A DNA stretch of 64,000 bases from assembly GCF_028368995.1 (NCBI RefSeq), contig NZ_JAQNDL010000004.1, forward strand, positions 544,001 to 608,000, in the 5' to 3' direction. Numbering within the stretch: position 1 is the first letter of the stretch; each line of letters starts with the position of its first letter. Under the pieces are notes generated by a model. The model saw only the letters and a list, made by a program, of their open reading frames with translations. It had not been told where the DNA came from and did no database searches. Shown one piece after another: positions 1-64,000 of this stretch. Origin of the DNA: Nannocystis bainbridge. Lineage in GTDB: Bacteria; Myxococcota_A; Polyangia; Nannocystales; Nannocystaceae. The position numbers and the translations under genes were made by a program.

Positions 1-375
1 GGCGCTGCGTCAGCACCTGCAGTCGTCGCCAGCTCCGCGCAGTTGCGAACGTAACGGGCGCGCGTGAAGGCGTTTCATGCTCCAGGTTCTCGCCGCGCAG
101 ATCGGGGCCGACCGGGTTCGTGGCATCAGCAAGAATCTCCGAGCGACGCGGCCTGGCCAGCAGACACGCGGCGGCGAGGTCGCCGGCGAGCGGTCCTCTG
201 TACGAGCTTGCCGCGCCGTGCAGGCTCTCGATCGCGGGCCGTCCGCGGCGCGCCGACTGTTCAGATGGGCTGTAAGCAAAGGTCCCGGGCGCGCGCGGGC
301 GGAACTGCAAAGGCCTTGCGACACCGTCGGCAACGACGTTCGGCTGTACGCTGGCGCGAGGTAGCAGGACGACGA

Positions 376-1518
376 ATGGCGATGCTCGAGCGACTCGATG
401 CGGTGCGTGCGATCTTCAACAACCTCGAGGTCATCGTCTGGGCCGTCGACACCGAGGGCACCATCGTCGTCTCGGAGGGCGGCGGGTTGAAGTACCTCGG
501 CCTGCCGCCCGGCGCGATAGTCGGCCAGAGCTTCTACGAGCTGTACGGGCAGAGCAGCGACGGCGTGAACAACCTGCAGCGCTCGCTCGCCGGCGAGACG
601 CTGATCGTCCAGCACAACGATCACGGCCGGGCCCTCGAGTCGCGCTTCGTGCCGGTCCGCAGCGAGAGTGACGAGGCGGTGGTGGGCGTCATCGGCGTCA
701 CCCAGGACATCACCGAGCGCCTGCGCAGCCAGGCCGAGCTGCGCGAGCAGGCGGAGCTGCTGGACCTGGCCCACGACGCGATCGTGGTCCGCCGGCTCGA
801 CGGCACTGTCACGTACTGGAACCACGGGGCGGCGCAGATCTACGGCCACAGCCGCGAGGAGGCGCTCGGTCGCGACGTGCACGCGCTGCTGCGCACGAGC
901 GGCGATCTGCAGGAGCCGCGGCGCCGGCTGCTGGCAGAGGGCTTCTGGGACGGCGAACAGACGCACACGCGACGCGACGGCCAGGAGGTGCTGGTGGCCT
1001 CGCGCTGGGTGCTGAAGCGCGACGCGAACGGTCAGTCGGCGACGATCCTGCAGATCGACACCGACATCACGGCGCGCAAGCAGGCGGAGCAGGCGGAGGC
1101 CCGCCGGCGCGAGGATCTCATCCGCGCCCAGGCGCTCGCCATCGAGGAGCTCTCGACGCCGCTGATCCCGATCACCGACGACATCTTCGTGATGCCGCTG
1201 ATCGGGATGATGGACTCGATGCGCGCGCAGCAGGTGCTGCAGACCCTGCTCGACGGGCTGGCCAACGGGCGCGGCAGGTTCGTGATCCTCGACATCACGG
1301 GGGTGCCGGTGGTGGATACGGCCGTTGCCCACGCGCTGCTGCGCTCGGCCCAGGCGGCCCGCCTGCTCGGGGCCGAGGTGATCCTGACGGGCATCCGCCC
1401 GGAGGTCGCGCAGACGCTGGTGAGCATCGAGGCCAACTTCACCAACGTGATCACGCGCGGCACGCTGCAGAGCGGCATCGCCTACGCGCTCGGGCGGCGC
1501 GGGCAGAGGACGCTGTGA
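376..1518 (+). CDS. PAS-PAS-STAS protein (RsbR-like sensor / anti-anti-sigma)
   Basis: Two PAS segments (IVWAVDTEG; AIVVRRLDGTVTYWNHGAAQIYG) and an RsbR-type STAS domain (ELSTPLIPI...MPLIG...ILDITGV...LLGAEVILTGIRPEVAQTLV). ATG at 376. Confidence 0.9.
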   Translation: MAMLERLDAVRAIFNNLEVIVWAVDTEGTIVVSEGGGLKYLGLPPGAIVGQSFYELYGQSSDGVNNLQRSLAGETLIVQHNDHGRALESRFVPVRSESDEAVVGVIGVTQDITERLRSQAELREQAELLDLAHDAIVVRRLDGTVTYWNHGAAQIYGHSREEALGRDVHALLRTSGDLQEPRRRLLAEGFWDGEQTHTRRDGQEVLVASRWVLKRDANGQSATILQIDTDITARKQAEQAEARRREDLIRAQALAIEELSTPLIPITDDIFVMPLIGMMDSMRAQQVLQTLLDGLANGRGRFVILDITGVPVVDTAVAHALLRSAQAARLLGAEVILTGIRPEVAQTLVSIEANFTNVITRGTLQSGIAYALGRRGQRTL

Positions 1519-1544
1519 CGCGGGGAGCGGTCGCGTGAGTGGCA

Positions 1545-1668
1545 GGGTCTTCGGGACATGCTTGAAAGGGCATGTCCTCGAGGACGGCGTGGTGAGCGAT
1601 CGCGCCGTGGAAACGTGAAAACAGTCTGGCCCTCAGGACATGCTCCTTCGGGCATGTCCTGAGGAGCA
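1545..1668. repeat. Two triplets of 14-bp TGTC-N6-GACA-like units; includes a perfect hairpin at 1631-1664
   Basis: Units at 1545/1559/1573 and 1627/1641/1655. CCTCAGGACATGC-8nt-GCATGTCCTGAGG is a perfect inverted repeat between convergent genes. Confidence 0.85.
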
Positions 1669-1675
1669 GGCGCGA

Positions 1676-2299
1676 TCAGGCGGTCGTGATCAGCGACGGC
1701 GGCAGGTGGCCGGTGTCGTTGTAGGTGATCAGCGCCTCGAAGTCTTCCTGGTAGACCCGGAGCTCGGTGATCCCGCAGTGCGAGCAGTCGAACCGGCTCC
1801 ACGCCTCGTAGGGCAGGCGCAGGGTGTGGGCGACGAGGTAGCGGATCAGGTTGCCGTGGGTGAAGATGACCGCGAAATTGGTCTGCTTCGGGGTGCGGAA
1901 GAAGCGGTCGCGGACCTTGTCGACCTGCTTGACGGTCATGGCCCGGTCCTCGGGGCTGGTGAACGGCAGGCCGGGGTGGACGCCGAACTCGGCCACGCGG
2001 TTGGCGTCGACCACCGGCAGGACCTCGTGCAGGTACGGCTTGACCTTGATCCGGTCGATGTGGAGCTCGTGGGCGGCGATCTCGGCGGTCTGCAGGGCGC
2101 GCGGCCAGGGGCTCGAGAACAGGCCCTCGAACTTGCCTTGCGCGGCGTCGAGGATCTGCGCCAGGCGCCGACCGGTGCGCACGGCCTGGCGCCGGCCCAG
2201 CGGGGTGAGGCCCCAGACGGTGTCGCCCTCGTCGCCGATCCGCTCGTAGTGGCCGTGCCGGACGAGGATGACCCGGCTGTGGACGACTTCGAGGCTCAT
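1676..2299 (-). CDS. Histidine phosphatase family protein (PGAM5-like)
   Basis: LVRHG motif, LTPLGRRQA, SSPWPRALQTA, FTHGNLIRY, NDTGHLPP. Confidence 0.88.
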   Translation of the reverse strand: MSLEVVHSRVILVRHGHYERIGDEGDTVWGLTPLGRRQAVRTGRRLAQILDAAQGKFEGLFSSPWPRALQTAEIAAHELHIDRIKVKPYLHEVLPVVDANRVAEFGVHPGLPFTSPEDRAMTVKQVDKVRDRFFRTPKQTNFAVIFTHGNLIRYLVAHTLRLPYEAWSRFDCSHCGITELRVYQEDFEALITYNDTGHLPPSLITTA

Positions 2300-2333
2300 G
2301 CGCGGCGGCGCTTGTAACACGGCGTCGCCGCGC

Positions 2334-2633
2334 TCACAAAGGAGTCACGGCGAGCCGCCGCAGCCGGCGCCACAGGGCCAGGTCGCCGGCGACGAGCCGC
2401 TCCTTGTCGGCCCGCCGGAGGGCCTTGAGCGCGTATTCCAGCTGCCGGGCGTGGCGCGGCAGCTGCTGGCCGCGCTTCCAGGCGACCGCCACCGGCAGCC
2501 GCCCGCGCGTGTACTTGGCGCCCTTGCCGGCGTTGTGCGCGGCGAGGCGGCGGTCCAGGTCGTCGGTGATGCCGGCGTAGAGCGAGCCGTCGGCGCAGCG
2601 GAGGAGGTAGACGATGTAGCGCCGCTCGGCCAC
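2334..2633 (-). CDS. GIY-YIG nuclease family protein (YhbQ/YazA-like)
   Basis: [43 protein letters not shown]; GTG start at 2633. Confidence 0.9.
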
Positions 2634-2689
2634 GGGAGGGCTCCGACGATACACGCGATCGGGCCGGGGCGCGGAAGCGTCACGGGCGC

Positions 2690-4714
2690 TCAGCCGGCGG
2701 CCGCGATCACCTCGAGCAGGCCGGCGCCGTACTTGTCGGCCTTGGCCGGGCCGATCCCGTGGGCGAGCAGCAGCTGGTCGCGGGTGCGCGGGCGCAGCAG
2801 CGCGAGGTCGCGCAGGCTGCGGTCGCTGGCGACCACGTAGGGCGGGACCCCGTCGCGGCTGGCGACCTGCATGCGGTGGGCGCGGAGGCGCTCGAACAGC
2901 GCCAGGGCGGCGGCGTCGAGCACGGCCTCGGGCTCGTGCGTCTTTCTGTCCTTCGGGACATGTCCCAAGGGACCTGCCCCGGGGAGCATGTCCTTTGCGG
3001 CAGGTCGATGGCGCGGCGGCAGCAGCAGGCGGGCCGGCACGGCGCCGCGCATGACCTGGCGGCCGATGTCGGTGAGGACGACGACGGGGCGGTCGTCGCC
3101 GGTGAAGTCGACCCAGCCGGCGACGACGCAGCGGCGCAGCAGGCGGAGCAGCCAGGGGCCGTCGTGATCGCGCAGGGCGCCGAAGGTCGGGGTGTTGACG
3201 AGGCCAGTGCGCTCGAGCCGCTCGTCGGCGGCGCCGCGCAGCAGGCTGACGGCCGCCTGTAGGCCGAAGCGGCGGTGGATCCGGGCGACCGCGCTGAGCG
3301 CCTTGCGCACGATCAGGGTCGTGGCCTCCGGGTCGTCGTCGGCCTCGGCCGAGAGCTGGCGGCACACGTCGCAGCGGGCGCAGCCGCCGAGCGCCTCGCC
3401 CTCGTCGCCGAAGTGGCGGAGGATCGCGTCGTGGCGGCACGAGCCGCCCTCGGCCCAGCGCATCAGCTCGAGGAAGGTGTTCCACTTGTGCTCGACCACC
3501 GCCGGCGCGGGCGGGCTGTCGTCGCCGCCGCCGCGCTCGATCAGCCGGCGCCGCAGCGGCAGGTCGCCCGGGGCGATCAGCAGCAGACCGAGCGCGTCGC
3601 GGCCGTCGCGGCCGGCGCGACCGACCTCCTGGTAGTAGGCCTCGATCGAGCCCGGCGGGGCCAGGTGGATCACCGCCCGCACGTCGCCGCGGTCGATGCC
3701 CATGCCGAAGGCGTTGGTGGCGACGACGATGTCGAGCTCGCCGCGCGAGAAGCGGGCCTGGACCCGATCGCGCTGCGGACCCTCGAGGCCGGCGTGGTAG
3801 GCCTCGGCCCGCCAGCCGCGGGTGACCAGGCGCACCGACTCCTGCTCGGTGACCTTGCGGGTGGGGGCGTAGATGATGGCTGTCCCGTAGGACATGTCCT
3901 CGGCGTCATGTCCCGAAGGACGGGCGCCGGGGGCCCGGCCGAGCGCCGCCTCGAGCGTGTGGTCGATGAGGCGCTCGCGCGACCGGCGGTCCTCCTCCTC
4001 GGCGACGTGCAGGGCCAGGTTGGGGCGGGCGAAGCCGCGGACGATCTGCGGGGTGTCGGCCGGCAGGCCCAGGCGCGACAGGATCTCGTCGCGCACCACC
4101 GGGGTGGCGGTGGCGGTGCAGGCGAGCACGCGCGCGCGCGGCAGGTCGGCCAGGAGCTCGCCGATCTGCAGGTACTCCGGGCGAAAGTCGTGGCCCCACT
4201 CGCTGATGCAGTGGGCCTCGTCGATGGCGATCAGCGGGACGGCGATCCGGCGGCAGATGTCGCGGAAGGCCGGGGCGCCGAGCCGCTCGGGGGCGACGTA
4301 GACGAGCTTGTAGTGGCCACGCGCCATGGCCCCGAGGCGGGCGCTGATCTCGGGCCCGGGCAAGGTGCTGGCGAGGAAGGTGGCCGTGACGCCGCGCGCC
4401 TCGAGGGCCCGCACCTGGTCGGCCATGAGGGCGATCAGCGGCGAGAGGACGATGGTGGTGCCCGGCAAGGCGCTGCCCGGGAGCTGGAAGGTGAGGCTCT
4501 TGCCGCCGCCGGTGGGCGCGACGAGCAGCAGCCGCCGCCGCTGCATGAGGACCTCGATGGCCTCGGCTTGACCTGGCCGAAAGGACTGGTAGCCGAGCCG
4601 CTGCAGGGCGCCCAGGAAATCGGGCCCGTCGCCCGCGCCAGGCTCCTGACGGGGGCCTCCGGGGCCGGCAGGCCGAACCGTCGCGTCGGGCTCGTGGGCG
4701 CCAGGAGAGGTCAC
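2690..4714 (-). CDS. recQ: ATP-dependent DNA helicase RecQ
   Basis: Walker [48 protein letters not shown], Zn site CRH...[10 protein letters not shown] and HRDC domains. Confidence 0.95.
2947..3002. repeat. Four 14-bp units inside recQ (RQC-HRDC linker)
   Basis: TGTCCTTCGGGACA/TGTCCCAAGGGACC/TGCCCCGGGGAGCA/TGTCCTTTGCGGCA. Confidence 0.85.
3881..3922. repeat. Three 14-bp units (42 bp) inside the recQ helicase region
   Basis: TGTCCCGTAGGACA/TGTCCTCGGCGTCA/TGTCCCGAAGGACG; encodes [14 protein letters not shown]. Confidence 0.85.
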
Positions 4715-4764
4715 GGGCCGACAGGGTGGGCGCTCGCGCGCGCACGCGCAAGCAGGATCGCGCG

Positions 4765-4842
4765 GGCGCGAGCGCGGCGGGGGCCTGGCGCGAGCGCGGC
4801 GGGGACCTGGCGCGAGCGCGGCGGGAGCCTGGCGCGAGCGCG
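4765..4842. repeat. 22-bp tandem repeat, about 3.5 copies, upstream of recQ
   Basis: GGCGCGAGCGCGGCGGGRRCCT at 4765, 4787, 4809 and a partial copy at 4831. Confidence 0.85.
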
Positions 4843-4964
4843 TGGACCGGAGGGGCGAGGCCCTGGGTGACCGGCGATGGTGGACGAGAGGGAAACGAGC
4901 TCCCCGCGGGCGGGCGGAGGGAGGCGAATGCGGTTCGTTCGAGAGGCCGGGAGCGCGGCGGGCC

Positions 4965-5804
4965 TCAGGGGGCGGGCTCGGCGGCAGCCTCGGCAGCGGC
5001 TTCGGCGGCGGGGTCGACGGGTTCGGTCGGGCCGCCGCCGAGGCGGAAGATGCGGGCGATGAGGCCGTTGGGGACCACGAAGGCGGCGATGCGCTGGCGG
5101 TCGACGGTCAGCTGCGGGCACTCGGGCGTGCGCCGGTCGGGCCAGATGTCGACGCCGGAGGCGAACACGCTGAAGCCCGGCTCGCCGGTGGCGCACTGGC
5201 CCGAGAGCCAGGCGTCGCGCGCCTCGTGATCCGCGAGCGCGGCCATGACGACGAGGCGCGGGCTGAGGGCGGGCAGCAAGATGTCGGCCCAGGTCAGCGC
5301 GACGACGTGAGCGCCGTCGACGGCGAAGGTGCGCGCGACGATCTCGGGGCCGGACGGCGGGTCGGCGTCGGCGGCCTTGGGATCGACGGTGGTGTCGATG
5401 CGCTCGCACACGAGGCTGACGATCTGGGTGGTGGCGAGCGGGGTGACGCAGGTGATGGCGACGCTGCCGACCTTGCCCTCGAGCTTCTCGTCGGTCCACA
5501 CGTCGAGCATGGCGGCCTCGCGGATCTGCGCGGCCAGCTCGCGCTCGCGGTCGTCGTCGGCGAGGTCGACCTCGGGGTAACTGATAGCGAGGGTGACCTG
5601 GCCGGGCCGGCGGGCGATCGATTTCTCCACCACGGGCACGTAGGCGAGGCCGTCGCTCAGCGGGGCGGTGGTGTAGAGCCGATCGGAGGTGGCGACGAAC
5701 AGCGGCGGAGCCCCGCGCGGCTGGCTCGACTCGGCCGGCGGCGGCCGACAGGTGGGCAGCGCGAGCAGGAGGAGGGCGAGGCCTGTATTTCGGGACAGGT
5801 GCAT
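4965..5804 (-). CDS. Hypothetical secreted protein / lipoprotein
   Basis: Signal-like N-terminus LALLLLALPTC; coding-like GC3 bias; no family recognised. Confidence 0.7.
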   Translation of the reverse strand: MHLSRNTGLALLLLALPTCRPPPAESSQPRGAPPLFVATSDRLYTTAPLSDGLAYVPVVEKSIARRPGQVTLAISYPEVDLADDDRERELAAQIREAAMLDVWTDEKLEGKVGSVAITCVTPLATTQIVSLVCERIDTTVDPKAADADPPSGPEIVARTFAVDGAHVVALTWADILLPALSPRLVVMAALADHEARDAWLSGQCATGEPGFSVFASGVDIWPDRRTPECPQLTVDRQRIAAFVVPNGLIARIFRLGGGPTEPVDPAAEAAAEAAAEPAP

Positions 5805-5976
5805 CGAGACAGGTCGGCGGACGGACCGGACGCTCGAGAGTGCGACGAACCGCCGGTCGCCGCAAGCGGGCCGGCGACCTCAGGCGGAGGGTGCTGCGGA
5901 GGCGGGGGCCGGTGTGAGGGCCGGCGGCGATGGCGCTGGATGCGGGGCAGGGGAGCCGAGCGGGTGGGGTTCATGC

Positions 5977-6018
5977 TGTCTATTGCGACATGTCTAAAAG
6001 GGCATGGTCATAAGGACA
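5977..6018. repeat. Three 14-bp units, intergenic
   Basis: TGTCTATTGCGACA/TGTCTAAAAGGGCA/TGGTCATAAGGACA. Confidence 0.85.
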
Positions 6019-6147
6019 TGTTGAAAGTCAAGAGGCGAGGGCGACGCCCCTGCAAGACGAAGAGGATGGCGACCTCGCCGCGGGTCGTCCAGCGCATCGG
6101 GGCGTAGAGGCGAAGGGCGCCGACGCGGACCTCGTGGAAGGGATCTG

Positions 6148-7683
6148 TCACTTGCGGCGGCGGCGACGAAGCAGCGGCAGAAGCCAGGCCAGGGCCGGGC
6201 TGCCGGTGCGGCAGCCGCCGCAGGCGTCGTCGCCGGGCGGGTCGGACTCGCCGGCGGTGTCGGACTCGCCCGGATCGTCGCCGGTGCTCGAATCATCACC
6301 GGTGCTGTCGCCGCTGCTCTCGTCGCCGGTGGTCTCGGGCGCGGGCAGTGGTTCGACGCAGGCGAGCCCGTCGCGGGTGTCCGCGGCGCACAGGTGGGCG
6401 CGGATCGACATGTCCGAGAGGACAGGGTTGACGACGGCCAGCCAGTAGCCGCCGGCGGGCAGCTCGGCGAGGATCCGCGGCTCGGGTTCGGCGCCGTCCC
6501 AGGCGAGCGCCTCCGGCTCGACGGGGCCGTCGGCCGCGCCGCCGGCGACCGCCTGAAGCGTGAACTCGAGGCCGGGCGCGGGCGCGGCGAGGCCGAACCA
6601 CAGCGGGCCGCCGGGGTGGTCGAGGCGGTAGTAGCGGGCGGTCAGCGAGAAGAAGCGGTCGTCGTCGGCGAGCGGGAACACCTCCTGTTCGGCGGCCACG
6701 CCCGCGAGCTCGGCGGCGTACGGGTGGCTGTCGCGGGCGCCGGCGTGCTCGCCGGTGGCGAGGTTCCAGGCGGCGAACTCGAGCCAGGCCGGGCGCAGGT
6801 CGTCGGCGTGCGCCTGCAGCAGCCCGGCGATCGCGGCCGGCAGCTCGGCGGCGCCGCCGATCTGCAGCAGGGCGTCGACGAACTCGGGGCCGCGGCGGGC
6901 GATCAGGAAATCCCACCACAGCCCGGTGCCGTAAGCGAAGCTCGGCACCGGACCGGCGGGGGGCTTGAAGAGGGAGCGGCCGGTGTCGGCGAGGTAAGCA
7001 TCGCAGAAGCGCAGGAAATCGCGCGAGTCGGCGCGATAGGACCGCTCGGCCCACACGGCGGTGCCCTCGGAGAACCACACCGGGAGGTCGACGGCGTACG
7101 CGGCCTGGACGGCGTGGAACAGCTCGTGACTGACGACGGTGTCGACGGCCTCCGCGAGGTCGGCGTAGCCGTAGCCGGCGAAATCGTTCTCGAGCACGAG
7201 GTGGCCGGCGCAGGCGTCGGGGTCGCAAGCGTCGTGGCCGAAGTGGCCGTCGGCGGAGCCGCCGAAATCGACGAGGTAGATGTCGAGTGCCTCGCTGCCG
7301 CCGAGCAGGCCGAGGTCGTGCTCGGCCTCGCTGCGCGGGGGCCGGAGGTCAAAGGCGTCGCGGTAGAGCGCGAGCACGGCGGCGGCGGTGTCGGCGACGC
7401 GGACGACGTAGTCGGGCACGCCGTCGCCGTCGAGGTCGGCGAGCGGGACGACGCTGGGGCCGTCGGCGCTGTAGTGGACGCGCAGGCCGCCGCCCGGGTG
7501 ATCGAAAAAGACGAGGCTGTCCTTTGGGTCATACGGCCACAGGCCGCCCTCGGTCGGCCGCTCGGCGCGCGCGAGGCCCGGGACGAGCAGGGCGGCGAGC
7601 AGGGCGGCGAAGCACGCGGGGACCGGCGAGCGAGTGGGACGCGCGCGGCGCTTCGGCTCGACGGCGGAGTGATTTCCACGCAC
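6148..7683 (-). CDS. MXAN_6640-type secreted zinc metalloprotease with MYXO-CTERM-like tail (start uncertain)
   Basis: Signal peptide ...LARA; DLDGDGVPD; VSHELFHAVQ (HExxH) followed by WFSEGTAVW; acidic Ser/Thr linker, GGC, hydrophobic stretch and RRRRRK. Confidence 0.8.
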   Translation of the reverse strand: MRGNHSAVEPKRRARPTRSPVPACFAALLAALLVPGLARAERPTEGGLWPYDPKDSLVFFDHPGGGLRVHYSADGPSVVPLADLDGDGVPDYVVRVADTAAAVLALYRDAFDLRPPRSEAEHDLGLLGGSEALDIYLVDFGGSADGHFGHDACDPDACAGHLVLENDFAGYGYADLAEAVDTVVSHELFHAVQAAYAVDLPVWFSEGTAVWAERSYRADSRDFLRFCDAYLADTGRSLFKPPAGPVPSFAYGTGLWWDFLIARRGPEFVDALLQIGGAAELPAAIAGLLQAHADDLRPAWLEFAAWNLATGEHAGARDSHPYAAELAGVAAEQEVFPLADDDRFFSLTARYYRLDHPGGPLWFGLAAPAPGLEFTLQAVAGGAADGPVEPEALAWDGAEPEPRILAELPAGGYWLAVVNPVLSDMSIRAHLCAADTRDGLACVEPLPAPETTGDESSGDSTGDDSSTGDDPGESDTAGESDPPGDDACGGCRTGSPALAWLLPLLRRRRRK

Positions 7684-7880
7684 CCCGAGCGAGTGGCACG
7701 CGACGAGCGCGGGATGCTCGCGCGTCGACGCGAAGGCGAAGTGATTCCTGCGGCTCGTCGAATCGGCGCATGAGTGCTGCGCGGGCATCGTCGCTTCGAC
7801 GGGCGAGCGATGCCCGCGCATCGTCGCTGCTTCGGCCGATGGATCCGCCGTCGCCTCGCGCTCCGCGGCGTCGCGGCGCT

Positions 7881-8792
7881 TCACGGGAGGAAGCTCCAGC
7901 GCCAGGTCATGATCGCCGAGCCCGTGCCCATGGTGCCGTTCTCGTTGCAGTCGGCCTGGCCCTGTTCGTAGTAGGCCTCGATCACCAGCTTGACGGCGCG
8001 ACCGTCGGCGAGGCGGAGGGCGAACGGGAAGCCGGTGGTGGTGACGCAGCCGGTGTAGCCCCACCAGCTGGCCATGCGGTACGCGGGGCTGCCGGGCAGG
8101 CCGGAGCCGTCCTCTTGCAGGGTGCAGGCGTCGTCGTAGTAGCTCTCGGGCGCGAACTCGGCGTCGGGCGGGGCGGCGTCGAGGTCGGCGTACTGGCCGG
8201 CGGGCGCGGCGACGGTGACGCACGACGGGCCCGAGCTGCCGCTGTTGGCGCGGATGCCGAAGCGCTTGGCGGCGATGTCCCAGGCGCCGCTCTCGAGCGC
8301 CGCGACGTCGTCGAGGTCGACCCGCGCGAGGCCGTCGTCGGTGAAGCGGAGGTAGACCCACGGATTCATCGCCGCGGCCATGGTCCCGCCGGCGGAGGCG
8401 TCGAGGGTCGAGACCCAGTCGTCGCCGTCGCGCACGCTGGCGACCTCGGCGTCGCTGACCTTGTCGTCTTGCAGCGACAGGTCCTGGATCGAGGCGTCGA
8501 TGCAGGGGACGGGGGCCAGCGGGCAGGCGTTCGGGTCGACCGGCTCGTCGGTGGTGCCGGGGTCGGTGGTGGTCGGTGGCTCGGCGGTGGTGCCGGTCTC
8601 GGTCGTGGTGCCGGGTTCGGTGGCGGCCGAGCTCTCGTTGCCGGTCTCGGCAGTGCCGCCGGTCCCGGCATCGTTGCCGGTCGCGGCCTCGGTGCCGGTG
8701 CCGGTGTCGGCCGGATCGCCCTGGTCGCCGCAGGCGCCGACGAGCATGGCGAAGAGGATGAGGTGTAACTTGGGACAGGTCGTGAGGGACAT
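7881..8792 (-). CDS. HmuY-family heme-binding lipoprotein
   Basis: Lipobox LVGAC, Thr-rich stalk, WDIAAKRFGIRANSGSSGP, LRLADGRAVKLVIEAYY; last gene of the heme ABC operon. The frame is open upstream to GTG 8942. Confidence 0.8.
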   Translation of the reverse strand: MSLTTCPKLHLILFAMLVGACGDQGDPADTGTGTEAATGNDAGTGGTAETGNESSAATEPGTTTETGTTAEPPTTTDPGTTDEPVDPNACPLAPVPCIDASIQDLSLQDDKVSDAEVASVRDGDDWVSTLDASAGGTMAAAMNPWVYLRFTDDGLARVDLDDVAALESGAWDIAAKRFGIRANSGSSGPSCVTVAAPAGQYADLDAAPPDAEFAPESYYDDACTLQEDGSGLPGSPAYRMASWWGYTGCVTTTGFPFALRLADGRAVKLVIEAYYEQGQADCNENGTMGTGSAIMTWRWSFLP

Positions 8793-8938
8793 GGGATGCG
8801 CGATCCTGGTGCGAGGTGATCTGAACTTTTGGACAGGTCCCCGGGCCCGACGAGCGGGCGGGCGAGATGAACCTTTGGACAGGTCCCCGGGGACAGGCGC
8901 GTGGGGCGCGTGCCGCGGCAGGACGGCCGCGGCCACGG

Positions 8939-9748
8939 TCACGCGTGGAGGTCGTCGGGCGGGCGCGGGAGGACGGCGAAGCCGCGGCCCGCGGGCGCGG
9001 GTACGAGGTCGAAGCGGGCGCCGAAGCACGCCTCGAGGCGCTCGGGGGTGAGGACGTCGGCCGGTTCACCGTGGGCGACGCAGCGGCCGGCGTGGAGCAG
9101 GGCGAGGTCGTCGGCGCACTGGCTGGCGGCGCCGAGGTCGTGGAGGACGAGCACGAGGGCGGTGTCGGTGGCGCGCACGAACTGGCGCAGGCGCGCGAGG
9201 ATCCGGACGGCGTGGCCGGGGTCGAGGTTGGCGGTCGGCTCGTCGAGCAGGAGGTAGCGGCGCGGGTGCTCGGGGCTGGGCTCCCAGATCTGGGCGAGCA
9301 CCCGGGCCAGCTGGACGCGCTGCTGCTCGCCGCCGGACAGGGTCGGGGCGAGGCGCTCGGCGAGGTGGGCGACCTCGGCCAGCTCGAGCGCGGCCCAGGC
9401 GATGTCGCGGTCGCGCCGGGTCTCGCCGCGGCCGGGGTGCGGGAGGCGCCCCAGGGTAGCGACCTCGAGCGCGGTCAGCGGGAAGCGCAGGGCGCTGGCC
9501 TGCGGCAGGACGGCCCGCATGCGCGCGAGGGAGGTGGGGTGGACCTGGGCGAGCGGGCGACCGTCGAAGCGCAGCTCGCCGGCGCTGGGGGCCTGCTCGC
9601 CGGCCCAGACGCGCAGCAGGGTCGATTTTCCGGCTCCGCTGGGGCCGACGACGGCGAGCACGCGGGCGCACTCGGCCACGAGCGAGAGGTCGCGCAGGAG
9701 CTCGGCGCGCCCGACGGTGACGCCGATGCGCGAGGCGACCAGGCTCAC
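8939..9748 (-). CDS. hmuV: Heme ABC transporter ATP-binding protein
   Basis: GPSGAGKST, LSGGEQQRVQLARVLAQIW, LLLDEPTANLD. Confidence 0.9.
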   Translation of the reverse strand: MSLVASRIGVTVGRAELLRDLSLVAECARVLAVVGPSGAGKSTLLRVWAGEQAPSAGELRFDGRPLAQVHPTSLARMRAVLPQASALRFPLTALEVATLGRLPHPGRGETRRDRDIAWAALELAEVAHLAERLAPTLSGGEQQRVQLARVLAQIWEPSPEHPRRYLLLDEPTANLDPGHAVRILARLRQFVRATDTALVLVLHDLGAASQCADDLALLHAGRCVAHGEPADVLTPERLEACFGARFDLVPAPAGRGFAVLPRPPDDLHA

Positions 9749-10005
9749 GCGACCTCCGATTGGGGGGCGGCGAAGCGAGGGGGATCGACCTCGGCCCCGG
9801 CGCGCCCGGGCGCATGGTCTTCGGGACAGGTCGAGCCGGGCCGCGCGTCGTGCGAGCCCGGGACCGGGGCCGGGCGGGGCGTGCGCATCAGGATGGCCTT
9901 CGGGACAGGTGGGGGCGCGACCGGGGGCGATCGCCTGGGTTCGACCCTTGGTTGCGATCGTTCTTCATAAGTATTCAGAACCAAAGATCTTACGGCGCTG
10001 CTCAT
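9745..10005 (-). CDS. Putative 86-aa bridging ORF between hmuU and hmuV
   Basis: ATG overlaps the hmuU stop (ATGA) and its TGA overlaps the hmuV GTG (GTGA). Low complexity; two motif units. Confidence 0.35.
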   Translation of the reverse strand: MSSAVRSLVLNTYEERSQPRVEPRRSPPVAPPPVPKAILMRTPRPAPVPGSHDARPGSTCPEDHAPGRAGAEVDPPRFAAPQSEVA

Positions 10006-11054
10006 GCGAACTCCGAGGCGCGCACGCGGGCGAGCAGGGCGAGGAACACCGGGGCGCCGAGCAGCGAGGTCAGGATGCCGACGGGCAGCTCGGCGGGGGC
10101 GAGCATGGTGCGGGCGGCGGCGTCGGCGAACAGCAGCAGGGCGGCGCCGCCGAGCGCGGCCGCGGGGATGAGGACGCGATGGCGCGGACCGACGAGCCCG
10201 CGCAGCAGGTGCGGGACGACCAGACCGACGAAGCCGATGATGCCGGTGAAGGCGACGCACACGCCGACGGCCAGGGCGACCTCGGTGATCACGCGCCGGC
10301 GTAGGCGCTCGACGTCGACGCCGAGGTGGAACGCCTCGGCCTCGCCGAGCAAGAGGGCGTCGAGCTCACGCGCGCGGCGCCACAAGAGGACGCCGGACAG
10401 GCCGACGAGGGGCACGAGGATGAGGCCGACGCTGTGGGTGATGCCGCCGAGCCCGCCGAGCAGCCACAGGCTGAGGTCGCGCAGCTGGCGGTCGTCGGCG
10501 AGGTAGCCGAGCAGGCCGATCGCGGCGCTGGCCAGGGCGCTGACGGCGATGCCGGCGAGCAGCAGGCCGACCACCGAGGTCTGGCCGCGGACCCGGGCGA
10601 GGGCGTGCACGATCCACGTGGCAACGAGCCCGCCGAAAAAGGCGAAGACCGGCTGGGTGAGGCCGCCGGGGAGCACGGGCAAGGCGCGGCCGAGCACGAT
10701 GGCGAGGCCGGCCCCGAGCGCGGCGCCGCTGCTGACGCCGACGAGGCTCGGGTCGGCCAGCGGGTTGCGGAACAGGCCCTGCATGGCGCAGCCGGACACC
10801 GCCAGGCCGGCGCCGACGACCATGGCGCCGAGGGTCCGCGGCAGGCGCAGGGCGGTGAGGATGTAGCGCTCGCTCGGCTCGCAGGTCGGGTCGGGCGAGA
10901 CGAGGCAGCCGACCGCGTGCGCGAGGTCGAGCGGGGCGGCGCCGACGGCCAGCTGCAGCAGCGCGCCGAGGACGACGAGGACGGCGAGGCCCACGAGGAC
11001 CGGGCGCACGCGCCGGGCTGTCCCGGCGGACAGGCTCGCCCGGGCGGCGGTCAC
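10002..11054 (-). CDS. hmuU: Heme ABC transporter permease (FecCD family)
   Basis: LRLPRTLG, MQGLFRNPLADPSLVGVSSGA, GEAEAFHLG, IGFVGLVVPH, ELPVGILTSLLGAP. Confidence 0.92.
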   Translation of the reverse strand: MTAARASLSAGTARRVRPVLVGLAVLVVLGALLQLAVGAAPLDLAHAVGCLVSPDPTCEPSERYILTALRLPRTLGAMVVGAGLAVSGCAMQGLFRNPLADPSLVGVSSGAALGAGLAIVLGRALPVLPGGLTQPVFAFFGGLVATWIVHALARVRGQTSVVGLLLAGIAVSALASAAIGLLGYLADDRQLRDLSLWLLGGLGGITHSVGLILVPLVGLSGVLLWRRARELDALLLGEAEAFHLGVDVERLRRRVITEVALAVGVCVAFTGIIGFVGLVVPHLLRGLVGPRHRVLIPAAALGGAALLLFADAAARTMLAPAELPVGILTSLLGAPVFLALLARVRASEFA

Positions 11055-11230
11055 ACGGCCGCTCCTGCGCCTGCGGACATGTGCGAACAGACAGGGACCG
11101 CCGAGGACCTGCGCGAAGAGACAGGTGACCGGGACCTGCGCGAAGCGACAGGTGCTCGGCTGAGGCCGGGCCGGGCGCCGGAGCTGCGCGGAGCGACAGG
11201 CGCGCCGTCGCGGAGGCGGCACCGCGTCAC
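11051..11230 (-). CDS. Putative 59-aa bridging ORF between hmuT and hmuU
   Basis: GTGA overlap at both ends; motif units at 11066, 11080, 11110 and 11137. Confidence 0.35.
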   Translation of the reverse strand: MTRCRLRDGAPVAPRSSGARPGLSRAPVASRRSRSPVSSRRSSAVPVCSHMSAGAGAAV

Positions 11231-12129
11231 GGCGCCGCTCCTTCGCCGAGCTCGGGGTGGAGGGCGACCAGCAGCTCGCGCACGCCCTGGCCGATCCGCG
11301 GGCCGAAGCCGAGCAGCTTGAGGTCGTCGATGGCGACGATCCGCTGGTCGCGGCCGGCGGGCGTCTCGGCCAGGCCGGGGAGGGCGAGCAGGCCCGGGAC
11401 GCCGCCCATGCTCTCGAGGCCGCGGCTCGGCAGGACGACCACGTCGGGCGCGGCGGCGACCACCGCCTCGGCGCTCCACGGCTTCATGCCGGTGAGGGCG
11501 CCGCCCGCGTTCTCGCCAGCGGCGAGGCGCACCAGCTCGGCGCCGGCGGTCTCGCGCCCGGCCACCAGCAGGCGGCCCGGCCCGCGCGCGTAGACGAACA
11601 GGACCCGCGGCCGCGAGGTGACGCGAGCGCGCATGCGGTCGGCCTCGGCCAGGTCGGCCTCGAGCGTGGCGAGCACCGTGGCCGCCGCTTCGGGCCGGCC
11701 GAGCGCGGCGGCGATGGCCGTGATGTTGCCGCGCGCGGCGTCGAGGTTCTCGCCCGACGGCAGCAGCTCGAGGCGGATGCCGGCGCTGCGCAGCTGCTCG
11801 ACCGCGGTGGCCGGACCGGACGCGTCGCTGGCGAGCACCAGGTCCGGCCGGAGCCCGAGCACGCCCTCGGCGGAGAACTGCCGGTAGTAGCCGACCCGCG
11901 GGAGGGCAGCGGCGGTCTCGGGATAGAGGCTCGAGAGGTCGACGCCGACGACGCGATCCCCGGCCCCAAGCGCAAATACCGCTTCGGTGACCGAGCTGCC
12001 GAGGGTGACGATGCGCTGGGGAGCCGTGACCTCGGCCGTCGCGGGGGCTGGACCGTCGCCCGGGGCGGCGCAGGCCGGGAGCAGCACCGCAGCGAGGACG
12101 AGCGAGCGAAGGACGGTCGAGGCGAGCAT
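11227..12129 (-). CDS. hmuT: Heme ABC transporter substrate-binding lipoprotein
   Basis: Lipobox LPAC; RIVTLGSSVTEAVFALG; VGYYRQFSAEG (heme-ligand Tyr motif); LLGFGPR. Confidence 0.9.
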   Translation of the reverse strand: MLASTVLRSLVLAAVLLPACAAPGDGPAPATAEVTAPQRIVTLGSSVTEAVFALGAGDRVVGVDLSSLYPETAAALPRVGYYRQFSAEGVLGLRPDLVLASDASGPATAVEQLRSAGIRLELLPSGENLDAARGNITAIAAALGRPEAAATVLATLEADLAEADRMRARVTSRPRVLFVYARGPGRLLVAGRETAGAELVRLAAGENAGGALTGMKPWSAEAVVAAAPDVVVLPSRGLESMGGVPGLLALPGLAETPAGRDQRIVAIDDLKLLGFGPRIGQGVRELLVALHPELGEGAAP

Positions 12130-12187
12130 GCAGATCCAGACCGATGACACCGCGAGGCGCGCGGGCCAGAGTGGTGGCTACCACATT

Positions 12188-12204
12188 TTGAAAATGCAAA
12201 TCAA
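12188..12204. promoter_or_regulatory. Fur-like box (hmu-proximal)
   Basis: TTGAAAATGCAAATCAA, 13/17 match to the deltaproteobacterial Fur consensus WTGAAAATNATTTTCAW, in an AT-rich island. Confidence 0.6.
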
Positions 12205-12259
12205 AGCTAATTTCGTGAGCGAACCGCGCAACTGGGGTGTCACGGCCCTGGAGTTTGGC

Positions 12260-12290
12260 TTGACACGAGATTTTGAAAACTGTTATCAAT
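12260..12290 (+). promoter_or_regulatory. Sigma70-like promoter of the rpsD paralog, overlapped by a Fur-like box at 12273-12289
   Basis: TTGACA at 12260; TG-n-TATCAA at 12281-12289; box TTGAAAACTGTTATCAA (14/17 match). Confidence 0.65.
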
Positions 12291-12315
12291 CCACCCCCTC
12301 GCTCGGAAGCGCACC

Positions 12316-12933
12316 ATGAGTCGTTACACCGGACCCCGTCTCCGCATCCTCCGCCGCCTCGACGTCGACCTCCCGGGTCTGACCGCCAAGTCGCGCGAGA
12401 AGCGGCCCTATCCACCCGGACAGCACGGGCAGGCGCGGCGCAAGCGGCCGTCCGCCTACGGCATGCAGCTCGCCGAGAAGCAGAAGCTCTGCTTCAACTA
12501 CGGCGTCAGCGAGCGGCAGATGCGGCGCCTGTTCGCCGAGGCGATCGCGGCCAAGGGCGTCACCGGTGAAGTGCTGCTCGAGCTGCTCGAGCGCCGCCTC
12601 GACAACGTCGTGTTCCGCTCCGGCCTCGCGCCGACGATCCCCGCGGCGCGGCAGCTCGTGACCCACGGGCACGTCCGCGTCGACGGCCATCGCGTCGACA
12701 TCGCCTCGTTCCGCGTGCGCACCGGCGCCGAGATCACGCTGCGCCCGCGCAGCGTCGACCTCGACATCGTCCAAAAGGCCGTGGGCACGCCGGTCCGCAT
12801 CCCGCTGCCGACGTGGCTCGAGACCGATCTGCCGCAGCGTCGGGTGAAGATGGTCGGCAAGCCGAGCGGCAACTCGGCTCCGTTCGAGCTCGATGTCCAG
12901 CTGGTGGTCGAGTACTACGCCCGCTTCTTCTAG
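12316..12933 (+). CDS. rpsD: 30S ribosomal protein S4, paralog lacking the N-terminal Cys motif
   Basis: MSRYTGPR...PPGQHG...YGMQLAEKQK...LERRLDNVVFR...ARQLVTHGH...VVEYY; stand-alone, not in the alpha operon. Confidence 0.96.
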   Translation: MSRYTGPRLRILRRLDVDLPGLTAKSREKRPYPPGQHGQARRKRPSAYGMQLAEKQKLCFNYGVSERQMRRLFAEAIAAKGVTGEVLLELLERRLDNVVFRSGLAPTIPAARQLVTHGHVRVDGHRVDIASFRVRTGAEITLRPRSVDLDIVQKAVGTPVRIPLPTWLETDLPQRRVKMVGKPSGNSAPFELDVQLVVEYYARFF

Positions 12934-12940
12934 GAGTGCC

Positions 12941-13345
12941 ATGCCGCGCCCCTCGACCCCCGACAATTCGTTGATGGCGCTGATCGTGCGCCGCTGCGGT
13001 CTCGACGCGGTGGCAGCCGAGCTGCTGCAGCGAATCGAGGCCGCCGCGTGGGACCTCGTCGCCGACGGCGTGACGCCGGACGTGCTGCGCGCGGTGCTCG
13101 CGGTGGTCGCCGACGTGGCACCGGCTCCGGCGGGCCTGCCGTTCCGCGCGCGCCGGCTGCTGCGGAAGTTCGCCCGCGCCCGCGACGCCGGCGTGCCGCC
13201 CGACGTGGTCTCCAGCTTCACCGAGGACGCGCTGCGCATGGCGCTGCTGATCGACGACGCGTTCCACCGCGGCCACGCGCTCGGCCGCGCCGAGGCGACG
13301 ACGCCGATCGAAGACGCGCCGCCGCCCGGGACCTGGCCGCACTGA
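12941..13345 (+). CDS. Hypothetical protein
   Basis: AGGAG RBS overlapping the rpsD stop; GC3-biased ORF. Confidence 0.65.
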   Translation: MPRPSTPDNSLMALIVRRCGLDAVAAELLQRIEAAAWDLVADGVTPDVLRAVLAVVADVAPAPAGLPFRARRLLRKFARARDAGVPPDVVSSFTEDALRMALLIDDAFHRGHALGRAEATTPIEDAPPPGTWPH

Positions 13346-13359
13346 GGCGCAAGCGCACC

Positions 13360-13524
13360 GGATGTCTGAAGGGACATGGCCGCGAGGTCATGTCCCTTTT
13401 GCGTGCATGGTTCACCGAGCCCGAGTCGGATGTCTGAAGGGACATGGCCGCGAGGTCATGTCCCTTCGTGCATGTGCTTCGCATTGGATGTCCGAAGAGA
13501 CATGGCCGCGAGGTCATGTCCCTT
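13360..13524. repeat. Three copies of a 39-bp palindromic element built from 14-bp units
   Basis: GGATGTCYGAAGRGACATGGCCGCGAGGTCATGTCCCTT at 13360, 13428 and 13486; spacers of 29 and 19 bp. Confidence 0.9.
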
Positions 13525-13541
13525 CGTGCGCCCGGCTCGGG

Positions 13542-15113
13542 TCAGAGCGCCTGCGCGGCGATCCAGCGGAACACGCCGGGCCCGGTGCCGCGCATCAGCT
13601 CGGGGTCGGGCTCGAGCGCGTCGATGCGCGCCAGCTCGCCGGTCACCGAGAGCACGTACAGGTTGCGCGGGGCCGACGGCGGCAGCAGCAGCTCGACGCT
13701 GAAGCCCTGGTCGTCGCGGCTGTGGAGCAGCAGGTCGCCGTCGTCGTCGATCGCCAGCGCCCACATCGGCACGCCCTGGAACCGCTCCATGCCCGCCGAC
13801 GACACGCGGACGATCTCCCCCGCCGTCACCCCGCCGACGTCCTGCGTGTCGCTGGCGCACGTCCAGGCGACGAAGCGGGCGTTCGGCGAGGCCACCGGCG
13901 GCTGGCCGCCGACGCATGGGCTCTGCTCCGCGCTCAGCAGCTCGAGCCGGTCGGCGTCGACGCGCAGCGCGGCCCCGCGGACCGTCACGAACAGCAGCGC
14001 GCGGCCGTCGGCGCTGACGCGGGTGAACAGCTCGCCGGTGTCGCCGATCAGCGGCCGGCCGTCGTGCTCGCCGGTCGTGTGGTCGTAGCGGCGGATCGCC
14101 AGGCCGTCACGGAACACGTAGTGGCGGGGCGAGACGGCGGCGACCAGGCGCGAAGGGTCGGCCCACGCGGGGGCGTCGCCCGGGACCGCGCAGGCGACCC
14201 CGGGCTCGTCGACGGCCCAGCGCCACACGCGGCAGAGGCCGTCGGCGCCGCCCAGGCTCAGCGCGCCGCCGTCGGGGTCGACCACGCCGAGGCCGCAGCT
14301 CGGGCCCGGGCCGGCGCAGCGGGCCCGCTGCAGCCGCGCGAGCGGGGCGTCGGGCAGGCGGGCCGCGCCCAGCTCGGTCAACGCGGGCGCGGCGTCGTAG
14401 CCCTCGGCTGGCCTCGGGTACCTGATTGCAAGGACATGTCCTTTGGGACCTGGCCGTAAGAACCCGTCCTCGGGGACACCTTGCACGGCGAACAGCACCG
14501 GGGCGTCGGCGGCGCCCACGACCCCCCAGACCTCGGCGCAGCCGGCCGGCAGCGGCCACGCGAGCGGCACGATCGCGGCCGGATCGCCGGCGCTGGTGGT
14601 GGCGACCCGGGGCGACAGCGGCACCAGCTGCAGCGCGGCCGGGCAGCCGGCGGTCCACCACAGCGCGCCGCCGGCGGGGGCGAAGCCGGTGGCGTCAGGG
14701 GCCAGGCGGGCGGGCAGGGCGAGCGGCAGGGTGCGCGCGCCGACGAGGTCGACGAAGCCGGCGCGCAGCGTGCCGAAGCTGTCCCCGAGTTCATGTTGCC
14801 AGCCGCCGTCGCCGGCGCGGATAAGGGCGCCCTGACCGCGCGGATCGAGCTCGACCACGAGGGGCTGCGCGTCGGCCTCGGGGCCCGGTTCGGCGGGCAA
14901 GAGCTCGCGGAAGGCGAGGTCGCCGGCGTCGTAGATCGTCAGGGTCCGGGCCCCCTCCTTGCCGCGCTGCGACGCGATCCACACCGCGCGCGCGTCGACC
15001 GTGGGCGGGCCGCACGCGACGAGGCCAACGACGGTCAGGACGGTCAGGATCGCCGCGCCCGCGCGAGCGCGAAGGCCCGCGGGCGGGCGCGGGGGCGTCG
15101 CTTGTGACTTCAC
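13542..15113 (-). CDS. Hypothetical lipoprotein (possibly beta-propeller-like)
   Basis: Lipobox GLVAC; 3' part of the long ORF has coding-like bias; start uncertain. Confidence 0.7.
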   Translation of the reverse strand: MKSQATPPRPPAGLRARAGAAILTVLTVVGLVACGPPTVDARAVWIASQRGKEGARTLTIYDAGDLAFRELLPAEPGPEADAQPLVVELDPRGQGALIRAGDGGWQHELGDSFGTLRAGFVDLVGARTLPLALPARLAPDATGFAPAGGALWWTAGCPAALQLVPLSPRVATTSAGDPAAIVPLAWPLPAGCAEVWGVVGAADAPVLFAVQGVPEDGFLRPGPKGHVLAIRYPRPAEGYDAAPALTELGAARLPDAPLARLQRARCAGPGPSCGLGVVDPDGGALSLGGADGLCRVWRWAVDEPGVACAVPGDAPAWADPSRLVAAVSPRHYVFRDGLAIRRYDHTTGEHDGRPLIGDTGELFTRVSADGRALLFVTVRGAALRVDADRLELLSAEQSPCVGGQPPVASPNARFVAWTCASDTQDVGGVTAGEIVRVSSAGMERFQGVPMWALAIDDDGDLLLHSRDDQGFSVELLLPPSAPRNLYVLSVTGELARIDALEPDPELMRGTGPGVFRWIAAQAL

Positions 15114-15197
15114 TCCCCCGCCTGGTGTCGCCGCGGCCACCACCCCCAGGGTACCAGCCTTGCGCGCCCGATGCGGGTTTGGCAGGCTTCGCGCCTC

Positions 15198-17213
15198 ATG
15201 TCCGGCGACCCCAAAGACCCTGATTACGACGACACCGAAGCCGCCCTCGAGCCCGGCGAGCTGATGTTCGACGACGGCGACGAGGACGAGGTCGCGGCCT
15301 CCGAAGAGGAGATCCAGGAGGCGGCCCAGGCGATCGAGCTCGTCACGCTGCCGGTCTCGTGCACCAACGAGGGCAAGGGCGCGCCGCTCGGCATGGGCAT
15401 CCAGCGCTTCTGGGCCCAGGAGCTGGCCGAAGCCGGGGTCCGGGCCGCCGCGCCGGTATTCACCGCGATCCAGGAGCAGGAGGGCCGCCGCGCGCCGGCG
15501 CTGATGATCTTCCGCGAGCCGTGGACCGACGAGCGCGCGCTCGAGGGCATCAACCGGTTCGCCAACGCCAAGTTCGGCCTGGCGACCGACATGTTCGCGC
15601 AGGAAGAGAAGGTCACGCTGACGGCCCGCCTGGTCGCCATCAGGCCGGGGCCCGCGCTCGAGACCGTCGACACCTTCGTCGCCGAGACCACCGCCGAGCA
15701 GCTGCCCGGCGAGGTGTTCGTGCTGACGCAGAAGATCGCCGCCGCGCTCGGCAAGCAGGTCGAGAAGAAGACCTGGCAGGAGGCGTTCGGCACCGAAAAC
15801 GTGCAGGCGATCATCTCGTTCCTGGTCGGCCTCGGCAACCTCAGCGCGCTCCAGGGCCGCTGCGTGCCGACGACCTCGGACCAGCTGCTGTCGCCGCTGA
15901 TGGACGCCCTCGGCCGCGCGCCGGAGATGGACGTGACCATGCAGGCGCTGCACGCGATGACCGACATCCTCATCGCCGGCCAGCCCGACCAGGCCGCCAT
16001 CCCGCTGTCGGTGCAGGCGCTGTCGATCGCGGCGCAGAAGCGCAAGAACGATCAAGGCGCGTGGCACCACCTCGCGCTGGTCCTGCGCCGCGTCGGCGAC
16101 CTCGGCTCGGCGGTCCAGGCGTTCCAGCAGGCGATCAACCTCGGGCCGCAGAACGCCGCGGTCGCGGCCGGCTTCGTCGACACCCTGCGGGCCGCCGGCG
16201 ACCTCGAGAACGCGCTCAAGGTGGCCCAGTTCGCGGTCGAGAACGGCAACGAGGGCGTCCTGTTGATGGCCCAGCTCGGCAGCCTCCTGATCGAGAACGA
16301 TCAGTTCGACGAGGCCGAGCCGTTCCTCCGCCGCGCGGTCGAGGAGGGCAAGGTCCCCAGCGCCTACGGCGACCTCGCCAACGTGCTGTGGGAGACCACC
16401 GAGGACGACCCGAAGAAGGTCCAGGAGGACCGCGACGAGGCGCTCGCGCTGCTGGCCCAGGCCATCGAGCAGCCCACGCTGCACAAGAGCGCGCTCGACA
16501 TCCTGCTCGACCTCCACGAGGAGGAGAAGCTCGAGAAGGCGACGCTGCTGATGCTGCGCGCCGCCGAGAAGCACGCCGAGAACGCGACCGTGCTGCGCTA
16601 CGTCGCCAGCATGTACCTCGAGGGCGACGAGCCGGCCCGCGCGCGCCCGTACCTCGATTCGATCCTCAAGCTGCAGCGCCGCAGCCTCGACGACGACGCG
16701 TTCGCGCGCCGGGCGATCCTCACCCTCGACGTCGAGGGCTTCGAGGACCGCTACGACCAGGCCATCGACTACGTGCGCAGCGGCGACCCGCAGAAGCACC
16801 TCGCCGCGGCCAAGTTCCTGCGCGAGATGATCGGCCGTGACCCGCGCTACTGGCAGCCGCACCTGATGCTGGCCCTGGCGGTGCGCGACAGCGAGGGCGA
16901 CGCCTCGGCGCTGTCGCACCTCAACGACGCCGTCCGCCTGCGCCCGAACGACGCCGAGATCCGCAACCTCATGTCGGCGATCCTGCGCAAGCAGGGCCGC
17001 GCGCGCGAGGCCGTGGAGCACCTGCGCGCGGTCGTGGCGATCAACCCGCGCGAGATCGAGCCGGTCGTCAACCTCGCCTCGGCGATGCGCGACGCCAACA
17101 TGTTCGACGAGGCGCGCCAGGTCTGCACCGCGGCGCTGCAGATGATCCCGGACCACCCGGAGTTCAAGCGCATCCTCGACAGCCTGCCGCCGCCGCGCCA
17201 GCGCCAGAACTGA
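15198..17213 (+). CDS. Tetratricopeptide repeat protein
   Basis: TPR-like helices (AWHHLALVLRRVGDLGSAVQAFQQAINLGP; AVRLRPNDAEIRN); acidic N-terminus; strong codon bias. Confidence 0.85.
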   Translation: MSGDPKDPDYDDTEAALEPGELMFDDGDEDEVAASEEEIQEAAQAIELVTLPVSCTNEGKGAPLGMGIQRFWAQELAEAGVRAAAPVFTAIQEQEGRRAPALMIFREPWTDERALEGINRFANAKFGLATDMFAQEEKVTLTARLVAIRPGPALETVDTFVAETTAEQLPGEVFVLTQKIAAALGKQVEKKTWQEAFGTENVQAIISFLVGLGNLSALQGRCVPTTSDQLLSPLMDALGRAPEMDVTMQALHAMTDILIAGQPDQAAIPLSVQALSIAAQKRKNDQGAWHHLALVLRRVGDLGSAVQAFQQAINLGPQNAAVAAGFVDTLRAAGDLENALKVAQFAVENGNEGVLLMAQLGSLLIENDQFDEAEPFLRRAVEEGKVPSAYGDLANVLWETTEDDPKKVQEDRDEALALLAQAIEQPTLHKSALDILLDLHEEEKLEKATLLMLRAAEKHAENATVLRYVASMYLEGDEPARARPYLDSILKLQRRSLDDDAFARRAILTLDVEGFEDRYDQAIDYVRSGDPQKHLAAAKFLREMIGRDPRYWQPHLMLALAVRDSEGDASALSHLNDAVRLRPNDAEIRNLMSAILRKQGRAREAVEHLRAVVAINPREIEPVVNLASAMRDANMFDEARQVCTAALQMIPDHPEFKRILDSLPPPRQRQN

Positions 17214-17456
17214 GCCGCCCCCGACGGCTCCGACCTGGAGCCGAGACACGACGCGCATGCCGGCGAGCCGGGGTGCGCGTCGTCGGTCTTCGTGGGCACG
17301 AGCGAGAGCGAGTGAACATCGTTCGCCACGGATGTCGTGAGCGAGCGGCCGACGCCTGGCGATGGTGCTGCGCCGCGAACTCGTTCAGCCTGTCACGACG
17401 GCGTGGGGCGCTCTCCGAGGGGCTTCTCCGCGATCGTCCCACCGGGAGTCAACGTG

Positions 17457-19292
17457 ATGCGAGCGCTTAAATTGAAGTGTGCGTGGAGTCGGGCCCTGAC
17501 CCTTGGCATCGGGCTCGGCGCGGGCTGGACCCTGGCGATGCCGCAGACGGCCGAGGCCTGCGGCGGCGTGTTCTGCGACGGCGGGCTGCCGAACTCGATG
17601 CCCGTCAACCAGGACGGCGAGAACGTGCTGTTCGTGCTCGACCAGAACGAGGTCGAGGTCCACATCCAGATCAGCATCGATCCCAACACCAACGCGCAGA
17701 AGTTCGCGTGGCTGATCCCGATCGCCCAGATCCCCGAGTTCGAGGTCGGCTCGCAGCCCCTGTTCGACGCGCTGCTGAACTCGTCGGTGCCGACCTACCA
17801 GGTCCAGCAGACCTTCGAGGTCTGCGGCGAGAGCGGCCTCTCCGGCGGGTTCACGACCGGCGGCAGCGGCGACCCGGGCCTCAGCAGCGACAGCAACGGG
17901 ACCGGCACCGACGGCAACGAGAGCGCCGGCGAGGACCCGGTGCTGTTCAAGACCACCGCCGGCGCGTTCGAGATCGTGGTCCTGCAGGACAAGCAGATCG
18001 GGCCGATCAAGGACTGGCTGATCGACAACGACTACCAGTGGATCGACGGCTCGGAGACGGTGCTGCAGCAGTACCTCGACGAGGGCCAGGTGATCGTCGC
18101 GCTCAAGCTGGCGGCCGGGTCCGACGGCGGTGACGTGCACCCGATCGTGCTGCGCTACCCGTCGAACGAGAACTGCTTCCCGCTGCGGCTGACGCGGTTC
18201 GCGTCGATCGAGAACATGGACATCCGTGTGTTCGTGCTCGGCGACAAGCGGGCGGCGCCGACCAACTACCGCCACGTCCTCGTCAACCCGCTGAAGATCG
18301 ACTGGCTGTCGTTCGCGACCAACTACAAGGAGGTCATCACCAAGGCGGTCGACGACCTCGAGGCCGACGGGCTGGCGTTCGTGACCGAGTTCGCCGGGGC
18401 GTCGAGCGTGGTCCAGCCGTTCGCGTTCAACTTCTACAGCACGTCGTGGAACGAGGCGGCGTTCATCGGCATCCCGCCCGAGCAGGTGGTCCAGGTGCTG
18501 AACGAGCAGGGGCTGACGCAGTGCTTCGACCCCGAGTTCTGCTTCTACAACCACCCGCTGGTCGAGAGCCTGCTGAACGATTTCCTGCCGGTGCCCGACG
18601 GCCTGACGGCGGAGGAGTTCTACTGGAACCTGCCCGCCTACGTCGACCAGATCGACGCGATGGCGTGGGGCGACGGCAGCGCGTTCGCGCAGGCGCTCGA
18701 CAGCCGGATCATCGCGCCGGGCGAGCACGCGCAGGAGCTGATCGACACGTATCCGTACCTGACGCGCATGTACACGGTGATCTCGCCCAACGAGATGATC
18801 GCGGACCCGATCTTCCACATCAACCCGGACTTGCCCGACGTGGCGAGCTTCCGCTCGGCGACCGAGTACAACCTGTGCGACGGCAACAGCGTGGTGACGC
18901 TGCCCGACGAGCGCGAGATCTTCGTGCCGAACGGCGGGCCGTGGCCGGAGTTCATCGGCGAGATGTGGTGGGCCGAGGAGGTCCAGCAGGTCGCCCTCAA
19001 GGGCAAGCCGATGCACCTCGTCAACAACACCGCGGCGATCAACAAGAAGATCGAGGAGTGGAACCTGGCCCACGGCTGGCCGCGCTTCCCCGACGCTCCG
19101 ACGACCAGCGCCAGCGACACGGACACCGACAGCTCGGGCTCGGGCTCGAGCGGCGGGCCCGACTCTGCCACCGGCGGGGGACAGAACGACAGCAGCGGCT
19201 GCGGCTGCCGCAGCGACGGGACCCCGGGCGCCGGGATGCTGGCGCTCGTGGGGCTGGGGCTGCTGGCGCAGCGGCGCCGGCGGCGGGCGTGA
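17457..19292 (+). CDS. DUF2330 domain protein with MYXO-CTERM
   Basis: AEACGGVFC, PVNQDGENVLF, FAWLIPI, FPLRLT, YPYLTRMYT; tail GCGC, hydrophobic stretch, RRRRRA. Confidence 0.88.
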   Translation: MRALKLKCAWSRALTLGIGLGAGWTLAMPQTAEACGGVFCDGGLPNSMPVNQDGENVLFVLDQNEVEVHIQISIDPNTNAQKFAWLIPIAQIPEFEVGSQPLFDALLNSSVPTYQVQQTFEVCGESGLSGGFTTGGSGDPGLSSDSNGTGTDGNESAGEDPVLFKTTAGAFEIVVLQDKQIGPIKDWLIDNDYQWIDGSETVLQQYLDEGQVIVALKLAAGSDGGDVHPIVLRYPSNENCFPLRLTRFASIENMDIRVFVLGDKRAAPTNYRHVLVNPLKIDWLSFATNYKEVITKAVDDLEADGLAFVTEFAGASSVVQPFAFNFYSTSWNEAAFIGIPPEQVVQVLNEQGLTQCFDPEFCFYNHPLVESLLNDFLPVPDGLTAEEFYWNLPAYVDQIDAMAWGDGSAFAQALDSRIIAPGEHAQELIDTYPYLTRMYTVISPNEMIADPIFHINPDLPDVASFRSATEYNLCDGNSVVTLPDEREIFVPNGGPWPEFIGEMWWAEEVQQVALKGKPMHLVNNTAAINKKIEEWNLAHGWPRFPDAPTTSASDTDTDSSGSGSSGGPDSATGGGQNDSSGCGCRSDGTPGAGMLALVGLGLLAQRRRRRA

Positions 19293-19309
19293 GGCTGTTT
19301 TCTCGCGCC

Positions 19310-19393
19310 TGACCTCGAGGGCATGTCCGTAAGGGCATGCTCTCGAGGCGCTGTTCGTAAGGACATGTCCTCGGCGACATGTCCGTGCGGTCA
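19310..19393. repeat. Six 14-bp units between convergent genes
   Basis: TG starts at 19310, 19324, 19338, 19352, 19366 and 19380. Confidence 0.9.
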
Positions 19394-19396
19394 GCC

Positions 19397-19816
19397 TCAG
19401 AAATCGATGACGACGGAGCGGGCCGAGACCTTGGCCGGGCCGTGGAACACCGCCTCGACGTTGTTGCCGGCGGGGTCGAGCAGGAACGCGGCGTAGTAGC
19501 CGGGGTGATACGGGCGCTCGCCGGGGGCCCCGTTGTCGCGGCCGCCCGCGGCCAGGCCGGCGGTGTGGAAGCGTTCGACGGCGCCACGATCGGGGGCCTG
19601 GAAGGCCAGGTGGACCCGCCCGGTGGTCTGACCCTGGGCCGCCTTGCTCTCGGCGGTGGAGATGAAGAGCTCGTCGTACCACACGTGGTCGTCGGCCTCG
19701 CCCCCGCGCGGGACGCCGAGAGCGCCGAGCACCGCGGCGTAGAAGCGCTTGGCCGCGGGGAGGTCGGTGACGACGAGCTGGATGTGATCGATGAGGCGAC
19801 CGCGGTGGAGCTGCAT
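19397..19816 (-). CDS. VOC/glyoxalase family protein
   Basis: IDHIQLVV, RVHLAFQA, GGRDNGAPGERPYHPGYYAAFLLDPAGNNVEAV. Confidence 0.92.
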   Translation of the reverse strand: MQLHRGRLIDHIQLVVTDLPAAKRFYAAVLGALGVPRGGEADDHVWYDELFISTAESKAAQGQTTGRVHLAFQAPDRGAVERFHTAGLAAGGRDNGAPGERPYHPGYYAAFLLDPAGNNVEAVFHGPAKVSARSVVIDF

Positions 19817-19856
19817 GCCCCACCGTAGCCGATCGTTCGGCGCGCGCAACGCCGAG

Positions 19857-21332
19857 TCAGGCGACGGCCTGGTAGTCGCGCAGGTCGAGCTGACGGGTGC
19901 GGAGCCAGTAGCTGACCGTAAAGCCAGGCCACAGCGCGGCGGCCCGACCATCGGCGGTCTGATACCAGCTCTTGCAGCCCGAAGACCACACCGTGCGGCC
20001 GAGCTGCTCGTAGAGCTCGCTGGCGAAGGCACTCTGGACCTCGGGGCGGACGTCGAGGGTCCGCAGGCCGCGGTCGCGGAGCGCCAGGATGCACTGCAGC
20101 GCGTAGCGGACCTGGGCCTCGATCATGAAGATCATCGAGTTGTGGCCGAGACCGGTGCCGGGGCCCATGAGCAGGTAGAGGTTGGGGAAGCCCGCGACGG
20201 TGATCCCGAGGTAGGTCTCGGGCTTGCCGCGCCAGTGGGCGTTGAGCTCGTGGCCGTCGGCGCCGACGATTGTGATGGCCGAGAGATAATCGGTGGCACG
20301 GAAGCCAGTGCCGAGGACGATGGCGTCGACCTCGCGCAGCACGCCGTCGCTGGTGCGCACGCCGGTCGGCTCGATGCGCTCGATCGCATCGGTCACCAGC
20401 TCGACGTTGGGCCGCGTCAGCGCCGGGTAGAAATCGTCGGAGATCAGGACGCGCTTGCAGCCCATGCGGTAGTCGGGCCGCAGGCGGGCGCGCAGGGCCG
20501 GATCGGCGATCTGGCGCGCGAGGTGCCGGCGCGCCAGCGGCTCGACCAGGCGCATGATCGCGGGCCGCATGAAGGCCAGCGCGCGCGCCTCGTGCTGCCA
20601 GTAGAGGCCGCTCCGCACCAGCCGCTGCAGGGCCGGCGCGCGGGCGTAGACGCGGCGCGCCAGCGGGCCGATCGGGTGGTCGGGCTTGGGCACGATCCAC
20701 GCGGGGGTGCGCTGGAACAGGTGCAGCCGCTGCACCTTCGGGGCGATCTGCGGCACGAACTGGATCGCGCTGGCGCCGGTGCCGATGACGGCGACTGTCT
20801 TTTGAGACATGTCGTAGCCGTGGTCCCAGCGGGCCGAGTGGAAGGTCTTGCCGGCGAAGCTGTCGAGCCCCGGCAGCTCGGGGTAAGCGGGCAGGTGGAG
20901 GGCTCCGTTGCCGAGCACGAGGGCGCGGGCGCTGTACTGCTCGCCTGCTTTGGTGCGCACGCGCCAGCGGCCGGCGGCGCGGTCGAACGCGGCGTGCTCG
21001 ACCTCGGCGCCGAAGCGGATGTGGCGGCGGACGTCGTACTTGTCGGCGCAGCGCTCGAGGTAGGCCTGGATCTCCGCCTGCAGCGGGAAGGCGCGGGTCC
21101 ACGCCGGGTTCTGCTCGAACGAGAACGAGTAGAGGTGCGAGGGGATGTCGCAGGCGGCCCCGGGATAGGTGTTGTCGCGCCAGGTGCCGCCGACGCTCGT
21201 GGCCTTCTCGAGCACGACGAAATCGGTGACGCCGACGCGGCGCAGCTGGATAGCCATGCACAGGCCGGAGAAGCCGGCGCCGACGATCACCACGTCGACG
21301 TCGCGGGAGGTGCTCGCAGCGAGTTCGGTCAT
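19857..21332 (-). CDS. Flavin-containing (Baeyer-Villiger-type) monooxygenase
   Basis: GAGFSG, GGTWRDNTYPGAACD, FHSARWD fingerprint, GTGASA. Confidence 0.93.
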   Translation of the reverse strand: MTELAASTSRDVDVVIVGAGFSGLCMAIQLRRVGVTDFVVLEKATSVGGTWRDNTYPGAACDIPSHLYSFSFEQNPAWTRAFPLQAEIQAYLERCADKYDVRRHIRFGAEVEHAAFDRAAGRWRVRTKAGEQYSARALVLGNGALHLPAYPELPGLDSFAGKTFHSARWDHGYDMSQKTVAVIGTGASAIQFVPQIAPKVQRLHLFQRTPAWIVPKPDHPIGPLARRVYARAPALQRLVRSGLYWQHEARALAFMRPAIMRLVEPLARRHLARQIADPALRARLRPDYRMGCKRVLISDDFYPALTRPNVELVTDAIERIEPTGVRTSDGVLREVDAIVLGTGFRATDYLSAITIVGADGHELNAHWRGKPETYLGITVAGFPNLYLLMGPGTGLGHNSMIFMIEAQVRYALQCILALRDRGLRTLDVRPEVQSAFASELYEQLGRTVWSSGCKSWYQTADGRAAALWPGFTVSYWLRTRQLDLRDYQAVA

Positions 21333-21362
21333 CGGCCGCAGTGTAGCGTGGGGCGACGCGGG

Positions 21363-22265
21363 TCACGGCGCTCTCGCGCTGCGCACGTCGAGGGCGACGA
21401 GCCGCTCGCGCAGGCGCGAGGCCGCGGGCGGCAAGCTGGCGCCGCGCCGCCACATCAGGCGGTACGTCACGTGGCCGAGCTCGGGCACCGGGCGCGCGAC
21501 GGCGCCGCGAGGCAGGCTGCAGCTGCCGTTGACGATGGCGACGCCGAGGCCGAGGCCGGCGAGGTGCAGCATCAGCGGCCAGCCGTCGGCCTCGATCGGC
21601 GGCGCGCCGACGTCTGCCAGGCCGGCCAGCGCGCGGCCGACGAACGCGCGGTGCGACTGGCCCGCGGGGGCGAGGATCAGCCGCTCCCCCGCGAGGTCGG
21701 CCAGGCGCACGCGACGACGCCGGGCCAGGCGGTGACTGGCGGCCATCGCCACGCACAGCGGGGTGCGCAGGAGATCGCGGGCGACCAACTCCTCGGGCAC
21801 GAGGTCGACGACACCCACTGCCAGGTGAGCCGCGCCCTCACGCACGGCCTCGGCGGCGTCGGGCCCGCCGCGGGTGATCGGGCACAGCGTGGCGTCGGGC
21901 TCGTCGCGCGCGAAGGCCCGCAGGCTCGGGCCGAGCAGGTAGAGGTACGCGCCCTCGCCGGCGGCCAGGACGACGCGCTCGCGCCGGGCCTCGCCGCGCA
22001 GCTCGGCGAGGAAGCTCCGGGTACGCGCCAGCTCCTCGCGGGCGAACGCGGCCACCCGCACGCCGGCGTCGGTGAGCCGCAACTGACGGCCCTCGCGCTC
22101 GTACAGCGCCGCGCCGACCTCCTGCGCGAGGCGGGCGATCCGCTCGAACAGGGCCGGCTGCGACAGGCCGACCACCTTGGCCGCGCGGGTGAGGTTGAGG
22201 GCGTCGGCGAAGGCCACGAACGCGCGCAGCAGCTCACCGTCGAGTATCGGCACGACCGATGACAT
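21363..22265 (-). CDS. LysR-family transcriptional regulator
   Basis: HTH NLTRAAKVVGLSQPAL...LYEREGRQLRLTDAG; start may be GTG 22253. Confidence 0.9.
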   Translation of the reverse strand: MSSVVPILDGELLRAFVAFADALNLTRAAKVVGLSQPALFERIARLAQEVGAALYEREGRQLRLTDAGVRVAAFAREELARTRSFLAELRGEARRERVVLAAGEGAYLYLLGPSLRAFARDEPDATLCPITRGGPDAAEAVREGAAHLAVGVVDLVPEELVARDLLRTPLCVAMAASHRLARRRRVRLADLAGERLILAPAGQSHRAFVGRALAGLADVGAPPIEADGWPLMLHLAGLGLGVAIVNGSCSLPRGAVARPVPELGHVTYRLMWRRGASLPPAASRLRERLVALDVRSARAP

Positions 22266-22315
22266 ATCGAAGCATTCTAGACGACGCCGATAGCTCGCGG
22301 GGCCACCCTTCCAGC

Positions 22316-22867
22316 ATGCACGACGCCACCGCCGCTCCTCGCAGCTCGGCCGCCTGGTGGGCCGAGACCAAGGCCGACCCCGCGCGCCTGCTCGCCTGGC
22401 TGTTCGCGCAGTACCGCGGCGAGGTCACCGCCGCGCAGCGGATCGCCCGTCTGCGCGACGCCCACGCGACCCCGGGCAGCCGGGCTTACCGGCTGCTGAC
22501 GGCGATCGCCGGGCAGGAGCGCGACCACGCCGAGTGGGTCGGGGCGCTGCTGCAGGCCCGCGGCCACGCGCCCGCGGTGGTCGGCCCGGCCGAGGCGCGC
22601 TACTGGCGAGCGACGCTGCCCGGCATCGACGACCTCGAGACCGGCTGCGCCGTGGGGGCCCACGCCGAGGCGATGCGGCTGGCGCGGATCGAGGCGATCG
22701 CGGGCGATACGACGGCGCCGGCCGACATCCGCGCGGTGTTCGCCCGCATCCTGCCGCAGGAGCGCTTCCACGAGCGGGCGTTTCGCTCGCTGGCGACGCC
22801 GGCGAGCCTGGCCGCGACGCGCGGGGCCCACGAGCTCGGCCGCGCGGTGCTCGGGCTCGAGGCGTGA
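22316..22867 (+). CDS. Ferritin-like domain protein
   Basis: QYRGE, QERDH, HAEAMR and QERFH form a di-iron-type E...ExxH pattern twice. Confidence 0.75.
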   Translation: MHDATAAPRSSAAWWAETKADPARLLAWLFAQYRGEVTAAQRIARLRDAHATPGSRAYRLLTAIAGQERDHAEWVGALLQARGHAPAVVGPAEARYWRATLPGIDDLETGCAVGAHAEAMRLARIEAIAGDTTAPADIRAVFARILPQERFHERAFRSLATPASLAATRGAHELGRAVLGLEA

Positions 22868-22881
22868 GGCGGCAGATCGGC

Positions 22882-22951
22882 TGTCTGCGAGAGCATGTCT
22901 CCGAGGGCATGTCTCGAAGAGCATGTCGTGAAGGACATGGCCTCGAGGTCT
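22882..22951. repeat. Five 14-bp units between convergent genes
   Basis: TG starts at 22882, 22896, 22910, 22924 and 22938. Confidence 0.9.
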
Positions 22952-22985
22952 TGTGGTGTGCGGTGCGTCCCGACCGGCTCCGGCC

Positions 22986-24893
22986 TCATGCGCCCGGCGA
23001 GTACCAGATCGGGCTGGTCCAGGCGCGCTCCTGGATGGTGCGCGGGACGGTCGGGTCGCTGCACGCGGGCGGGCGGGCGTCCTCGGCGAGGCCGAGGCAG
23101 TCGCGCCAGCTCCAGCGGCACACCGGGTCCTCGATCACGCGCACGTAATAAAAGGCGGGGCGCGCCGGGTCGAATTCGGGGTCGCGCCAGACCCCGCACA
23201 GGAGGGCCGCGCCGCGCTGCTCGGCGGCGCAGGTGGCCTCGTCGACGCTCGAGCCGTCGGGTCCGCCGGCGACGTCGATCACCGCGATCTGGCCGACGCC
23301 GTCCTCGTCTTGCCAGCCCTTGATCACCTGGATCCGCTCGAGCCGCGACCCGGGCGCGCCGGCGCTGCCGGGGTCCATCTGCGCGCTGACGGCGATGACC
23401 GGGCCCGACGTACCTGTCCTTTCAGGCAGGATCGCCCCCATCGGCACGCCGCGAGCGTCGGCGGCCGCGACGAAGTCGCCGGCGCCGCACAGATCTTCGG
23501 GCAGGCCCCAGCCGCCGAACACCCGCACGGCCATGCGCGGGCCGCTGGTGCCGTAGACCTCGCGGCGGCGGAGCGCGTCCCAGATCGACTCGCGGCTGTT
23601 CTCCTCGGCCCACACCGCGACCAGGCCGCCGGGGCTGTTGCGCGCGCCCGCGGGCACGTTGCCGGTGAGGCGGGTGACGGGGTCGCTCTCGCGGGCGCCG
23701 AAGTGGCCGGGGTAGGTCGCCTCCTCGACGTTGCCGGGCGTGCCGTTGTGGGTGTCGGTGCTGGCGATGACGCCGAGGCGGAACGGGTTGACGCCGAGGC
23801 GCTGCTCGGCGCCGAGGCCGGCGAGCAGGATCCCGCGCAGGAAATCGAGGCGCGACACGCAGCCGCGGCCGACCATGCCCTGGCTGCCGGTGCCGTCGCC
23901 GCAGTCGTCGAACGGCAGCACGCGCAGCTTCTCGAAGTCGCACAGCTCGTCGGGCGGGCCGAGGCCGACGACCCCGCGCGAGCACTCCGAGTCGCCCTTG
24001 TGCTGGTAGATCTCGAGCAGCGGCTCGAGGTCGGCGCGGACCTCGGCGAGCTCGGTCTCGTCGGCGCCGGCGGGCAACTCGGGCGTGAACAGGTTGCCGT
24101 TCGACCAGTTGCTGTTGTGCGGGATCGCCAGCACGTCGCAGCCCTCGCGGCCCTCGCGGCACTCGCCCTGCAGCCGCTGCCACAGCTCGCCGGCGGTCGG
24201 CGCCTCGAAGTGCGTGACCGGCAGCGCGGGTACGCGGCTCGAGCGGAAGATGACGTTGCGGTGGAGGTTCGACAGCATGCGCGAGCCCGACCACTCGTAG
24301 GCGACGAAGCTGGTGAAGCGGCAGGCGGCGGAGCGGTCGTAGGCGGCCTCGGCGGCCTCCTGCACGCGCTTCCACACCGCCCCGGCCCGCGCCTCGCAGT
24401 CGAGCCCGCCCTTGCCGCACAGGTCGTCCCAGCGGGTCGCGTCGTCGCCGTCGAGGCCGAGGCCGAAGTTGACGAGCGCCGCGGTGGTGCCGGCGCGGAA
24501 GTCCTGGCAGCGGTCGCTGTCGTAGACGGCCGAGCCCGGGGTGGTGCAGCCCTCGACCTCGGCCAGGTATTCGGCGTGATCGGTGACGGCGGCGAAGTCG
24601 AGCGGGCGCGCGAGCTTCATGCCGGCGACCTGCTCGCCGCGGGCGAACCGGTAGGCGCCGGCCGGATCGGTGCGCACGTCGTTGATCCAGGCGTCGAACG
24701 AGTAGGCGGTGTGGACGTGGAGATCGCCGAAGTAGAGGTTGCGCTGCGGGTTGCGGTCGCTGCACGCCTCGCGGCGGTCGACGAACGGCTCCGGCTCGGG
24801 GCGACAGGCGAGCTGACCCATCAGGCATGTCGTCAGAGACATGGCCGAAACGACAGGGCGAAGAGAACAGGTTCGATGGGACAGGCCGGTCAT
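22986..24893 (-). CDS. DUF3604 domain protein (PHP-like metallohydrolase)
   Basis: YFGDLHVHTAYSFDA, LDFAAVTDHAEYL, NLHRNVIFR, IPHNSNWSNG, STDTHNG, IQERAWTSPIWY. Confidence 0.92.
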   Translation of the reverse strand: MTGLSHRTCSLRPVVSAMSLTTCLMGQLACRPEPEPFVDRREACSDRNPQRNLYFGDLHVHTAYSFDAWINDVRTDPAGAYRFARGEQVAGMKLARPLDFAAVTDHAEYLAEVEGCTTPGSAVYDSDRCQDFRAGTTAALVNFGLGLDGDDATRWDDLCGKGGLDCEARAGAVWKRVQEAAEAAYDRSAACRFTSFVAYEWSGSRMLSNLHRNVIFRSSRVPALPVTHFEAPTAGELWQRLQGECREGREGCDVLAIPHNSNWSNGNLFTPELPAGADETELAEVRADLEPLLEIYQHKGDSECSRGVVGLGPPDELCDFEKLRVLPFDDCGDGTGSQGMVGRGCVSRLDFLRGILLAGLGAEQRLGVNPFRLGVIASTDTHNGTPGNVEEATYPGHFGARESDPVTRLTGNVPAGARNSPGGLVAVWAEENSRESIWDALRRREVYGTSGPRMAVRVFGGWGLPEDLCGAGDFVAAADARGVPMGAILPERTGTSGPVIAVSAQMDPGSAGAPGSRLERIQVIKGWQDEDGVGQIAVIDVAGGPDGSSVDEATCAAEQRGAALLCGVWRDPEFDPARPAFYYVRVIEDPVCRWSWRDCLGLAEDARPPACSDPTVPRTIQERAWTSPIWYSPGA

Positions 24894-26074
24894 GCGGGGC
24901 TCCAGAAGGCGAGGACGCGCTCGATGGTCCAGGCGACGGCGACGGCGCCGAGGGCGAGGGCCGGGAGGGCGCGCAGCGGGGCGCGCGCGCGGGTCGGCAG
25001 GCGAGCGAGGCCGGCGCGGGCGAGGGCGGCGAGGGCGAGCACGACGGCGGCGACCAGCAACTGGCCGAGCTCGACGCCGGCGTTGAAGGCCAGCAGCGCC
25101 GGCACGGCGGCCCCCTGCGGCAGGCCGATCTCGGCCAGCGCGCCGGCGAAGCCGAGGCCGTGGAGCAGCCCGCAGGCGCCGGCGAGGCGCCAGGCGGCGC
25201 CGGTCGAGGGCTTCTCGCCGAGGGCGAGGGCGCGGGCCAACAGCACCAGCGAGACGGCGATGCAGGCCTCGACGGGCGCCTGCGGCAGCGCGAGCAGGCC
25301 GAGCGCCGCGAGCGCGAGGGTGAGGCTGTGGGCCGCCGTGAAGGCCGTGAGGGCGCCAGCGAGCCGCAGCGCCGGGCGCACGAGCAGCGTGAGGCCGGCG
25401 ACGAACAGCAGGTGATCGGCGCCGCCGAGGATGTGCTCGACGCCGAGGGCGAGGTAGCCGGGCGGCGGGCCGGGGCTCGGGTCGAGCGGGGCGGTGGTTT
25501 GACCTGGCCGGAGGACCATGGTCTGAAGGCCAGCCTCGGGGCGGCGCAGGTGGACGATCAGCTCGCCGCGCGCGAGGCCGGTGACGCCGAGCTCGCCGCG
25601 CAGGCCGTCGGGACCGCAGTTGGCGCGCAGGCGGCCGGGCGGGGCGGGCGAGGGCCGACAGTGCGGCGGGAGCTCGACGCGCAGGGCCTGGAGGTCGGGC
25701 TCGGGCGGGAGCTCGAGGCGGCCCTGGACGCGGCCGTCGGCGGCCTGCTCGAGCACGAGCACGGCCGGGCGGAACTCGTGGGCGCGGGCAACCGAGGCGT
25801 GGAGCAGCAGCGGCGCGGCGATGATCGCGGCGAGTGCTTTTGAGCCCGCCGCGGGCGGCGTCGGACGCGAGATCGAGGTGGCCGAAAGGACAGGTAATTC
25901 AGAAAGTTTCGCAGGGATCGCGGGCTGCGGCGCCGCGCACCGGGTCCGAGCGGAGGTTGAGATGGCCGAAGGGACAGGTAGGCCTCCGGGAGCGGTGCCT
26001 GCGAGCCGCGACGGGCGGGCGAGCGCCATGTCCGAAGGGACATGTGATGCGCCCGGTATGACTTCGGCGGTCAC
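24890..26074 (-). CDS. HupE/UreJ family protein with a long motif-bearing N-terminal extension
   Basis: ARAHEFRP, LGVEHILGGADHLLFV, FTAAHSLTL, GLLHGLGFAG, FNAGVELGQ; GTG overlaps the upstream stop; true start uncertain. Confidence 0.85.
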   Translation of the reverse strand: MTAEVIPGASHVPSDMALARPSRLAGTAPGGLPVPSAISTSARTRCAAPQPAIPAKLSELPVLSATSISRPTPPAAGSKALAAIIAAPLLLHASVARAHEFRPAVLVLEQAADGRVQGRLELPPEPDLQALRVELPPHCRPSPAPPGRLRANCGPDGLRGELGVTGLARGELIVHLRRPEAGLQTMVLRPGQTTAPLDPSPGPPPGYLALGVEHILGGADHLLFVAGLTLLVRPALRLAGALTAFTAAHSLTLALAALGLLALPQAPVEACIAVSLVLLARALALGEKPSTGAAWRLAGACGLLHGLGFAGALAEIGLPQGAAVPALLAFNAGVELGQLLVAAVVLALAALARAGLARLPTRARAPLRALPALALGAVAVAWTIERVLAFWSPA

Positions 26075-26925
26075 AGGTCGTGCTCCGCGAGCATCGCGGC
26101 GAGGTCGGCCGGCAGGTCGGTCAGGTCGGCGGGGTCGCTGCGGCGCAGCTCGGCGAGCGCGGCCTCGACGGCCTCGGCGCGGCGGCGCTCGGCCAGGTCG
26201 GCGGCCAGCCGCGGGCGCGCGGCGGCGAGCGGCAGCAGCTCGGCGGGCGCGCGGGCGTCGACGCGGACGGCGTGGGCGCCGAGCGGAGACTGTACGATCG
26301 ACCATGTCCCTGCGGGCATGTCCGTGAGGGCAGCCGCGAACTCGGGCCCGAACAGGCCGGCGTAGTCGCTGGCGGGGCGCAGGCCGAAGCGGCGGGCGTG
26401 CGGGCCCGGATCGCCGAGCGCGGCCGGATCGGCGCCGGCTTCGAGGAGGCGGACCAGCTCGCCCGCGGCGGCCGCGGGATCGGGGTGACGCCCGCGCGCG
26501 GCGAGCACCTGCGTCAGCGCGAGCCGGGCAGGCGCGGAGTAGCGGGCCGGTTCGGCGTCGCGCAGGGCCAGCAGGGCGGCGTCGGCGAAGGAGTCGACGT
26601 CGGCGGTCGATTCGTGGGCGAGGCGCAGCTTCTGGATCAGGCGCCGGCGCACGATCGGGTCGTCACGATCGAGGCCGAGGCGCACGGCCTCGCGGGCCAT
26701 GCGCTCGTCGTCGAGCGCGTCGCGCAGGGCCGCGGCCAGCTCGCGGTCGTCGGGGGCTCGCGCGAGCCGCTCGGTCAGCCCGGCCCGGGTCGACTCGACG
26801 CGGTCGCGGTCGACCCGCATGCCCGCGTCCGGATCGGGGCGCACTTGCGCGTGCAGGGCGAACAGGGCCAGCCCCGCGACGAGGAATTGGACGAGCGGTT
26901 CGCGGACGAGGGCGCGCCAGGTCAA
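26071..26925 (-). CDS. Parvulin-like peptidylprolyl isomerase domain protein
   Basis: REPLVQFL, REAVRLGLDRDDPIVRRRLIQK, FGPEFA, SPLGAHAVRV; the usual partner of DUF3604/HupE. Confidence 0.82.
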   Translation of the reverse strand: MTWRALVREPLVQFLVAGLALFALHAQVRPDPDAGMRVDRDRVESTRAGLTERLARAPDDRELAAALRDALDDERMAREAVRLGLDRDDPIVRRRLIQKLRLAHESTADVDSFADAALLALRDAEPARYSAPARLALTQVLAARGRHPDPAAAAGELVRLLEAGADPAALGDPGPHARRFGLRPASDYAGLFGPEFAAALTDMPAGTWSIVQSPLGAHAVRVDARAPAELLPLAAARPRLAADLAERRRAEAVEAALAELRRSDPADLTDLPADLAAMLAEHDL

Positions 26926-27042
26926 GGCGCGGAACTATCCCTCGCGGGCGCCCGCGCGGGCAAGGGGCGGCCGCGCGGTGTCCGGCAATTCGACCGCAAT
27001 CGCGTGCTGGCGGCGGCGACGGGGTGGCGTACGATCGGCGGC

Positions 27043-27861
27043 ATGTCACTCGCAGGGCTGGCCAAGGACACGGTGGCGATCGTCGAGCGCGGCAGTTACA
27101 CCGGTCCTTCGGGACAGGTGGTGTCGATCGCCGCGGCGGTCGCGGCGGCGCAGGCAGGGACGGTGCTGTATCGGCCGCAAGACTTCGACGATCTGCCGAT
27201 CCCCGCCGGCGCCGGGCAGGGGCCGAAGATCGAGGTGTGGGCCGACACCACCGGCGGGGCGGCGCGCCGGCTGGTCGAGAAGGAGGGCGTGGCCGAGGTC
27301 GCGGCGCTCAACTTCGCCTCGGCCCGCAACCCCGGGGGCGGGTTCCTCGGCGGCGCCAAGGCGCAGGAGGAGGAGCTCGCCCGCTGCTCGGCGCTCTACC
27401 ACTGCTTGCTCGAGGCCCGCGAGTACTACGACGTCAACCGCGCCAACGAGTCGGTGCTCTACACCGACCACGTGATCTGGTCGCCGGGGGTCCCGTTCTT
27501 CCGCGACGAGCGGCTCGACCTGCTGGAGCGGCCGTTCCATGTCGGCGTCGTCACGGCGCCGGCTCCCAACGCGGGCGAGCACCTGCGCCGGGCGCCGAAC
27601 GGGCGCAAGGATGTCTCGACGGCGCTGCAGCGTCGGGCCGAGCGGGTGCTGCGGGTGCTGGCGCGTCACGGGCAGCACACGCTGGTCCTGGGGGCGTGGG
27701 GTTGCGGGGTGTTCCGCAACGATCCGAAGGAGGTCGCCCAGGTGTTCGCCGATCTGCTGCGCACGACCTACGCGAAGTCGTTCGCCCGGGTGGTGTTCGC
27801 GATCTACGACCGGACCCGCGACAGGGCCACGCTGGGGGCGTTCGAGCGCGTGTTCGGCTGA
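27043..27861 (+). CDS. TIGR02452 family protein (microbial-type PARG macrodomain)
   Basis: LNFASARNPGGGFLGGAKAQEEELARCS; LVLGAWGCGVFRNDP. Confidence 0.92.
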   Translation: MSLAGLAKDTVAIVERGSYTGPSGQVVSIAAAVAAAQAGTVLYRPQDFDDLPIPAGAGQGPKIEVWADTTGGAARRLVEKEGVAEVAALNFASARNPGGGFLGGAKAQEEELARCSALYHCLLEAREYYDVNRANESVLYTDHVIWSPGVPFFRDERLDLLERPFHVGVVTAPAPNAGEHLRRAPNGRKDVSTALQRRAERVLRVLARHGQHTLVLGAWGCGVFRNDPKEVAQVFADLLRTTYAKSFARVVFAIYDRTRDRATLGAFERVFG

Positions 27862-27953
27862 GCCGCGGCGCCGGGTGGTTCGGGGCATCGGGGGCACGGA
27901 GCAGATCCGTGCAGTGCTGCGCGCGGGTACCCGTTCTGGTATCGCTGGCGGCG

Positions 27954-30548
27954 ATGAAGAAGCCTCCCCCCAGGTCGACCATCCCCAACTTCAACGACCT
28001 CACCGAAAAGAAGCTGCGCTCGCTCGGGCAGAAGCTGGACAAGCTCGTCGACGCCAACGCGTTCAAGCACAACAGCCTGCTGCGCAAGAGCGACAGCGAC
28101 TCGACCGCGCTGCTGTGGCACCTGGCCCGCCACGGGCTCGTGCTGCATTCGGTGATCTCGGTCGGCATGTTCCGGACGCTCAGCGAGAACACCCGCGGGA
28201 TCCCGGCGGACGACATCCTCACCGTGCTGCGCCGCGTGCCCGACGACATGGGCGCGCTCGACAAGGGCCAGGGGCGCTCCTGGCCGTCGTACACGCCCGG
28301 AATCTCGACGGAGGTCGATACGCTGATCACCGCGGCGTACGTGGCCGACCCGGCGGCCGTGACGGCGCTGCGCGACGAGCTGCCGGAGAACATGCAGCTG
28401 GCGATCGACTTCGTCCGCGGCCGCGCCGGCGAGACGATCCCGCCGGCGTCGAGCGTGAAGATCCTGCGTCACCTCGTGACGACCCACCTGGTGCGCGGTC
28501 TGGCGACCGGCTGGGACTGCCCGTGGATCGTCGAGGGGCGACTGGTCGAGTTCCGTCTGAATTCGACGGCGCAGGTGGAGCTGCTGGCCGCCCGGTTCGG
28601 CTCGTCGTGGGCCGAGGAGGCGCACGCGTGGATCCTGCCGCGCGTCAACGAGTTCCGCGCGCGCGCCGGCGACATCGGCCGCAACGGCGTGGCCGGGCTG
28701 CGGCTGGCGACGCTGGCGGACGTGATCTATCTGTTCGGCGACGGCTGGTGGGACCCGCGCTCGCTGCTGGAAGTGCTCGACGCCCGCGACGATGCGCCGG
28801 CGGCCCTGTTCGCGGCGGCGCTCAAGCTGCGCGCCGAGGGCACTTCGGCGTTCAAGATCACGGTGCCGCAGGTGCGGCCGGAGCCGCCGCAGAAGCCGTC
28901 CGCCGGCGATGAGGACGCGGACGACGGCGACGACGGCGACGACGATTACGCCGGTGACGGCGACGAGTACGACGAGTACGGCGGCGGCGGCGGCGGCGGC
29001 GAGGTCGATGCGGACGCGGAGCCGGAGATCGAGGAGGCGAGCGGCGACGAGGAGCGGGTAGTGTTGCTGGCGACGCTGCTGACGGCGGTGGGCATCGAGC
29101 GCGCGCACGCGAGTGGGCAGGCGATCCCGCTCGAGGTGGACGCGGTGATCGACCTCGACAAGGTCTACGACAGCGAGCCGCAGCTGATCGCGCGGCTGCG
29201 CGGGGTGATGGCGATCCTCGGGCCGGCGCGCACGCACGCGATCCTGCGCAGGCAGCTGGCCAAGGAGTTCTGGTTCGGCAAGGTCAGCGCGTTCCTCGAC
29301 GTCCACTTCGACCGCGCGCTGGTCGAGGAGGCGTTCGCCCGCCTCGCCGCTGGCAAGTACGCGGCCGACGCCGGGCTGCTCGGGTTCTGCACGCCGGCGC
29401 TGGTGCCGTTCGTGGTCCAGGCGCAGGCGCAGGCGAGGACGCCCGAGATCAAGGCGATGTTCGGCGAGGCGATCCTTTACATCCTGGCCCGCGCGGCGGC
29501 AGGCGGCGAGACGTGGGACCCGGCGCTCGAGCAGCACCTGCAGCTCGACCAGATCCGGTTCGACTACGGCGGCCCCAAGGTCGACCCGGTGCTGGCGCTG
29601 CTCGACAAGCTGCCGCTGGCGCGGTGGGTCAAGGTCATCGAGGCCAACCGCGAGCGCTGCGCCGAGGAGCCGGTGCGGCTGCTCAAGCTGCTGCGGACCG
29701 ACATGCCGCCTGCACTCCTGGCCGAGATCTTGAAGGACGCGGTGGCCAGGCAACAGAAGCTCGGTTCCGGCGGGTTGGGCGACCGCCTGCGCAAGTTCGG
29801 GCCCGAGATCGTGACGCCGTTGCTGCAGGCGATCGGCGACGCGCCGGCCACCAACACGCTGATGAAGGATCTCGATCGCTCGCTCGACTACCTGGTGTTC
29901 ACGGCGGTAAAGGAGGGGCTCGGCAAGGCGATCGAGACGCCGGAGCAGGAGCTGCGGCGGCTGGCGGCCAGCGTGCCGGGAGAGACGATCCGGATCTATC
30001 GCCTGCGTCGCGGCCAGGGCGAGCCTTCGGCGGACGCGGTGGCGCGGATCGGCGGGGCGCCGCGCGGGGTGGTGACGCCGCCGGTCGATCGCAAGGAGCC
30101 GATGACGCACGTCATCACGCTCGACCTGGCGCAGCTGCCCGAGCTGGCGGCGCGTCGCCCGGGCGCGCGTTCGCTGTCGCTCTACTTGCCCGACCCCGAC
30201 ACCGGTGAGCGGCACCGCCACGGCGCGCTGGTGTGGACGAGCGAGGCGGAGCTGGGCGGCGCGCCGGGTTCGACCGCGGACGCGCGGCCGCTGGTGGTCG
30301 AGGCGTTCGACGTGCCGGCGCAGATCTTCGGCGGCGAGGAGCTCACGGGTCCGGCCAAGCGGGTACGCGGGATCGTCTACGGCTCGCCGGGATACGTCGG
30401 CGGCGGCCCGCTGTGGCTGCAGGACGGCGAGCCAGGGGTCGATCCGCGCTTCGTGTTCCAATTTGACGAGAGCCTGTGCGGCATCAACCTCGGCGACTCG
30501 GGGGTGATGTACGTGTTCGAGGGAGACATCGACTGGCAGTGCCATTGA
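27954..30548 (+). CDS. Large hypothetical protein with a C-terminal DUF1963/YwqG-like domain
   Basis: RIGGAP...MTHVITLDLAQLP...YVGGGPLWLQ...FVFQFDE...NLGDSGVMYVF...WQCH. Confidence 0.78.
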   Translation: MKKPPPRSTIPNFNDLTEKKLRSLGQKLDKLVDANAFKHNSLLRKSDSDSTALLWHLARHGLVLHSVISVGMFRTLSENTRGIPADDILTVLRRVPDDMGALDKGQGRSWPSYTPGISTEVDTLITAAYVADPAAVTALRDELPENMQLAIDFVRGRAGETIPPASSVKILRHLVTTHLVRGLATGWDCPWIVEGRLVEFRLNSTAQVELLAARFGSSWAEEAHAWILPRVNEFRARAGDIGRNGVAGLRLATLADVIYLFGDGWWDPRSLLEVLDARDDAPAALFAAALKLRAEGTSAFKITVPQVRPEPPQKPSAGDEDADDGDDGDDDYAGDGDEYDEYGGGGGGGEVDADAEPEIEEASGDEERVVLLATLLTAVGIERAHASGQAIPLEVDAVIDLDKVYDSEPQLIARLRGVMAILGPARTHAILRRQLAKEFWFGKVSAFLDVHFDRALVEEAFARLAAGKYAADAGLLGFCTPALVPFVVQAQAQARTPEIKAMFGEAILYILARAAAGGETWDPALEQHLQLDQIRFDYGGPKVDPVLALLDKLPLARWVKVIEANRERCAEEPVRLLKLLRTDMPPALLAEILKDAVARQQKLGSGGLGDRLRKFGPEIVTPLLQAIGDAPATNTLMKDLDRSLDYLVFTAVKEGLGKAIETPEQELRRLAASVPGETIRIYRLRRGQGEPSADAVARIGGAPRGVVTPPVDRKEPMTHVITLDLAQLPELAARRPGARSLSLYLPDPDTGERHRHGALVWTSEAELGGAPGSTADARPLVVEAFDVPAQIFGGEELTGPAKRVRGIVYGSPGYVGGGPLWLQDGEPGVDPRFVFQFDESLCGINLGDSGVMYVFEGDIDWQCH

Positions 30549-30604
30549 GGACGTAGCCAAACGCCTCCGTCGCGGAGATGGAGGCGTTTGGAGACACTGG
30601 CTGG

Positions 30605-32140
30605 ATGCACCATGTGAAGCGGTTGGGATGGATGGTCGCGGTCGTGGCCGCGTGTGGAGATTCGAGCGCCAGCACCGATGCTCTGCTGGAGACGACGACA
30701 TCGACATCGACATCGACCACGACGATGACGACGGACCCGGCGACCACGGACGAGCCGGGCACGACCGTCGCGCCGACGACGACGGACCCGACAACGACCT
30801 CGACTTCGACTTCGACCTCGACGACAGAGCCGGGTACGACGACGTCATCGACGACGGAGCCGGATACGACGACGACCTCCTCGACGACGGAGTCGGACAC
30901 GACGACGACGACGACGGACACGACGACGGACACGACGACCGGGACCGACACGAGCACTTCGACGACGACCGGGACCGACGATGACGCCGACGACGACGGC
31001 GTGGCGGACGCGGACGACAACTGCGTCGACGTCGCCAACGCGGGCCAGGAGGACGGCGACGAGGACGGGGCCGGCGACGCGTGTGACAACTGTGCCGGCG
31101 ATCCGAACCCCGATCAGGGCGACGGGGACGGGGACGGAGTCGGCGACCTTTGCGACGAGGAGGCGATCAACAACGGCGACGTGCTCTACGTGCCCGAGGG
31201 GACATCGATCGATCTCGGCGGGTCGCACTGCTACGGGCTGTGGGTGAAGATCGACGGCACGGTCACGGTGCCGGCGTACGCGAACAACCCGAACACCGGC
31301 ACGTTGACGCTCAAGTCGCAGACGATCCGGATCGGCGCGACCGGCAAGATCGTGGCCGACAACGCGGGCATGGCCGGCGGCACGCCGTCGCAGCAGAACA
31401 CGGTCGGCGGGTTCGCCGGGCAGGGCGTGGGTGCGGGCTGCGGCGGCGGTCCGGGCAGCTCGGTCGGGCAAGGCGGCTCGGGCGCGGGCTACGGCGGCGT
31501 CGGCGGCGCGCCCGGGAACACCTACGCGATGAACAACGCCTGCAACAGCTGCAGCGAGCCGACCATCTCGCACTGCGGCGGCGCGGTCGGCACGGTCGTC
31601 GGCACCGACATGGGCGAGGACGTGGCGCTCGGCGTCGGCGGCGGCGCGGGCGGCAACTCGAGCGGCTGCAGCAACGCCGGCGGTCGCGGCGGTCGCGGCG
31701 GCGGCTCGGTGCTGCTGCTGGCCAACGACTGGGTGCAGGTCGACGGCTCGGTGAGCGCGCGCGGCGAGGAGCCCCCGCCCGACAATTCGGCGTGCGGTTA
31801 TCGACCCGGGGGCGGCGGCGGCTCGGGCGGCGGCATCGTCGTCGCCGCGGACGAGGTGCTCGGCGCGGGCACGCTCGACGCCCGCGGCGGCAACGGCGGA
31901 CCGGCGCTCGGCGAGACGCAGAGCCAGACGTGGGCGTGGGGCGGCGGCGGCGGCGGCGGCGGCCGGATCAAGGTGTTCTCGCCGGCCGACGCGTTCAGCG
32001 GCATGCGCCGCGTCGACGCCGGGGCCGGCGGGACCGCGCCGGCCACCGGGTCGAGCGTCGCCGGCCTCGCGGGCGCGAGCGGCAAGACGGCGGCGGTCGC
32101 CACCATCCCGGCGAACTACGACGACCTGACCTGCCAGTGA
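30605..32140 (+). CDS. Lipoprotein with Thr stalk, thrombospondin type-3 repeats and a Gly-rich domain
   Basis: VVAAC lipobox; DADDDGVADADDNCVDVANAGQEDGDEDGAGDACD repeats; GGGGSGG segments. Confidence 0.85.
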   Translation: MHHVKRLGWMVAVVAACGDSSASTDALLETTTSTSTSTTTMTTDPATTDEPGTTVAPTTTDPTTTSTSTSTSTTEPGTTTSSTTEPDTTTTSSTTESDTTTTTTDTTTDTTTGTDTSTSTTTGTDDDADDDGVADADDNCVDVANAGQEDGDEDGAGDACDNCAGDPNPDQGDGDGDGVGDLCDEEAINNGDVLYVPEGTSIDLGGSHCYGLWVKIDGTVTVPAYANNPNTGTLTLKSQTIRIGATGKIVADNAGMAGGTPSQQNTVGGFAGQGVGAGCGGGPGSSVGQGGSGAGYGGVGGAPGNTYAMNNACNSCSEPTISHCGGAVGTVVGTDMGEDVALGVGGGAGGNSSGCSNAGGRGGRGGGSVLLLANDWVQVDGSVSARGEEPPPDNSACGYRPGGGGGSGGGIVVAADEVLGAGTLDARGGNGGPALGETQSQTWAWGGGGGGGGRIKVFSPADAFSGMRRVDAGAGGTAPATGSSVAGLAGASGKTAAVATIPANYDDLTCQ

Positions 32141-32144
32141 CGGA

Positions 32145-32228
32145 TGGCTGAACGGACATGTCGTGAAGGACATGTCCGTTCGGGAATGGCAAAAAGGGCA
32201 TGTCCTCGCGGACATGCCCTTTCATACA
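32145..32228. repeat. Six 14-bp units between convergent genes
   Basis: TG starts at 32145, 32159, 32173, 32187, 32201 and 32215. Confidence 0.9.
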
Positions 32229-32253
32229 TGGCGACCGGGCGCCGGCGCGCGGC

Positions 32254-33753
32254 TCACATCGGAAGGATGCTGAGCAGCTGGCCGCCCGTCATGTCCGAGT
32301 AGACGTAGTGGCTGCCGGGGATCTGGACCTGCTGCATGCCGGGGACGTTGTCGGGGTCGATCTTCCAGGCCCAGCCCTCCTGATCGACCAGCCACACGAA
32401 CTTCTCGGCGTCGACGCTGAGGCCGATCGCGGTCGAGCAGGGGTTGGTGTTGTGGCTGGCGACCAGCGTCTTGGTCTGGCGGTCGATCTGCAGCAGCGCG
32501 CACGGGCCGTTGGAGGCGACCCACACGTGGTCGGCGTCGGCCGTGATGCCGCGGAAGCAGGCGTTGGTGCCGGGCACCGAGGTGTACTGCTCGGTGTCGG
32601 CGTCGAAGGTGCTGACCGGGCCGGAGCAGCCGGCGAACCACGGGTTGCCGTCGCCGTCGACGGTGAAGCCGTACGACTGGATGTTCGCCGGCGGGGTCCA
32701 GCGCGACACGGTGATCGGGTTCTGGTCGGTGTTGATGCGCAGGAACTCGCCGCGCAGGCCGCCGAACCACGGGCGGAACTCGGGGTCGAGCGCGCCGCCG
32801 TAGGGGGCGTAGCCCTGGCCGTTCCAGCCGGGCACCTGGACCGTCTCCTCGACGGTGCCGGTCTCGCCGTCGACGCGCACGAAGTGAGCGGCGCCGCCGG
32901 GCGCGTTGTAGCCGAGCCACACCTTGGGCTGGACGTACTTGCAGAGATCGTAGTCCCAGGTGCCGGGCGTCCAGGTGACGCCGCGCGGGCCGTTGGAGAA
33001 GCCGCCGGCGAACGGCCACTGGTGCGTCCAGAGCAGACACTCGTCGGCCAGCCACGGGCGGACGTCGTTCTTGTTCTGCGAGGTGTCGATCATGCCGTTG
33101 CCGTTCTTGTCGACGCAGTCGGCGATGTCGGCGGCGAACATGGAGGAGCTGCCGGTCTGGCGGTTGTTGACGACGACGAAGCGGCCGTCGGCGCTGACGG
33201 CGGTGCGCGAGGGGCTGTCGCCGCCGGGGCCGGTCTTGTAGCGGGCGACCTCGACGAGCGTCTGCGTGTTGATCTTGGCGACGTCGCTGAGGTCCTGGCT
33301 GGGGACCCAGATGAAGCTCTTCTCGACCGGGCCCATGCCGACGCCGTCGCCGGGCTCGCACACCGGGTTGTTGCCGGTGGTGCCGGTGGTGGTGGTGCCC
33401 TCGGTGGTGGTGGTGCCCTCGGTGGTGGTCGTCGAGGTGGTGCTCGTCGTCGTCGCGGTCGTGGTCGTGGTGGTGTCAGGACCGGTCGAGGTCGGCGAGA
33501 TGGTGGTCGTCGGCGAGGTGGTCGAAGTCGTCGTCGTCATGCCGTCGGACTCCGAGCCCGAGGCCATGGTGGGGCTGGTCGAGTCGGTGCCGGTCGGCAC
33601 CGTCGCCGTGGTCCCGGTCGGCGGGTCCACCGTCGAACCCTGGGTCATGCCGGCCGACTCGGTGCCGGTTGCCGTCCCCGAGTCTCCGCACGCCGTGAGC
33701 CCCACCGCCAGGGGCGCCGCCAACCACCACTTGCCAACGCTTGTCTTCTGCAT
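32254..33753 (-). CDS. Thr-stalk lipoprotein with a Vgb/beta-propeller-like domain
   Basis: GLTAC lipobox; SPSRTAVS, CVDKNGNGMIDTS, YVYSDMTG (myxobacterial family signature). Confidence 0.85.
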   Translation of the reverse strand: MQKTSVGKWWLAAPLAVGLTACGDSGTATGTESAGMTQGSTVDPPTGTTATVPTGTDSTSPTMASGSESDGMTTTTSTTSPTTTISPTSTGPDTTTTTTATTTSTTSTTTTEGTTTTEGTTTTGTTGNNPVCEPGDGVGMGPVEKSFIWVPSQDLSDVAKINTQTLVEVARYKTGPGGDSPSRTAVSADGRFVVVNNRQTGSSSMFAADIADCVDKNGNGMIDTSQNKNDVRPWLADECLLWTHQWPFAGGFSNGPRGVTWTPGTWDYDLCKYVQPKVWLGYNAPGGAAHFVRVDGETGTVEETVQVPGWNGQGYAPYGGALDPEFRPWFGGLRGEFLRINTDQNPITVSRWTPPANIQSYGFTVDGDGNPWFAGCSGPVSTFDADTEQYTSVPGTNACFRGITADADHVWVASNGPCALLQIDRQTKTLVASHNTNPCSTAIGLSVDAEKFVWLVDQEGWAWKIDPDNVPGMQQVQIPGSHYVYSDMTGGQLLSILPM

Positions 33754-34052
33754 GGTTCCCATCATGCGAGATCGAGGTGAAGTTCGGTGGTTGGTCGAGT
33801 GGATTGTCCCGTTTAAAGATGAGTGGATCCTCTCTGGTCGATTCCGCTCGCTGGCGCGTTCTCGCGCGGGAGGAGGGATCGAAGCTGTCGCACAGGACAT
33901 GTCTCGAGAGACAGGATGGATGCGCCGAGCGGGCGTTACCGCGGGCGTTGCGAGGCTTCAGGGGCCCGTGGGAGCGATTGCAAGCGAGGCCGGGGTCGTT
34001 CGCACGCCCCGAAACGAGGACCGGGAGGCCGGGTCGGCGGTATCCTGGAGCG

Positions 34053-34610
34053 GTGCGCGACTTTGCGGATGCGTGGCGGGCTCATTTCGGCGACGTGCCG
34101 CCGGTCGGCTGGCGCCTGCGCGAGCAGGCCAGCGAGCGGTGGCTGCGGATCCACGGCCTGCCCGGGTCGAAGCGTTACCCCGAGACCGCGGCGGAGCGGG
34201 CGGAGATCCACCACCGCCACGAGACGCTCGCGGCGGAGCTGTTCGCGGCGAGCGAGGGCGCGTGCTGGGTCGTCGTTCCGGCCTGGGGAGCGGCGAACGA
34301 GGCGGGTCCGCAACTGCCGGGGCTGGCCGATCTGCGGTTCGCGATCGGCTGGCGCCCGGGTCACGCGAGCGAGGACGAGCCGACGTTCGCCCACGTCGCG
34401 CCCGCTCGCTGGTCCGCGCCCGCGACGCGAGCGGCACGAGAGCTCGTGATCGAGGACAGCCTCCGCGTGCTGTGGGTGGCCCGCGAGACGCTCGAGGTGT
34501 TCGCGCCGTACGACGGCGGGGTCGACGTCATCGCCGCGGACGTGGTCCGCCGCGACGCGCTGGCGCAGCGCTTCGGATCGTGGCGATCGCCGCGGCCCGA
34601 CGGGCTCTGA
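34053..34610 (+). CDS. DUF3885-like protein
   Basis: RWLRIHGLPGSKRYPE, FAPYDGGVDVI; GGAG RBS before the GTG. Confidence 0.72.
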   Translation: MRDFADAWRAHFGDVPPVGWRLREQASERWLRIHGLPGSKRYPETAAERAEIHHRHETLAAELFAASEGACWVVVPAWGAANEAGPQLPGLADLRFAIGWRPGHASEDEPTFAHVAPARWSAPATRAARELVIEDSLRVLWVARETLEVFAPYDGGVDVIAADVVRRDALAQRFGSWRSPRPDGL

Positions 34611-34793
34611 AGATAGGAGCGCTCTCGCGGCGCCGAGCCGCGATCCGGCGCTCGATCGGTGATGAGGAGTTCGCGGTCGGCCCGCGCGGGGATGTCGCGC
34701 TGCGTGTGCCTCGGTTGCGCGGGAGGGCGCCGGCCTGCGGGCCGGTGGCCCGAGGGCGACACCGGGGGCCGGGCCGGCAGGTATGGTGCCGCC

Positions 34794-35933
34794 ATGCGAA
34801 CGACTTACCTCTTGTTGGCCGCCGCGCTGCTCCCTGCCTGCAACGGCGGCGCGAGCGACTCCACCGCCGATGCGTCGGCCGGGACGGGCATCACCGGCGT
34901 GACGGGGCAGGGGCTCACGAGCACCAGCGACGCCACGAGCGACGGCGGCACGGCGGGGCCGACCAGCGAGGGCAGCGGCTCGGCGAGCGAGAGCGACAGC
35001 GAGACGCCGACGACCGGGACGCCGGGCACCAGCTCGAGCACCACCGACGAGGCGACCACGGCGACGACGACGACGACGACCGACGCGACGAGCACGACGT
35101 CGACCACGACCGCCGCGACCACCGAGCAGACGAGCACGACCGGCGTGATCGAGGAGAAGTGCCCGTGCCCCGACCTCGAGGTGCCGCTCGACGACGGGAT
35201 CTTCGTGCTCTCGAAGACGGCGCAGCTGTGGAAGTACTTCCCGCAGACGCACGATTTCGAGCTGCTGGGCCCGGCGACCTGCGGGCTGGCGCCTTCGACG
35301 TTCTCGATGGGGGTCGACCGCGAGGGCTTCGCGTGGGTGCAGTACAGCGACATGAAGCTGCGCAAGATCGACGTGACCGACACCACGCAGTGCAGCGACC
35401 CGGGCTTCGTGCCGATGCAGAACGGGATCGAGAATTTCGGGATGGCGTTCGTGTCGAACAGCGCCGACGACAAGTGCGACCGGATCTACGGCAACCACTA
35501 CAACGGGGTCGCCAACGGCGACATGGTCAGCGAGTTCTTCAGCGTCGACCCGGATACGCTCGCGGTGGCGCCGCACGGGCTCAGCGACTACGGGCTGGCC
35601 GAAGTGACAGGCACGGGCGACGGCCGGGCGTTCCTGTTCGCCGGGCCCGATCCGTCGGTGCTCGTGGAGGTCGACAAGGCGACCGGCGCGACCCTGGACG
35701 TGACGCCGCTGCCGGGGGTCAAGACCGGCGGCGGCTTCGCGTTCGCGTTCTTCGCCGGCGACTTCTACTTCTTCACCGACAAGGAGTCCGACAGCACCAG
35801 CGAGGTGACCCACCTCGACTACGACGACAGCGACAACAACGGCCAGCAAGACCTCAAGGTCGTGGTCGAGGACGCGCCGCTGCGGATCGTCGGCGCCGGG
35901 GTGTCGACCTGCGCGCCGCTCATCCCGCAGTGA
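34794..35933 (+). CDS. Thr/Ser-stalk lipoprotein (myxobacterial family)
   Basis: LLPAC lipobox; FSMGVDREG, TGTGDGR, FAFAFFAGDFYFF, IVGAGVSTCAP. Confidence 0.85.
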   Translation: MRTTYLLLAAALLPACNGGASDSTADASAGTGITGVTGQGLTSTSDATSDGGTAGPTSEGSGSASESDSETPTTGTPGTSSSTTDEATTATTTTTTDATSTTSTTTAATTEQTSTTGVIEEKCPCPDLEVPLDDGIFVLSKTAQLWKYFPQTHDFELLGPATCGLAPSTFSMGVDREGFAWVQYSDMKLRKIDVTDTTQCSDPGFVPMQNGIENFGMAFVSNSADDKCDRIYGNHYNGVANGDMVSEFFSVDPDTLAVAPHGLSDYGLAEVTGTGDGRAFLFAGPDPSVLVEVDKATGATLDVTPLPGVKTGGGFAFAFFAGDFYFFTDKESDSTSEVTHLDYDDSDNNGQQDLKVVVEDAPLRIVGAGVSTCAPLIPQ

Positions 35934-35945
35934 CGCAGCGGCGCC

Positions 35946-36030
35946 TGTCTCTCGGGTCATATCCTCGGGGTCATGCAGGCTGATCCTTGAGGGTGTCTTA
36001 AAGGGCATGTCCGAAGGGACATGCCCGAAC
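35946..36030. repeat. Cluster of 14-bp units
   Basis: Units at 35946, 35960, 35994 and 36008, plus a partial unit at 36022. Confidence 0.8.
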
Positions 36031-36499
36031 TCACGCGCTCGGTCCGGGTCAGCGAGCTGGCGAGCGTGCGGCGCCGACCGCCGGCGCCGGCCTCGGCGAG
36101 CCAGCGGGCGCGACCGTCCGCCTCGCGCGGGGCATCACCGCGTCGGCGGCCGCTCGCGCGGCGTCGCTGCGATGGCGCCGGACCGTGCCGGCCGATCGCC
36201 GGCAGGCCGGCGCGGGGCTTGGAGGAGGCGCTACCTCTTTGCAGTGTCGACCTGCAGGGGTCGCTGCTCGACGGCGGGCGGGTCGGCGATCCCTCGAGCA
36301 GAGTTCGGTCACGGGGTCTCGAAGCCGCGCGTGTGTGCAGCGGCCTGCGCGCGGCCCAGCGGCGGAGACGGACGCCGCAGGCCTGGTCGCCAGAACTCCA
36401 GCTTCGCCGCCGGCCGCACGGTTGAGTTTTCTTACCCCCACCCACTCCCCCGGAGTAGGCTTGGCGACGCATAACAGTCGCCGAGCGCACGAGGTACCG

Positions 36500-38290
36500 A
36501 TGAGCGAGACCAAGACGAAACACCAAGAGCTGCAACGCTTTGTCGACGAGTGGGCGGCGCGGTGCAAGCCGGACCGCGTCGAGTGGTGCGACGGCTCGGA
36601 CGCCGAGTACGATCGGATGCTGGGGCTGCTGATCGAGAGCGGCGCCGCCATCCGCCTCAACCCCGAGAAGCGACCCAACAGCGTCCTGGTGCGCTCGGAC
36701 CCGCGCGACGTGGCGCGTGTCGAGAGCCGGACGTTCATCTGCAGCGCGTCGCGGGAGGGCGCGGGCCCGACCAATAATTGGGAAGACCCGCTGGTGATGC
36801 GCAAGAAGCTGAACGGGCTCTACGACGGCTGCATGCGCGGGCGCACCATGTACGTGGTGCCGTTCTGCATGGGCCCGCTGGGCTCGCCGATCGCCCAGAT
36901 CGGCGTGCAGCTGAGCGACTCGCCGTACGTGGTCGCCAACATGAAGATCATGACCCGCATGGGCAAGGCGGTGCTCGACGTGCTCGGCGAGGACGGCCGC
37001 TTCGTCAAGGCGGTCCACTCGGTCGGTCAGCCGCTCGAGCCCGGCGACGCCGGCCCCGCGTGGCCGTGCAACCCCGAGAACACGTACATCACGCACTTCC
37101 CCGAGAAGCGCACGATCCTGTCTTTCGGCAGCGGCTACGGCGGCAATGCGCTGCTCGGCAAGAAGTGCTTCGCGCTCCGCATCGCCTCGGCGATGGCCCG
37201 CGACGAGGGCTGGCTGGCCGAGCACATGCTCATCCTCGGCGTCGAGGGCCCCGACGGCAAGAAGACCTACGTGACCGCGGCGTTCCCCAGCGCGTGCGGC
37301 AAGACCAACTTCGCCATGCTCATCCCGCCCAAGGAGATGACCGGCTGGAAGGTCACCTGCGTAGGCGACGACATCGCCTGGCTCAAGCCGGACGCCGAGG
37401 GCAACCTGCGCGCGATCAACCCGGAGGCCGGGTTCTTCGGCGTGGCCCCGGGCACGTCGATGGAGACCAACCCCAACGCGATGATCTCGTGCGCGCGCGA
37501 CTCGATCTTCACCAACGTCGCGCTGACCGACGACGGCGACGTGTGGTGGGAGGGCATGACGAAGGAGACGCCGAAGCACCTGGTCGATTGGACAGGCAAG
37601 GACTGGACCCCGGACTGCGGCCGCAACGCGGCCCACCCGAACGCCCGCTTCACCGCGCCGGCCCGCAACTGCCCGGTCATCGACCCCGAGTGGGAGAACC
37701 CCGCCGGCGTGCCGATCCGCGCCATCATCTTCGGCGGCCGGCGCATGAACGACGTGCCGCTGGTCTACCAGGCGTTCAACTGGTCGCACGGCGTGTACAT
37801 CGGCGCGACCATGGGCTCGGAGCAGACGGCCGCGGCCGAGGGCCAGGTCGGGGCGCTGCGCCGCGATCCGATGGCGATGCTGCCGTTCTGCGGCTACAAC
37901 ATGGGCGACTACTTCCGCCACTGGCTGTCGATGGCCAAGCGCGTGAAGGAGCCGCCGCGGATCTTCCACGTCAACTGGTTCCGCAAGCAGGACGGCAAGT
38001 TCATGTGGCCGGGCTTCGGCCAGAACATGCGCGTGCTGCGGTGGGTGGTCGAGCGCTCGCGCGGCCAGGCCATCGGCGTCGAGTCGCCGCTCGGGTGGAT
38101 CCCGCACTACCACGACATCGACTGGCGCGGCCTCGACTTCTCCGAGAAGCAGTGGGACGAGCTGATGGGCTACGCCCGCGACCGCGTCAAGAAGCAGACG
38201 CTGTCGCACGAGGAGCTGTTCCTCGAGCTGTCCGAGGCGCTGCCGAAGACGATGATCTTCGAGCGCGAGCTGCTGATCAGCCGCCTGTGA
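36500..38290 (+). CDS. pckG: Phosphoenolpyruvate carboxykinase (GTP)
   Basis: [58 protein letters not shown]. Confidence 0.97.
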
Positions 38291-38315
38291 GCGCGGATGC
38301 GTGAAGGAGGGGCCG

Positions 38316-38385
38316 TGGCCTTCGGGCCATGGCCCTTCGTATATGTCCGAAAGGACATGTCTTCCGGGTCATGGCACTTCGGACA
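38316..38385. repeat. Five 14-bp units between convergent genes
   Basis: TG starts at 38316, 38330, 38344, 38358 and 38372; the last unit lies in the 3' end of the S10 peptidase gene. Confidence 0.88.
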
Positions 38386-40192
38386 GCCAGGCGGCGACGT
38401 CGGCGCGCAGCTCGACCGGGCGGTCGTAGGTGACGGCGTGGGAGGCGTCGTAGGGGGCGAGGCGGATGGTGCGCAGGCCGGGGTCGGGCTCGCCGGGGAA
38501 GGCGTCCTGGCGGAACTGGACGTGCAGCTCGCCGGGGCGCTCGCTGCCGCGGGGCAGGTCGTCGACGCGCTCGACTTCGACGACGAGGGACTTGAAGACC
38601 TCGAGGGTGGGGGCGATCGAGGGGCCCCACACGGCGAGGTCGCGGGCGGCGTCGGTGATGAAGACGCGGGCGTAAGCGAGGTCGTGGAGGAACAGGGCGC
38701 CGTAGTGCGGGTCCATCGAGTGGACGCCGGCCATGATCGCGGCCGGGCCGCGAAAGCCGTCGAGCGCCTCGACCGAGAACGGCAGGTAGTAGCGGTCCCA
38801 GGCCGGGAGGGCGCCGAGGTGGTCGGCGAGATCGGGGGCGTCGGCGGGGTAGTCGCCGGGGTTGCGCACGCGGAAGGCGTTGGGGCGATCGGCAGCGGCG
38901 AGGCCGTCGATGGCCTCGGGCGCGACCTGCAAGACGGCGGCGAGGGTGTCGCGGCGCGACAGGCCGGCGCGGGTGCTGGCGAACAGGTCACCGAGCCAGG
39001 AGGTAGGGCCGGCGATGTCGTAGCGGCTGCGGCCGGCGCCCTCGACGAAGTTGATGACGTTGGACCACGGGTCGCACGGGACCGGCTTGGCGGCGCAGGC
39101 GACGAACTCGAGGCCGAGGCTGTCCGCGAGGACATGTACCGGGGAACCTGGCGCTTCGAGCAGGTCGCCGGCGCGGGCCTGCTGGACCGAGCCGGCCAGG
39201 CTGGGCTGGACGAGCACGAGGTTGCCGAGAGCGGCGCCGACGAGGTCGGGGCCCGGCGGGTCGGCGTCGGGGAAGCGGGCGGCGAGGTGCCCGGCGATCG
39301 CGGCGGCGAGGGCAGGGTCGCGGTAGCGGCCAGGGCCGGCCTCGTAGCGGGCCGGGAACAGCAGCATGTGGAGGAGGATCGAGGCGCGGATGCCCCCGTA
39401 GCTCTCGCCGACGAGGACGAGGCGGCGACCGGCGAGCTCGGGGTGGTGGTCCCAGAAGCGCAGGAGGGCGCGGGCGAAGTCGGCGGCGTCGAGGTAGCTG
39501 TTGAAGTTGCGGCTGTTGAGCTCGGCCGAGCGCGCTGACATCGGCGAAGGGTCGGCGATCGATTGCTGCGAGAAGCCGGTGTTGCGGGCGTCGAGGTAGA
39601 GGAGGTGGCCGAGGGCGGTCCAGGGCGCGGGGCTGGGCACGGGCTCGAGGTCGGCGCCGAAGGTCTGCGGGGCGGTGTTGCCGGCGAGGATGAGGCCCGT
39701 GGACACGCCGGGGCCGCCGTTGAAGAGGAGCAGGAGCGGGGCGTCGCCAGGATCGTGGTCGGCGGGCTGAAAGCTGTAGAAGAGCCGCGCCGGCGAACTG
39801 GTCATGGCGATGACGGTGTCGCCCTCGCCGATCTGGTAGTCGACGCCCTCGACGTCGAGATAACCTGCCTCGGGGGACAGGTCGGGACAGTGACAGAGGA
39901 AGACGTCGTCCTCGCAGGTGCAGGTGGCGCACGGCGGAGGGGCATCGCAGCCGGTCGGGATGCTGGTGGTGGGAGCGGCGGTGGTCGAGGTCGAGGTGGT
40001 GCTCGTCGAGGTCGAGGTCGTCGTCGTCGGCGAGGTCGAGATCGAGGTCGAGGTCGAGGTCGTGGGCGGATCGAGCGAGGTGGTGGAGGTGGTGGTCGCG
40101 GCGCTCGAGGTGCTGTCGCTGTCGCCGGCCGGCGGCTCGGGACAGGCCTCCAGGAGCAGCGGCAGGGCAGCCAGGCGCAGGCGCGGCGACAT
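38369..40192 (-). CDS. S10-family serine carboxypeptidase lipoprotein with Thr stalk
   Basis: LLEAC lipobox; FNGGPG, TGFS, GESYGG nucleophile motif, C-terminal ASH. Confidence 0.85.
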   Translation of the reverse strand: MSPRLRLAALPLLLEACPEPPAGDSDSTSSAATTTSTTSLDPPTTSTSTSISTSPTTTTSTSTSTTSTSTTAAPTTSIPTGCDAPPPCATCTCEDDVFLCHCPDLSPEAGYLDVEGVDYQIGEGDTVIAMTSSPARLFYSFQPADHDPGDAPLLLLFNGGPGVSTGLILAGNTAPQTFGADLEPVPSPAPWTALGHLLYLDARNTGFSQQSIADPSPMSARSAELNSRNFNSYLDAADFARALLRFWDHHPELAGRRLVLVGESYGGIRASILLHMLLFPARYEAGPGRYRDPALAAAIAGHLAARFPDADPPGPDLVGAALGNLVLVQPSLAGSVQQARAGDLLEAPGSPVHVLADSLGLEFVACAAKPVPCDPWSNVINFVEGAGRSRYDIAGPTSWLGDLFASTRAGLSRRDTLAAVLQVAPEAIDGLAAADRPNAFRVRNPGDYPADAPDLADHLGALPAWDRYYLPFSVEALDGFRGPAAIMAGVHSMDPHYGALFLHDLAYARVFITDAARDLAVWGPSIAPTLEVFKSLVVEVERVDDLPRGSERPGELHVQFRQDAFPGEPDPGLRTIRLAPYDASHAVTYDRPVELRADVAAWLSEVP

Positions 40193-40273
40193 GGGCCGAG
40201 GGTAACGCGGCGAGCCGCGCAAGTGCGCGCCCAGCCGCGCCGCTGACGGCGAAGGATGATACGGTCGTCGGCG

Positions 40274-41212
40274 ATGACGGGTGCGGACCTCGATCGGGTG
40301 GTGCTGGCGTTCGAACCCGGCAGTCTGGCGGTCCTCAACGTGGTGCTGGCGCTGGTGATGGTCGGGGTGGCGCTCGACCTGCGACCGGCCGACTTCGCAT
40401 CGGTGCTCCGTCACCCGCGCGCGGCGGTGGTCGGGCTCCTGGGACAGGTGGTGGTGCTGCCGGCGTTGACGTTCGCGCTGGTGTCGGTGCTCGACCTGCC
40501 GGCGAGCGTGGCGCTGGGGATGATCCTGGTGGCGGCGTGCCCCGGCGGCAACATGTCGAACTTCATCACCCACCTGGCCCGCGGCAACACGGAGCTGTCG
40601 GTGACGATGACGGCGATCGGGACGGTGCTGGCGGTGGTGACGACGCCGCTCAACCTGGCCTTTTGGTCATCCATGTCGGCGGACACGGCGGCGCTGGTCC
40701 GCGCGGTCGAGCTGTCGTCCCGCGAGCTGGTGACGACGGTGCTGGCGGTGCTGGGGGCCCCGCTGGCGCTGGGGATGCTGATCGCGGCGCGGCGGCCCCG
40801 GCTGGCGAGCCGGCTGCGCGCGCCGTTCAAGCTGCTGTCGCTCGGCTGCCTGGCGCTGTTCATCGTGATCGGGCTGAGCCGCAACGCGGCGACCCTGGCC
40901 GACCACTGGGCGCTGCTGTGCGGAGTGGTGGCGCTGCACAACGCGGCGGCGCTGCTGTCGGGCTGGCTGGTCGCAAGGACAGCCGGGCTGCCGGGCCGCG
41001 ACCGCCGGGCGATCGCGATCGAGGTGGGGATCCAAAACGCCGGGCTGGCGATGGTGCTGGCGTTCGATTTCTTCCCGGGGCTCGGCGGGACGGCGATGAT
41101 CGCGGCCTGGTGGGGCGTGTGGCACCTGATCGCGGGGCTGTCGCTGGCGTTCGTGTGGCGCCGCCGGGCGCTGCGCGAAGAGGACGCTCAGGCCCAGGCG
41201 ACGACGACCTGA
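40274..41212 (+). CDS. Bile acid:sodium symporter family transporter
   Basis: LVAACPGGNMSN, ARGNTELSV, EVGIQNAGL. Confidence 0.92.
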   Translation: MTGADLDRVVLAFEPGSLAVLNVVLALVMVGVALDLRPADFASVLRHPRAAVVGLLGQVVVLPALTFALVSVLDLPASVALGMILVAACPGGNMSNFITHLARGNTELSVTMTAIGTVLAVVTTPLNLAFWSSMSADTAALVRAVELSSRELVTTVLAVLGAPLALGMLIAARRPRLASRLRAPFKLLSLGCLALFIVIGLSRNAATLADHWALLCGVVALHNAAALLSGWLVARTAGLPGRDRRAIAIEVGIQNAGLAMVLAFDFFPGLGGTAMIAAWWGVWHLIAGLSLAFVWRRRALREEDAQAQATTT

Positions 41213-42231
41213 CGCGGGCCGCGGTACGGCAGGCGGCCGTGCGAGACGGAGAAGTTGTCGATGGCGACGACGTCGCCGGCGCGCCACGGGAACACGACCA
41301 TGTGGCGCCAGATGACGTCGCGCAGGTGCTCGAGATCGGCGGGGTCGATCTCGCTGCCGTCGCGGTGGGTGCAGTGCATCGGTAAGGCGTCAGCGGCGGT
41401 GAACCTGCGCCGCGCGCCGATCATGGCCCGGGCGAACTGCGACAGGGCGAGGCTGCGCAGGTCGCCCTGGCGGGCGTGCACGCGGCGCAGCTCGGCGGCG
41501 GCGCTGGCGGCGTGGAACACCTGGACGTGGTTGAACCACACGGGCTCGCCGGACCCGGGGTGGAGCCGCAAGGCGTCGTGCTCGCTGACGAGACGCAGCC
41601 GCTGGCCCGGTAGCCAGGTGACCTGAAAGCCCTGCTCGGCGCACTTGGCCTCGACGACGGCGCGGTCGGTGGTCAGGAACATCTCGTCCCAGCGCTTGAG
41701 CTTCCACAGGTCGAAGCGACCGCCGCCGTCCGGGCCGTTGTAGTTGCGGATGATGCGGATGCCGCCGCGGACGAAGCGGTCGCGCACGCCAGGGTCGAGG
41801 TCGGCGGCGACCCTGCGAAAGTCGCACAGGGGCGTCTCGCCGCCGCCACCCTGCGGAGCCACGAGGCAGGCGAAGAACAGCCGGCGCGGCGGGTCGCGCA
41901 GGAACGACATCTCGCAGTGCTGCGGGATCGGGTAGTAGGGCGGCAGCTCGCTGGCCGAGAACACGTACTCGCTGAGGGCGTCGCGCGGCGAGGTGCCGAG
42001 GTACTCGTTCTTGAGCCCGGGATCGATGCCCCGCGCGACCTGTTCGAGGTCGACGGGGACGCGTACGCCGAAGCCGCGCAGAAGGACGGCGCCGTGGTGT
42101 CGCAGCTGGTCGGAGAGCCAGGTGCGCTCGGCGTCGAGCCAGGCGCGCAAGGCGTCGACGCGGGCGTCACCGTCGGGCTCGACCACCGGGACGGCGCCGC
42201 CGCCGGGACCGCGGATCTCGCTGAGTCGCAT
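41188..42231 (-). CDS. TauD/TfdA-family Fe(II)/2-oxoglutarate dioxygenase (SyrP-like)
   Basis: HGAVLLRGF, IPQHCEMSF, GETPLCD, WFNH, DNFSVSHGRLPY. Confidence 0.9.
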   Translation of the reverse strand: MRLSEIRGPGGGAVPVVEPDGDARVDALRAWLDAERTWLSDQLRHHGAVLLRGFGVRVPVDLEQVARGIDPGLKNEYLGTSPRDALSEYVFSASELPPYYPIPQHCEMSFLRDPPRRLFFACLVAPQGGGGETPLCDFRRVAADLDPGVRDRFVRGGIRIIRNYNGPDGGGRFDLWKLKRWDEMFLTTDRAVVEAKCAEQGFQVTWLPGQRLRLVSEHDALRLHPGSGEPVWFNHVQVFHAASAAAELRRVHARQGDLRSLALSQFARAMIGARRRFTAADALPMHCTHRDGSEIDPADLEHLRDVIWRHMVVFPWRAGDVVAIDNFSVSHGRLPYRGPRQVVVAWA

Positions 42232-42422
42232 GCGCCGAGGTTCGCACAGAACCGCCAGGTTTGGGCGGCGCGGGCGCTCGCGCGACGGGGCGCGGCCGCG
42301 CGAGGCGAGGATGGTCTTCGGGACAGGTGCGGCGCCGGGGGGCGGCGGTTGCGAGCCTCGGGGGCAAGGCGGGCGATGTCGAAAATGTCCTTGGGGACAT
42401 GTCTCGACGGACAGCGCGGGCC

Positions 42423-43304
42423 CTAGTCGGCGGTGAGGACCTCGTCGAGGCGCGTGGCGACCAGGACGCGGGCGGCCCAGGTGTCGAGCACGGCCTCGTC
42501 GCGGCAGTCGAGGACGCGCTGGCGCTGCGCCTCGGTCAGGGCGAAGCCCTTGAGCTGCAACAGCTTGAGCACGATCTCGGCCTTGCCGGCGACCCGGCCC
42601 TTGACCTCGCCCTCGGCGATGCCTTCGAGCCAGGGCTTGCGGAACATGTCGCTGATCGGTTCCCAGCGCTTCTTGGTGGCCATGAGCTGCTCCAGGGCGA
42701 GGCGGGCCGCGCGGCCGAGCAGGCCGACGACGAAGTCAGGGTAGTGGATCCCCCGTTCGTCGTCGAGCTCGCGGCTCGCGTCGAGCGCTGCCAGGGCGAT
42801 CTGCTCGACGCCGGGCTCGTCGGCGTGGGCGGCGACCGACAGCACCGCCAGCTCCGGCAGCTCCCGCGCCCGGTCGGCGTCGGTGATGATGGGGACCGCC
42901 TCCGGACCGAGGACCCACGGGCGCAGGACGTTGCGCTGGCGGCCGAGGTCGATCGGCTCGGCGCACCAGCGGGCCACGTCGCGGTCGAGCGAGACGACGA
43001 CGAGGGTCACGGGGCAGCTCAGGCGGGTGCGCAGGCCGGCGACGTAGAGCGGCCATGTCCAGCGCTTGCGCGGGTCTCGCTCGACCTGGACCTCGACGAC
43101 CAGCGCCTCGTCGGGCTGCTCGGGCGCGCCGCCGAGGCCGAGGACGGCGTCAGCGCGGTGCTCGGCGAAGTGGAGGTCGACGAATTCGGCGGCGCTGATC
43201 CGGACCGGACCCGAGGCGGGCGCTCCGGGCCACAGCAGGTCGGGGATCAGCGCCGGGGCGTGGCGGACGAGCTGGACCAGCGCCTCATGGGACAGCTTGG
43301 GCAT
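42423..43304 (-). CDS. Rpn/PD-(D/E)XK nuclease-like protein (myxobacterial multicopy family)
   Basis: SHEALV, RADAVL, VVEVQ, WPLY; C-terminal EGIAEGEVKGRVAGKAE and LDTWAARVL tail. Confidence 0.75.
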   Translation of the reverse strand: MPKLSHEALVQLVRHAPALIPDLLWPGAPASGPVRISAAEFVDLHFAEHRADAVLGLGGAPEQPDEALVVEVQVERDPRKRWTWPLYVAGLRTRLSCPVTLVVVSLDRDVARWCAEPIDLGRQRNVLRPWVLGPEAVPIITDADRARELPELAVLSVAAHADEPGVEQIALAALDASRELDDERGIHYPDFVVGLLGRAARLALEQLMATKKRWEPISDMFRKPWLEGIAEGEVKGRVAGKAEIVLKLLQLKGFALTEAQRQRVLDCRDEAVLDTWAARVLVATRLDEVLTAD

Positions 43305-43385
43305 CGCCGGCGCGGGCTAGCACGCGCGCACGCGGGAGCCAGAGTTGGCCGCGGGCGCGCCGCTGTGCGCGGCCGCAGGGGCATG

Positions 43386-44717
43386 TCAGCGGGCGGGACG
43401 CTCGCGCCGGCCCGAGGACAGGGCCCAGCGGATCAGGAACTGGATCTTGCCGTCGCGCTGGAAGCCGCGGAAGAACTCGACGAGGTCGTCGTAGATCTTC
43501 GGGTCGCGGACGAGGCGGCCCATCGTGCCCTCGCCGCGCTCGACACCCGCGACGATCTTGTTCACGTTGCCGAGCGTGTCCTGCACGCTCTTCAGCATCT
43601 TGCCCTGCGAGTCGTAGAGCAGGCGGGTCGAGACGTTGACGTTGTAGGGGTCGTGCAGGGCGGTCGAGACCGCGGCCATCTTCTTGCGGCCGTCGTCGAC
43701 CAGCGGCTGCATGCTGTCGTCGAATTTGGACAGCGCCTTTTGACCCTTGGCGAGGAAGTGGTCGAGGTCGGCGGCGCCGTCCTGGACGCCGCGCAGCGAG
43801 CTGCCGAAGCCGCGCAGCAGGTCCTCGTCGTTGAGCATCGCGCCGACCGTGCCCTTGCCGGCGGCGGTGTTGCGCAGGTTCTCGTTGCCGGCGGCGAGCC
43901 GTTTCTGGATGTTGCGCACGGTCTCGCCGTCGCCCATCGCCGCCGCCAGCTCGGCGATGCCGCCGATGGCCTCCTCGACCTTGACGAAGCTGCCGTCGAC
44001 CTTCTCTTTGACGGCGTCGATCGTCTCGGTCATCGACGGGGTGGTCTGGATCCGCCCGCCGGGCTGGATCGGCTCGCCGCGCCCGACCGAGATCTGGATG
44101 ATCTGATCGCCGAGCACCCCGTTCTGCGAGATGACGGCGCGGCTGTCGTCTCGGATGTGAAGCATGCTGTCCTGAAAGACAGACATGGTGACGCGGATCC
44201 GGCTGTGATCGGTGGTGAAGCCGTCGCAGATGCCGGTGCTGCCGGTCCACAGCACGCCGCGGTAGCGCCGGCGCATCTCCTGAGTGACGCACACCTCGCC
44301 CTGGCGGCACTGCGAGTCCTCCTCGCACGGGGCGTGGAGCTCCTTGTTGAAGGAGTAGGACTCGAGCTCGGCGCAGTGACCCTCGGGCGCGCAGAACATG
44401 GTGCGGTCGCAGTCGTCGGTGCGGCCCTGGCCGAAGCGGCCGCGATCCTCGTTCTGGGGGTCGCACGGGTAGTCGACCCACACGAACTCGCGGAGGGTGA
44501 CGGTGCCGATCTCGATGCCCTCGATCTGGACCTTGCTGCCCTCGCGCAAGCCCGAGACCTGGCGGAAGTCGGTCGTGATCGAGACCCGCTCCTTCCACAG
44601 GTTCTGGCCCTGGGTGAACACCAACAGGCCGACGAGCGCGGCCATGCCGGAGAGGATGACGACGAGCCCGACGATCTGGTTGAGGCTCTGCTCGCTCCGG
44701 CCGGCCATTGTGCGCAT
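43386..44717 (-). CDS. MlaD/MCE family protein with a Cys-rich insertion
   Basis: N-terminal TM helix, FRQVSGLREGSKVQIEGIEIGTV, GVLGDQIIQISVG, GEGTMGRLVRDPKIYDDL. Confidence 0.88.
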   Translation of the reverse strand: MRTMAGRSEQSLNQIVGLVVILSGMAALVGLLVFTQGQNLWKERVSITTDFRQVSGLREGSKVQIEGIEIGTVTLREFVWVDYPCDPQNEDRGRFGQGRTDDCDRTMFCAPEGHCAELESYSFNKELHAPCEEDSQCRQGEVCVTQEMRRRYRGVLWTGSTGICDGFTTDHSRIRVTMSVFQDSMLHIRDDSRAVISQNGVLGDQIIQISVGRGEPIQPGGRIQTTPSMTETIDAVKEKVDGSFVKVEEAIGGIAELAAAMGDGETVRNIQKRLAAGNENLRNTAAGKGTVGAMLNDEDLLRGFGSSLRGVQDGAADLDHFLAKGQKALSKFDDSMQPLVDDGRKKMAAVSTALHDPYNVNVSTRLLYDSQGKMLKSVQDTLGNVNKIVAGVERGEGTMGRLVRDPKIYDDLVEFFRGFQRDGKIQFLIRWALSSGRRERPAR

Positions 44718-45172
44718 CGTAGCGGATCCAGCCGCGGGTGAGGAGGCCGCCGCGCGGGTCCGCCCGCGGGGTTCGCACAGGACGACCACATTCGCGCCGG
44801 GCGGGGCCTTCGGGCCACCACCGACCGGACGTTGCGTCCGGTCCCACGAGCAGGTGGTGAGGCATCGGGGAGGCGATGCGGCAGCGAGCTCGACGAGCGT
44901 CGAATGCCGCTTCGCAGCCTCCGGTGGCCCGGATCGTGGGGCGGCGGTTCGAGGCCGTGAATCAGGCCCCAGGCCGCGTCACGCGAGGAATTCACCTGGG
45001 GAGGCGAGCTACGGACCCGCGAGCGCCGGGCTGGACGGTGCGGTCCGGCCGGGTCAGCGCGGCCTGCGTCGTCGCCTGACGGAGCCGGTGCGGTGGCCGG
45101 GGAGTCGCTCGCGGCGGGCCGGATCGAGGGCTACTCGACAGCGGGGGCGCGATGTGGAATGTCCACGGCGCC

Positions 45173-46405
45173 ATGTCCGCTTCGTCTCCCGCCGCTCCGT
45201 TCGACGCGCAGGCGTTCGATGCTCACGTGATGTCGACGTACGCCCGCTACCCGATCGCGCTCGAGCGCGGCGAGGGGTGCAGGGTGTGGGACACGGAGGG
45301 GCGGGCTTACCTCGACTTCGCGGCCGGGATCGCGACCTGTACTTTGGGACATGCCCACAAGAACCTGGTCGAGGCGGTGACGCGGCAGATCGGCAAGCTG
45401 CACCACGTCTCGAACCTGTTCTACATCCCCGAGCAAGGCGCCCTGGCGGCGCTGCTGGCGGCGCTGGGGGCGGGGGAGCGGGCGTTCTTCTGCAACTCGG
45501 GGGCGGAGGCCAACGAGGCGGCGATCAAGCTGGCGCGCAAGTATGGGCGCACGCGCCTCGGCATCGAGAAGCCGGTGGTGATCGCGGCGCAGGCGAGCTT
45601 CCACGGGCGCACGCTGGCGACGCTGACGGCGACCGGGCAGGCCAAGTACCAGCAGAACTTCGACCCGCTGGTGCCGGGCTTCGTGCACGTGCCGTTCAAC
45701 GACGCCACCGCGCTCGGCGAGGCGATCGTCGAGCTCGACCGCGAGCGCAAGCAGGTGGCCGCGGTGCTGATGGAGCCGCTGCAGGGCGAGGGCGGGATCC
45801 GGCCCGGCGATCCGGCGGTGTTCCGCAAGATCCGCGAGCTGTGCGACGCCCGCGGGATCCTGCTCATGTTCGACGAGGTCCAGGTCGGCGTCGGCCGCAG
45901 CGGCAAGTGGTGGGGCCACCAGCACCTCGACGTCGAGCCCGACGTCATGACGCTGGCCAAGGGCCTGGCCGGCGGGGTGCCGATCGGCGCGATGCTCTGC
46001 AAATCGAGCTGCGACGTGTTCCAGCCCGGCGACCACGCGAGCACGTTCGGCGGCAACCCGCTGGCGTGCGCGGCGGCGCTGGCGGTGCTGATGACGATCG
46101 AGAAGGACCGGCTGGTCGACAACGCGCGGCAGCGCGGCGACCAGCTGCGCGCGGGGCTGCAGGCGCTGGCGAAGTCGTCGCCGGGCAAGATCGCCGAGGT
46201 GCGCGGCTGGGGCCTGCTGCTCGGCGCGGAGCTGGGTCCGTCCGAGACGCGCACGGCTCCCGAGATCGCCCGCGCGGCGCTCGACGCCGGGCTCCTGCTG
46301 GTCCCCGCGGGGCCGCGGGTGATCCGCTTCGTGCCGCCGCTGATCGTGTCGTCGGCCGAGATCGACGAGGCGCTGGCGGTGTTCGCCAGGGTGCTGGCGG
46401 GGTGA
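45173..46405 (+). CDS. argD: Acetylornithine aminotransferase
   Basis: FFCNSGAEANEAAIKLARK, SFHGRT, FDEVQVGVGRSG, TLAKGLAGG, HASTFGGNP. Confidence 0.94.
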   Translation: MSASSPAAPFDAQAFDAHVMSTYARYPIALERGEGCRVWDTEGRAYLDFAAGIATCTLGHAHKNLVEAVTRQIGKLHHVSNLFYIPEQGALAALLAALGAGERAFFCNSGAEANEAAIKLARKYGRTRLGIEKPVVIAAQASFHGRTLATLTATGQAKYQQNFDPLVPGFVHVPFNDATALGEAIVELDRERKQVAAVLMEPLQGEGGIRPGDPAVFRKIRELCDARGILLMFDEVQVGVGRSGKWWGHQHLDVEPDVMTLAKGLAGGVPIGAMLCKSSCDVFQPGDHASTFGGNPLACAAALAVLMTIEKDRLVDNARQRGDQLRAGLQALAKSSPGKIAEVRGWGLLLGAELGPSETRTAPEIARAALDAGLLLVPAGPRVIRFVPPLIVSSAEIDEALAVFARVLAG

Positions 46406-46515
46406 GCCTCGTTGACCTGTCTTTTCAGGCAGGTAGGATCTTCTCTCCCGCTGGCTGCGGTGCCGAAACCGCGCCGTGAGGCCGACGGGCGGCGTGCTAT
46501 CGTCGAGCTCGGCTC

Positions 46516-47841
46516 ATGACTGCGACCCTCGAATCGATCCGTGAACAGCTGGCTGCCGGCGACGCCTCCGGCGCGTGGCGGGCCCTCACGCAGGTGTTCG
46601 GTTACCCCGCGGGCGGGTCGCTCGACGAGGAGGGGTTCGCCGCGGCGCTGACGCTGACGGTCTCGATCACGCACGAGCTGGCCGGCGAGGAGGGCGTGGC
46701 CAAGATGGTGCCGGCGGCCCTCACCCCCGACGATCCGCGGGCGCTGTTTTTGGCCGGCTGGTGGCTGGCCGAGGAGCGGCAGTTTGCGATCGCGGCCAGC
46801 GTGCTCGAGCGGGCCAATCAGCTGGCGCCGGGGCAGGCCGAGATCGCCGGCGAGCTGGCCAACGCGCTCGAGCACTTGCTTCACTACGGGCCGGCGGCGC
46901 TGGTGCTCGAGGCGTCGGGGCGTGCCGACGACGATCCGCTGCTGGCGTACCTGTCGGGCTTTTACTGGCTGATGTGCGGCGACCTCGAGCGGCCGCGAGC
47001 GCGGCTGCAGCTGCTCGCCGACGTGACCGAGACCAACCTCGTGTTCATGCGCGAGGCGCTGGCAGGGATGCTGGCGCGGGCCGAAGCGCTGACGGCCGCG
47101 GGCGTGGGGCTGGAGGGCGACGCGCTGACGGCCTGGCACGCGGTGCTCAACGGTTCGCTGCTGCTCCACGAGTCGCCGCACGGCTACCCGGATCCGATGC
47201 ACGGGCGGTTCGCGTTCCTCAACGACTCGGCGACGCTGCAGCGGCTGGGGCTCGCCCGGCTGGAGCGGCTGCTGGACGCGGTCGGGCAGCGGCCGGAGCG
47301 GATCCTCGCCGCCCCCGATCGCGCCAGCCAGATCCTCGCGCACGCGGCCGCGCTGGTGCTGGAGCGGCCGCTCGAGCCGTGGACGGCCGACGCCGGGCGC
47401 CCGGGGCTGGTGGTCGCGTGGAGCCTCGATCATGTCGGCGACGTCGCGTTCCTCCGCGGCATGCGGGACCACGCGCCGGGGCGGCCGCTGTTCGTGCACG
47501 TCACCGACTGGATCGAGCCGTTCGCCTACGCGCCCGACGTGGCGACGCTGCTGGCGCAGACGGTGTTGCATCCGTTCACCGGCGGCGCGCTGACGTACGA
47601 CGCGGCGACGCAGCAGCCCGGCAGGGCCGAGCCGGACCCGCGCGAGGACGCCGAGCTGGGCGCGCTGGTGGCGGCGACGCCGGTCGCCGACGACAGCGCG
47701 GCGCCGCTCGAGCGCGTGATCGAGATCGACCGCGCGCTGGCGGGGCTGGCCGCCGATCGGCGGCCGGGGCTGCACCGCGCGGGCGGTCCGCGGCTGATCC
47801 ACCGGGCCGGCAGCCCGGTGCCGAGCAACTTCTTCCGGTGA
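46516..47841 (+). CDS. Hypothetical protein (TPR-like N-terminal half)
   Basis: Long GC3-biased ORF; LERANQLAPGQAEIAGELA helix pattern. Confidence 0.75.
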   Translation: MTATLESIREQLAAGDASGAWRALTQVFGYPAGGSLDEEGFAAALTLTVSITHELAGEEGVAKMVPAALTPDDPRALFLAGWWLAEERQFAIAASVLERANQLAPGQAEIAGELANALEHLLHYGPAALVLEASGRADDDPLLAYLSGFYWLMCGDLERPRARLQLLADVTETNLVFMREALAGMLARAEALTAAGVGLEGDALTAWHAVLNGSLLLHESPHGYPDPMHGRFAFLNDSATLQRLGLARLERLLDAVGQRPERILAAPDRASQILAHAAALVLERPLEPWTADAGRPGLVVAWSLDHVGDVAFLRGMRDHAPGRPLFVHVTDWIEPFAYAPDVATLLAQTVLHPFTGGALTYDAATQQPGRAEPDPREDAELGALVAATPVADDSAAPLERVIEIDRALAGLAADRRPGLHRAGGPRLIHRAGSPVPSNFFR

Positions 47842-47843
47842 GG

Positions 47844-47927
47844 TTGTCTTTCGGACATGTCCATCGGGGCATGTCTGAAAGAGCCTGAACGTTCGGGCAT
47901 GTGAAAGAGGACATGTCCGAACGGGCA
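47844..47927. repeat. Six 14-bp units between convergent genes
   Basis: Units at 47844, 47858, 47872, 47886, 47900 and 47914. Confidence 0.9.
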
Positions 47928-48089
47928 TGTGATGCGCGCACGCGCACGCGCGGGCGCTTGCGGGAGGCCGGGCTCAGCGGAGCGCGGCGGGCGTGGCAGC
48001 GCCGGCGGTCGCCGGTGTGTGCAATGGGCGGGCTCCGTGGGGCGGTTCGCGGCGAGCGGGGCAGCGCTGGCGGTTGCGGGCGGCCGGGC

Positions 48090-49385
48090 TCAGCGGAGCG
48101 CGGCGAGGCGGGCTTGCAGGCGGTCGAGGCCGAGGTTGCCGGGGCCGCCGAGGCTGACGCGGGCCTGCAGGCTGGCCTCGGGCGACCTGTCCTTCAGGTC
48201 ATGCATCTCGGCCGCGGCCTGGCGGTAGGCGTCGCGAAACGGCACGCCGGCGCGGGCCAGCTCGACGGCGCGGTCGGTGGCGTGCAGCTCGCCGTCGATG
48301 GCGGCGCGCATGCGGGCGCGGTCGAGCTCGAGCGTACCCACGAGCGCGGGCACGAGGGCGAGGCCGGCGAGGCCGCGGGTGAACGCGCGCAGGGTCGGGG
48401 CCTTGGTGGCCTGGAGGTCGCGGTGGTAGCCGCTCGGCAGCGACAGCAGCGACGACAGCTCGGACATCGCGCCCTCGGTGACGGAGGGCACGGCGCGCAG
48501 CAGCTCGACGACGTCCGGGTTGCGCTTGTTGGGCATGATCGACGAGCCGGTGGTGTAGGCGTCGGGCAGGCGCACGAACGCGAACTCGGCGGTCGAGAAC
48601 AGCGACAGGTCCCAGGCCAGGCGGCGGACGTCGAGCAGCGCCTGGTGCAGCGCCTGCACCGCCAGCAGCTCGAGCTTGCCGCGGCTGTTCTGGGCGTAGA
48701 TCGGCGAGACCTGCACGCGCGAGAAGCCGAGCTCGTGGGCGACGCCGTCGCGGTCGAGCGGGAGGTTGACGCCGTAGCCGGCGGCGGTGCCGAGCGGGCT
48801 CGAGTCGAGGGTGTGGGCGGTGGCGCGCGCGGTCTCGGCGTCGTCGAGGAAGGCCTCGGCGTGGCCGGCGAGCAGGGCGGCGAGCGACGACGGCACGGCC
48901 CGCTGCAAGTGGGTGTAGCCGGGCAGGGCGACGTCCTGGGTGGCCTCGGCGCGCTGCAGGCAGGCGTCGGCGCAGTCGAGGCAGCGCGCGCGCAGGGCCC
49001 CGAGGGCGTCCTTGAGCCACAGGCGCATGGCGACGAGGATCTGGTCGTTGCGGCTGCGGCCGGTGTGGACCTTGCGGCCGACGTCGCCGAGGCGCTCGCC
49101 GAGGTACCACTCGATGGCGGAGTGGCCGTCCTCGAAGCGGTCGTCGAGCACGAACTCGCCGCTGCGCACGGCCTCGGCGAACGCTTCGAGGCCCGCCACG
49201 AGGGCCTCGGCCTCGCTCGTGGCGAGCACGGCGATGCGCTGCAGGCCGTGGACGTGGGCGATCGAGGCGCGGACGTCGTGGAGGATCAGCTGGCGATCGA
49301 GGACGACGTCATCGCCGGCGCAGAACGCCTGGGCGGCGGCGTCGAGGGCGGCCTGGCCCTTGTCCCATAGCGGTCGGGTGCTCAT
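48090..49385 (-). CDS. argH: Argininosuccinate lyase
   Basis: HTGRSRNDQ, PGYTHLQRA, GSSIMPNKRNPD. Confidence 0.96.
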   Translation of the reverse strand: MSTRPLWDKGQAALDAAAQAFCAGDDVVLDRQLILHDVRASIAHVHGLQRIAVLATSEAEALVAGLEAFAEAVRSGEFVLDDRFEDGHSAIEWYLGERLGDVGRKVHTGRSRNDQILVAMRLWLKDALGALRARCLDCADACLQRAEATQDVALPGYTHLQRAVPSSLAALLAGHAEAFLDDAETARATAHTLDSSPLGTAAGYGVNLPLDRDGVAHELGFSRVQVSPIYAQNSRGKLELLAVQALHQALLDVRRLAWDLSLFSTAEFAFVRLPDAYTTGSSIMPNKRNPDVVELLRAVPSVTEGAMSELSSLLSLPSGYHRDLQATKAPTLRAFTRGLAGLALVPALVGTLELDRARMRAAIDGELHATDRAVELARAGVPFRDAYRQAAAEMHDLKDRSPEASLQARVSLGGPGNLGLDRLQARLAALR

Positions 49386-49442
49386 GCGGTGCTCCTGGCG
49401 GCGAGGCGGTGGTCTGGTCTTCGGGACAGGTGCGGCGCGCGC

Positions 49443-50396
49443 TCACGGGCCGGCGGGCTCGGGGTCGCGCGGCACCCCCTGGCGCTCGGGCAGGCCGAGG
49501 GCGAGGTTCAGGTTCTGCAGGGCCTGCGAGGCGGCGCCCTTGAGCAGGTTGTCGAGGGTGACGACGACGACGGCGTGGCGGTCGTCGACGTGGAGGCCGC
49601 CGATGGTGACGTCGTGGCGGCCGGCGACGTCGCGGACCTCGGGGATGTCGCTCGTGACGCGCACGAGCGGCTCGTCGGCGTAGACGCTGCGGTAGCGCTC
49701 GAGCAGCTCGGCGCGCTCGAGCGAACGCGCGAGCGGGAGGGTGATCGTCAGGGTGATGCCGCGGAAGAACGGGGCGACGTGAGGGACGAAGCGGACCGCG
49801 TGGCCGAGGTGATGGCTGGCCTCGCGCTCGTGCAGGTGGCCGGTGAGGGCGTAGGGCATGAGGTTGTCGCGCAGGCGCTCGGGGTCGTTGCGCGGCGAGG
49901 GGGTGGTGCCGGCGCCGCTGTAGCCGGACACGCCGAAGGCCTGCGGCGGGCCGGCGAGCAGCTCCAGCAGCGGAGCGACGCCGAGCTGGATGCCGGTGGC
50001 GTAGCAGCCGGGGTTGGCGATCCGGCGGGCGCCGCGGATCTGGGCCCGGTGGCGCTCGGGCAGGCCGTAGGCCCAGGCGGGGTCGAAGCGGTAGTCGGCC
50101 GAGAGGTCGACGAGCACGGGGCCGCGCGCGTCCAGGGCGTCGGCGTAGGCGGCGGCGAGGCCGTTCGGCAGGGCGAGCACGACGGCGTCGACGGGCCAGG
50201 AGGCGACTGTCTCGGGGGACATGTCCTCGAGGACAATGTCGGCGGGGGCGTCGGTGAGGTGGGCCCGCAGCGGGTCGCCGACGCCCTGGCGCGAGGCGGC
50301 GCGGGTCAGGCGGAGGTCGTCGTGGCCGGCGAGCAGGCGCGCGAGCTCGCCGCCGACGTGGCCGCGCGCGCCGACGAGGCCGAGGGTGAAGCTCAT
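49443..50396 (-). CDS. argC: N-acetyl-gamma-glutamyl-phosphate reductase
   Basis: GARGHVG, DLSADYR, IANPGCYAT, DNLLKGAA. Confidence 0.95.
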   Translation of the reverse strand: MSFTLGLVGARGHVGGELARLLAGHDDLRLTRAASRQGVGDPLRAHLTDAPADIVLEDMSPETVASWPVDAVVLALPNGLAAAYADALDARGPVLVDLSADYRFDPAWAYGLPERHRAQIRGARRIANPGCYATGIQLGVAPLLELLAGPPQAFGVSGYSGAGTTPSPRNDPERLRDNLMPYALTGHLHEREASHHLGHAVRFVPHVAPFFRGITLTITLPLARSLERAELLERYRSVYADEPLVRVTSDIPEVRDVAGRHDVTIGGLHVDDRHAVVVVTLDNLLKGAASQALQNLNLALGLPERQGVPRDPEPAGP

Positions 50397-50503
50397 GGCC
50401 GGCCTCCGTGAACAGGGTCGAAAGGACATGTCCACAGGAGCATGTCGTCATGGACATGCCCGCTGGGGCATGTCTGAAGGGGCATGGCGACGGGCGGGGT
50501 CAC
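50393..50503 (-). CDS. Putative 36-aa bridging ORF between argB and argC, largely made of five 14-bp units (50415-50484)
   Basis: GTG overlaps the argB stop and its TGA overlaps the argC ATG. Confidence 0.35.
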   Translation of the reverse strand: MTPPVAMPLQTCPSGHVHDDMLLWTCPFDPVHGGRP

Positions 50504-51828
50504 GCGGCGCCTCCGATGGTGTGCGCGGCCTCCAGGGTCGGCGGGGCGGCGAGGGCCCGCTCGACGCACTCCTGGATGGTCGGGAAGTCGGTGACGCCGG
50601 TCCAGAACACGGTCCAGGTGCCGCCGCTGTAGCTGCCGTCGGCGCGCTGGAAGTACCAGGGGTTGATCGGGTTGTCGACGCGGGCGCGCCAGAACAGCTG
50701 CGGGGTGTCCCGGGTCATGCGCTGCCACAAGGAGCCGCCGATGCCCTCGCCCTGGGCCTCGCCGGTGACGGCGAACTTGTCGAGGTAGGGGATCGGGCCC
50801 TCGTCGGTGAGGATGGCGGCGGCGCGGTAGCTGTCGGCCAGGTAGATCCGGCGGAACGGCTTGCGGGTGAAGTAGTCGGCGACCGGGGGCCGGCCGAAGG
50901 CGGCGGCGAGCAGGTCGGCGAGGCGCGGCAGGTCGACGCTGGCGAGCGACGGGTGGAGGATGATGCGCTCGCCGCGGCGGACCAGGGTGCCCGAGCCCTT
51001 GTGGGTGAAGAGCTCCATGGCCAAAAGGTCAGGTGAGGTGATCGAGACCGAGGAGGCGCGCGGGAGCCTGCCGAGGAGGTCGTGGATCAGCGCGAGCTTG
51101 TGGCGGGTGCTGTCGGTCAGCCACGGCTCGGCGAGCAGCGGCTCGTAGTCTTCGGCGAGGTTGACGGCCGAGATGAGGTCGCCGTACTCGTCGCGCAGGC
51201 CGCCCCGGGCCCGCAAGAAGATGATCTTGTAGGGCTGCAGGCGGACCGCGAGGGCGTGCGCGGCGAGGTCGGGGCCGAGGTCGAGGATCTGGCCGCCGGC
51301 GGTCTCGCCGATGCTGGCGAGCACGGGCATCGAGCCGGCCTTGAGGCTCGACTCGATGGCGTCGGTGTCGACGCGCACGATCCGCGCCCGCTGCTCGGCG
51401 TCGCGGTCGGCGTCGTCGAGCTCGGCCGCGAACACGCCGCCGACGACGGGCCGGCCGCGCGCGCCCATCTCCTCGAGCATGTCGACGAGCCGCAGGTTCT
51501 CGGCGCGGAACACCCGGCGCACCTGCTCGAGCGCGCGCGGCGAGGTGCGCTGGGACCAGTCGGTCGGGTCGATGCCGGCGGCGGTGAAGGCGGCCTGCAG
51601 CTGCGGCCCGACGCCGTGCACGACGACCGGGTGGAGGCCGACCTGGTGGAGGAAGTTGAGCGAGGAGGCGAGGCTCTCGAGGTCGTCGGCGAGCAGGCCG
51701 CCGCCGACCTTGATGACGGCGAAGCGCTTGTGCTCGACGCTCGAGAATTGCTTGAGGTACTGCTCGACCTCTTTGCGGCCGCCGAGGTTGCGCAGCAGCT
51801 TGACGATCAGCTCGCGGGGGTTGGGCAT
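50500..51828 (-). CDS. argB: Acetylglutamate kinase with C-terminal NAT (DUF619) domain; bifunctional NAGS/K type
   Basis: FAVIKVGG, VVVHGVGPQ, ELFTHKGSGTLVRRG, YLDKFAV...QGEGIG...LFWRAR. Confidence 0.92.
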   Translation of the reverse strand: MPNPRELIVKLLRNLGGRKEVEQYLKQFSSVEHKRFAVIKVGGGLLADDLESLASSLNFLHQVGLHPVVVHGVGPQLQAAFTAAGIDPTDWSQRTSPRALEQVRRVFRAENLRLVDMLEEMGARGRPVVGGVFAAELDDADRDAEQRARIVRVDTDAIESSLKAGSMPVLASIGETAGGQILDLGPDLAAHALAVRLQPYKIIFLRARGGLRDEYGDLISAVNLAEDYEPLLAEPWLTDSTRHKLALIHDLLGRLPRASSVSITSPDLLAMELFTHKGSGTLVRRGERIILHPSLASVDLPRLADLLAAAFGRPPVADYFTRKPFRRIYLADSYRAAAILTDEGPIPYLDKFAVTGEAQGEGIGGSLWQRMTRDTPQLFWRARVDNPINPWYFQRADGSYSGGTWTVFWTGVTDFPTIQECVERALAAPPTLEAAHTIGGAA

Positions 51829-51841
51829 GGTCGTGAGAACT

Positions 51842-52996
51842 TCAGGACAGGATCGCGCGGTAGCGGGTGGCCGCCTCGACGAGGTCGGCCAGGGGGACGT
51901 ACTCGCCCGCGGTGTGGGCCTGCTCGATCGAACCTGGCCCATAGACCAGGACGTCGCAGCCGGCGGCCGAGAACAGGGCGGCCTCGGTCCAGAAATCGAC
52001 GGGGTCGCCGGGCGGGAGGCCGAGGCGGGCGGCCAGGGCGGACGCGGCCTGGCGGGCCGCCGTCAAGCGCGCGGGGCCGCCGGCGGGCAGCGGCGGGGCG
52101 AGGAAGCCGGGCGTGAAGCGGACGCGCGCGGGGTCGGGCGCGAGCGCGAACAGCTCGGCGAGGGCGAGCTCGGGCGGGAGCTCGGGCGGCGGCCGCACGC
52201 CGAAGCGCACGGTGGCGGCGCTGGCGATCATGTTGGCCTTGAGGCCGCCCTCGACGGCGCCGAGGTTGAGCCGCAGACCCCGGAGCGAGCCGGCCGCGCC
52301 GGCGGTCTCGCTGGCGCCCGCGCGGGCGAGGGCGAGGCTGGCCCAACGGACGGCCTCGTGGACGGCGCTGTCGCGCAGGGCCCGGGCGGCGGAGGCGTGG
52401 CCGCCGATGCCGGAGAACACGGCGGTGGCGGTGCCGATCCCGCGGTGCTCGAGCACCGCGCGGCAACGGGTGGGCTCGGCGACGACGACGCTGCGGAAGG
52501 TCGGGTGCGAAGCTGTCCCGGAGGACATGTCGGATGTCCGCGGGGACAGGTCGGAGCGGGTCAGGAATTCGCGGATGCAGCGGCTGCTGCCGGCCTCCTC
52601 GTCGGACGAGAACAGCACGGCGGCGGGGCCGGTGGTGGCCTCGAGCACGCTCAGGAGGCAGGCAGCGGCGCCCTTGATGTCGCAGGCGCCGAGGCCGACG
52701 GCGAGGTCGCCCTCGATGCGCAGGCGGTGGGGGTCGGCGGTCCAGCCGGGGTCGGCGGGCACGGTGTCGACGTGGACGTTGAACAGCACCTGCGGGGCGC
52801 CGCGCACGGCCAGCAGGTAGACGCAGCCGTCGCCGAGGTCGACGGTGTCGCAGGTGAGACCTGACCCCTGGAGCATGTCCCGCAGGTACGCGAACAGCCC
52901 GGCGTCGCCGGCGATCGCCCGCGGCGGGTTGCGGGTGTCGAAGGCGACCAGGCGCGTCAGGTGTTCGAGGGTGCGCCGGAGCGTGGCTTCGGTCAT
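51842..52996 (-). CDS. argE: Acetylornithine/acetylcitrulline deacetylase (M20)
   Basis: FDTRNPPR, NVHVDTVP, GACDIKG, DEEAG, AEPT, FWTEA, QAHTAGE; ATGA overlap with argG. Confidence 0.93.
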   Translation of the reverse strand: MTEATLRRTLEHLTRLVAFDTRNPPRAIAGDAGLFAYLRDMLQGSGLTCDTVDLGDGCVYLLAVRGAPQVLFNVHVDTVPADPGWTADPHRLRIEGDLAVGLGACDIKGAAACLLSVLEATTGPAAVLFSSDEEAGSSRCIREFLTRSDLSPRTSDMSSGTASHPTFRSVVVAEPTRCRAVLEHRGIGTATAVFSGIGGHASAARALRDSAVHEAVRWASLALARAGASETAGAAGSLRGLRLNLGAVEGGLKANMIASAATVRFGVRPPPELPPELALAELFALAPDPARVRFTPGFLAPPLPAGGPARLTAARQAASALAARLGLPPGDPVDFWTEAALFSAAGCDVLVYGPGSIEQAHTAGEYVPLADLVEAATRYRAILS

Positions 52997-54222
52997 CGCT
53001 GCCCGGGGCGCCGGCGCGGGTTGACGCGCGCGGACAGGGTCGAGCTCATGCCGAGCAGCTTGATGAAGCCCTCGGCCTCGCGGGCGTCCCAGTCGGCCGA
53101 CTGAGCGTAGACGGCGCCCTTGTTGCGCAGGATGTGCTCGGAGCGCACGGCGATCGGGGTGACGACGCCGCCGGCGGTCTCGAGGGTGACGGTGCCGTTG
53201 ACGACGGCCTGCGACGAGCGCAGGAACGCCTCGAGGTCGTCCTTGAGCGGCTCGAAGAAGAAGCCGCGGTAGACCAGCTCGACCCACTTCTTGGCGACCA
53301 GCGGCTTGAAGCTGTTCTGGTTGGCGGTGAGGATGGCCTCCTCGAGCGCGCGGTGGGCCGTCATCAGGCCGGCGATGCCGGGGCACTCGAACACGATCCG
53401 GCCCTTGAGGCCGATGGTGGTGTCGCCGGTGTAGATGTTGCGGCCGACGCCGTAGGCGCCGAGGCGCTCGTTGAGGCGGCGCAGGATGTCGGGGCCGGCC
53501 ATCGCCTCGCCGTCGAGCTTGACGGCGACGCCGCGCTCGAAGGTGATGTCGAAGCGCGCGGGCTGCCGCGGCCAGTCCTCGGGGCGCGCGCACATCTGCC
53601 AGGTCTCGGGCCCGGGGGTCTGAAACTCGTCGATCTCCGAGCCCGAGGCGGTGACGCCGAGCAGGTTGACGTTGATGCTGTACTTGGCGGTCTTGGGCCG
53701 CACGTGGTGGCCGAGCTTCTGCAGGTACTCGGCCTCGTAGGCGCGCACGGCGTGGTGCTCGTGCTGGATGTCGCGGATCGGCGCGACGATGTCGTAGTCG
53801 CCGAGCGAGCGCACGGTCTGGTCGAAGCGGACCTGATCGTTGCCCATGCCGGTGCAGCCGTGGGCGAACACGCGGGTGCCGCGAGCGTCGCACAGGGCCA
53901 GCGCGCGCTCGACGATGATGTAACGATCGCTGACGAGCAGCGGGTAGACGTCCTGGTAGAGCTGGCCGCCGATGACGAGGGGGACGACGACGTCGTCCCA
54001 GATCGGCTGGGCGCCGCTCTCGGTCACGTGCTCGACGGCCCCGAGGTCGCGCGCGCGCTGCTCGATGTAGGCCCGCTCGGCGTCGTCGACGCCGCCGGTG
54101 TCGACGAACAGGGTGACGACTTCGTAGCCGCGCTCGCGCAGGTAAGGCACGCAGAAGCTGGTGTCGAGGCCGCCGGAGAAGGCGAGCACGACCTTCTTGT
54201 TCGAAGCTGTACTTTGGGACAT
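52993..54222 (-). CDS. argG: Argininosuccinate synthase
   Basis: LAFSGGLDTS, HGCTGMGNDQVRF, GLKGRIVFE. Confidence 0.96.
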   Translation of the reverse strand: MSQSTASNKKVVLAFSGGLDTSFCVPYLRERGYEVVTLFVDTGGVDDAERAYIEQRARDLGAVEHVTESGAQPIWDDVVVPLVIGGQLYQDVYPLLVSDRYIIVERALALCDARGTRVFAHGCTGMGNDQVRFDQTVRSLGDYDIVAPIRDIQHEHHAVRAYEAEYLQKLGHHVRPKTAKYSINVNLLGVTASGSEIDEFQTPGPETWQMCARPEDWPRQPARFDITFERGVAVKLDGEAMAGPDILRRLNERLGAYGVGRNIYTGDTTIGLKGRIVFECPGIAGLMTAHRALEEAILTANQNSFKPLVAKKWVELVYRGFFFEPLKDDLEAFLRSSQAVVNGTVTLETAGGVVTPIAVRSEHILRNKGAVYAQSADWDAREAEGFIKLLGMSSTLSARVNPRRRPGQR

Positions 54223-54270
54223 GTGGGGGATCCTGGGAGCGAGGCGAGCGGGGGCGAAGCGAGGGCGAGG

Positions 54271-55275
54271 TCAGAGGGCGCCGCGCAGGAGGGCGTCCAT
54301 CAGGGCCTTCTGGACGTGGAGGCGGTTCTCGGCCTCGTCGATGTGGATCGCGCGCGGCGAGTCGAGGACCTCGTCGGTGACCTTGACGTTGCGGCGGACC
54401 GGGAGGCAGTGGCTGAACAGGGCGTTCGGGGTCATCGCCATCTTGGCGGCGTCGACCATGAAGCGCTTGCTGGCCTCGCGGATCGGCTTCTCCTCGTCCC
54501 AGCGGCCGAAGTACGGCAGGGCGCCCCAGCTCTTGGCGTAGACGATGTCGGCGCCGCGGTAGCCCTGCTCGATGTCGTGGGTGACGGTGAGGCTGCGCCC
54601 GGCGGCCCGGGTGTACTCGGCGGCGGCGCTCATGTAGCGCTCGTCGAGCACGTACTCGGGGCTGGGGCACAGGAGGGTGACGTCCATGCCGAGCTTGGCG
54701 GCGATGATCAGCGCCGAGTTGGCGACCGCGGTGTTGAGCGGCTTGGGGTGGTACGTCCAGGTCAGGCACATCTTCTTGCCGGCGAGGTCGCCGAGCTTCT
54801 CCTGCAGGGTCAGCGCGAGCGCCAGCTCCTGGCAGGGGTGCGTGATCGTCTCCATGTTGATCACGGGCACGGTGGCGTGGCGCGCGAACGACTGGATGAC
54901 GCGGTCCTCGCGGTCGACGTCCCAGCGCTGAAACTTGGGGAAGGCGCGCACGGCGATGGCGTCGACGTAGCGCGAGAGGACCCGCGCGACCTCGCGGACG
55001 TGCTCCTCGGGCTCGCCGTCCATGATGACGCCGTCGTCGAACTCGATCGGCCAGGCGCCCTTGCCAGGCTCGAGCACGATGGCCTTGCCGCCGAGCTGGT
55101 GCATGCCGAGCTCGAAGCTGGTGCGAGTGCGCAGCGAGGGGTTGAAGAAGACCAGGGCGATCGACTTGCCAGCCAAGGTCTGCGCGTGCGGCCCGGCCTT
55201 GATGGCGCGCGCGGCGGCGAGCAAGGCTTCGATCTCGGCGCGGCTGTAGTCGAGGGTCGAGAGGAAGTGGCGCAC
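54271..55275 (-). CDS. argF: N-acetylornithine carbamoyltransferase (ArgF')
   Basis: SLRTRTSF, EEHVREVARVL, HPCQEL, TYHPKPLNTAVANS, HCLPVRRNVK (Xanthomonas-type AOTCase signatures). Confidence 0.92.
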   Translation of the reverse strand: MRHFLSTLDYSRAEIEALLAAARAIKAGPHAQTLAGKSIALVFFNPSLRTRTSFELGMHQLGGKAIVLEPGKGAWPIEFDDGVIMDGEPEEHVREVARVLSRYVDAIAVRAFPKFQRWDVDREDRVIQSFARHATVPVINMETITHPCQELALALTLQEKLGDLAGKKMCLTWTYHPKPLNTAVANSALIIAAKLGMDVTLLCPSPEYVLDERYMSAAAEYTRAAGRSLTVTHDIEQGYRGADIVYAKSWGALPYFGRWDEEKPIREASKRFMVDAAKMAMTPNALFSHCLPVRRNVKVTDEVLDSPRAIHIDEAENRLHVQKALMDALLRGAL

Positions 55276-55509
55276 GCGCGCTCCTCTAGCACAGGGGGGC
55301 GGTGCGCCAAATAGGCGCGGGGGCCGTCGCGCAGCGCAGGCCGGCGTGCGATTGTGAACTTCCTCTCGCGTTCGCGGCGAGGGGATGGCGTCGCGCTCGC
55401 CGGGCCGGGGCGCCGGGGCGGACGCCGGTGGTGGTTCGGGAAAGGCGCCCCGCCGCTCGGGGGGATCCGTCGACTCTTGCGGTGTTGGTTTGAGGCGGTC
55501 GCCCGCGAT

Positions 55510-56667
55510 TCAGCGGCGGTCCTTGGCCATGGCCTTGAGGTTGGCGCGCCGCGCCTCGTGGGCGCAATCGGGGCACCAGGTGTGTTGATAGCGGATCGCG
55601 CTCGGGCGGGCCCACCAGCGGTGGCCCTTGTCGCACTCCCATTGCAGGTGGGTGTTGCGGTCGACGTATTTTTTCGAGATGCACTTGCCGCCGTTGCTGG
55701 CGGCCATGCGCTGCATCTCGGGGATGCCGAGGCGGGTGTCGGCGCATTGCGGGCACCAGCGCTCGTTGAGGATGTTGCCGCTGGTGCTGAGCCACTCGTG
55801 GCCGCTGGCGCAGCGCCAGCGCAGCTTGCGGCCCGAATGGAGGTTGTGCTCGGTGAGGAGGGCGCCGCCGCGGCGAGCGGCGATCCGGCGAACCTCGGCG
55901 ATCCAGCCGTCCTCGCGGCGACACTGCTGGCACCAATGGCCGAGGCGAATGTTGCGAGCCCGCGAGGTGAAGCGGTGGCCGCGGGCGCACTCCCAGCGCA
56001 AGGGGCCGGCGATATCGACGGTTTTGGCGGAGACGCAGCGGCCGCCCCACCGGGCGACGAGGTCGTCCATGTCGGCGAGGCTGCGGCGGCAGCGACCGCA
56101 CCAGTTGCCCTCGCGGATCTTGCGAGCCTCGGCGTCCCATTCGTGGCCGCGTTCGCAGCGGAACCGCAGCTTGTGGCCGAGCGGCGGGTATTCGCGGGAG
56201 AGGCAGCGGCCGCCCCGTTCGCGGGCGATGGCCTTGATCTTGTCGAGTTTGTCGGGGGTGCGATAGCGGCAGGTGGGGCACCAGGAGCCGCCGAGGATGA
56301 TGGCGCTGGTGGTGGACCAGCGATGGCCGCGCTTGCATTGGTAGTCAGCGCGGCCCTGGTAGCCAGGATAGGCGTCGGCGAGGCACTTGCCGCCGTGCTG
56401 GCGGGCGATGGCGCGGAGGGCGGCGAGGCGCGCGGCGGGATCGTTGCGAGGCGGGCGCGGCACGGCAGGTGCGGGCGAGGTCGGCGGGGCTGCGGCGGGG
56501 GCCGGCGAGGTCGGCGGGGCGGCGGGCTTGCGGGCGCTCGGCTCGAGCTTTGGCTTGGGGATCGGAGCGTCGGCGGGCGATTTGCGGGCGGCGGGCCTGG
56601 GCTTCGGGGCGTCGGCGCCTTGGACCGGTGTGTGCGAGCGCGGAGGCTTGGACCGGTTCGCGGGCAC
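55510..56667 (-). CDS. Protein with five tandem zinc-ribbon repeats
   Basis: Five copies of GGxC/L...CxxGHxW/F...I...WCxxC after a Pro/Ala/Lys-rich N-terminus. Confidence 0.85.
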   Translation of the reverse strand: MPANRSKPPRSHTPVQGADAPKPRPAARKSPADAPIPKPKLEPSARKPAAPPTSPAPAAAPPTSPAPAVPRPPRNDPAARLAALRAIARQHGGKCLADAYPGYQGRADYQCKRGHRWSTTSAIILGGSWCPTCRYRTPDKLDKIKAIARERGGRCLSREYPPLGHKLRFRCERGHEWDAEARKIREGNWCGRCRRSLADMDDLVARWGGRCVSAKTVDIAGPLRWECARGHRFTSRARNIRLGHWCQQCRREDGWIAEVRRIAARRGGALLTEHNLHSGRKLRWRCASGHEWLSTSGNILNERWCPQCADTRLGIPEMQRMAASNGGKCISKKYVDRNTHLQWECDKGHRWWARPSAIRYQHTWCPDCAHEARRANLKAMAKDRR

Positions 56668-56742
56668 GATGGCGGACGCTACCTCCGCTCAGGAATGCGC
56701 GCAAGCGCGCGCGCCGGCGAGCAGGTGCACGGGCGTGAGCGA

Positions 56743-56806
56743 GACGGCGACTCGGGCGTGAGCGGGGGCGCGGGCGGGAGCGTGACGGCGACTCGGGCGT
56801 GAGCGG
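56743..56806. repeat. 23-bp direct repeat, two copies, in the divergent intergenic region
   Basis: GACGGCGACTCGGGCGTGAGCGG at 56743 and 56784. Confidence 0.8.
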
Positions 56807-57062
56807 AGTCTGGCGCGGGTCCGGGCGGCGGTGGTTCTCCCGCGTGCCCGAGGAGGCGTCGCCTGGGGTCGACGCGCGGCAGGTCGAGCGGGCCGGGCGG
56901 TGGGTGACCTGCTGGCGGCGGCGCGACCCTGGGGGCGCGAGGCGGTAGCTGTCTCTTGGGCCAGGTCGGCGGAGCGGCCGCCTCGGCGAGTCGTCGGCGC
57001 GGGGTTCGCGGGCGCTTCCCCTCCGGGCGGGAACGCGCTAGGGAGCGTGCCCGCGGAGGCCC

Positions 57063-58289
57063 ATGGCAGCAGCTTTGTCGAGGATCGACCCACCGAGCAC
57101 GCCGGGCCTGTTGGCGCTGGCCGACGGGACCCTGTTTCGCGGCCGCGCGCTCGGAGCCCACGGGCGCACGTGCGGCGAAGTCGTGTTCAACACGGCGATG
57201 ACCGGATACCAGGAGGTCGTCTCCGACCCGAGCTATCACCAGCAGATCGTGACGCTGACGGCGGCGCACGTCGGGGTGGTCGGGGTCAACGCGGACGACG
57301 AGGAAGGCCGCGGGCCGCAGGTCGCCGGGCTGGTGGTCCGCGACGCGCCGCGCATGTTCGCGTCGTGGCGCGGGCGCGAGAGCCTGGGGGCGTATCTGCA
57401 GCGCGCGGGGGTGGTGGCGGTGGCGGACATCGACACGCGCCGGCTGACGCACCTGCTGCGCGAGCGCGGGGCGATGGCGGGCTGCGTGGCGGCCGGCGAG
57501 GCGGCCCGCGACGAGGCGGGCTGCGTGGCGGCGGCGCGGGCGTTCCCGGGGCTGCAAGGCGCGGCGCTGGCGGAGGCGGTCAGCGTGCCGGAGCCGGCCG
57601 GGTGGACGGCGGGCTCGGTCCGCTGGCTCGAAGGACATGTTCGTGAGGGCATGTCCGATGCGGCAGGTCCGGAGGGGCATGTTCGTGAGGGCATGTCCCC
57701 GGGGGCAGCCGGGCACGTGGTGGCGTTCGACTTCGGGATCAAGCGCAACATCCTGCGGCTGCTGGTCGACCGCGGGCTGCGGGTGACGGTGGTGCCGGCG
57801 GCGACGACGGCGAGCCAGGCGCTGGCGCTGCGGCCGGACGGGATCTTCCTGTCGAACGGGCCGGGCGATCCGGAGCCGCTGCAGGCCCAGCAGGCGGCGA
57901 TCCGCGAGCTGGTGGCGGCGGGGCTGCCGGTGTTCGGGATCTGCCTCGGGCACCAGCTGCTGTGCCTGGCGCTGGGGGCCCGCACGTTCAAGATGAAGTT
58001 CGGCCACCACGGGGCCAACCACCCGGTGCGCGAGCTGGCGAGCGGGCGGGTGCTGATCACGAGCCAGAACCACGGGTTCGCGGCCGACCCGGCGACGCTG
58101 CCGGCGGCGCTGCGGGCGACGCATGTGTCGCTGTTCGACGGGTCGCTGCAAGGGGTGGAGCTGGCGGATCGGCCAGTGTTCTCGTTCCAGGGCCACCCGG
58201 AGGCGTCGCCGGGGCCGCGCGAGCTGGCGGGGCTGTTCGACAGGTTCGCCCGCGAGGTGAGCGCGGGCCGGACCACGAAGGGGGTGTGA
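57063..58289 (+). CDS. carA: Carbamoyl-phosphate synthase small subunit
   Basis: [40 protein letters not shown]. Confidence 0.96.
57624..57707. repeat. Six 14-bp units (84 bp, 28 codons) inside carA
   Basis: Units at 57624, 57638, 57652, 57666, 57680 and 57694; peptide EGHVREGMS repeated at a 42-bp period. Confidence 0.92.
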
Positions 58290-58290
58290 C

Positions 58291-61440
<3,150 letters not shown>

Positions 61441-61480
61441 GCCCGGCGCGCCGCGGTCGTCAGGCCGCGGCGCGAAGGGC

Positions 61481-61632
61481 TGGTCGAGCGGGCAGGTGAC
61501 TGACCGATCGGGCAGGTTCGGCTGTCCGAAGGGGCAGGTGATCCCGCTGGCCGAGCGGGCAGGTGATGCTGGCCGATCGGGCGGGTGAATCGGTGTCCGG
61601 CGTGACGGGTTGTGAGGCTGTCCGAATGGACA
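61481..61632. repeat. Seven spaced 14-bp units (20-25 bp apart) downstream of carB
   Basis: Units at 61481, 61501, 61523, 61548, 61570, 61594 and 61619; six are followed by GGT. Confidence 0.85.
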
Positions 61633-61790
61633 TGTTGTGACTGGCTGACGATCGACGGATGTCGCCGCTCCGCGGCGTCGACGGCGAGCGTTGATGGCTG
61701 GGTGGGCCTGGCTGAAGGGGTTCTGGGCGGGGTGGCGCCGGTTTTGGCGGCAATGTGTATTTTCGCGCGGGGCTCTGGTACGTCCGGGCC

Positions 61791-62600
61791 ATGCAGGAGA
61801 GCCGAGGGTCCCAGAGCGTCGATCCCGAGGAGTTGCGCGCGGCGCTGGGCGAGCCGGGGCGGCTGGGGCTGTACCTGTCGCGCGGGGTCGGGCTCGAGTC
61901 GGAGCGCGGCGAGGGGCAGCCGGAGTTCGTGCGGGTGGCGGTGTTGACGAGCGTGTCACCGCCGGCGCTGGAGGCGAAGCGCATGGCGTGGCGAGCGGCG
62001 GTGGCGGGGCTCGGGGTCGAGTCGCTGCCGGCGATCGCGGGGGTCGAGCTGGTGGCGGCGCGGGCGGGCTCGGCGTGGAGCTGGGTGGGGCCGGAGACGC
62101 GGGCGGCGGTGCTGCGGCTCGCGGTGAGGTCGCTGCTGGCGGCGGAGCCGGAGGTGGCGGTGTTTCACGTCACCGACGAGTTCGGCGGGGGGATGCTGCC
62201 GCGGCTGCAGTCGGGGCGGACGGCCGGAGAGCCGCGCCTGGACGCGCGGCTGCTCGAGCACGTGGTGTTCGCGGCAGTGACATACCGGCTGATGGTCGCG
62301 TCGGGCGAGGCGGTGGTGGTGACGCCGGGCGACGACGAGACATGGTCTTCGAGACAGGTGTTTCCGGAGCACGCGGCGGTGTGGCGGCGAGGGTTGATGG
62401 CGGCGCCGCACGAGGCGCTGGCAGGGCTCGACCTGGCAGCGCTGGCGGAGGCGTTGGTGTGGGCGACGACGACGCGCCGCGGTCGGGCGACGGTGGCGGC
62501 GGGGCCCGTGGCGATCGCTACGGCGGTGGCCGAGGCGGAGGGGCAGCTGCGAGCCCGCTGGACCGACCTGCTGCGCGAGCGCGCGGGCGGGGGCAACTGA
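61791..62600 (+). CDS. Hypothetical protein
   Basis: GC3-biased ORF; no family recognised. Confidence 0.65.
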   Translation: MQESRGSQSVDPEELRAALGEPGRLGLYLSRGVGLESERGEGQPEFVRVAVLTSVSPPALEAKRMAWRAAVAGLGVESLPAIAGVELVAARAGSAWSWVGPETRAAVLRLAVRSLLAAEPEVAVFHVTDEFGGGMLPRLQSGRTAGEPRLDARLLEHVVFAAVTYRLMVASGEAVVVTPGDDETWSSRQVFPEHAAVWRRGLMAAPHEALAGLDLAALAEALVWATTTRRGRATVAAGPVAIATAVAEAEGQLRARWTDLLRERAGGGN

Positions 62601-62740
62601 GGCGCGCGGCGAGAGGGTGCGGGAGAGATCGATGGCGGCGCGGCGGCGGCGATGCGGTGTGACAGCGGTGCTCGCAAGCTCCGGCAAATTCGCGCTGTGA
62701 CCGCCGCTGGACGGGGCCGGATCCCGCGAGTAGCCTGAAG

Positions 62741-63499
62741 ATGATGGATGCGCGACTCGGGCAGGGCTTCGGATGGGCGGTGGCGTGTCCGGCGACGGCC
62801 GAGGAGGCCGCTGCGCGCCATGTGGAGGGGCTCTGGGCGTCGTTCTTCCCGCCGGCCGCGGGCTACGCGGTGACACGATCGGAGGTGGTGTCGGTGCCCG
62901 AGCCGGCGCCGTCGCGCGCGCGCGCGCAGCAGCCGGGGATGCGGCTGCTGGTGCGACGCGGTGATTTCTGCGGCGAGGTGGAGGTGGCGGCGACGACGGG
63001 GCCGCGTCGCTCGCGGCTGTGGCTGCGTGGGTACGCGGGCTCGCAGCGGCTGGCGGCGGTCGAGCTGCGAGCGGCCCGCGCGACCGACCGCCTGCGCCTG
63101 GCGGGCTCGCTGGCGGGGGCGTCGGCCCTGCTGGTGCTGTGCGTGGAGCTGATGACGCACCCGCCCGGGTTCACGGTCGACATGATGTTCTTCCTCGGCG
63201 GGCTGCTGGTGGCGGTGATCATGGTGGTGGGGCTGGCGATCGGAGCGAACGTCGGCTCGTGGTTCGGCGAGCGCCAGGCGGTGACGGGCTGGGTCCGGGC
63301 GCTGGCGCTGGTCGAACGCGACGCGGCCCTGCGCGAGGACCTGCGCCGCTGGCGTTCGCTGGTGAAGAACCTGGCCCACTACCGCGACGCGCTGGCGGGT
63401 TCGAGCCGCCGCCAGCCGTTCCGCGCGCTCAGCCCGGGGGCGGAAGAGGACGAGGCGGAGCTGGCCGAAGAGACAGGGGCGGCGCGGGCGGCCGGTTGA
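62741..63499 (+). CDS. Hypothetical membrane protein (two TM helices)
   Basis: Hydrophobic segments LAGASALLVLCV and MFFLGGLLVAVIMVVGLAIG. Confidence 0.7.
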   Translation: MMDARLGQGFGWAVACPATAEEAAARHVEGLWASFFPPAAGYAVTRSEVVSVPEPAPSRARAQQPGMRLLVRRGDFCGEVEVAATTGPRRSRLWLRGYAGSQRLAAVELRAARATDRLRLAGSLAGASALLVLCVELMTHPPGFTVDMMFFLGGLLVAVIMVVGLAIGANVGSWFGERQAVTGWVRALALVERDAALREDLRRWRSLVKNLAHYRDALAGSSRRQPFRALSPGAEEDEAELAEETGAARAAG

Positions 63500-63727
63500 G
63501 GCTGCGTCGGTTCGTTGCTGAAGTCGCGCCGACCGAGCGTGCGCCATGAGCCGGTGGGCGAAGGTCGAGGTGAGCGCGGTGTGAGGCCATCGAGCTGGCG
63601 GAGGCTGCGTCAGTGGGGGCCGGGCGAGGCGCCATGGGCGGATGGGGTGACAGACGACGGAAGCACGCGGGAGTGCTCGGCGGCTGGCGAAAGCTTCAGG
63701 CAGATGCGGAAGCTCGTCGGCCCGAGA

Positions 63728-63825
63728 TGGCTGCAAAAGAATGTCTATAGGGACATGTCGTCAGAGACATGTCTCTAAAATAATGTCGTTATGGACATGT
63801 CAATATGGACATGTCCTTCGGGGAC
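63728..63825. repeat. Seven 14-bp units, the longest array in the window
   Basis: TG starts at 63728, 63742, 63756, 63770, 63784, 63798 and 63812. Confidence 0.92.
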
Positions 63826-63831
63826 GCTGTG

Positions 63832-63999
63832 TCAGGGTCCGTCGGGCTGGGGGGTGACCTTGAGCTGGACGTGGACGATCGGGAGGGGGCCGGTCGACTG
63901 CCAGCGCTGGCCGTCGTGGCTGGTGTCGGGGCCGGGGACGATGTCGACGAGCTCGACGAGGTAGTCGTCGAGGGTAAAGGCCGCGGGGCTGTCCGGGCG
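63832..63999 (-). CDS. 3' end of a CDS running off the window
   Basis: RPDSPAAFTLDDYLVELVDIVPG...LKVTPQPDGP* with near-complete GC3. Confidence 0.65.
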   Translation of the reverse strand, partial: RPDSPAAFTLDDYLVELVDIVPGPDTSHDGQRWQSTGPLPIVHVQLKVTPQPDGP

Positions 64000-64000
64000 C

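Follow-up and report, generated by a model that had tools for sequence, protein, structure and literature searches.

TGTC-N6-GACA, a highly iterated gapped palindrome at gene ends in the genus Nannocystis

The bipartite palindrome TGTC-N6-GACA is a lineage-specific, highly iterated word that occurs genus-wide in Nannocystis and is under sequence-level constraint across Nannocystis species. It was followed up from a 64,000-nucleotide stretch of Nannocystis bainbridge DNA (the window), and a literature search found no publication describing it. Tentatively, the core is a site recognised by a symmetric reader with sequence specificity, which is probably a DNA-binding dimer acting at gene ends.

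Abundance and Phyletic Distribution

The window contains 34 exact copies versus a mean of 0.58 in 100 dinucleotide shuffles (sd 0.78, maximum 3), and the relaxed pattern TG[TG][CT]-Nk-[GA][GA]CA was counted 82 times for N6 against 19, 13, 22, and 11 times for N4, N5, N7, and N8, respectively. Units with at most one core mismatch numbered 107 and formed 63 loci when units no more than 100 bp apart were merged, close to the 50-60 loci that the initial annotation had estimated by eye; its example strings were also recovered exactly at 46415, 23412, 9815/42312/49415, 20796, and 44168. Across the 11-Mb genome, 3663 exact N6 copies were found versus 29-155 for each other gap (N0-N5, N7-N15), with just 29 for TGTC-N8-GACA, the spacing of CRP-type sites, and the one-mismatch copies amounted to 8008 for N6 and 1421-3428 for N4, N5, N7, and N8. 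Within predicted CDSs, the coordinates of which were derived from a crude codon-usage caller made for this analysis, 1309 exact units were present versus 94.6 ± 5.5 (maximum 103) in 10 within-gene synonymous-codon shuffles, an excess of approximately 14-fold, while the same shuffle gave 42 versus 16.5 for N5 and 105 versus 78.8 for N7. Clearly coding flanks were found on both sides of 630 of the 1146 "in-CDS" sites, and several hundred units are located in real coding sequence. The earlier view of a genome-wide word rather than an ordinary regulon was borne out by thousands of copies among all kinds of genes, in coding and noncoding DNA and on all five contigs.

The word TGTCC occurs 23769 times genome-wide (order-3 Markov expectation, 14333), of which 9789 occurrences lie inside units; the in-unit copies account for about the whole excess and TGTCC outside units stays at background, which indicates that the pair is the unit. 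Each full 100-kb bin carries 4-60 sites, and two lower-GC stretches are sparser (4 per 100 kb at C1 1.1-1.3 Mb). The density map of all contigs lacks any ori/ter or macrodomain pattern, which leaves the suggested segregation or occlusion factor without support.

The own genome has 3663 motif copies (control 25); 240-3957 were counted in each of 10 further genomes of the genus (controls 6-48), intermediate numbers in two sister genera (623 versus 98 and 422 versus 18), and near-background numbers in the remaining Nannocystaceae. Such genus-wide sharing, together with a density of ~0.3 exact and ~0.9 near-exact copies per kb, the scarcity in the lower-GC stretches, and the presence in CDSs, variable protein segments, and linkers, would suit molecular drive, by which a DNA-uptake-type signal with a symmetric receptor or a HIP1-like methyltransferase/repair word accumulates wherever it is tolerated. 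A type I hsdM-hsdS pair, with specificity-domain matches in 11/11 Nannocystis genomes searched, might be enlisted for this purpose; however, the target-recognition halves of the conserved HsdS are dissimilar, as read from its translation, and an asymmetric site is therefore predicted. In uptake sequences a single word is the unit, whereas here a solitary half-site does not rise above background. Molecular drive is considered improbable.

Structure of the Unit and Its Arrays

The 14-bp unit first described holds as far as its TGTC-N6-GACA core is concerned, but the consensus extends beyond 14 bp and was determined as RCMTGTCCY-NN-RGGACAKGY, i.e., R-C-(A/C)-TGTC-(C/T)-Y-NN-R-(G/A)-GACA-(T/G)-G-Y. 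Units occur singly or head-to-tail with a 14-bp step, giving CATG-CATG distance peaks at 14, 28, 42, 56, and 70, and 1557 of the 3663 exact units (~43%) have a neighbour at exactly 14 bp. Intergenic arrays of 3, 4, 5, and 6 units number 251, 95, 84, and 43, respectively, with odd sizes favoured, and the largest arrays reach 8 units.

The arms of the unit are exact, whereas the gap is almost random, with 854 different sequences genome-wide. This is the opposite of copy-and-decay, and it is considered very improbable that the units are decaying, now inert copies of a transposase-spread miniature element (REP/REPIN or MITE-like), even though 28- and 42-bp blocks are duplicated in tandem. Moreover, no Y1/RAYT transposase (PF01797) was detected in the 90%-complete genome, while the control search was positive in 6/14 reference genomes.

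TGTC and GACA are centred 10 bp from each other, the sequence preference weakens away from the dyad, and the half-sites vary independently (TGCC..GGCA, 36 versus 50 expected), which suits the symmetric dimer proposed initially; no binding protein was found. Mutual information did not exceed 0.025 bits at positions 3/12, 5/10, and 6/9, and flank pairing at 2106 isolated sites was at or below chance (765 Watson-Crick pairs at positions -1/16 versus 857 expected). Strand bias was slight: at positions 5/10, T.G and C.A were counted 143 and 152 times, and loop words were about as frequent on the transcribed strand as their own reverse complements. These counts speak for recognition of base identity rather than pairing.

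These data bear directly on the rival in which the unit acts as a hairpin in RNA or single-stranded DNA, namely as a bidirectional terminator or 3'-end stabiliser, REP-like without RAYT, with a stem fixed by a sequence-specific hairpin-binding factor. The units do fold well, at -7 to -11 kcal/mol singly and -34 to -52 kcal/mol in arrays (z -1.9 to -7.6), and the preference for odd array sizes also speaks for a hairpin. Wobble variants of the core are somewhat favoured on the transcribed strand (205 versus 142 and 110 versus 75), ~1.4-fold over mismatch variants, but this core-variant bias of ~1.4-fold is not above that of a non-pairing control variant (218 versus 169). Pairing is not selected beyond base identity, without any compensatory covariation; stable tetraloops are not in excess on the transcribed strand (TTCG 50 versus CGAA 61, GAAG 37 versus CTTC 44); T does not exceed 0.28 at positions 19-34 of the all-site matrix, so that no T-run follows the unit, the contribution of the next unit aside; and Rfam returned no match in the window.

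Placement Relative to Genes

The density of units per kb is highest in convergent gaps (3.03), followed by co-directional gaps (~1.2), divergent gaps (0.45), and CDSs (0.14), the intergenic density being nine times that of CDSs. Placement had been supposed to be indifferent to gene context, which is contradicted by a strong bias to the first tens of bases past stop codons: units are concentrated 0-40 bp downstream, 64% of convergent gaps hold at least one, and co-directional gaps hold ~tenfold fewer of them beside the start codon than beside the stop codon. Of 487 intergenic arrays of at least 3 units, just 18 lie in divergent promoter gaps, and none of the genes adjoining the few promoter-side arrays is DNA-binding. 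The avoidance of start-codon-proximal positions exceeds what mere tolerance under molecular drive would produce. The extragenic bias is a point for a transposed element.

Gene-end placement, 14-bp-step arrays, and in-frame arrays in protein linkers, all of them additions to the initial annotation, keep the hairpin alternative alive. It is favoured by the occupancy of convergent gaps and the near absence of arrays from divergent ones, and generic hairpins partly replace absent units, occurring in 129/348 convergent gaps without a unit versus 192/749 with one (odds ratio 1.7, p = 1.5e-4). Ribosomes could mask hairpins in CDSs and so account for the tolerance of arrays in carA and recQ. A terminator role nevertheless leaves the strong silent-position constraint of in-CDS units unexplained, and the hairpin is judged an unlikely contender to the preferred symmetric reader of duplex DNA.

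Units in the Window

The units of the window are given below by coordinates; no strand is assigned to the palindromes.

2947..3005, array of 4-5 units, exact at 2947, in the RecQ-like gene 2690..4714 (minus strand), with period 14 at 2955-2993; it lies in the linker (array ~ residues 570-589) between RQC (residues 466-566) and HRDC (604-670)
3881..3894, exact unit in the RecQ-like CDS; exact counterpart in 1/4 relatives
5977..5990, exact unit, intergenic
6411..6424, exact unit in a CDS; identical in 4/4 relatives
11019..11032, exact unit near the start of gene 10002..11054 (minus strand); 2/4 relatives
13355..13530, ~60-bp repeat in three copies, each an array of three units, the middle one degenerate; exact at 13363, 13431, and 13489
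19314..19386, ~5-unit array between convergent genes, exact at 19366; RNA fold -51.8 kcal/mol, z -7.6
20796..20809, exact unit in a flavin-monooxygenase-like CDS; 3/4 relatives
22882..22939, ~4-unit array between convergent genes, exact at 22924
23412..23430, isolated degenerate unit ACCTGTCC-TTTC-AGGCAGG
24828..24841, exact unit between co-directional genes; 3/4 relatives, gaps different
26029..26042, exact unit, intergenic; hairpin -11.4 kcal/mol
32145..32214, 4-unit cluster between convergent genes, exact at 32159 and 32201
33886..33913, two tandem exact units, intergenic
36001..36029, two-unit array, intergenic, exact at 36008; 3/4 relatives, gaps different
38344..38357, exact unit between convergent genes, with a degenerate 14-bp-period repeat just upstream (38310-38339)
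39121..39134, exact unit in a serine-carboxypeptidase-like CDS; identical in 4/4 relatives
42312..42413, degenerate isolated unit at 42312 and two tandem exact units at 42386-42413, between co-directional genes
44168..44181, exact unit in an MlaD-domain CDS; identical in 5/5 aligned relatives
46415..46434, isolated degenerate unit ACCTGTCT-TTTC-AGGCAGGT directly past a stop codon; hairpin -10.9 kcal/mol
50208..50235, two tandem exact units in the ArgC-like CDS 49443..50396 (minus strand), encoding ..VLEDMSPET..
50423..50470, 3-4-unit array between co-directional genes, exact at 50443
52514..52555, two exact units 21 bp apart in a predicted M20-peptidase CDS
57624..57707, array of six units over 84 bp (28 codons), located in frame in the linker between the CarA domains
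60575..60588, exact unit in the CarB CDS; 1/4 relatives
61619..61632, exact unit, intergenic; 2/4 relatives
63741..63815, 5-6-unit array between convergent genes, exact at 63742, 63756, 63784, and 63798; RNA fold -33.7 kcal/mol, z -6.6

Conservation

At 35 coding sites compared between C4 and the congener G005, third-codon positions changed in 1/101 cases within the core and in 115/629 cases in the flanks (Fisher p = 2e-7), and third-position A and T of the core were kept in 23/24 and 15/15 cases (baselines 0.42 and 0.45). Lone TGTC/GACA half-sites in CDSs showed an identity of 0.868 (n = 826). For 27 aligned intergenic sites, identity was 86% in the core, 60% in the central four bases, and 73% in the flanks. 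Orthologous intergenic sites retain their arms around a scrambled gap, as seen at 19366, 24828, and 36008: the array at 19314..19386 keeps its arms in 4/4 relatives with all gaps different, and the gap of unit 32201 is the reverse complement of that in G005 and G007. Inside the RecQ-like gene, the array keeps its arms in G005, G007, and G001, again with different gaps. This constraint on silent positions and arms of a DNA word implies that some reader exists. Arms more conserved than flanks at orthologous sites are at odds with a mobile element, and conservation beyond the neutral expectation is compatible with molecular drive.

The ArgC-like pair keeps its second unit in 5/5 aligned relatives and its first in 4/5, with one core change in G003. 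Comparison with 15 homologues revealed no indel, the pair having arisen by substitutions in a segment that is variable outside the genus. This origin, together with the persistence of orthologous sites across species with their arms retained, leaves the suggested footprint of a site-generating enzyme unsupported; substitution-born in-CDS units with constrained silent positions likewise disfavour a mobile element.

The carA array has six units in 5/5 genomes of the 5-way alignment, a conserved unit number that would not be expected from uptake alone, and its in-frame expansion is restricted to one clade, which is a point for a mobile element. The local differences in copy number between species are another: several relatives carry extra units at 52510-52535 of the M20-peptidase locus, spaced by ~27 bp, and G007 has extra units near 49406.

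Comparison with Known Repeats and Operators

REP/BIME sequences of enterobacteria and pseudomonads are short palindromes present in hundreds to thousands of copies, which are arrayed and are considered to bind the host proteins gyrase and IHF and to stabilise 3' ends. The present units are likewise mostly extragenic, past stop codons, between convergent genes, rare in promoter gaps, and clustered; however, they are much shorter (14-bp core), have no GTAG-type head or RAYT gene, combine fixed arms and a free gap with a strict head-to-tail 14-bp step, and occur in many genes with constraint at silent sites. The DUS of Neisseria and the USS of Pasteurellaceae are single asymmetric words, with inverted pairs at terminators. 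They share with TGTC-N6-GACA a frequency of about one copy per kb, genus-wide occurrence, and location in permissive protein parts, whereas the latter is enriched only as a pair and forms arrays of up to 8 units.

Dimeric helix-turn-helix operators of the TGT-N8-ACA type include the E. coli-type LexA box CTGT-N8-ACAG and the PadR site ATGT-N8-ACAT. The former is contained in the isolated unit CCTGTCC-N4-GGACAGG and the latter in the array form, and in both cases half-sites lie one helical turn apart; in contrast with these regulon operators, which have tens of sites in promoters, TGTC-N6-GACA has thousands of sites and avoids promoters. Rickettsia palindromic elements are mobile elements of 100-150 bp that lie in frame in genes, at surface or linker segments. 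The carA and recQ linkers similarly contain in-frame palindromic repeats, but these are 14-bp multiples (6 x 14 = 84 bp) or, elsewhere, 21-/27-bp-spaced units, and single in-CDS units arise from substitution.

In the available excerpts of the reports on cyanobacteria, HIP1 (GCGATCGC) is a highly iterated palindrome, 15- to 300-fold over-represented, and an ungapped 8-mer tied to two methyltransferases (PMC5861425, PMC4390886). As far as those excerpts go, both are lineage-wide palindromic words, over-represented in coding and noncoding DNA and conserved beyond the neutral expectation, while TGTC-N6-GACA differs in its bipartite form, free 6-bp gap, 14-bp-step arrays, and denser intergenic occurrence at gene ends, and no methyltransferase link was found for it. 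Molecular drive is favoured by this resemblance to HIP1, and to DUS/USS, in density, CDS presence, conservation, and genus-wide sharing. Another myxobacterium, Myxococcus xanthus, provides a precedent with CdbA, an abundant, sequence-specific nucleoid-associated protein that binds hundreds of sites (569 peaks) and has little effect on transcription; its sites lie inside genes and are enriched in intergenic DNA, to which 47% of the top 100 peaks belong (PMC7156744). Its motif is a GC-rich direct repeat with 4 bp separation rather than a palindrome, and gene-end placement is not described in the available excerpt of that report (PMC7156744).

Proposed Reader

Several features fit an RNA or single-stranded-DNA hairpin just as well as a protein reader, a tightly bound six-unit array in the essential carA would be awkward for transcription, and the conservation could stem from molecular drive (uptake bias, biased repair) instead of a benefit to the cell. 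The best guess at the reader is nonetheless an abundant dimeric helix-turn-helix-type protein on double-stranded DNA, one monomer of which would contact each half-site, one helical turn apart, at sites used alone or as cooperative 14-bp-step arrays. Promoter regions would be cleared of such sites and permissive stretches of coding sequence would tolerate them, and the bound protein may act on the gene ends of Nannocystis in insulation, topology, or nucleoid organisation, in a manner similar to REP/BIME.

A Genus-Wide Bipartite Palindrome

The gapped palindrome TGTC-N6-GACA is a real feature of the Nannocystis chromosome, is found across the genus, is maintained by selection or drive, and is previously undescribed as far as the literature was searched. 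The window contains 34 exact copies (units), against 0.58 ± 0.78 and a maximum of 3 in 100 dinucleotide-preserving shuffles. The initial annotation had reported this word with a fixed 6-bp gap, and all five of the strings it quoted as examples were found in place, while its relaxed pattern matched 82 times in the window at N6 versus 11–22 times at N4, N5, N7 and N8. The window spans positions 544001–608000 of contig C4. The preference for N6 over N5 and N7, a comparison that the initial annotation had set as a test, extends to the whole assembly (11.05 Mb, 71.5% GC, five contigs), where N6 gives 3663 copies and the remaining gap lengths of N0–N15 give 29–155 each, an excess of about 40-fold. 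With one core mismatch, 8008 copies at N6 were counted versus 1421–3428 at N4, N5, N7 and N8, so that the family should comprise roughly 9000 members. The half-site TGTCC/GGACA occurs 23,769 times, 9789 of them inside units, against an order-3 Markov expectation of 14,333; the in-unit copies account for the excess, and the lone half-site is therefore not enriched.

For a protein of the window, the nearest match among named records is a Nannocystis sp. genome at 91% identity, and the genus is taken accordingly. Copies were counted in 41 genomes, each with a reversed-pattern control. Beside the 3663 copies of the present genome (control 25), the ten other Nannocystis genomes hold 240–3957 copies each (controls 6–48), the lower numbers coming from fragmented assemblies. 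Two sister genera are intermediate (623 versus 98 in the control, and 422 versus 18), and the 28 genomes that remain, from the family and class, hold 16–141 copies (controls 1–54). In the distant congener G009 the array form GGACATGTCC-N4-GGACA has 99 copies, and each of four genomes of other genera has at most one.

In the position matrix of the 3663 exact sites, the word is longer and reads R-C-(A/C)-TGTC-(C/T)-Y-N-N-R-(G/A)-GACA-(T/G)-G-Y, with half-site centres 10 bp apart and the two central bases nearly unconstrained. As many as 854 distinct gaps are represented, the commonest in 107 copies. Units frequently abut head-to-tail, which explains both the 2237 genome copies of GACATGTC and the rank of ACATGT as the most over-represented hexamer (8468 versus 5262 expected). 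The distances from CATG to CATG spike at 14 (3736), 28 (2073), 42 (1586), 56 (751) and 70 bp (383) over a background of about 100–300. At a 14-bp step, 2106 exact units have no neighbour, 1255 have one and 302 have two, and the flanks of the isolated units are mostly CC/CA...GG/TG.

Array sizes in the genome (units with at most two mismatches chained on seeds with at most one; the one-unit class includes chance matches)
1 unit: 7164
2 units: 682
3 units: 370
4 units: 146
5 units: 124
6 units: 65
7 units: 16
8 units: 5

Among intergenic arrays, odd sizes are favoured (251 of three units, 95 of four, 84 of five and 43 of six), and Tandem Repeats Finder frequently assigns a 28-bp period, which together suggest growth by two-unit steps. 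Three unrelated GC-rich tandem repeats also lie in the window, namely a 22-bp unit × 3.5 (94% matches) at 4765–4842, a 41-bp unit × 2.1 at 56719–56819 and a 22-bp unit × 5 at 61479–61588.

Placement at Gene Ends

Genes were called with an in-house codon-usage model (8029 genes, 82–85% coding per contig), which is crude and at times wrong on strand or start; the genes cited here by name were checked against Pfam. On these calls, 2281 of the 3663 exact units are fully intergenic, 46 cross a boundary and 1336 lie within predicted coding sequences, the share in coding sequence being put at 20–35%.

Density of exact units by gene context
Convergent gaps: 3.03 units per kb
Co-directional gaps: 1.14–1.26 units per kb
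Divergent gaps: 0.45 units per kb
Coding sequences: about 0.14 units per kb (1309 in 9.23 Mb)

When one mismatch is allowed, at least one unit is present in 840 of 1315 convergent gaps (64%) and in 27–36% of the other gap classes. In co-directional gaps divided into tenths, the count is 333–392 next to the stop codon and declines to 33 next to the start codon; the profile is flat along convergent gaps, and in divergent gaps the units occupy the middle. Only 18 of the 487 intergenic arrays of at least three units stand in divergent gaps, and a self-regulated binder encoded beside such promoter-side arrays was rejected on this small number and on the small flanking genes, which by eye include no obvious DNA-binding protein.

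Along the chromosome, full 100-kb bins hold 4–60 units, mostly 20–50, with lower values in lower-GC stretches. A relation of density to ori/ter, which the initial annotation had raised, did not emerge on any of the five contigs. Two adjacent bins with four units each (contig C1, 1100000–1300000) have a GC content of 69% and a GC skew near zero, and may represent acquired DNA or giant biosynthetic genes.

Units within Coding Sequences

The coding excess survives the codon-preserving control that the initial annotation had proposed, with 1309 units versus 94.6 ± 5.5 in within-gene synonymous-codon shuffles, and the units are evenly distributed along gene length. Of the 1146 units separated from the gene ends by 90 nt or more, 630 are flanked left and right by strongly coding-like sequence, a property of 81% of random coding positions, and the true in-gene units are estimated at about 700–800. 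Such units are genuine, and they originate through substitution or through in-frame expansion, as exemplified by three loci of the window.

2947–3005: in-frame array in a RecQ-like helicase, within the linker that joins the RQC and HRDC domains (Pfam)
50208–50235: tandem pair encoding ..VLEDMSPET.. in an ArgC-like protein
57624–57707: six-unit, 84-bp in-frame array in the inter-domain linker of CarA (Pfam)

The ArgC-like segment was aligned in fifteen homologues (one Nannocystis record and 14 from outside the genus). It is free of indels and variable outside the genus; in the alignment, the DNA word with its rare ACA codon is confined to Nannocystis sequences. The CarA linker is about 18–20 residues longer in six large-genome Nannocystis than in G009, the sister-genus genome G013 and ten other aligned genomes, and this extension is, on sequence comparison, an in-frame expansion restricted to one clade. 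The spacing of the units in an M20-peptidase gene is 21 bp in the present genome; relatives have a spacing of about 27 bp and different copy numbers. Array sizes in multiples of three make up 29 of 38 arrays in coding sequences versus 294 of 487 intergenic ones (p = 0.057), a rule that is suggestive only.

Constraint between Species

Four congeners with about 90% identity in genes contributed syntenic DNA for alignment with the window. Of the exact units, 11 of 12 in genes and 11 of 22 between genes are matched exactly in one or more of these relatives. Where intergenic units persist, the arms are retained and the gap is almost wholly different, as at position 19366, whose gap reads CTCGGC, CTTCAC, CTTCAC, GGTCAA and CTTGGC in five genomes. 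The unit at 32201–32214 carries the gap CTCGCG, the exact reverse complement of CGCGAG in the orthologous unit of G005 and G007, and it looks as if its centre had been flipped between the inverted arms.

A larger test employed 476 kb of one relative, G005, of which 298 kb aligned to a single contig, C4, with the same gene calls; its sites were selected as exact in the present genome, a selection that does not inflate identity to the relative.

Constraint on units in the comparison with G005
Third-codon positions of the core in 35 in-gene units: 1 of 101 changed
Third-codon positions of the flanks: 115 of 629 changed (Fisher p = 2e-7 versus core)
Third-codon positions of the gap: 10 of 70 changed
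Core third-position A: kept in 23/24 (baseline 0.42)
Core third-position T: kept in 15/15 (baseline 0.45)
Lone TGTC/GACA half-sites in coding sequence: identity 0.868 (n = 826)
Core of the 27 intergenic units that fall in aligned blocks: 86% identical
Four central bases of these intergenic units: 60% identical (p = 4e-7 versus core)
Flanks of these intergenic units: 73% identical (p = 3e-5 versus core)

Codons of the core that end in A or T are thus kept in 38 of 39 cases versus about 43% at baseline, and the constraint on silent codon positions in the core is unambiguous.

Species-specific duplications indicate that local copy number is dynamic although the positions are old: a unit-bearing block at 49406 is tandemly duplicated at 37-bp spacing in G007 only, and duplicated unit-bearing blocks at about 27-bp spacing are present at 52510–52535 in G001, G005, G007 and G010. 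G010 alone carries an insertion of about 1.7 kb (extracted stretches L104:17900–19001 into L105:1–660) in or beside the array orthologous to window positions ~19290–19400, between convergent genes. Its product of 419 aa resembles an IS110-family transposase on visual inspection, and a blastn search of the present genome for further copies of the insertion was negative. IS110/IS1111 elements target REP-like palindromes.

Possible Recognition as Duplex DNA or as a Hairpin

The palindrome may well be the site of a putative symmetric protein that binds double-stranded DNA and acts at gene ends, a reading held here tentatively. A hairpin or terminator read by a protein would account for the same positions, and is a possible but somewhat unlikely alternative. 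The terminator-like placement of the units and the preference for odd array sizes speak for it. When folded as RNA, units with their flanks reach −7.2 to −11.4 kcal/mol, and for arrays the energy lies between −33.7 and −51.8 kcal/mol (z between −3.8 and −7.6). Moreover, a perfect hairpin of 7 bp or more that is unrelated to the palindrome is present in 129 of 348 unit-free convergent gaps versus 192 of 749 with a unit (OR 1.7, p = 1.5e-4), as if the two partly substituted for each other, and divergent gaps with and without a unit do not differ in generic hairpins. Against it, the unit is not followed by a T-run, the T frequency at positions 19–34 of the all-site matrix being at most 0.28. An intrinsic (Rho-independent) terminator consists of a GC-rich hairpin followed by a T/U run and has a free stem kept by covariation, whereas here a hairpin is possible but the stem sequence is fixed and shows no compensatory covariation.

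The latter point was assessed in 566 two-unit arrays, where the compensatory double variant TGCC..GGCA occurs 36 times versus 50 predicted by independence, and 25 times versus 50 across the junction. Mirror positions share no more than 0.025 bits of mutual information, save for 0/15, which separates array from isolated units, and flank pairs are at or below chance in the 2106 isolated units. When co-directional gaps were oriented by their flanking genes and the transcribed strand was compared, T.G and C.A at positions 5/10 were about equally frequent (143 and 152), as were loop words and their own reverse complements. Wobble-type one-mismatch core variants are favoured about 1.4-fold (205 versus 142; 110 versus 75), but a variant unable to pair on either strand is biased to the same extent (218 versus 169), so that transcription-linked mutation bias is an adequate explanation. 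An RNA-level reading was set aside on these flat or weak strand-asymmetry tests and on Rfam 15, which gave no match at the gathering threshold in the window. A symmetric dimer on duplex DNA fits these data better than selection for a hairpin; neither model alone explains the constraint within genes, unless a sequence-specific reader exists.

Relation to Known Chromosomal Words

The palindrome fails the defining tests of REP-RAYT systems, uptake sequences (DUS/USS) and intrinsic terminators. As with REP/REPIN elements, its copies tend to lie outside genes, at 3′ ends and in convergent gaps, though part of them fall in coding sequences. REP/REPIN copies, however, are related by descent and share loops, whereas the 854 gaps found here differ between orthologous sites. 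The RAYT family (Y1 transposase, PF01797) gave no match in the present genome (90.5% complete), while the same search was positive in 6 of 14 control genomes, and RAYT/REP mobilisation was rejected on this result. Descent from a decaying mobile element is, overall, very improbable.

HIP1-type words are over-represented in both coding and intergenic DNA and conserved above neutral expectation between species, and the palindrome behaves likewise. By analogy, REP/BIME would come nearest in placement and array formation, and HIP1 in being a palindromic word under constraint both inside and outside genes; to our knowledge, the function of HIP1 is still unresolved.

A drive of the uptake or methylation type could spread such a word wherever it is tolerated, but is judged quite unlikely. 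DUS/USS consist of a single enriched asymmetric 9–12-mer that biases DNA uptake by competent cells, whereas half-sites outside pairs are here at Markov expectation. A HIP1-type word also has a cognate DNA methyltransferase that recognises it or its core, for which the present genome offers at best a putative candidate. A type I hsdM-hsdS pair (stretch L162:3036–7003; contig C1, 2005035–2009002) has specificity-domain matches of the same shape in all 11 Nannocystis genomes, and this persistence across the genus is an unusual stability for a restriction-modification system. The two recognition halves of the conserved HsdS look dissimilar in the translation read by eye, so that a symmetric site is not expected, and type I restriction-modification is an unlikely reader. 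No HsdR was recognised among the scanned neighbours of the pair, and a second HsdS locus (L163) has no recognisable HsdM adjoining.

Regulatory and architectural sites likewise differ. The CRP/FNR-type, MrpC-like operator has the consensus spacing TGTC-N8-GACA, a form with 29 genome copies here versus 3663 at N6. Macrodomain and occlusion sites (matS, Noc or SlmA sites, parS) number in the tens and are confined to or excluded from one region, whereas the palindrome is spread over all five contigs and is not confined to any region. CdbA of Myxococcus xanthus was rejected as the reader since its binding motif is a GC-rich direct repeat rather than a palindrome (PMC7156744). In the literature searched, outside of which most subscription journals lie, no description of the palindrome in Nannocystis or other myxobacteria was found.

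Implications for Nannocystis

Only a few sequence features organise entire bacterial chromosomes, and dispersed words such as REP, HIP1, DUS, Chi and matS belong to this small group. A more far-reaching and unlikely reading would make the palindrome a "gene-end word", that is, a protein-dependent bidirectional terminator or insulator code that stands in for the U-tract terminator at a genomic GC content of 72% and is also selected at several hundred in-gene sites. The ends of most Nannocystis transcription units would then be marked by a sequence-specific palindrome, on which a dedicated dimeric protein would act on duplex DNA or on an extruded or transcribed hairpin, and the same reader would hold the several hundred in-gene sites under selection.

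The palindrome is unusually tractable, being bipartite, sharply defined and restricted to N6, with constraint at silent positions and a placement after stop codons that covers 64% of convergent gaps. Its presence in one culturable genus and its graded abundance in sister genera offer a clean phyletic-profile search for the reader. It explains the in-frame low-complexity inserts of the housekeeping proteins CarA and RecQ, and will have consequences for how natural-product genes of Nannocystis are annotated, assembled and expressed in heterologous hosts. If a DNA-binding reader does act at gene ends, the palindrome would constitute a new kind of punctuation of chromosomes and transcription units in high-GC bacteria.

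What the first reader, a model, noticed from the sequence alone, without database searches (positions are those of the whole stretch)
9743..11242. Bridging mini-ORFs flanked by duplicated RBS/start junctions carry the motif inside operons
Seen: hmuT/hmuU are joined by ORF 11051-11230, hmuU/hmuV by ORF 9745-10005 and argB/argC by ORF 50393-50503. Each starts in the upstream stop (RTGA), ends in the downstream start (RTGA) and carries motif units. The flanks are near-direct repeats: TCGGAGTTCGCATGAGC vs TCGGAGGTCGCGTGAGC (15/17; 10000-10016 and 9743-9759) and AGGAGCGGCGCCGTGAC vs AGGAGCGGCCGTGTGAC (14/17; 11226-11242 and 11050-11066). CGGAGGC sits at the same distance from the start at both ends of the arg bridge. 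Inference: originally overlapping genes were pushed apart by junction duplication plus motif DNA, with translational coupling relayed by a filler peptide. Caveats: GTGA and open frames are common at this GC content, and the argC/argH gap does not fit the pattern.
Basis: partly seen in the sequence, partly recalled or inferred. Interest (0 to 1): 0.78.

Follow-up and report, generated by a model that had tools for sequence, protein, structure and literature searches.

The report
Translated filler ORFs bridging split operon junctions
In this Nannocystis genome, genes that once overlapped at a stop/start junction are now separated by repeat-rich DNA, and that DNA stays readable as a throw-away ORF starting in one gene's stop and ending in the next gene's start, probably to pass ribosomes across the gap.

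Summary
All three mini-ORFs, the NTGA overlaps at both of their ends, and the near-identical flanking junctions are at the stated coordinates.

The pattern is more than chance. In five other Nannocystis genomes the hmuT/U, hmuU/V and arg spacers range from 76 to 718 nt and are barely alignable. Yet all 18 of 18 junction instances stay linked by coupled ORFs: 16 by a single ORF and 2, both in G010, by two ORFs joined through another ATGA.

The filler ORFs look non-coding, with flat GC3, negative hexamer scores and equal divergence at all three codon positions. They still contain no stops, and indels in the well-aligned part are multiples of 3.

Genome-wide, 103 single bridges were found, against 39 in the fair frame control and 63 expected under independence.

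Across 10 regions, bridged junctions stay bridged in relatives in 44 of 67 cases. Control junctions are bridged in 8 of 242.

Polymorphic junctions show the origin directly. Some species have a direct overlap where others have a tandem duplication of the SD+NTGA junction.

The motif is a REP-like palindrome family.

Translation itself was not tested. The closest known case is the mycobacterial MIRUs, so I rate this a new variant of a known kind.

The parts
11227..12150 (-). hmuT-like periplasmic binding protein gene (longest ORF; my caller starts it at 12087). Its last 15 nt carry GGAG followed by GTGA.
   Evidence: Pfam Peripla_BP_2, E 2.2e-28; gene call; sequence
11051..11230 (-). Bridge ORF 1 (59 codons). 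Its GTG shares TG with the hmuT stop, and its TGA shares TG with the hmuU start. It holds four motif units.
   Evidence: Bridged in 6 of 6 genomes with spacers of 172, 154, 148, 76, 346 and 358 nt. No Pfam hit.
11226..11242 (-). Upstream copy of the T/U junction (SD + GTGA)
   Evidence: 14/17 identical to 11050-11066; the same pair is present in all 6 genomes
11050..11066 (-). Downstream copy of the T/U junction (SD + GTGA); the working start of hmuU
10002..11054 (-). hmuU-like FecCD permease gene
   Evidence: Pfam FecCD, E 7.5e-88. In G001 and G005 the RTGA start is the only in-frame start candidate.
9745..10005 (-). Bridge ORF 2 (86 codons), running from the ATGA at the hmuU stop to the GTGA at the hmuV start. 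It begins with an AT-rich tract and holds two CCTGTCCCGAAG-type units.
   Evidence: In G001, G005 and G007 it is the only one of six frames that stays stop-free over 694-718 nt. Bridged in 6 of 6 genomes.
10000..10016 (-). Upstream copy of the U/V junction (SD + ATGA)
   Evidence: 15/17 identical to 9743-9759
9743..9759 (-). Downstream copy of the U/V junction (SD + GTGA); the start of hmuV
8939..9748 (-). hmuV-like ABC ATPase gene
   Evidence: Pfam ABC_tran, E 6.6e-23
50500..51828 (-). ArgA/B-type gene (AA_kinase + NAT domains), ending in GGAGG-N5-GTGA
   Evidence: sequence
50393..50503 (-). Bridge ORF 3 (36 codons), running from GTGA to ATGA across a 14-nt-period palindrome array (50423-50458)
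   Evidence: Bridged in 6 of 6 genomes (103, 394, 115, 220 and 235 nt as a single ORF; 303 nt as a two-ORF chain).
49443..50396 (-). argC (N-acetyl-gamma-glutamyl-phosphate reductase type)
   Evidence: Pfam Semialdhyde_dh and its C-terminal domains

Best explanation
These are relay ORFs. In an ancestor, the gene pairs hmuT/hmuU, hmuU/hmuV and argAB/argC overlapped by 4 nt: in NTGA, the NTG is the downstream start and the TGA the upstream stop, with a Shine-Dalgarno site inside the end of the upstream gene.

A short segment spanning that junction was duplicated in tandem. Local duplication, and arrays of a REP-like palindrome (core GGACATGTCC / CCTGTCC), then filled and resized the space between the two junction copies.

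Only arrangements in which the DNA between the copies reads as one ORF survive, or as a chain of ORFs linked by further NTGA overlaps. A ribosome ending gene A restarts on the overlapping NTG, translates the filler, and terminates on the TGA that overlaps gene B's start. It can then reinitiate there.

The peptide itself is irrelevant. What is selected is uninterrupted translation. That keeps B translationally coupled to A, and it probably also keeps a 100-700 nt stretch of operon mRNA from being ribosome-free and so open to Rho or nucleases.

Shown here: the anatomy, the duplication origin, frame and stop-codon conservation across species, the lack of peptide constraint, and SD enrichment. Inferred: actual translation, reinitiation, and the fitness reason.
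For: (1) Conservation despite turnover. In six Nannocystis genomes the three junctions are bridged in 18 of 18 instances. Spacers range from 76 to 718 nt. 16 are single ORFs and 2 (both G010) are two-ORF chains joined by ATGA.

(2) The hmuU/V spacers of G001, G005 and G007 are 694-718 nt long and contain AT-rich tracts. They have 0 stops in the bridge frame and 0-10 in each of the other five frames. Only 0.025-0.061 of dinucleotide shuffles are open.

(3) Comparing G005 with G007 in the well-aligned core of that spacer, the five larger indels are 15, 3, 24, 3 and 9 nt, beside one adjacent +1/-1 pair. Mismatch rates by codon position are 0.19/0.18/0.21, against 0.014/0.006/0.094 in hmuU. So the frame is constrained and the peptide is not.

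(4) Wider sample: 10 regions holding 18 bridged junctions of G000. In relatives with spacers of 25 nt or more, 44 are bridged and 23 are not; a further 9 are direct overlaps. For 66 neighbouring unbridged junctions the figures are 8 bridged and 234 not (Fisher p 3.6e-28, not corrected for phylogeny). Length differences from G000 are multiples of 3 in 39 of 66 cases, against 72 of 202 in controls.

(5) Genome-wide in G000, among 3595 tandem pairs with 30-1500 nt spacers, there are 103 doubly coupled single bridges. The out-of-phase control gives 39 (phase 0) and independence predicts 63 (binomial p 1.4e-5). 99 of the 103 have a non-coding hexamer score.

(6) Anti-SD duplex energy upstream of bridge starts averages -4.98 kcal/mol. 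It is -2.85 at NTG-bearing stops that face convergent genes, -3.28 at unbridged tandem pairs and -2.99 in phase-0 controls (p 2e-9, 1e-6 and 7e-4).

(7) Origin: polymorphic junctions show a direct overlap in some species and tandem junction copies in others.

(8) The bridged pairs are operon-like: ABC transporter subunits, ExbD->TonB and arg genes.

(9) Background from papers. Coupling by termination-reinitiation needs overlaps or very short distances (PMC10666635, abstract seen in the search listing). Rho loads on untranslated RNA (PMC12548453, passage seen).
Against: There is no direct evidence of translation. No RNA run was listed and no Ribo-seq is available.

In the most GC-rich spacers an open frame is expected anyway (P(open) 0.43-0.94 for T/U), so there the evidence rests on phase alone.

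The genome-wide excess is modest, and it depends on my own gene caller and its start choices. With a 1-nt-deletion null the expectation rises to about 84. I attribute that to miscalled direct overlaps, but this is an argument, not a proof.

Chains of 2 or more ORFs show no genome-wide excess in the strict test (35 against about 32; 11 against about 15).

23 of the 67 relatives' instances are not bridged, and several G000 'hits' are clearly chance (for example window 2299-2334).

Spacers are not more C-rich than other spacers, so there is no specific rut-like signature.

The SD and NTGA at the end of gene A could persist simply because they encode A's C-terminus.

The five relatives are not independent, and the regions were chosen because G000 had hits there.
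Confidence: 0.68

Rival explanations
1. Neutral by-product of how the inserts arise. A tandem duplication spanning an overlapping junction yields an in-frame fusion (the start of B joined to the end of A) one time in three. That fusion is automatically open and doubly coupled. On this view the bridges are young duplications that have not yet decayed, and nothing selects for their translation.
For: Recent duplications are visible and have exactly this structure: L060 junction 6948, L063 junction 9187 and L059 junction 7063. 8 of 101 bridges still have near-identical junction 24-mers. Many GC-rich spacers would stay open by chance.
Against: The hmu and arg spacers share nothing with the flanking genes beyond about 17 nt, and they differ among species by many indels. 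Yet they keep phase in 18 of 18 instances. Divergence inside the bridge is about 19% at all codon positions, twice the third-position divergence of hmuU, without a single stop in 230-240 codons. SD strength is enriched. A mechanism alone predicts one in three in phase, not 37 single-ORF bridges and 7 two-ORF chains among 67 instances.
Confidence: 0.15
2. The mini-ORFs encode real, fast-evolving small proteins (for example accessory subunits or disordered linkers) that simply overlap their neighbours, as many operon genes do.
For: They have start codons, SD sites and conserved ORF integrity. A few conserved tracts exist, such as PVPKAI/PVLKAI from the CCTGTCC unit and the AT-rich N-terminal tract.
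Against: No Pfam hit. Hexamer score is -0.5 to -1.0 per codon, against +0.75 for genes, and GC3 is 0.64-0.81 against 0.95-0.97 in hmuU. Across species the lengths at a single junction range from 47 to 241 codons at hmuU/V and from 27 to 121 at hmuT/U. Peptide identity is 56% between genomes whose hmuU differs at under 2% of first and second codon positions, and the mismatch rate is flat across codon positions. The conserved tracts coincide with DNA repeat units.
Confidence: 0.07
3. Chance: open frames and GTGA/ATGA are common at 71.5% GC, and the three cases were picked after the fact.
For: At one genome's depth, about 40-60% of candidates are expected by chance. There is no overall phase bias among tandem pairs and no overall excess of open frames.
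Against: Cross-species conservation at the named junctions (18 of 18), against 8 of 242 at control junctions. The frame control gives p 1.4e-5.
Confidence: 0.03

Closest known systems
Mycobacterial interspersed repetitive units (MIRUs; Supply et al. 1997, Mol Microbiol 26:991). I did not see that paper. I saw it described in section 11 of the review PMC12548453.
   Same: Both are repeat DNA sitting between co-oriented genes of operons. [quoted passage not shown] Copy number differs among strains (77-bp and 53-bp units in senX3-regX3; PMC4213456, passage seen). I recall, but did not see in a call, that MIRU ORFs also overlap the upstream stop.
   Different: A different phylum (Myxococcota, against Actinomycetota). 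There is no dispersed unit of fixed length. The shared element is an 8-10-nt palindromic core in arrays, plus locally duplicated pieces of each junction, so every locus has its own filler. The origin seen here is tandem duplication of the host's own junction, not insertion of a mobile unit. The evidence here is cross-species conservation of frame with neutral peptide evolution.
Translational coupling by termination-reinitiation at ATGA/TGATG overlaps (PMC6728339 and PMC10666635, abstracts seen in listing; review PMC12548453, passages seen)
   Same: Every link in the chain is the classical 4-nt or 1-nt stop/start overlap, with an SD inside the upstream ORF. G000 has 516 direct -4 overlaps, with strong SD sites.
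   Different: Here two such overlaps are placed in series around a non-functional ORF of 27-241 codons, extending coupling over distances at which reinitiation alone is reported to fail.
REP/BIME elements of enterobacteria and pseudomonads (recalled; PMC3733652 and PMC12306157, abstracts seen in listing)
   Same: Both are short GC-rich imperfect palindromes in hundreds of copies, often in arrays. They are extragenic, concentrated downstream of genes and between operon cistrons, and rare in divergent promoter regions.
   Different: No RAYT (Y1 transposase) was detected in this genome. REPs are not known to me to be kept in a coupled reading frame.
Short upstream ORFs that 'deliver' ribosomes to a coupled downstream gene (Shell et al. 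2015, as cited in PMC12548453 section 11, passage seen)
   Same: The ORF's function is the act of translation, not its product.
   Different: Those ORFs sit in 5' leaders and are coupled only at their 3' end. These sit inside operons and are coupled at both ends.

Membership tests
MIRU-type coupled intercistronic repeats | Lies between co-oriented genes of one operon | tested here: met
   hmuT/U/V, argAB/argC, ExbD/TonB and ABC permease pairs. No terminator or sigma-70-like promoter was found in the hmu spacers.
MIRU-type coupled intercistronic repeats | The internal ORF ends in a -4 overlap with the start of the downstream gene | tested here: met
   103 cases genome-wide
MIRU-type coupled intercistronic repeats | A dispersed unit of defined length and sequence (53/77 bp classes) repeated in tandem | tested here: not met
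   Spacers of different loci, and of the same locus in different species, share only short palindromic cores and their own junction copies. Array periods are 14/28 nt elsewhere in the window and 27-48 nt in the T/U spacers.
MIRU-type coupled intercistronic repeats | Length polymorphism among close relatives | tested here: met
REP/BIME | Short imperfect palindrome present in hundreds of copies | tested here: met
   956 exact GGACATGTCC cores in 11.05 Mb. My estimate of about 10 expected from base composition is a hand calculation, not a call.
REP/BIME | Extragenic, with a 3'-of-gene bias | tested here: met
   ACATGTCC per 10 kb: convergent 19.0, tandem 6.7, divergent 2.4, coding 0.64
REP/BIME | A cognate RAYT (Y1 transposase, PF01797) in the genome | tested here: not met
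   0 matches in G000 (90.5% complete); the control search matched in 6 of 14 reference genomes
Termination-reinitiation coupling | Stop/start overlap (NTGA or TGATG/TAATG) at every link | tested here: met
Termination-reinitiation coupling | An SD-like site upstream of the restart codon | tested here: met
   Enriched relative to three control sets. GGAG lies 5-7 nt upstream at all six junction copies of the three bridges in the window.
Termination-reinitiation coupling | Downstream translation depends on upstream translation | not testable with these tools
   Needs reporters or Ribo-seq; no RNA run was listed
Genuine small-protein gene | Coding-type composition and a conserved product | tested here: not met

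The most novel reading that the evidence does not exclude
Nannocystis carries a genus-wide class of some 50-60 'conveyor' ORFs per genome. REP-like hairpins provoke tandem duplication of overlapping stop/start junctions. Only in-frame products persist, and the resulting fillers drift neutrally in sequence and length under strict selection for an unbroken frame. That selection exists because continuous ribosome traffic is required both for reinitiation at the next gene and to shield the operon mRNA from Rho. Such loci would be natural experiments that isolate selection on translation itself, and a standing source of de novo peptides. MIRUs would be one special case of this general route by which overlapping genes are pushed apart.
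Probability: 0.4. Interest if true: 0.8.

Novelty: new variant of a known kind. Interest (0 to 1): 0.66.

Why it matters
Translational coupling is thought to need overlapping or nearly touching genes. These loci suggest a simple natural way to keep coupling over hundreds of bases, by inserting a disposable ORF that is coupled at both ends.

The fillers evolve like non-coding DNA except for their frame. They therefore give a clean comparative signature of selection on the act of translation rather than on a protein. That signature bears on three debated questions: how pervasive small-ORF translation should be read, how Rho polarity shapes operons, and how repeats such as REPs and MIRUs can invade operons without breaking them.

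There are practical consequences too. Such ORFs should not be annotated as proteins, nor the spacers as promoters or terminators. The design could also be copied for synthetic operons.

Tried and rejected
Overall phase bias of tandem gene pairs: none.

Overall excess of stop-free frames in phase-1 pairs without junction context: none.

Chains of 2 or more ORFs genome-wide, strict landing: no excess (35 against about 32; 11 against about 15). With a relaxed landing window and dinucleotide shuffles there is an excess (n=1: 244 against 195; n=2: 85 against 46). That null may under-model tetranucleotide content, so I do not rely on it.

hmuU starting upstream and including the spacer as an N-terminal extension: rejected, because G001 and G005 have no in-frame start upstream.

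A gene on the opposite strand of the hmuU/V spacer: rejected, because the antisense frames carry stops and show no coding signal.

The G007 '979-nt bridge' at the window 52996 junction: rejected. It is a motif-array expansion with a frameshift inside the M20-peptidase gene.

Preferred reading frame of the motif within bridges: none.

C-over-G excess (rut-like) in bridged spacers: no difference.

Exceptional RNA structure of the T/U spacer: z = -0.67.

Rfam: 0 matches at E<=1.

Intrinsic terminators or sigma-70-like promoters in the spacers: none.

Expression data: no RNA holder was listed.

No structure prediction, protein-database search or complex prediction was run, because the ORFs show no protein-like signal.

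Literature: searches found no report of such bridges in Nannocystis or other myxobacteria. The only precedent met was MIRUs. Supply et al. 1997 itself is not in the library and was not seen, and paper supplements were not consulted.

Limits: genes were called with my own hexamer model (8065 genes, 82% coding), not a standard annotator. The comparative regions were chosen because G000 had hits there. In one search the G007 hmuU/V instance is scored unbridged, because hmuV there aligns in two frames; the manual chain shows it is bridged. The tallies keep the automatic score.


Full report
WHAT IS THERE. The window is G000:C4:544001-608000 of an 11.05-Mb genome with 71.5% GC. Its close relatives carry Nannocystis record titles.

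On the minus strand lie three genes: a Peripla_BP_2 gene (hmuT, 11227-12150), a FecCD permease gene (hmuU, 10002-11054) and an ABC ATPase gene (hmuV, 8939-9748).

- hmuT ends in GTGA. The GTG opens a 59-codon ORF whose TGA overlaps the GTG start of hmuU.
- hmuU ends in ATGA. The ATG opens an 86-codon ORF whose TGA overlaps the GTG start of hmuV.

The quoted 17-mers match at 15/17 and 14/17, and CGGAGGC-N5-RTGA stands at both ends of the arg bridge.

THE MOTIF. The spacers carry units built on CCTGTCC / CATGTCC half-sites, which are often palindromic (GGACATGTCC) and often arrayed. The exact 10-mer occurs 956 times.

Half-site density per 10 kb is highest between convergent genes (19.0 for ACATGTCC). 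It is lower in tandem spacers (6.7), lower still in divergent spacers (2.4), and lowest in coding DNA (0.64). That is the distribution of REP-like elements. No RAYT transposase was found.

Bridged spacers hold 6.5 half-sites per kb, against 2.7 in other tandem spacers.

CONSERVATION AT THE NAMED JUNCTIONS. Orthologous loci were taken from five same-genus genomes: G001, G003, G005, G007 and G010.

The spacer lengths (in the order G000, G001, G003, G005, G007, G010) are:
- hmuT/U: 172, 154, 148, 76, 346 and 358 nt.
- hmuU/V: 253, 718, 136, 718, 694 and 453 nt.
- arg: 103, 394, 115, 220, 235 and 303 nt.

The spacers align poorly. Yet in 16 of 18 instances a single ORF runs from the NTG in the upstream stop (or a TAATG overlap in G007) to the TGA in the downstream start.

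The two exceptions are both in G010. Each consists of two ORFs joined by a further ATGA, so that the chain still lands on the start.

In the 694-718-nt hmuU/V spacers, the bridge frame has no stop while each of the other five frames has 0-10. Only 2.5-6.1% of dinucleotide shuffles are open.

Between G005 and G007, the larger indels in the well-aligned core are 15, 3, 24, 3 and 9 nt, beside one adjacent +1/-1 pair; small non-multiple-of-3 gaps cluster in the poorly aligned AT-rich ends. Mismatch rates are 0.19, 0.18 and 0.21 at codon positions 1-3, against 0.014, 0.006 and 0.094 in hmuU. Peptide identity is 56%.

No frame has coding composition: GC3 is 0.64-0.81, against 0.95-0.97 in hmuU, and hexamer scores are negative. 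So the frame is conserved and the product is not.

In a different genus (G011), hmuU and hmuV overlap directly in ATGA, and hmuT and hmuU are 7 nt apart. Of 5 more distant loci with the U->V order, 4 have an overlap or a few-nt gap.

GENOME-WIDE TEST. I called 8065 genes with a self-trained hexamer model.

There are 3595 tandem pairs with spacers of 30-1500 nt. Among them, neither spacer phase nor frame openness shows any general bias.

The full conjunction is: a start overlapping the upstream stop, an open frame, and a stop overlapping the called downstream start. It occurs 103 times.
- Under independence, 63 are expected.
- The same conjunction with the wrong phase occurs 39 times (phase 0) and 72 times (phase 2) (p 1.4e-5).
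- Phase 2 is inflated, because there the 'bridge' frame is the downstream gene's own frame. Window junction 7683-7881 is an example: it is a direct overlap in all five relatives.
- A deletion null gives about 49 (2-nt deletion) to about 84 (1-nt deletion).

99 of the 103 have non-coding hexamer scores. I conclude that an excess of roughly 40-60 junctions is real, and that about half of the single-genome candidates are chance.

WIDER COMPARATIVE TEST. Nine further G000 regions with candidates were matched to the five relatives.
- 18 bridged G000 junctions: in relatives with spacers of 25 nt or more, 44 are bridged and 23 are not. A further 9 are direct overlaps, 3 are short, and 11 were not evaluable.
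- 66 unbridged neighbouring junctions: 8 are bridged and 234 are not.

Where the spacer length differs from G000, the difference is a multiple of 3 in 39 of 66 bridged-family cases, against 72 of 202 controls.

Strong families include:
- ExbD->TonB: 181, 733, 310, 262 and 289 nt, all single bridges.
- An SBP-permease->permease pair: 196, 301, 145 and 133 nt, plus two direct or abutting junctions (-4 and -1 nt).
- An AlgX-like->rubrerythrin-like pair: 313, 262, 76 and 451 nt as single ORFs, and 1065 nt as a chain.

In these families the downstream N-termini are nearly identical across species, while the bridge peptides are unrelated.

These tests are not corrected for shared ancestry, and the regions were chosen on G000 hits. 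The controls are the neighbouring junctions of the same regions.

ORIGIN. Seven junctions were examined across the six genomes. Six have a direct or near-direct stop/start overlap in some species. At four of those, other species carry tandem copies of the junction, that is, the SD, the NTGA, the first codons of B and the last codons of A:
- a 64-nt duplication found only in G000 (L060);
- one extra copy in three species and about seven in G007 (L063);
- a triple copy in G010 (L059);
- an older, motif-filled insert whose ends still match at 17/20 (L053).

Genome-wide, 8 of 101 bridges have junction 24-mers with 17 or more identical bases, against 0.2% of permuted pairs and 0 of 38 phase-0 controls.

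SIGNS OF USE. The predicted anti-SD duplex upstream of bridge starts averages -4.98 kcal/mol. Control values are -2.85, -3.28 and -2.99. Starts at direct overlaps average -6.59. An intermediate value is what a half-real, half-chance mixture would give.

HOW IT LIKELY WORKS. Ribosomes terminating on gene A restart on the overlapping NTG, translate the filler, terminate on the TGA inside B's start, and reinitiate.

Two published points frame this. Coupling by termination-reinitiation is reported to need overlaps or very short gaps (PMC10666635, abstract). Untranslated operon RNA is a substrate for Rho (PMC12548453, passage). A doubly coupled filler ORF would solve both problems.

This step is inferred, since nothing here measures translation. 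The spacers are not especially C-rich. No terminator, promoter, Rfam family or unusual fold was found in them.

COMPARISON WITH KNOWN SYSTEMS. [quoted passage not shown]

The Nannocystis case works like a MIRU but fails one defining feature, a dispersed unit of fixed length and sequence. Its inserts are locus-specific junction duplications filled with REP-like palindromes.

Relative to REP/BIME elements, it shares the palindromes and their distribution but lacks a RAYT.

I therefore file it as a new variant of a known kind. My literature searches turned up no description of it in myxobacteria.

VERDICT. Translation and its benefit remain to be shown. Confidence in the relay explanation is 0.68, and interest is 0.66.

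Noticed in passing
window 51842-52996 (-), and the orthologue in G007 (region fetched): A motif unit lies inside the coding sequence of the M20-peptidase (argE-like) gene. In G007 it has expanded by about 185 nt into an array that shifts the frame, so the gene aligns in two frames there. This could be a broken gene or an assembly error.
   Followed up: partly
L003 (G007) hmuV: hmuV of G007 aligns to the window's protein in two pieces (residues 1-69 and 71-264), which suggests a frameshift.
   Followed up: no
window 9955-10000 (-) and the same place in the five relatives: Each hmuU/V spacer begins with a 40-70-nt AT-rich tract that is very unusual for this genome. In G001 and G010 it holds an inverted repeat, ATGTCG-N11-CGACAT. 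Several spacers have a second AT-rich tract near the 3' end. These could be an operator, an internal promoter or an RNase site. They stay stop-free in the bridge frame.
   Followed up: partly
L063-orthologous junction in G007: There are about seven tandem copies of a segment of about 40-55 nt containing the SD, ATGA/ATGG and the first codons of the downstream gene. It is a minisatellite made of start sites. Some copies have lost the TGA, so the chain is broken there.
   Followed up: partly
window 7683-7881 (-): My caller leaves a 197-nt gap here in G000, but all five relatives have a direct GTGA/ATGA overlap and the downstream frame is open. The true start in G000 is probably the overlapping one.
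   Followed up: partly
window 11000-11040 (-), the 5' end of hmuU: The first codons of hmuU themselves contain a perfect small hairpin built from the motif (CTGTCC-N4-GGACAG). The equivalent position in TonB and other downstream genes also starts with motif-like or duplicated codons. The motif may be part of what gets duplicated with the junction.
   Followed up: no
window 35933-36500 (+): This junction has NTGA at both ends in all six genomes but has random phases and 1-3 stops in the bridge frame. It shows that the junction context alone does not imply a bridge.
   Followed up: yes
window 28920-29002, 30691-30998, 33376-33530, 35045-35110: Long triplet and 9-33-nt tandem repeats (GAC/ACG/GGT-rich), presumably coding for repetitive acidic or glycine-rich protein segments.
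   Followed up: no

What the first reader, a model, noticed from the sequence alone, without database searches (positions are those of the whole stretch)
12180..12933. Cys-less ribosomal S4 paralog divergent from the heme-uptake operon under Fur-like boxes: possible iron-responsive ribosome remodelling
Seen: a stand-alone rpsD begins MSRYTGPRLRILRR with no CxxC. It shares a ~190-bp AT-rich spacer with hmuTUV/hmuY that holds two 17-bp Fur-like palindromes, one covering the predicted -10 of rpsD. Known: Cys-less r-protein paralogs are normally Zur/zinc controlled, and Cys-containing S4 has been modelled with a 4Fe-4S cluster in Thermus thermophilus ribosome structures. Inference: this copy may replace an Fe-S-bearing S4 under iron starvation.
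Basis: partly seen in the sequence, partly recalled or inferred. Interest (0 to 1): 0.7.

Follow-up and report, generated by a model that had tools for sequence, protein, structure and literature searches.

The report
Iron-regulated spare ribosomal protein S4
A soil myxobacterium keeps a second, cysteine-free copy of ribosomal protein S4 beside its haem-uptake genes, behind an operator of the type bound by the iron repressor Fur, which suggests that its ribosomes are rebuilt when iron runs short.

Summary
Window 12316-12933(+) encodes a full-length bacterial uS4 (205 aa) with no Cys in its N-terminal part. It lies divergent from a Peripla_BP_2/FecCD/ABC/HmuY haem-type importer. The same Nannocystis genome has a 4-Cys uS4 (CxxC...CxxxxC) inside rpsM-rpsK-rpsD-rpoA-rplQ.

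The spacer holds two Fur-type 7-1-7 boxes (0.03 expected in the window). Box 2 overlaps the putative rpsD2 promoter. It ranks 7th in the 11-Mb genome under a matrix built from 13 other sites, some beside bfd-bfr, a TonB receptor and imelysin.

- In Myxococcota with both S4 forms, 18 of 18 loci (10 genera; 5 loci fetched afterwards as a test) have such a box within 3.2 kb upstream of the Cys-less copy, often inside haem or iron-uptake clusters.
- Where the Cys-less form is the only S4, 1 of 11 loci does.
- No ZnuA was found; the two cobW hits are weak (24-30 bits), and the other seven Cys+/Cys- r-protein families are single-copy.

Best reading: a Fur-repressed alternative uS4 made under iron starvation. 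That it replaces an Fe-S-bearing S4 is inference. C+/C- S4 pairs were already catalogued in 2009; the iron link was not found in print.

The parts
12316..12933 (+). rpsD2: Cys-less (C-) uS4 paralog, 205 aa
   Evidence: It matches PF00163 and PF01479 and passes the NCBIfam S4 equivalogs. It is 47% identical to the canonical copy. dN/dS within the genus is 0.04-0.24.
12272..12290 (.). Box 2: Fur-type operator TTTGAAAACTGTTATCAAT over the spacer and -10 of the putative rpsD2 promoter
   Evidence: It has 2 mismatches to TGAWAATNATTWTCA. It ranks 7th genome-wide at 30.5 bits, the best site not used for training. It is conserved at -41/-42 in all 6 Nannocystis genomes.
12260..12289 (+). Putative rpsD2 promoter: -35 TTGACA (12260-12265), 18 nt, -10 TATCAA (12284-12289)
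   Evidence: Read directly. The same layout stands at a second locus, G000:C2:249110-249145. The strict scan does not list it.
12184..12205 (.). Box 1: weaker Fur-type site holding the perfect palindrome CATTTTGAAAATG, on the hmuT side of the spacer
   Evidence: It has 3 mismatches and ranks 16th by the matrix at 27.9 bits. It is conserved in all 6 Nannocystis genomes while the DNA between the boxes varies.
11227..12150 (-). hmuT-like periplasmic binding protein (a start at the ATG at 12129 is more likely, giving a lipoprotein signal)
   Evidence: It matches PF01497 at 99.7 bits. Relatives 42-49% identical sit in clusters that include HemS.
10002..11222 (-). hmuU-like FecCD permease
   Evidence: It matches PF01032 at 295 bits.
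8939..9748 (-). hmuV-like ABC ATPase
   Evidence: It matches PF00005 at 82 bits.
7881..9029 (-). HmuY-like lipoprotein (the ORF as listed; the true start is probably later)
   Evidence: It matches PF14064 at 31.1 bits against a cut-off of 27. It stays with S4b in G020, L079, G157, G199 and G200.
6148..7800 (-). HExxH-motif protein that travels with hmuY
   Evidence: It has no Pfam family. It is co-conserved next to hmuY in the genus and in G020, L079 and G200.
12941..13345 (+). orf134: small helical protein 8 nt after rpsD2, probably co-transcribed
   Evidence: It is 84-91% identical in 5 of 5 Nannocystis relatives, though split into two aligned pieces in G007. It matches no Pfam or NCBIfam family, and the Atlas gives only weak fold hits.
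13360..13529 (.). Three copies of a 44-nt REP-like palindromic element closing the rpsD2-orf134 unit
   Evidence: Found by the repeat search.

Best explanation
rpsD2 encodes a working, Cys-less form of ribosomal protein uS4. It is kept silent by the iron-loaded Fur repressor and switched on, together with the divergent haem importer, when iron is scarce.

Fur would bind box 2, which lies over the spacer and -10 of the rpsD2 promoter. It would also bind box 1, about 85 bp upstream on the hmuT side. When iron falls, the repressor leaves the DNA. The haem importer and the alternative S4 are then made, and new 30S subunits are built around the metal-free S4 instead of the 4-Cys S4 encoded in the alpha operon.

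**Shown here**
- The two gene copies and the Cys difference between them.
- That the boxes belong to the motif family found at classical iron genes.
- That boxes accompany the Cys-less copy only in genomes that hold both copies.
- That the same type of Cys-less S4 serves as the only S4 in related genomes.

**Inferred**
- That Fur is the binding protein and iron the signal.
- That the 4-Cys S4 holds an Fe-S cluster, as reported for Thermus.
- That the swap therefore spares iron, or rescues 30S assembly when clusters cannot be made.
For: **1. Two copies.**
- The C- copy is 205 aa and lies in the window. The C+ copy is 209 aa with C9, C12, C26 and C31, and lies within rpsM-rpsK-rpsD-rpoA-rplQ.
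- The C+ copy aligns without gaps to T. thermophilus S4, and all four Cys are conserved.

**2. The motif.**
- The window has 2 matches against 0.03 expected.
- Genome-wide there are 18 sites with up to 2 mismatches.
- Genes beside these sites include a TonB-dependent receptor (perfect box), bfd plus bacterioferritin, imelysin and an ECF sigma factor.
- Under a matrix built from 13 sites outside this locus, box 2 ranks 7th and box 1 ranks 16th in 11 Mb.

**3. A regulator is present.** The genome encodes a bona fide Fur: 104 bits to the Fur structure 4RAZ.

**4. Footprint.** Both boxes are conserved in 6 of 6 Nannocystis genomes, while the spacer between them diverges.

**5. Copy number against box.**
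- In two-copy genomes, 13 of 13 loci have a box (up to 3 mismatches) within 3.2 kb upstream of the C- copy.
- A further 5 of 5 two-copy genomes, found afterwards as a test, also have one.
- In genomes where the C- form is the sole S4, 1 of 11 loci has one.

**6. Neighbours of the C- copy in two-copy genomes (and two of unknown copy number).**
- G157: TonB receptor-hmuY-small protein-S4b, divergent from hmuTUV-hemS.
- L079 (copy number unknown): hmuY-HExxH-hmuTUV-hemS-S4b.
- G020 (copy number unknown): box-S4b-hmuY-HExxH.
- G024: Prx-PepSY_TM-S4b.
- G199: TonB receptor, hmuTUV-hemS and hmuY, each with boxes.

**7. The protein works as an S4.**
- dN/dS is 0.04-0.24.
- The same C- clade supplies the only S4 in G012, G036 and G039, whose alpha operons run rpsK-rpoA with no rpsD between.

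**8. Not a zinc system.**
- No ZnuA was found, and cobW gives only weak hits.
- L31, L33, S14, L36, L28, S18 and L32 are each single-copy.

**9. Literature.**
- Fe4S4 in T. thermophilus uS4 is in print (passages of PMC10450194).
- A Zur-motif search near S4 paralogs found nothing (passages of PMC3087516).
Against: - **No expression or binding data.** The public runs gave nothing decisive.
- **The promoter is weak.** The -10 (TATCAA) is poor, and the strict promoter scan finds nothing.
- **The motif cannot name the regulator.** A 7-1-7 motif does not separate Fur from other Fur-family proteins. The genome also has a second, divergent Fur-family gene of unassigned type.
- **A redox signal is possible.** A 1-Cys peroxiredoxin lies directly upstream of S4b on the same strand in G011 and G200, and two genes upstream in G024. 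In G199 it stands elsewhere in the locus.
- **One counter-example.** L079 has S4b beside hmu and hemS but no box.
- **Some boxes are far off.** In G011, G024, G157 and G200 the nearest box is 1.6-3.1 kb upstream, so control there rests on an assumed operon.
- **The metal is unknown.** The metal of the 4-Cys S4 in these organisms has not been measured. It has long been called a zinc site (PMC3087516), and Fe4S4 is reported for Thermus only.
- **The pair is not needed for life.** Many Myxococcota live with only C+ or only C-.
- **The control set is partial.** Only 8 of the 29 single-copy C- genomes were examined, and they were not chosen at random.
Confidence: 0.6

Rival explanations
1. The control responds to peroxide or redox stress rather than to iron. 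A PerR-like Fur-family repressor would bind the boxes. The Cys-less S4 would replace a 4-Cys S4 whose metal-thiolate site is damaged by oxidants.
For: - A 1-Cys peroxiredoxin lies directly upstream of S4b on the same strand in G011 and G200, and upstream with PepSY_TM between in G024.
- The second Fur-family protein of the genome has PerR as its top NCBIfam hit, at 45 bits against a cut-off of 180.
- PerR and Fur boxes look alike (recalled).
Against: - The same motif marks bfd-bfr, TonB receptors, hmuTUV-hemS, imelysin and PepSY_TM, which are classical iron-regulon genes.
- No catalase or ahpCF locus turned up among the sites with up to 2 mismatches that were annotated.
- The PerR assignment of the second regulator is far below cut-off, and its PDB hits are mixed.
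Confidence: 0.15
2. This is the classical zinc-sparing switch. The boxes are Zur boxes, and the Cys-less S4 replaces a zinc-ribbon S4 when zinc is scarce, as for L31, L33, L36 and S14 in other bacteria.
For: - C- paralogs of Cys4 r-proteins are Zur-controlled in B. subtilis, M. tuberculosis and S. coelicolor (passage of PMC3087516).
- The S4 Cys4 site has long been called a zinc site.
- A second Fur-family gene of unknown specificity exists.
Against: - No ZnuA was found, and cobW gives only weak matches.
- None of the seven classical families is duplicated.
- The genes that share the boxes or operons with S4b are for haem and iron uptake, not zinc.
- Chen et al. found no Zur sites near S4 paralogs.
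Confidence: 0.07
3. The boxes serve only the neighbouring uptake genes. rpsD2 is a constitutive or otherwise regulated second S4 that merely sits in an iron-uptake island, for example because it was transferred along with it.
For: - S4b is patchy within genera: 1 of 5 genomes in g4 and 1 of 9 in g14. This fits an accessory gene that moves with its neighbours.
- In four genomes the nearest box is 1.6-3.1 kb away.
- The -10 is weak.
Against: - In Nannocystis, G020, G080, G199, G203, G207 and G216 the box lies 29-61 bp before the S4b start codon.
- In G116 a C- S4 of separate origin (a long branch outside the main C- clade) also has a box, at -192.
- The contrast of 18 of 18 against 1 of 11 by copy number is not expected from neighbourhood alone.
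Confidence: 0.1

Closest known systems
Zur-controlled Cys-less paralogs of L31, L33, L36, S14, S18, L28 and L32 (B. subtilis, M. tuberculosis, S. coelicolor)
   Same: A Cys-less duplicate of a Cys4 ribosomal protein lies outside the main r-protein operons. A Fur-family palindrome sits over its promoter, and the Cys-bearing copy remains in the core operon.
   Different: - The protein here is uS4, a primary 30S assembly protein.
- The boxes and neighbours belong to an iron and haem regulon, not a zinc one.
- No zinc-uptake marker was found, and none of the seven classical families is duplicated in this genome.
C+/C-(IV) S4 pairs catalogued by Chen, Roberts and Luthey-Schulten 2009 (PMC3087516): Sorangium So ce56, Myxococcus xanthus, Bdellovibrio, Nitrosomonas europaea
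   Same: It is the same kind of pair, with C+ in the alpha operon and C-(IV) elsewhere. The C- copy keeps the PGxHG motif and is 6 residues shorter before it.
   Different: - That paper searched Zur motifs near S4 paralogs and found none. The word 'iron' occurs 0 times in its text.
- Here a regulator motif and a functional neighbourhood are assigned.
- Here the C- type is also shown to be the sole S4 in related genomes whose alpha operon has lost rpsD.
- Its supplementary genome list could not be read.
Fur-controlled iron-sparing replacements such as flavodoxin for ferredoxin or Mn-SOD for Fe-SOD (recalled; no call)
   Same: The logic is the same: a metal-free or other-metal isoform, repressed by Fur, is made when iron is short.
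   Different: The replaced protein would be a structural ribosomal protein. That the replaced copy holds iron is not shown here.
Clostridial C-(V) S4 paralogs
   Same: They are a second, Cys-less S4 outside the alpha operon that is not expressed in normal growth (passage of PMC3087516).
   Different: They are up-regulated in sporulation and lack the PGxHG motif. They are a different subtype with a different trigger.

Membership tests
Bacterial ribosomal protein uS4 (rpsD) | An N-terminal S4/S9 domain plus an S4 RNA-binding domain, scoring above the curated equivalog cut-off | tested here: met
   PF00163 at 94.3 bits and PF01479 at 69 bits. TIGR01017 at 230.8 bits against 177.2, and NF003717 at 240.2 against 116.
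Bacterial ribosomal protein uS4 (rpsD) | The gene is maintained by purifying selection and can act as a cell's S4 | tested here: met
   dN/dS is 0.04-0.24 over 15 pairs. The same C- clade supplies the only S4 in G012, G036 and G039, where rpsK is followed directly by rpoA.
Bacterial ribosomal protein uS4 (rpsD) | Incorporation into 30S subunits | not testable with these tools
   This needs mass spectrometry of purified ribosomes.
C-(IV) subtype of S4 (Chen et al. 2009) | No Cys4 motif, no N-terminal insert of about seven residues, PGxHG motif retained | tested here: met
   There are 0 Cys in the first 45 residues. PPGQHG is at 33-38, against 39-44 in the C+ copy. The definition comes from passages of PMC3087516.
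Fur regulon | A Fur-type 7-1-7 / 19-bp box overlapping the promoter | tested here: met
   Box 2 has 2 mismatches and ranks 7th genome-wide under a matrix built from other sites. It covers the spacer and 5 of 6 bases of the putative -10.
Fur regulon | The same motif stands at classical iron genes of the same genome, and a Fur orthologue is present | tested here: met
   A TonB receptor, bfd-bfr and imelysin carry the motif. Fur is present, at 104 bits to 4RAZ.
Fur regulon | Fur binding to the box, and derepression when iron is low | not testable with these tools
   No RNA data for this organism under iron limitation were found.
Zur-regulated alternative ribosomal proteins | Co-regulation with zinc uptake (znuABC, COG0523) and with other C- paralogs | tested here: not met
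   ZnuA gives 0 matches. cobW gives only 30 and 24 bits, in large unrelated frames. L31, L33, S14, L36, L28, S18 and L32 each give one match.
Zur-regulated alternative ribosomal proteins | A Zur-specific box | tested here: inconclusive
   The motif alone cannot tell Fur-family members apart. The second Fur-family protein is unassigned.
Hmu-type haem uptake locus | A binding protein, FecCD permease, ATPase and HmuY; a haem-degrading HemS in orthologous clusters | tested here: met
   HemS/ChuX follows hmuTUV in L079 by Pfam, and HemS-like genes 39-42% identical to it follow hmuTUV in G157 and G199. No HemS or TonB receptor was seen next to the operon in the window itself.

The most novel reading that the evidence does not exclude
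The Cys4 site of bacterial uS4 is a physiological iron-sulfur site, which would make the ribosome a sizeable iron sink. Myxococcota that keep both S4 forms would then run a Fur-controlled, iron-sparing rebuilding of the 30S subunit. This would be the first iron-responsive alternative ribosomal protein. It would also explain why no Zur sites were ever found at S4 paralogs.
Probability: 0.4. Interest if true: 0.85.

Novelty: new variant of a known kind. Interest (0 to 1): 0.72.

Why it matters
So far, alternative ribosomal proteins that respond to a metal are a zinc (Zur) story.

**Why a Fur-controlled S4 would be new**
- It would extend ribosome remodelling to iron.
- It would give genetic, in-vivo-type support to the structural report of an Fe4S4 cluster in uS4.
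- It would answer a question left open in 2009: what regulates the Cys-less S4 paralogs.

**Why it is testable**
- Cultured strains such as Nannocystis exedens DSM 71 carry the same locus.
- The comparison is sharp: Fur-type boxes at 18 of 18 two-copy loci against 1 of 11 single-copy loci.

Tried and rejected
- **Rfam.** A search of 11500-13800 at E up to 1 gave 0 matches, so there is no known riboswitch or S4 leader.
- **Promoter scan.** The strict scan found 0 promoters. It also found one terminator-like hairpin inside the spacer that is no more than chance.
- **Sequencing runs.**
  - 20 runs were listed, and none holds half of the words.
  - Four runs were laid, all as contigs.
  - Soil contigs of a relative about 88-90% alike span hmuT-spacer-rpsD2-orf134.
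  - RNA-library contigs of low depth cover 12883-13345.
  - Contigs cannot show transcription, so there is no verdict.
- **Earlier findings of this scan.** Nothing was found by place, by words or by sequence.
- **orf134 and the small CxC proteins.** Neither matches a Pfam or NCBIfam family. The Atlas gave only weak fold hits for orf134 and unnamed Myxococcota clusters for the small protein.
- **A first 18-letter spacing pattern for the boxes.** It was one base too long and found only near-misses.
- **The site C2:329234 near the single L28 gene.** It lies in the signal-peptide codons of a CxxCH lipoprotein and not before rpmB.
- **Literature.** Six searches found no paper that links an S4 paralog to iron or Fur:
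  - rpsD + Fur box + iron: 0 papers.
  - Ribosomal protein S4 + iron limitation + Fur regulon: 0 papers.
  - Alternative ribosomal protein + iron starvation + Fur: 9 papers, 8 listed; by title and abstract start they concern zinc, general metal homeostasis or a zinc-potentiated drug. Only PMC11672702 was opened, and it has no uS4 or rpsD.
  - uS4 + paralog + iron: 12 papers, none on bacteria with S4 paralogs.
  - rpsD2: 6 papers, irrelevant.
  - Myxococcus xanthus + Fur + iron starvation + ribosomal protein: 1 paper, irrelevant.
Full report
**What is in the window.**
The ORF at 12316-12933(+) encodes a 205-aa protein that starts MSRYTGPRLRILRR.
- It has the Ribosomal_S4 N-terminal domain and the S4 RNA-binding domain.
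- It scores above the curated NCBIfam cut-offs for bacterial S4: TIGR01017 at 230.8 bits against 177.2.
- It has no Cys in its first 45 residues.

On the other strand lie four genes: a Peripla_BP_2 binding protein, a FecCD permease, an ABC ATPase and an HmuY-family lipoprotein (31 bits against a cut-off of 27). An HExxH protein without a family follows them.

Eight bases after rpsD2 starts orf134 (12941-13345). It is conserved in the genus but has no known family. Three REP-like 44-nt palindromes follow it.

No Rfam family matches the region.

**The second copy.**
The window is part of an 11.05-Mb genome of 71-72% G+C. Record titles of near-identical loci place it in Nannocystis.

The genome has a second S4 at C2:2103657-2104283. 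It is 47% identical and 209 aa long. It reads [31 protein letters not shown] and sits between rpsK and rpoA. Its best match among solved structures is Thermus thermophilus S4. The alignment runs end to end without gaps, and all four Cys are conserved.

**The boxes.**
The spacer is 165 bp, or 186 bp from the more likely ATG of hmuT. Its G+C is 55%.
- With TGAWAATNATTWTCA and up to 3 mismatches, the 64-kb window has exactly two matches, at 12189 and 12274. Shuffles give 0.03.
- Box 2 lies over the spacer and 5 of 6 bases of a putative -10 (TTGACA, 18 nt, TATCAA).
- The strict promoter scan does not list this promoter.
- Genome-wide there is 1 perfect site, 8 sites with up to 1 mismatch and 18 with up to 2.

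Genes next to those sites:
- a TonB-dependent receptor, with the perfect box
- bfd plus bacterioferritin
- imelysin
- an ECF sigma factor
- DUF3570
- several proteins without a family

A matrix built from 13 sites outside this locus ranks box 2 7th (30.5 bits, the best site not used for training). It ranks box 1 16th in the whole genome.

The genome encodes a clear Fur: 104 bits to the Fur structure 4RAZ. It also encodes a second, divergent Fur-family protein whose type cannot be assigned.

**Conservation in the genus.**
Of the 10 other genomes of the genus, 5 hold the paralog at 90-94% identity. The other five are smaller assemblies (4.5-9.1 Mb).
- In all 5 the order hmuY-hmuV-hmuU-hmuT <> rpsD2-orf134 is kept.
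- Both boxes are kept, while the DNA between them varies.
- dN/dS of rpsD2 is 0.04-0.24 over 15 pairs. Its dS is typically two- to three-fold that of the canonical gene (ratio 1.2-24 over the 15 pairs), as expected for a functional gene expressed at a lower level.

**Beyond the genus: the key comparison.**
C- S4 proteins 49-63% identical to rpsD2 occur widely in Myxococcota.

In a maximum-likelihood tree the C+ proteins form one clade (support 100/99). The C- proteins of two-copy and one-copy genomes are interleaved.

In G012, G036 and G039 the alpha operon runs rpsM-rpsK-rpoA-rplQ with no rpsD, and the C- gene elsewhere is the only S4 found. This type of protein can therefore carry the whole S4 function.

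I then grouped loci by copy number and counted boxes (up to 3 mismatches) within 3.2 kb upstream of the C- gene.
- **Two-copy genomes:** 13 of 13 loci have a box. These are six Nannocystis, G011, G024, G018, G108, G157, G080 and G116. The four from other families were checked to have a 4-Cys copy in the alpha operon.
- **One-copy genomes:** 1 of 11 loci has a box, a 3-mismatch site at -2097 in a genome of 56% G+C.
- **Limits of the one-copy set:** it comprises G012, G036 and G039 plus 8 of the 29 single-copy C- genomes. Those 8 were taken mostly from the top of the list, not at random.

As a test made after the pattern was seen, a wider search of the family found five more genomes with the C- gene. 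All five proved to be two-copy. All five have a box, at -29, -1593, -37, -61 and -52. In total that is 18 of 18 loci in 10 genera.

Kin are not independent, so this is a count and not a probability.

Three loci of unknown copy number were set aside:
- G020 has a 1-mismatch box at -34.
- L079 has none.
- L078 has none, with only 649 nt of upstream sequence available.

**Neighbourhoods.**
The C- gene keeps turning up among haem and iron-uptake genes, in different gene orders.
- **G157:** box, TonB receptor, HmuY, small CxC protein, S4b, divergent from hmuTUV-hemS.
- **L079:** hmuY-HExxH-hmuTUV-hemS-S4b.
- **G020:** PepSY_TM <> box-S4b-hmuY-HExxH.
- **G024:** Prx-PepSY_TM-S4b.
- **G011:** box-CxC protein-DUF3501-Prx-S4b, next to hmuTUV, a TonB receptor and imelysin. 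G200 has the same box-to-S4b gene string, next to hmuTUV, hmuY and the HExxH protein.
- **G199:** a TonB receptor, S4b with its own box, hmuTUV-hemS and hmuY, each preceded by boxes.
- **G203:** PepSY_TM <> boxes-S4b.

None of the 11 single-copy loci showed hmu or hemS neighbours. One had a weak ABC ATPase hit.

**Not a zinc system.**
- ZnuA gives no match.
- cobW gives only two weak matches, of 30 and 24 bits.
- L31, L33, S14, L36, L28, S18 and L32 each give one match.
- A tblastn check finds no second S14 or L31.
- The genome is 90.5% complete by marker genes, so absence is 'not found'.

S4 is thus the only one of the eight Cys+/Cys- families that is duplicated here.

**Literature.**
- **Chen, Roberts and Luthey-Schulten 2009 (PMC3087516).** I read the abstract, outline, passages and section 13.
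  - They already list C+/C-(IV) S4 pairs in Sorangium, Myxococcus, Bdellovibrio and Nitrosomonas.
  - They searched for Zur sites near S4 paralogs and found none.
  - The word 'iron' does not occur in the text.
  - Their supplementary genome tables could not be read and may list more pairs.
[quoted passage not shown] It defines the C+ pattern as CXXC-CXXXXC, which the canonical copy here has.
- **Searches.** Six searches found no paper linking an S4 paralog to Fur or iron.

**How it most likely works.**
- **Shown:**
  - a functional Cys-less S4 gene
  - a promoter-proximal box of the family that marks iron genes
  - boxes that go with the two-copy state and not the one-copy state
- **Inferred from established Fur biology:** iron-loaded Fur represses, and iron starvation derepresses rpsD2 together with haem uptake.
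- **Inferred from the Thermus report:** the 4-Cys S4 carries an Fe-S cluster, so the swap saves iron or keeps 30S assembly going when clusters cannot be built.

The main rival is a peroxide or redox signal. A 1-Cys peroxiredoxin lies upstream of S4b on the same strand in three genomes, and Fe-S or Zn-thiolate sites are sensitive to oxidants. Zinc control and mere neighbourhood are less likely, for the reasons above.

No expression or binding data could be had.

**Verdict.**
The pair of S4 forms is known. The Fur-type control and the haem and iron neighbourhood, correlated with copy number across Myxococcota, were not found in print. This makes the case a new variant of the alternative-ribosomal-protein theme.

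Noticed in passing
L167 4761-5057(-), L069 3582-3848(+), L063 7940-8176(-), L186 8940-9152(-); G000:C1:2356693-2356941 (L007): A family of small proteins (78-98 aa) shares the motif C-x-C-G-x-x-H-L-x-x-G-x-x-T/S and has no Pfam family. It sits directly behind Fur-type boxes. In G157 and G018 it lies immediately upstream of the Cys-less S4. In G011 and G200 it opens the string CxC-DUF3501-Prx-S4b. In the window's genome it stands alone behind its own box. The Atlas shows only unnamed Myxococcota clusters.
   Followed up: partly
G000:C2:249047-250883: A second locus repeats the regulatory layout of the rpsD2 promoter: a box 1-like site, about 80 bp, then TTGACc, 18 nt and TATCAA with a box 2-like site. 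It lies upstream of a 584-aa RCC1-repeat lipoprotein and has no divergent gene. The two-box module is therefore not simply one box per divergent promoter.
   Followed up: partly
window 13360-13529: Three direct copies of a 44-nt element stand right after orf134. Each forms a GGGACATGGCC/GGTCATGTCCC hairpin. Related GACATGTCC-type sequences turned up all over the genome in the motif scans, so this looks like a REP-like repeat family.
   Followed up: partly
G000:C1:4523313-4523675(-), C1:4524963-4525325(+), C2:3022155-3022517(+): The Fur gene is found three times with an identical score (112.1 bits). Two copies are inverted and 1.3 kb apart near the end of contig C1, and one is near the end of C2. 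This may be an assembly duplication at contig ends, or a real inverted repeat.
   Followed up: no
G000:C3:1278496-1279183 (L072 1363-2053): The only S14 (101 aa, long form) and the only L31 (119 aa, Cys-less, with an Ala/Pro/Lys-rich tail) form a stand-alone pair after a pseudouridine-synthase-like gene. They are outside the spc operon and have no AT-rich box upstream.
   Followed up: partly
genera g4 and g14 of the family: The Cys-less S4 is patchy within genera: 1 of 5 genomes in g4, 1 of 9 in g14 and 5 of 9 in Nannocystis, where the genomes without it are small MAGs. It behaves like an accessory gene that comes and goes with iron-uptake islands.
   Followed up: partly
L169 (G116) 956-1546(-): G116 has a very divergent Cys-less S4 that lacks the PGQHG motif and sits on a long branch outside the main C- clade. 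It also has a Fur-type box, about 190 bp upstream, followed by a long leader. This may be an independent origin of the same arrangement.
   Followed up: partly
window 12941-13345: orf134 follows rpsD2 by 8 nt. It is conserved only within Nannocystis (84-91% identity, split by an indel in G007). It is predicted to be helical (Atlas model pLDDT 0.69) and has no family.
   Followed up: partly
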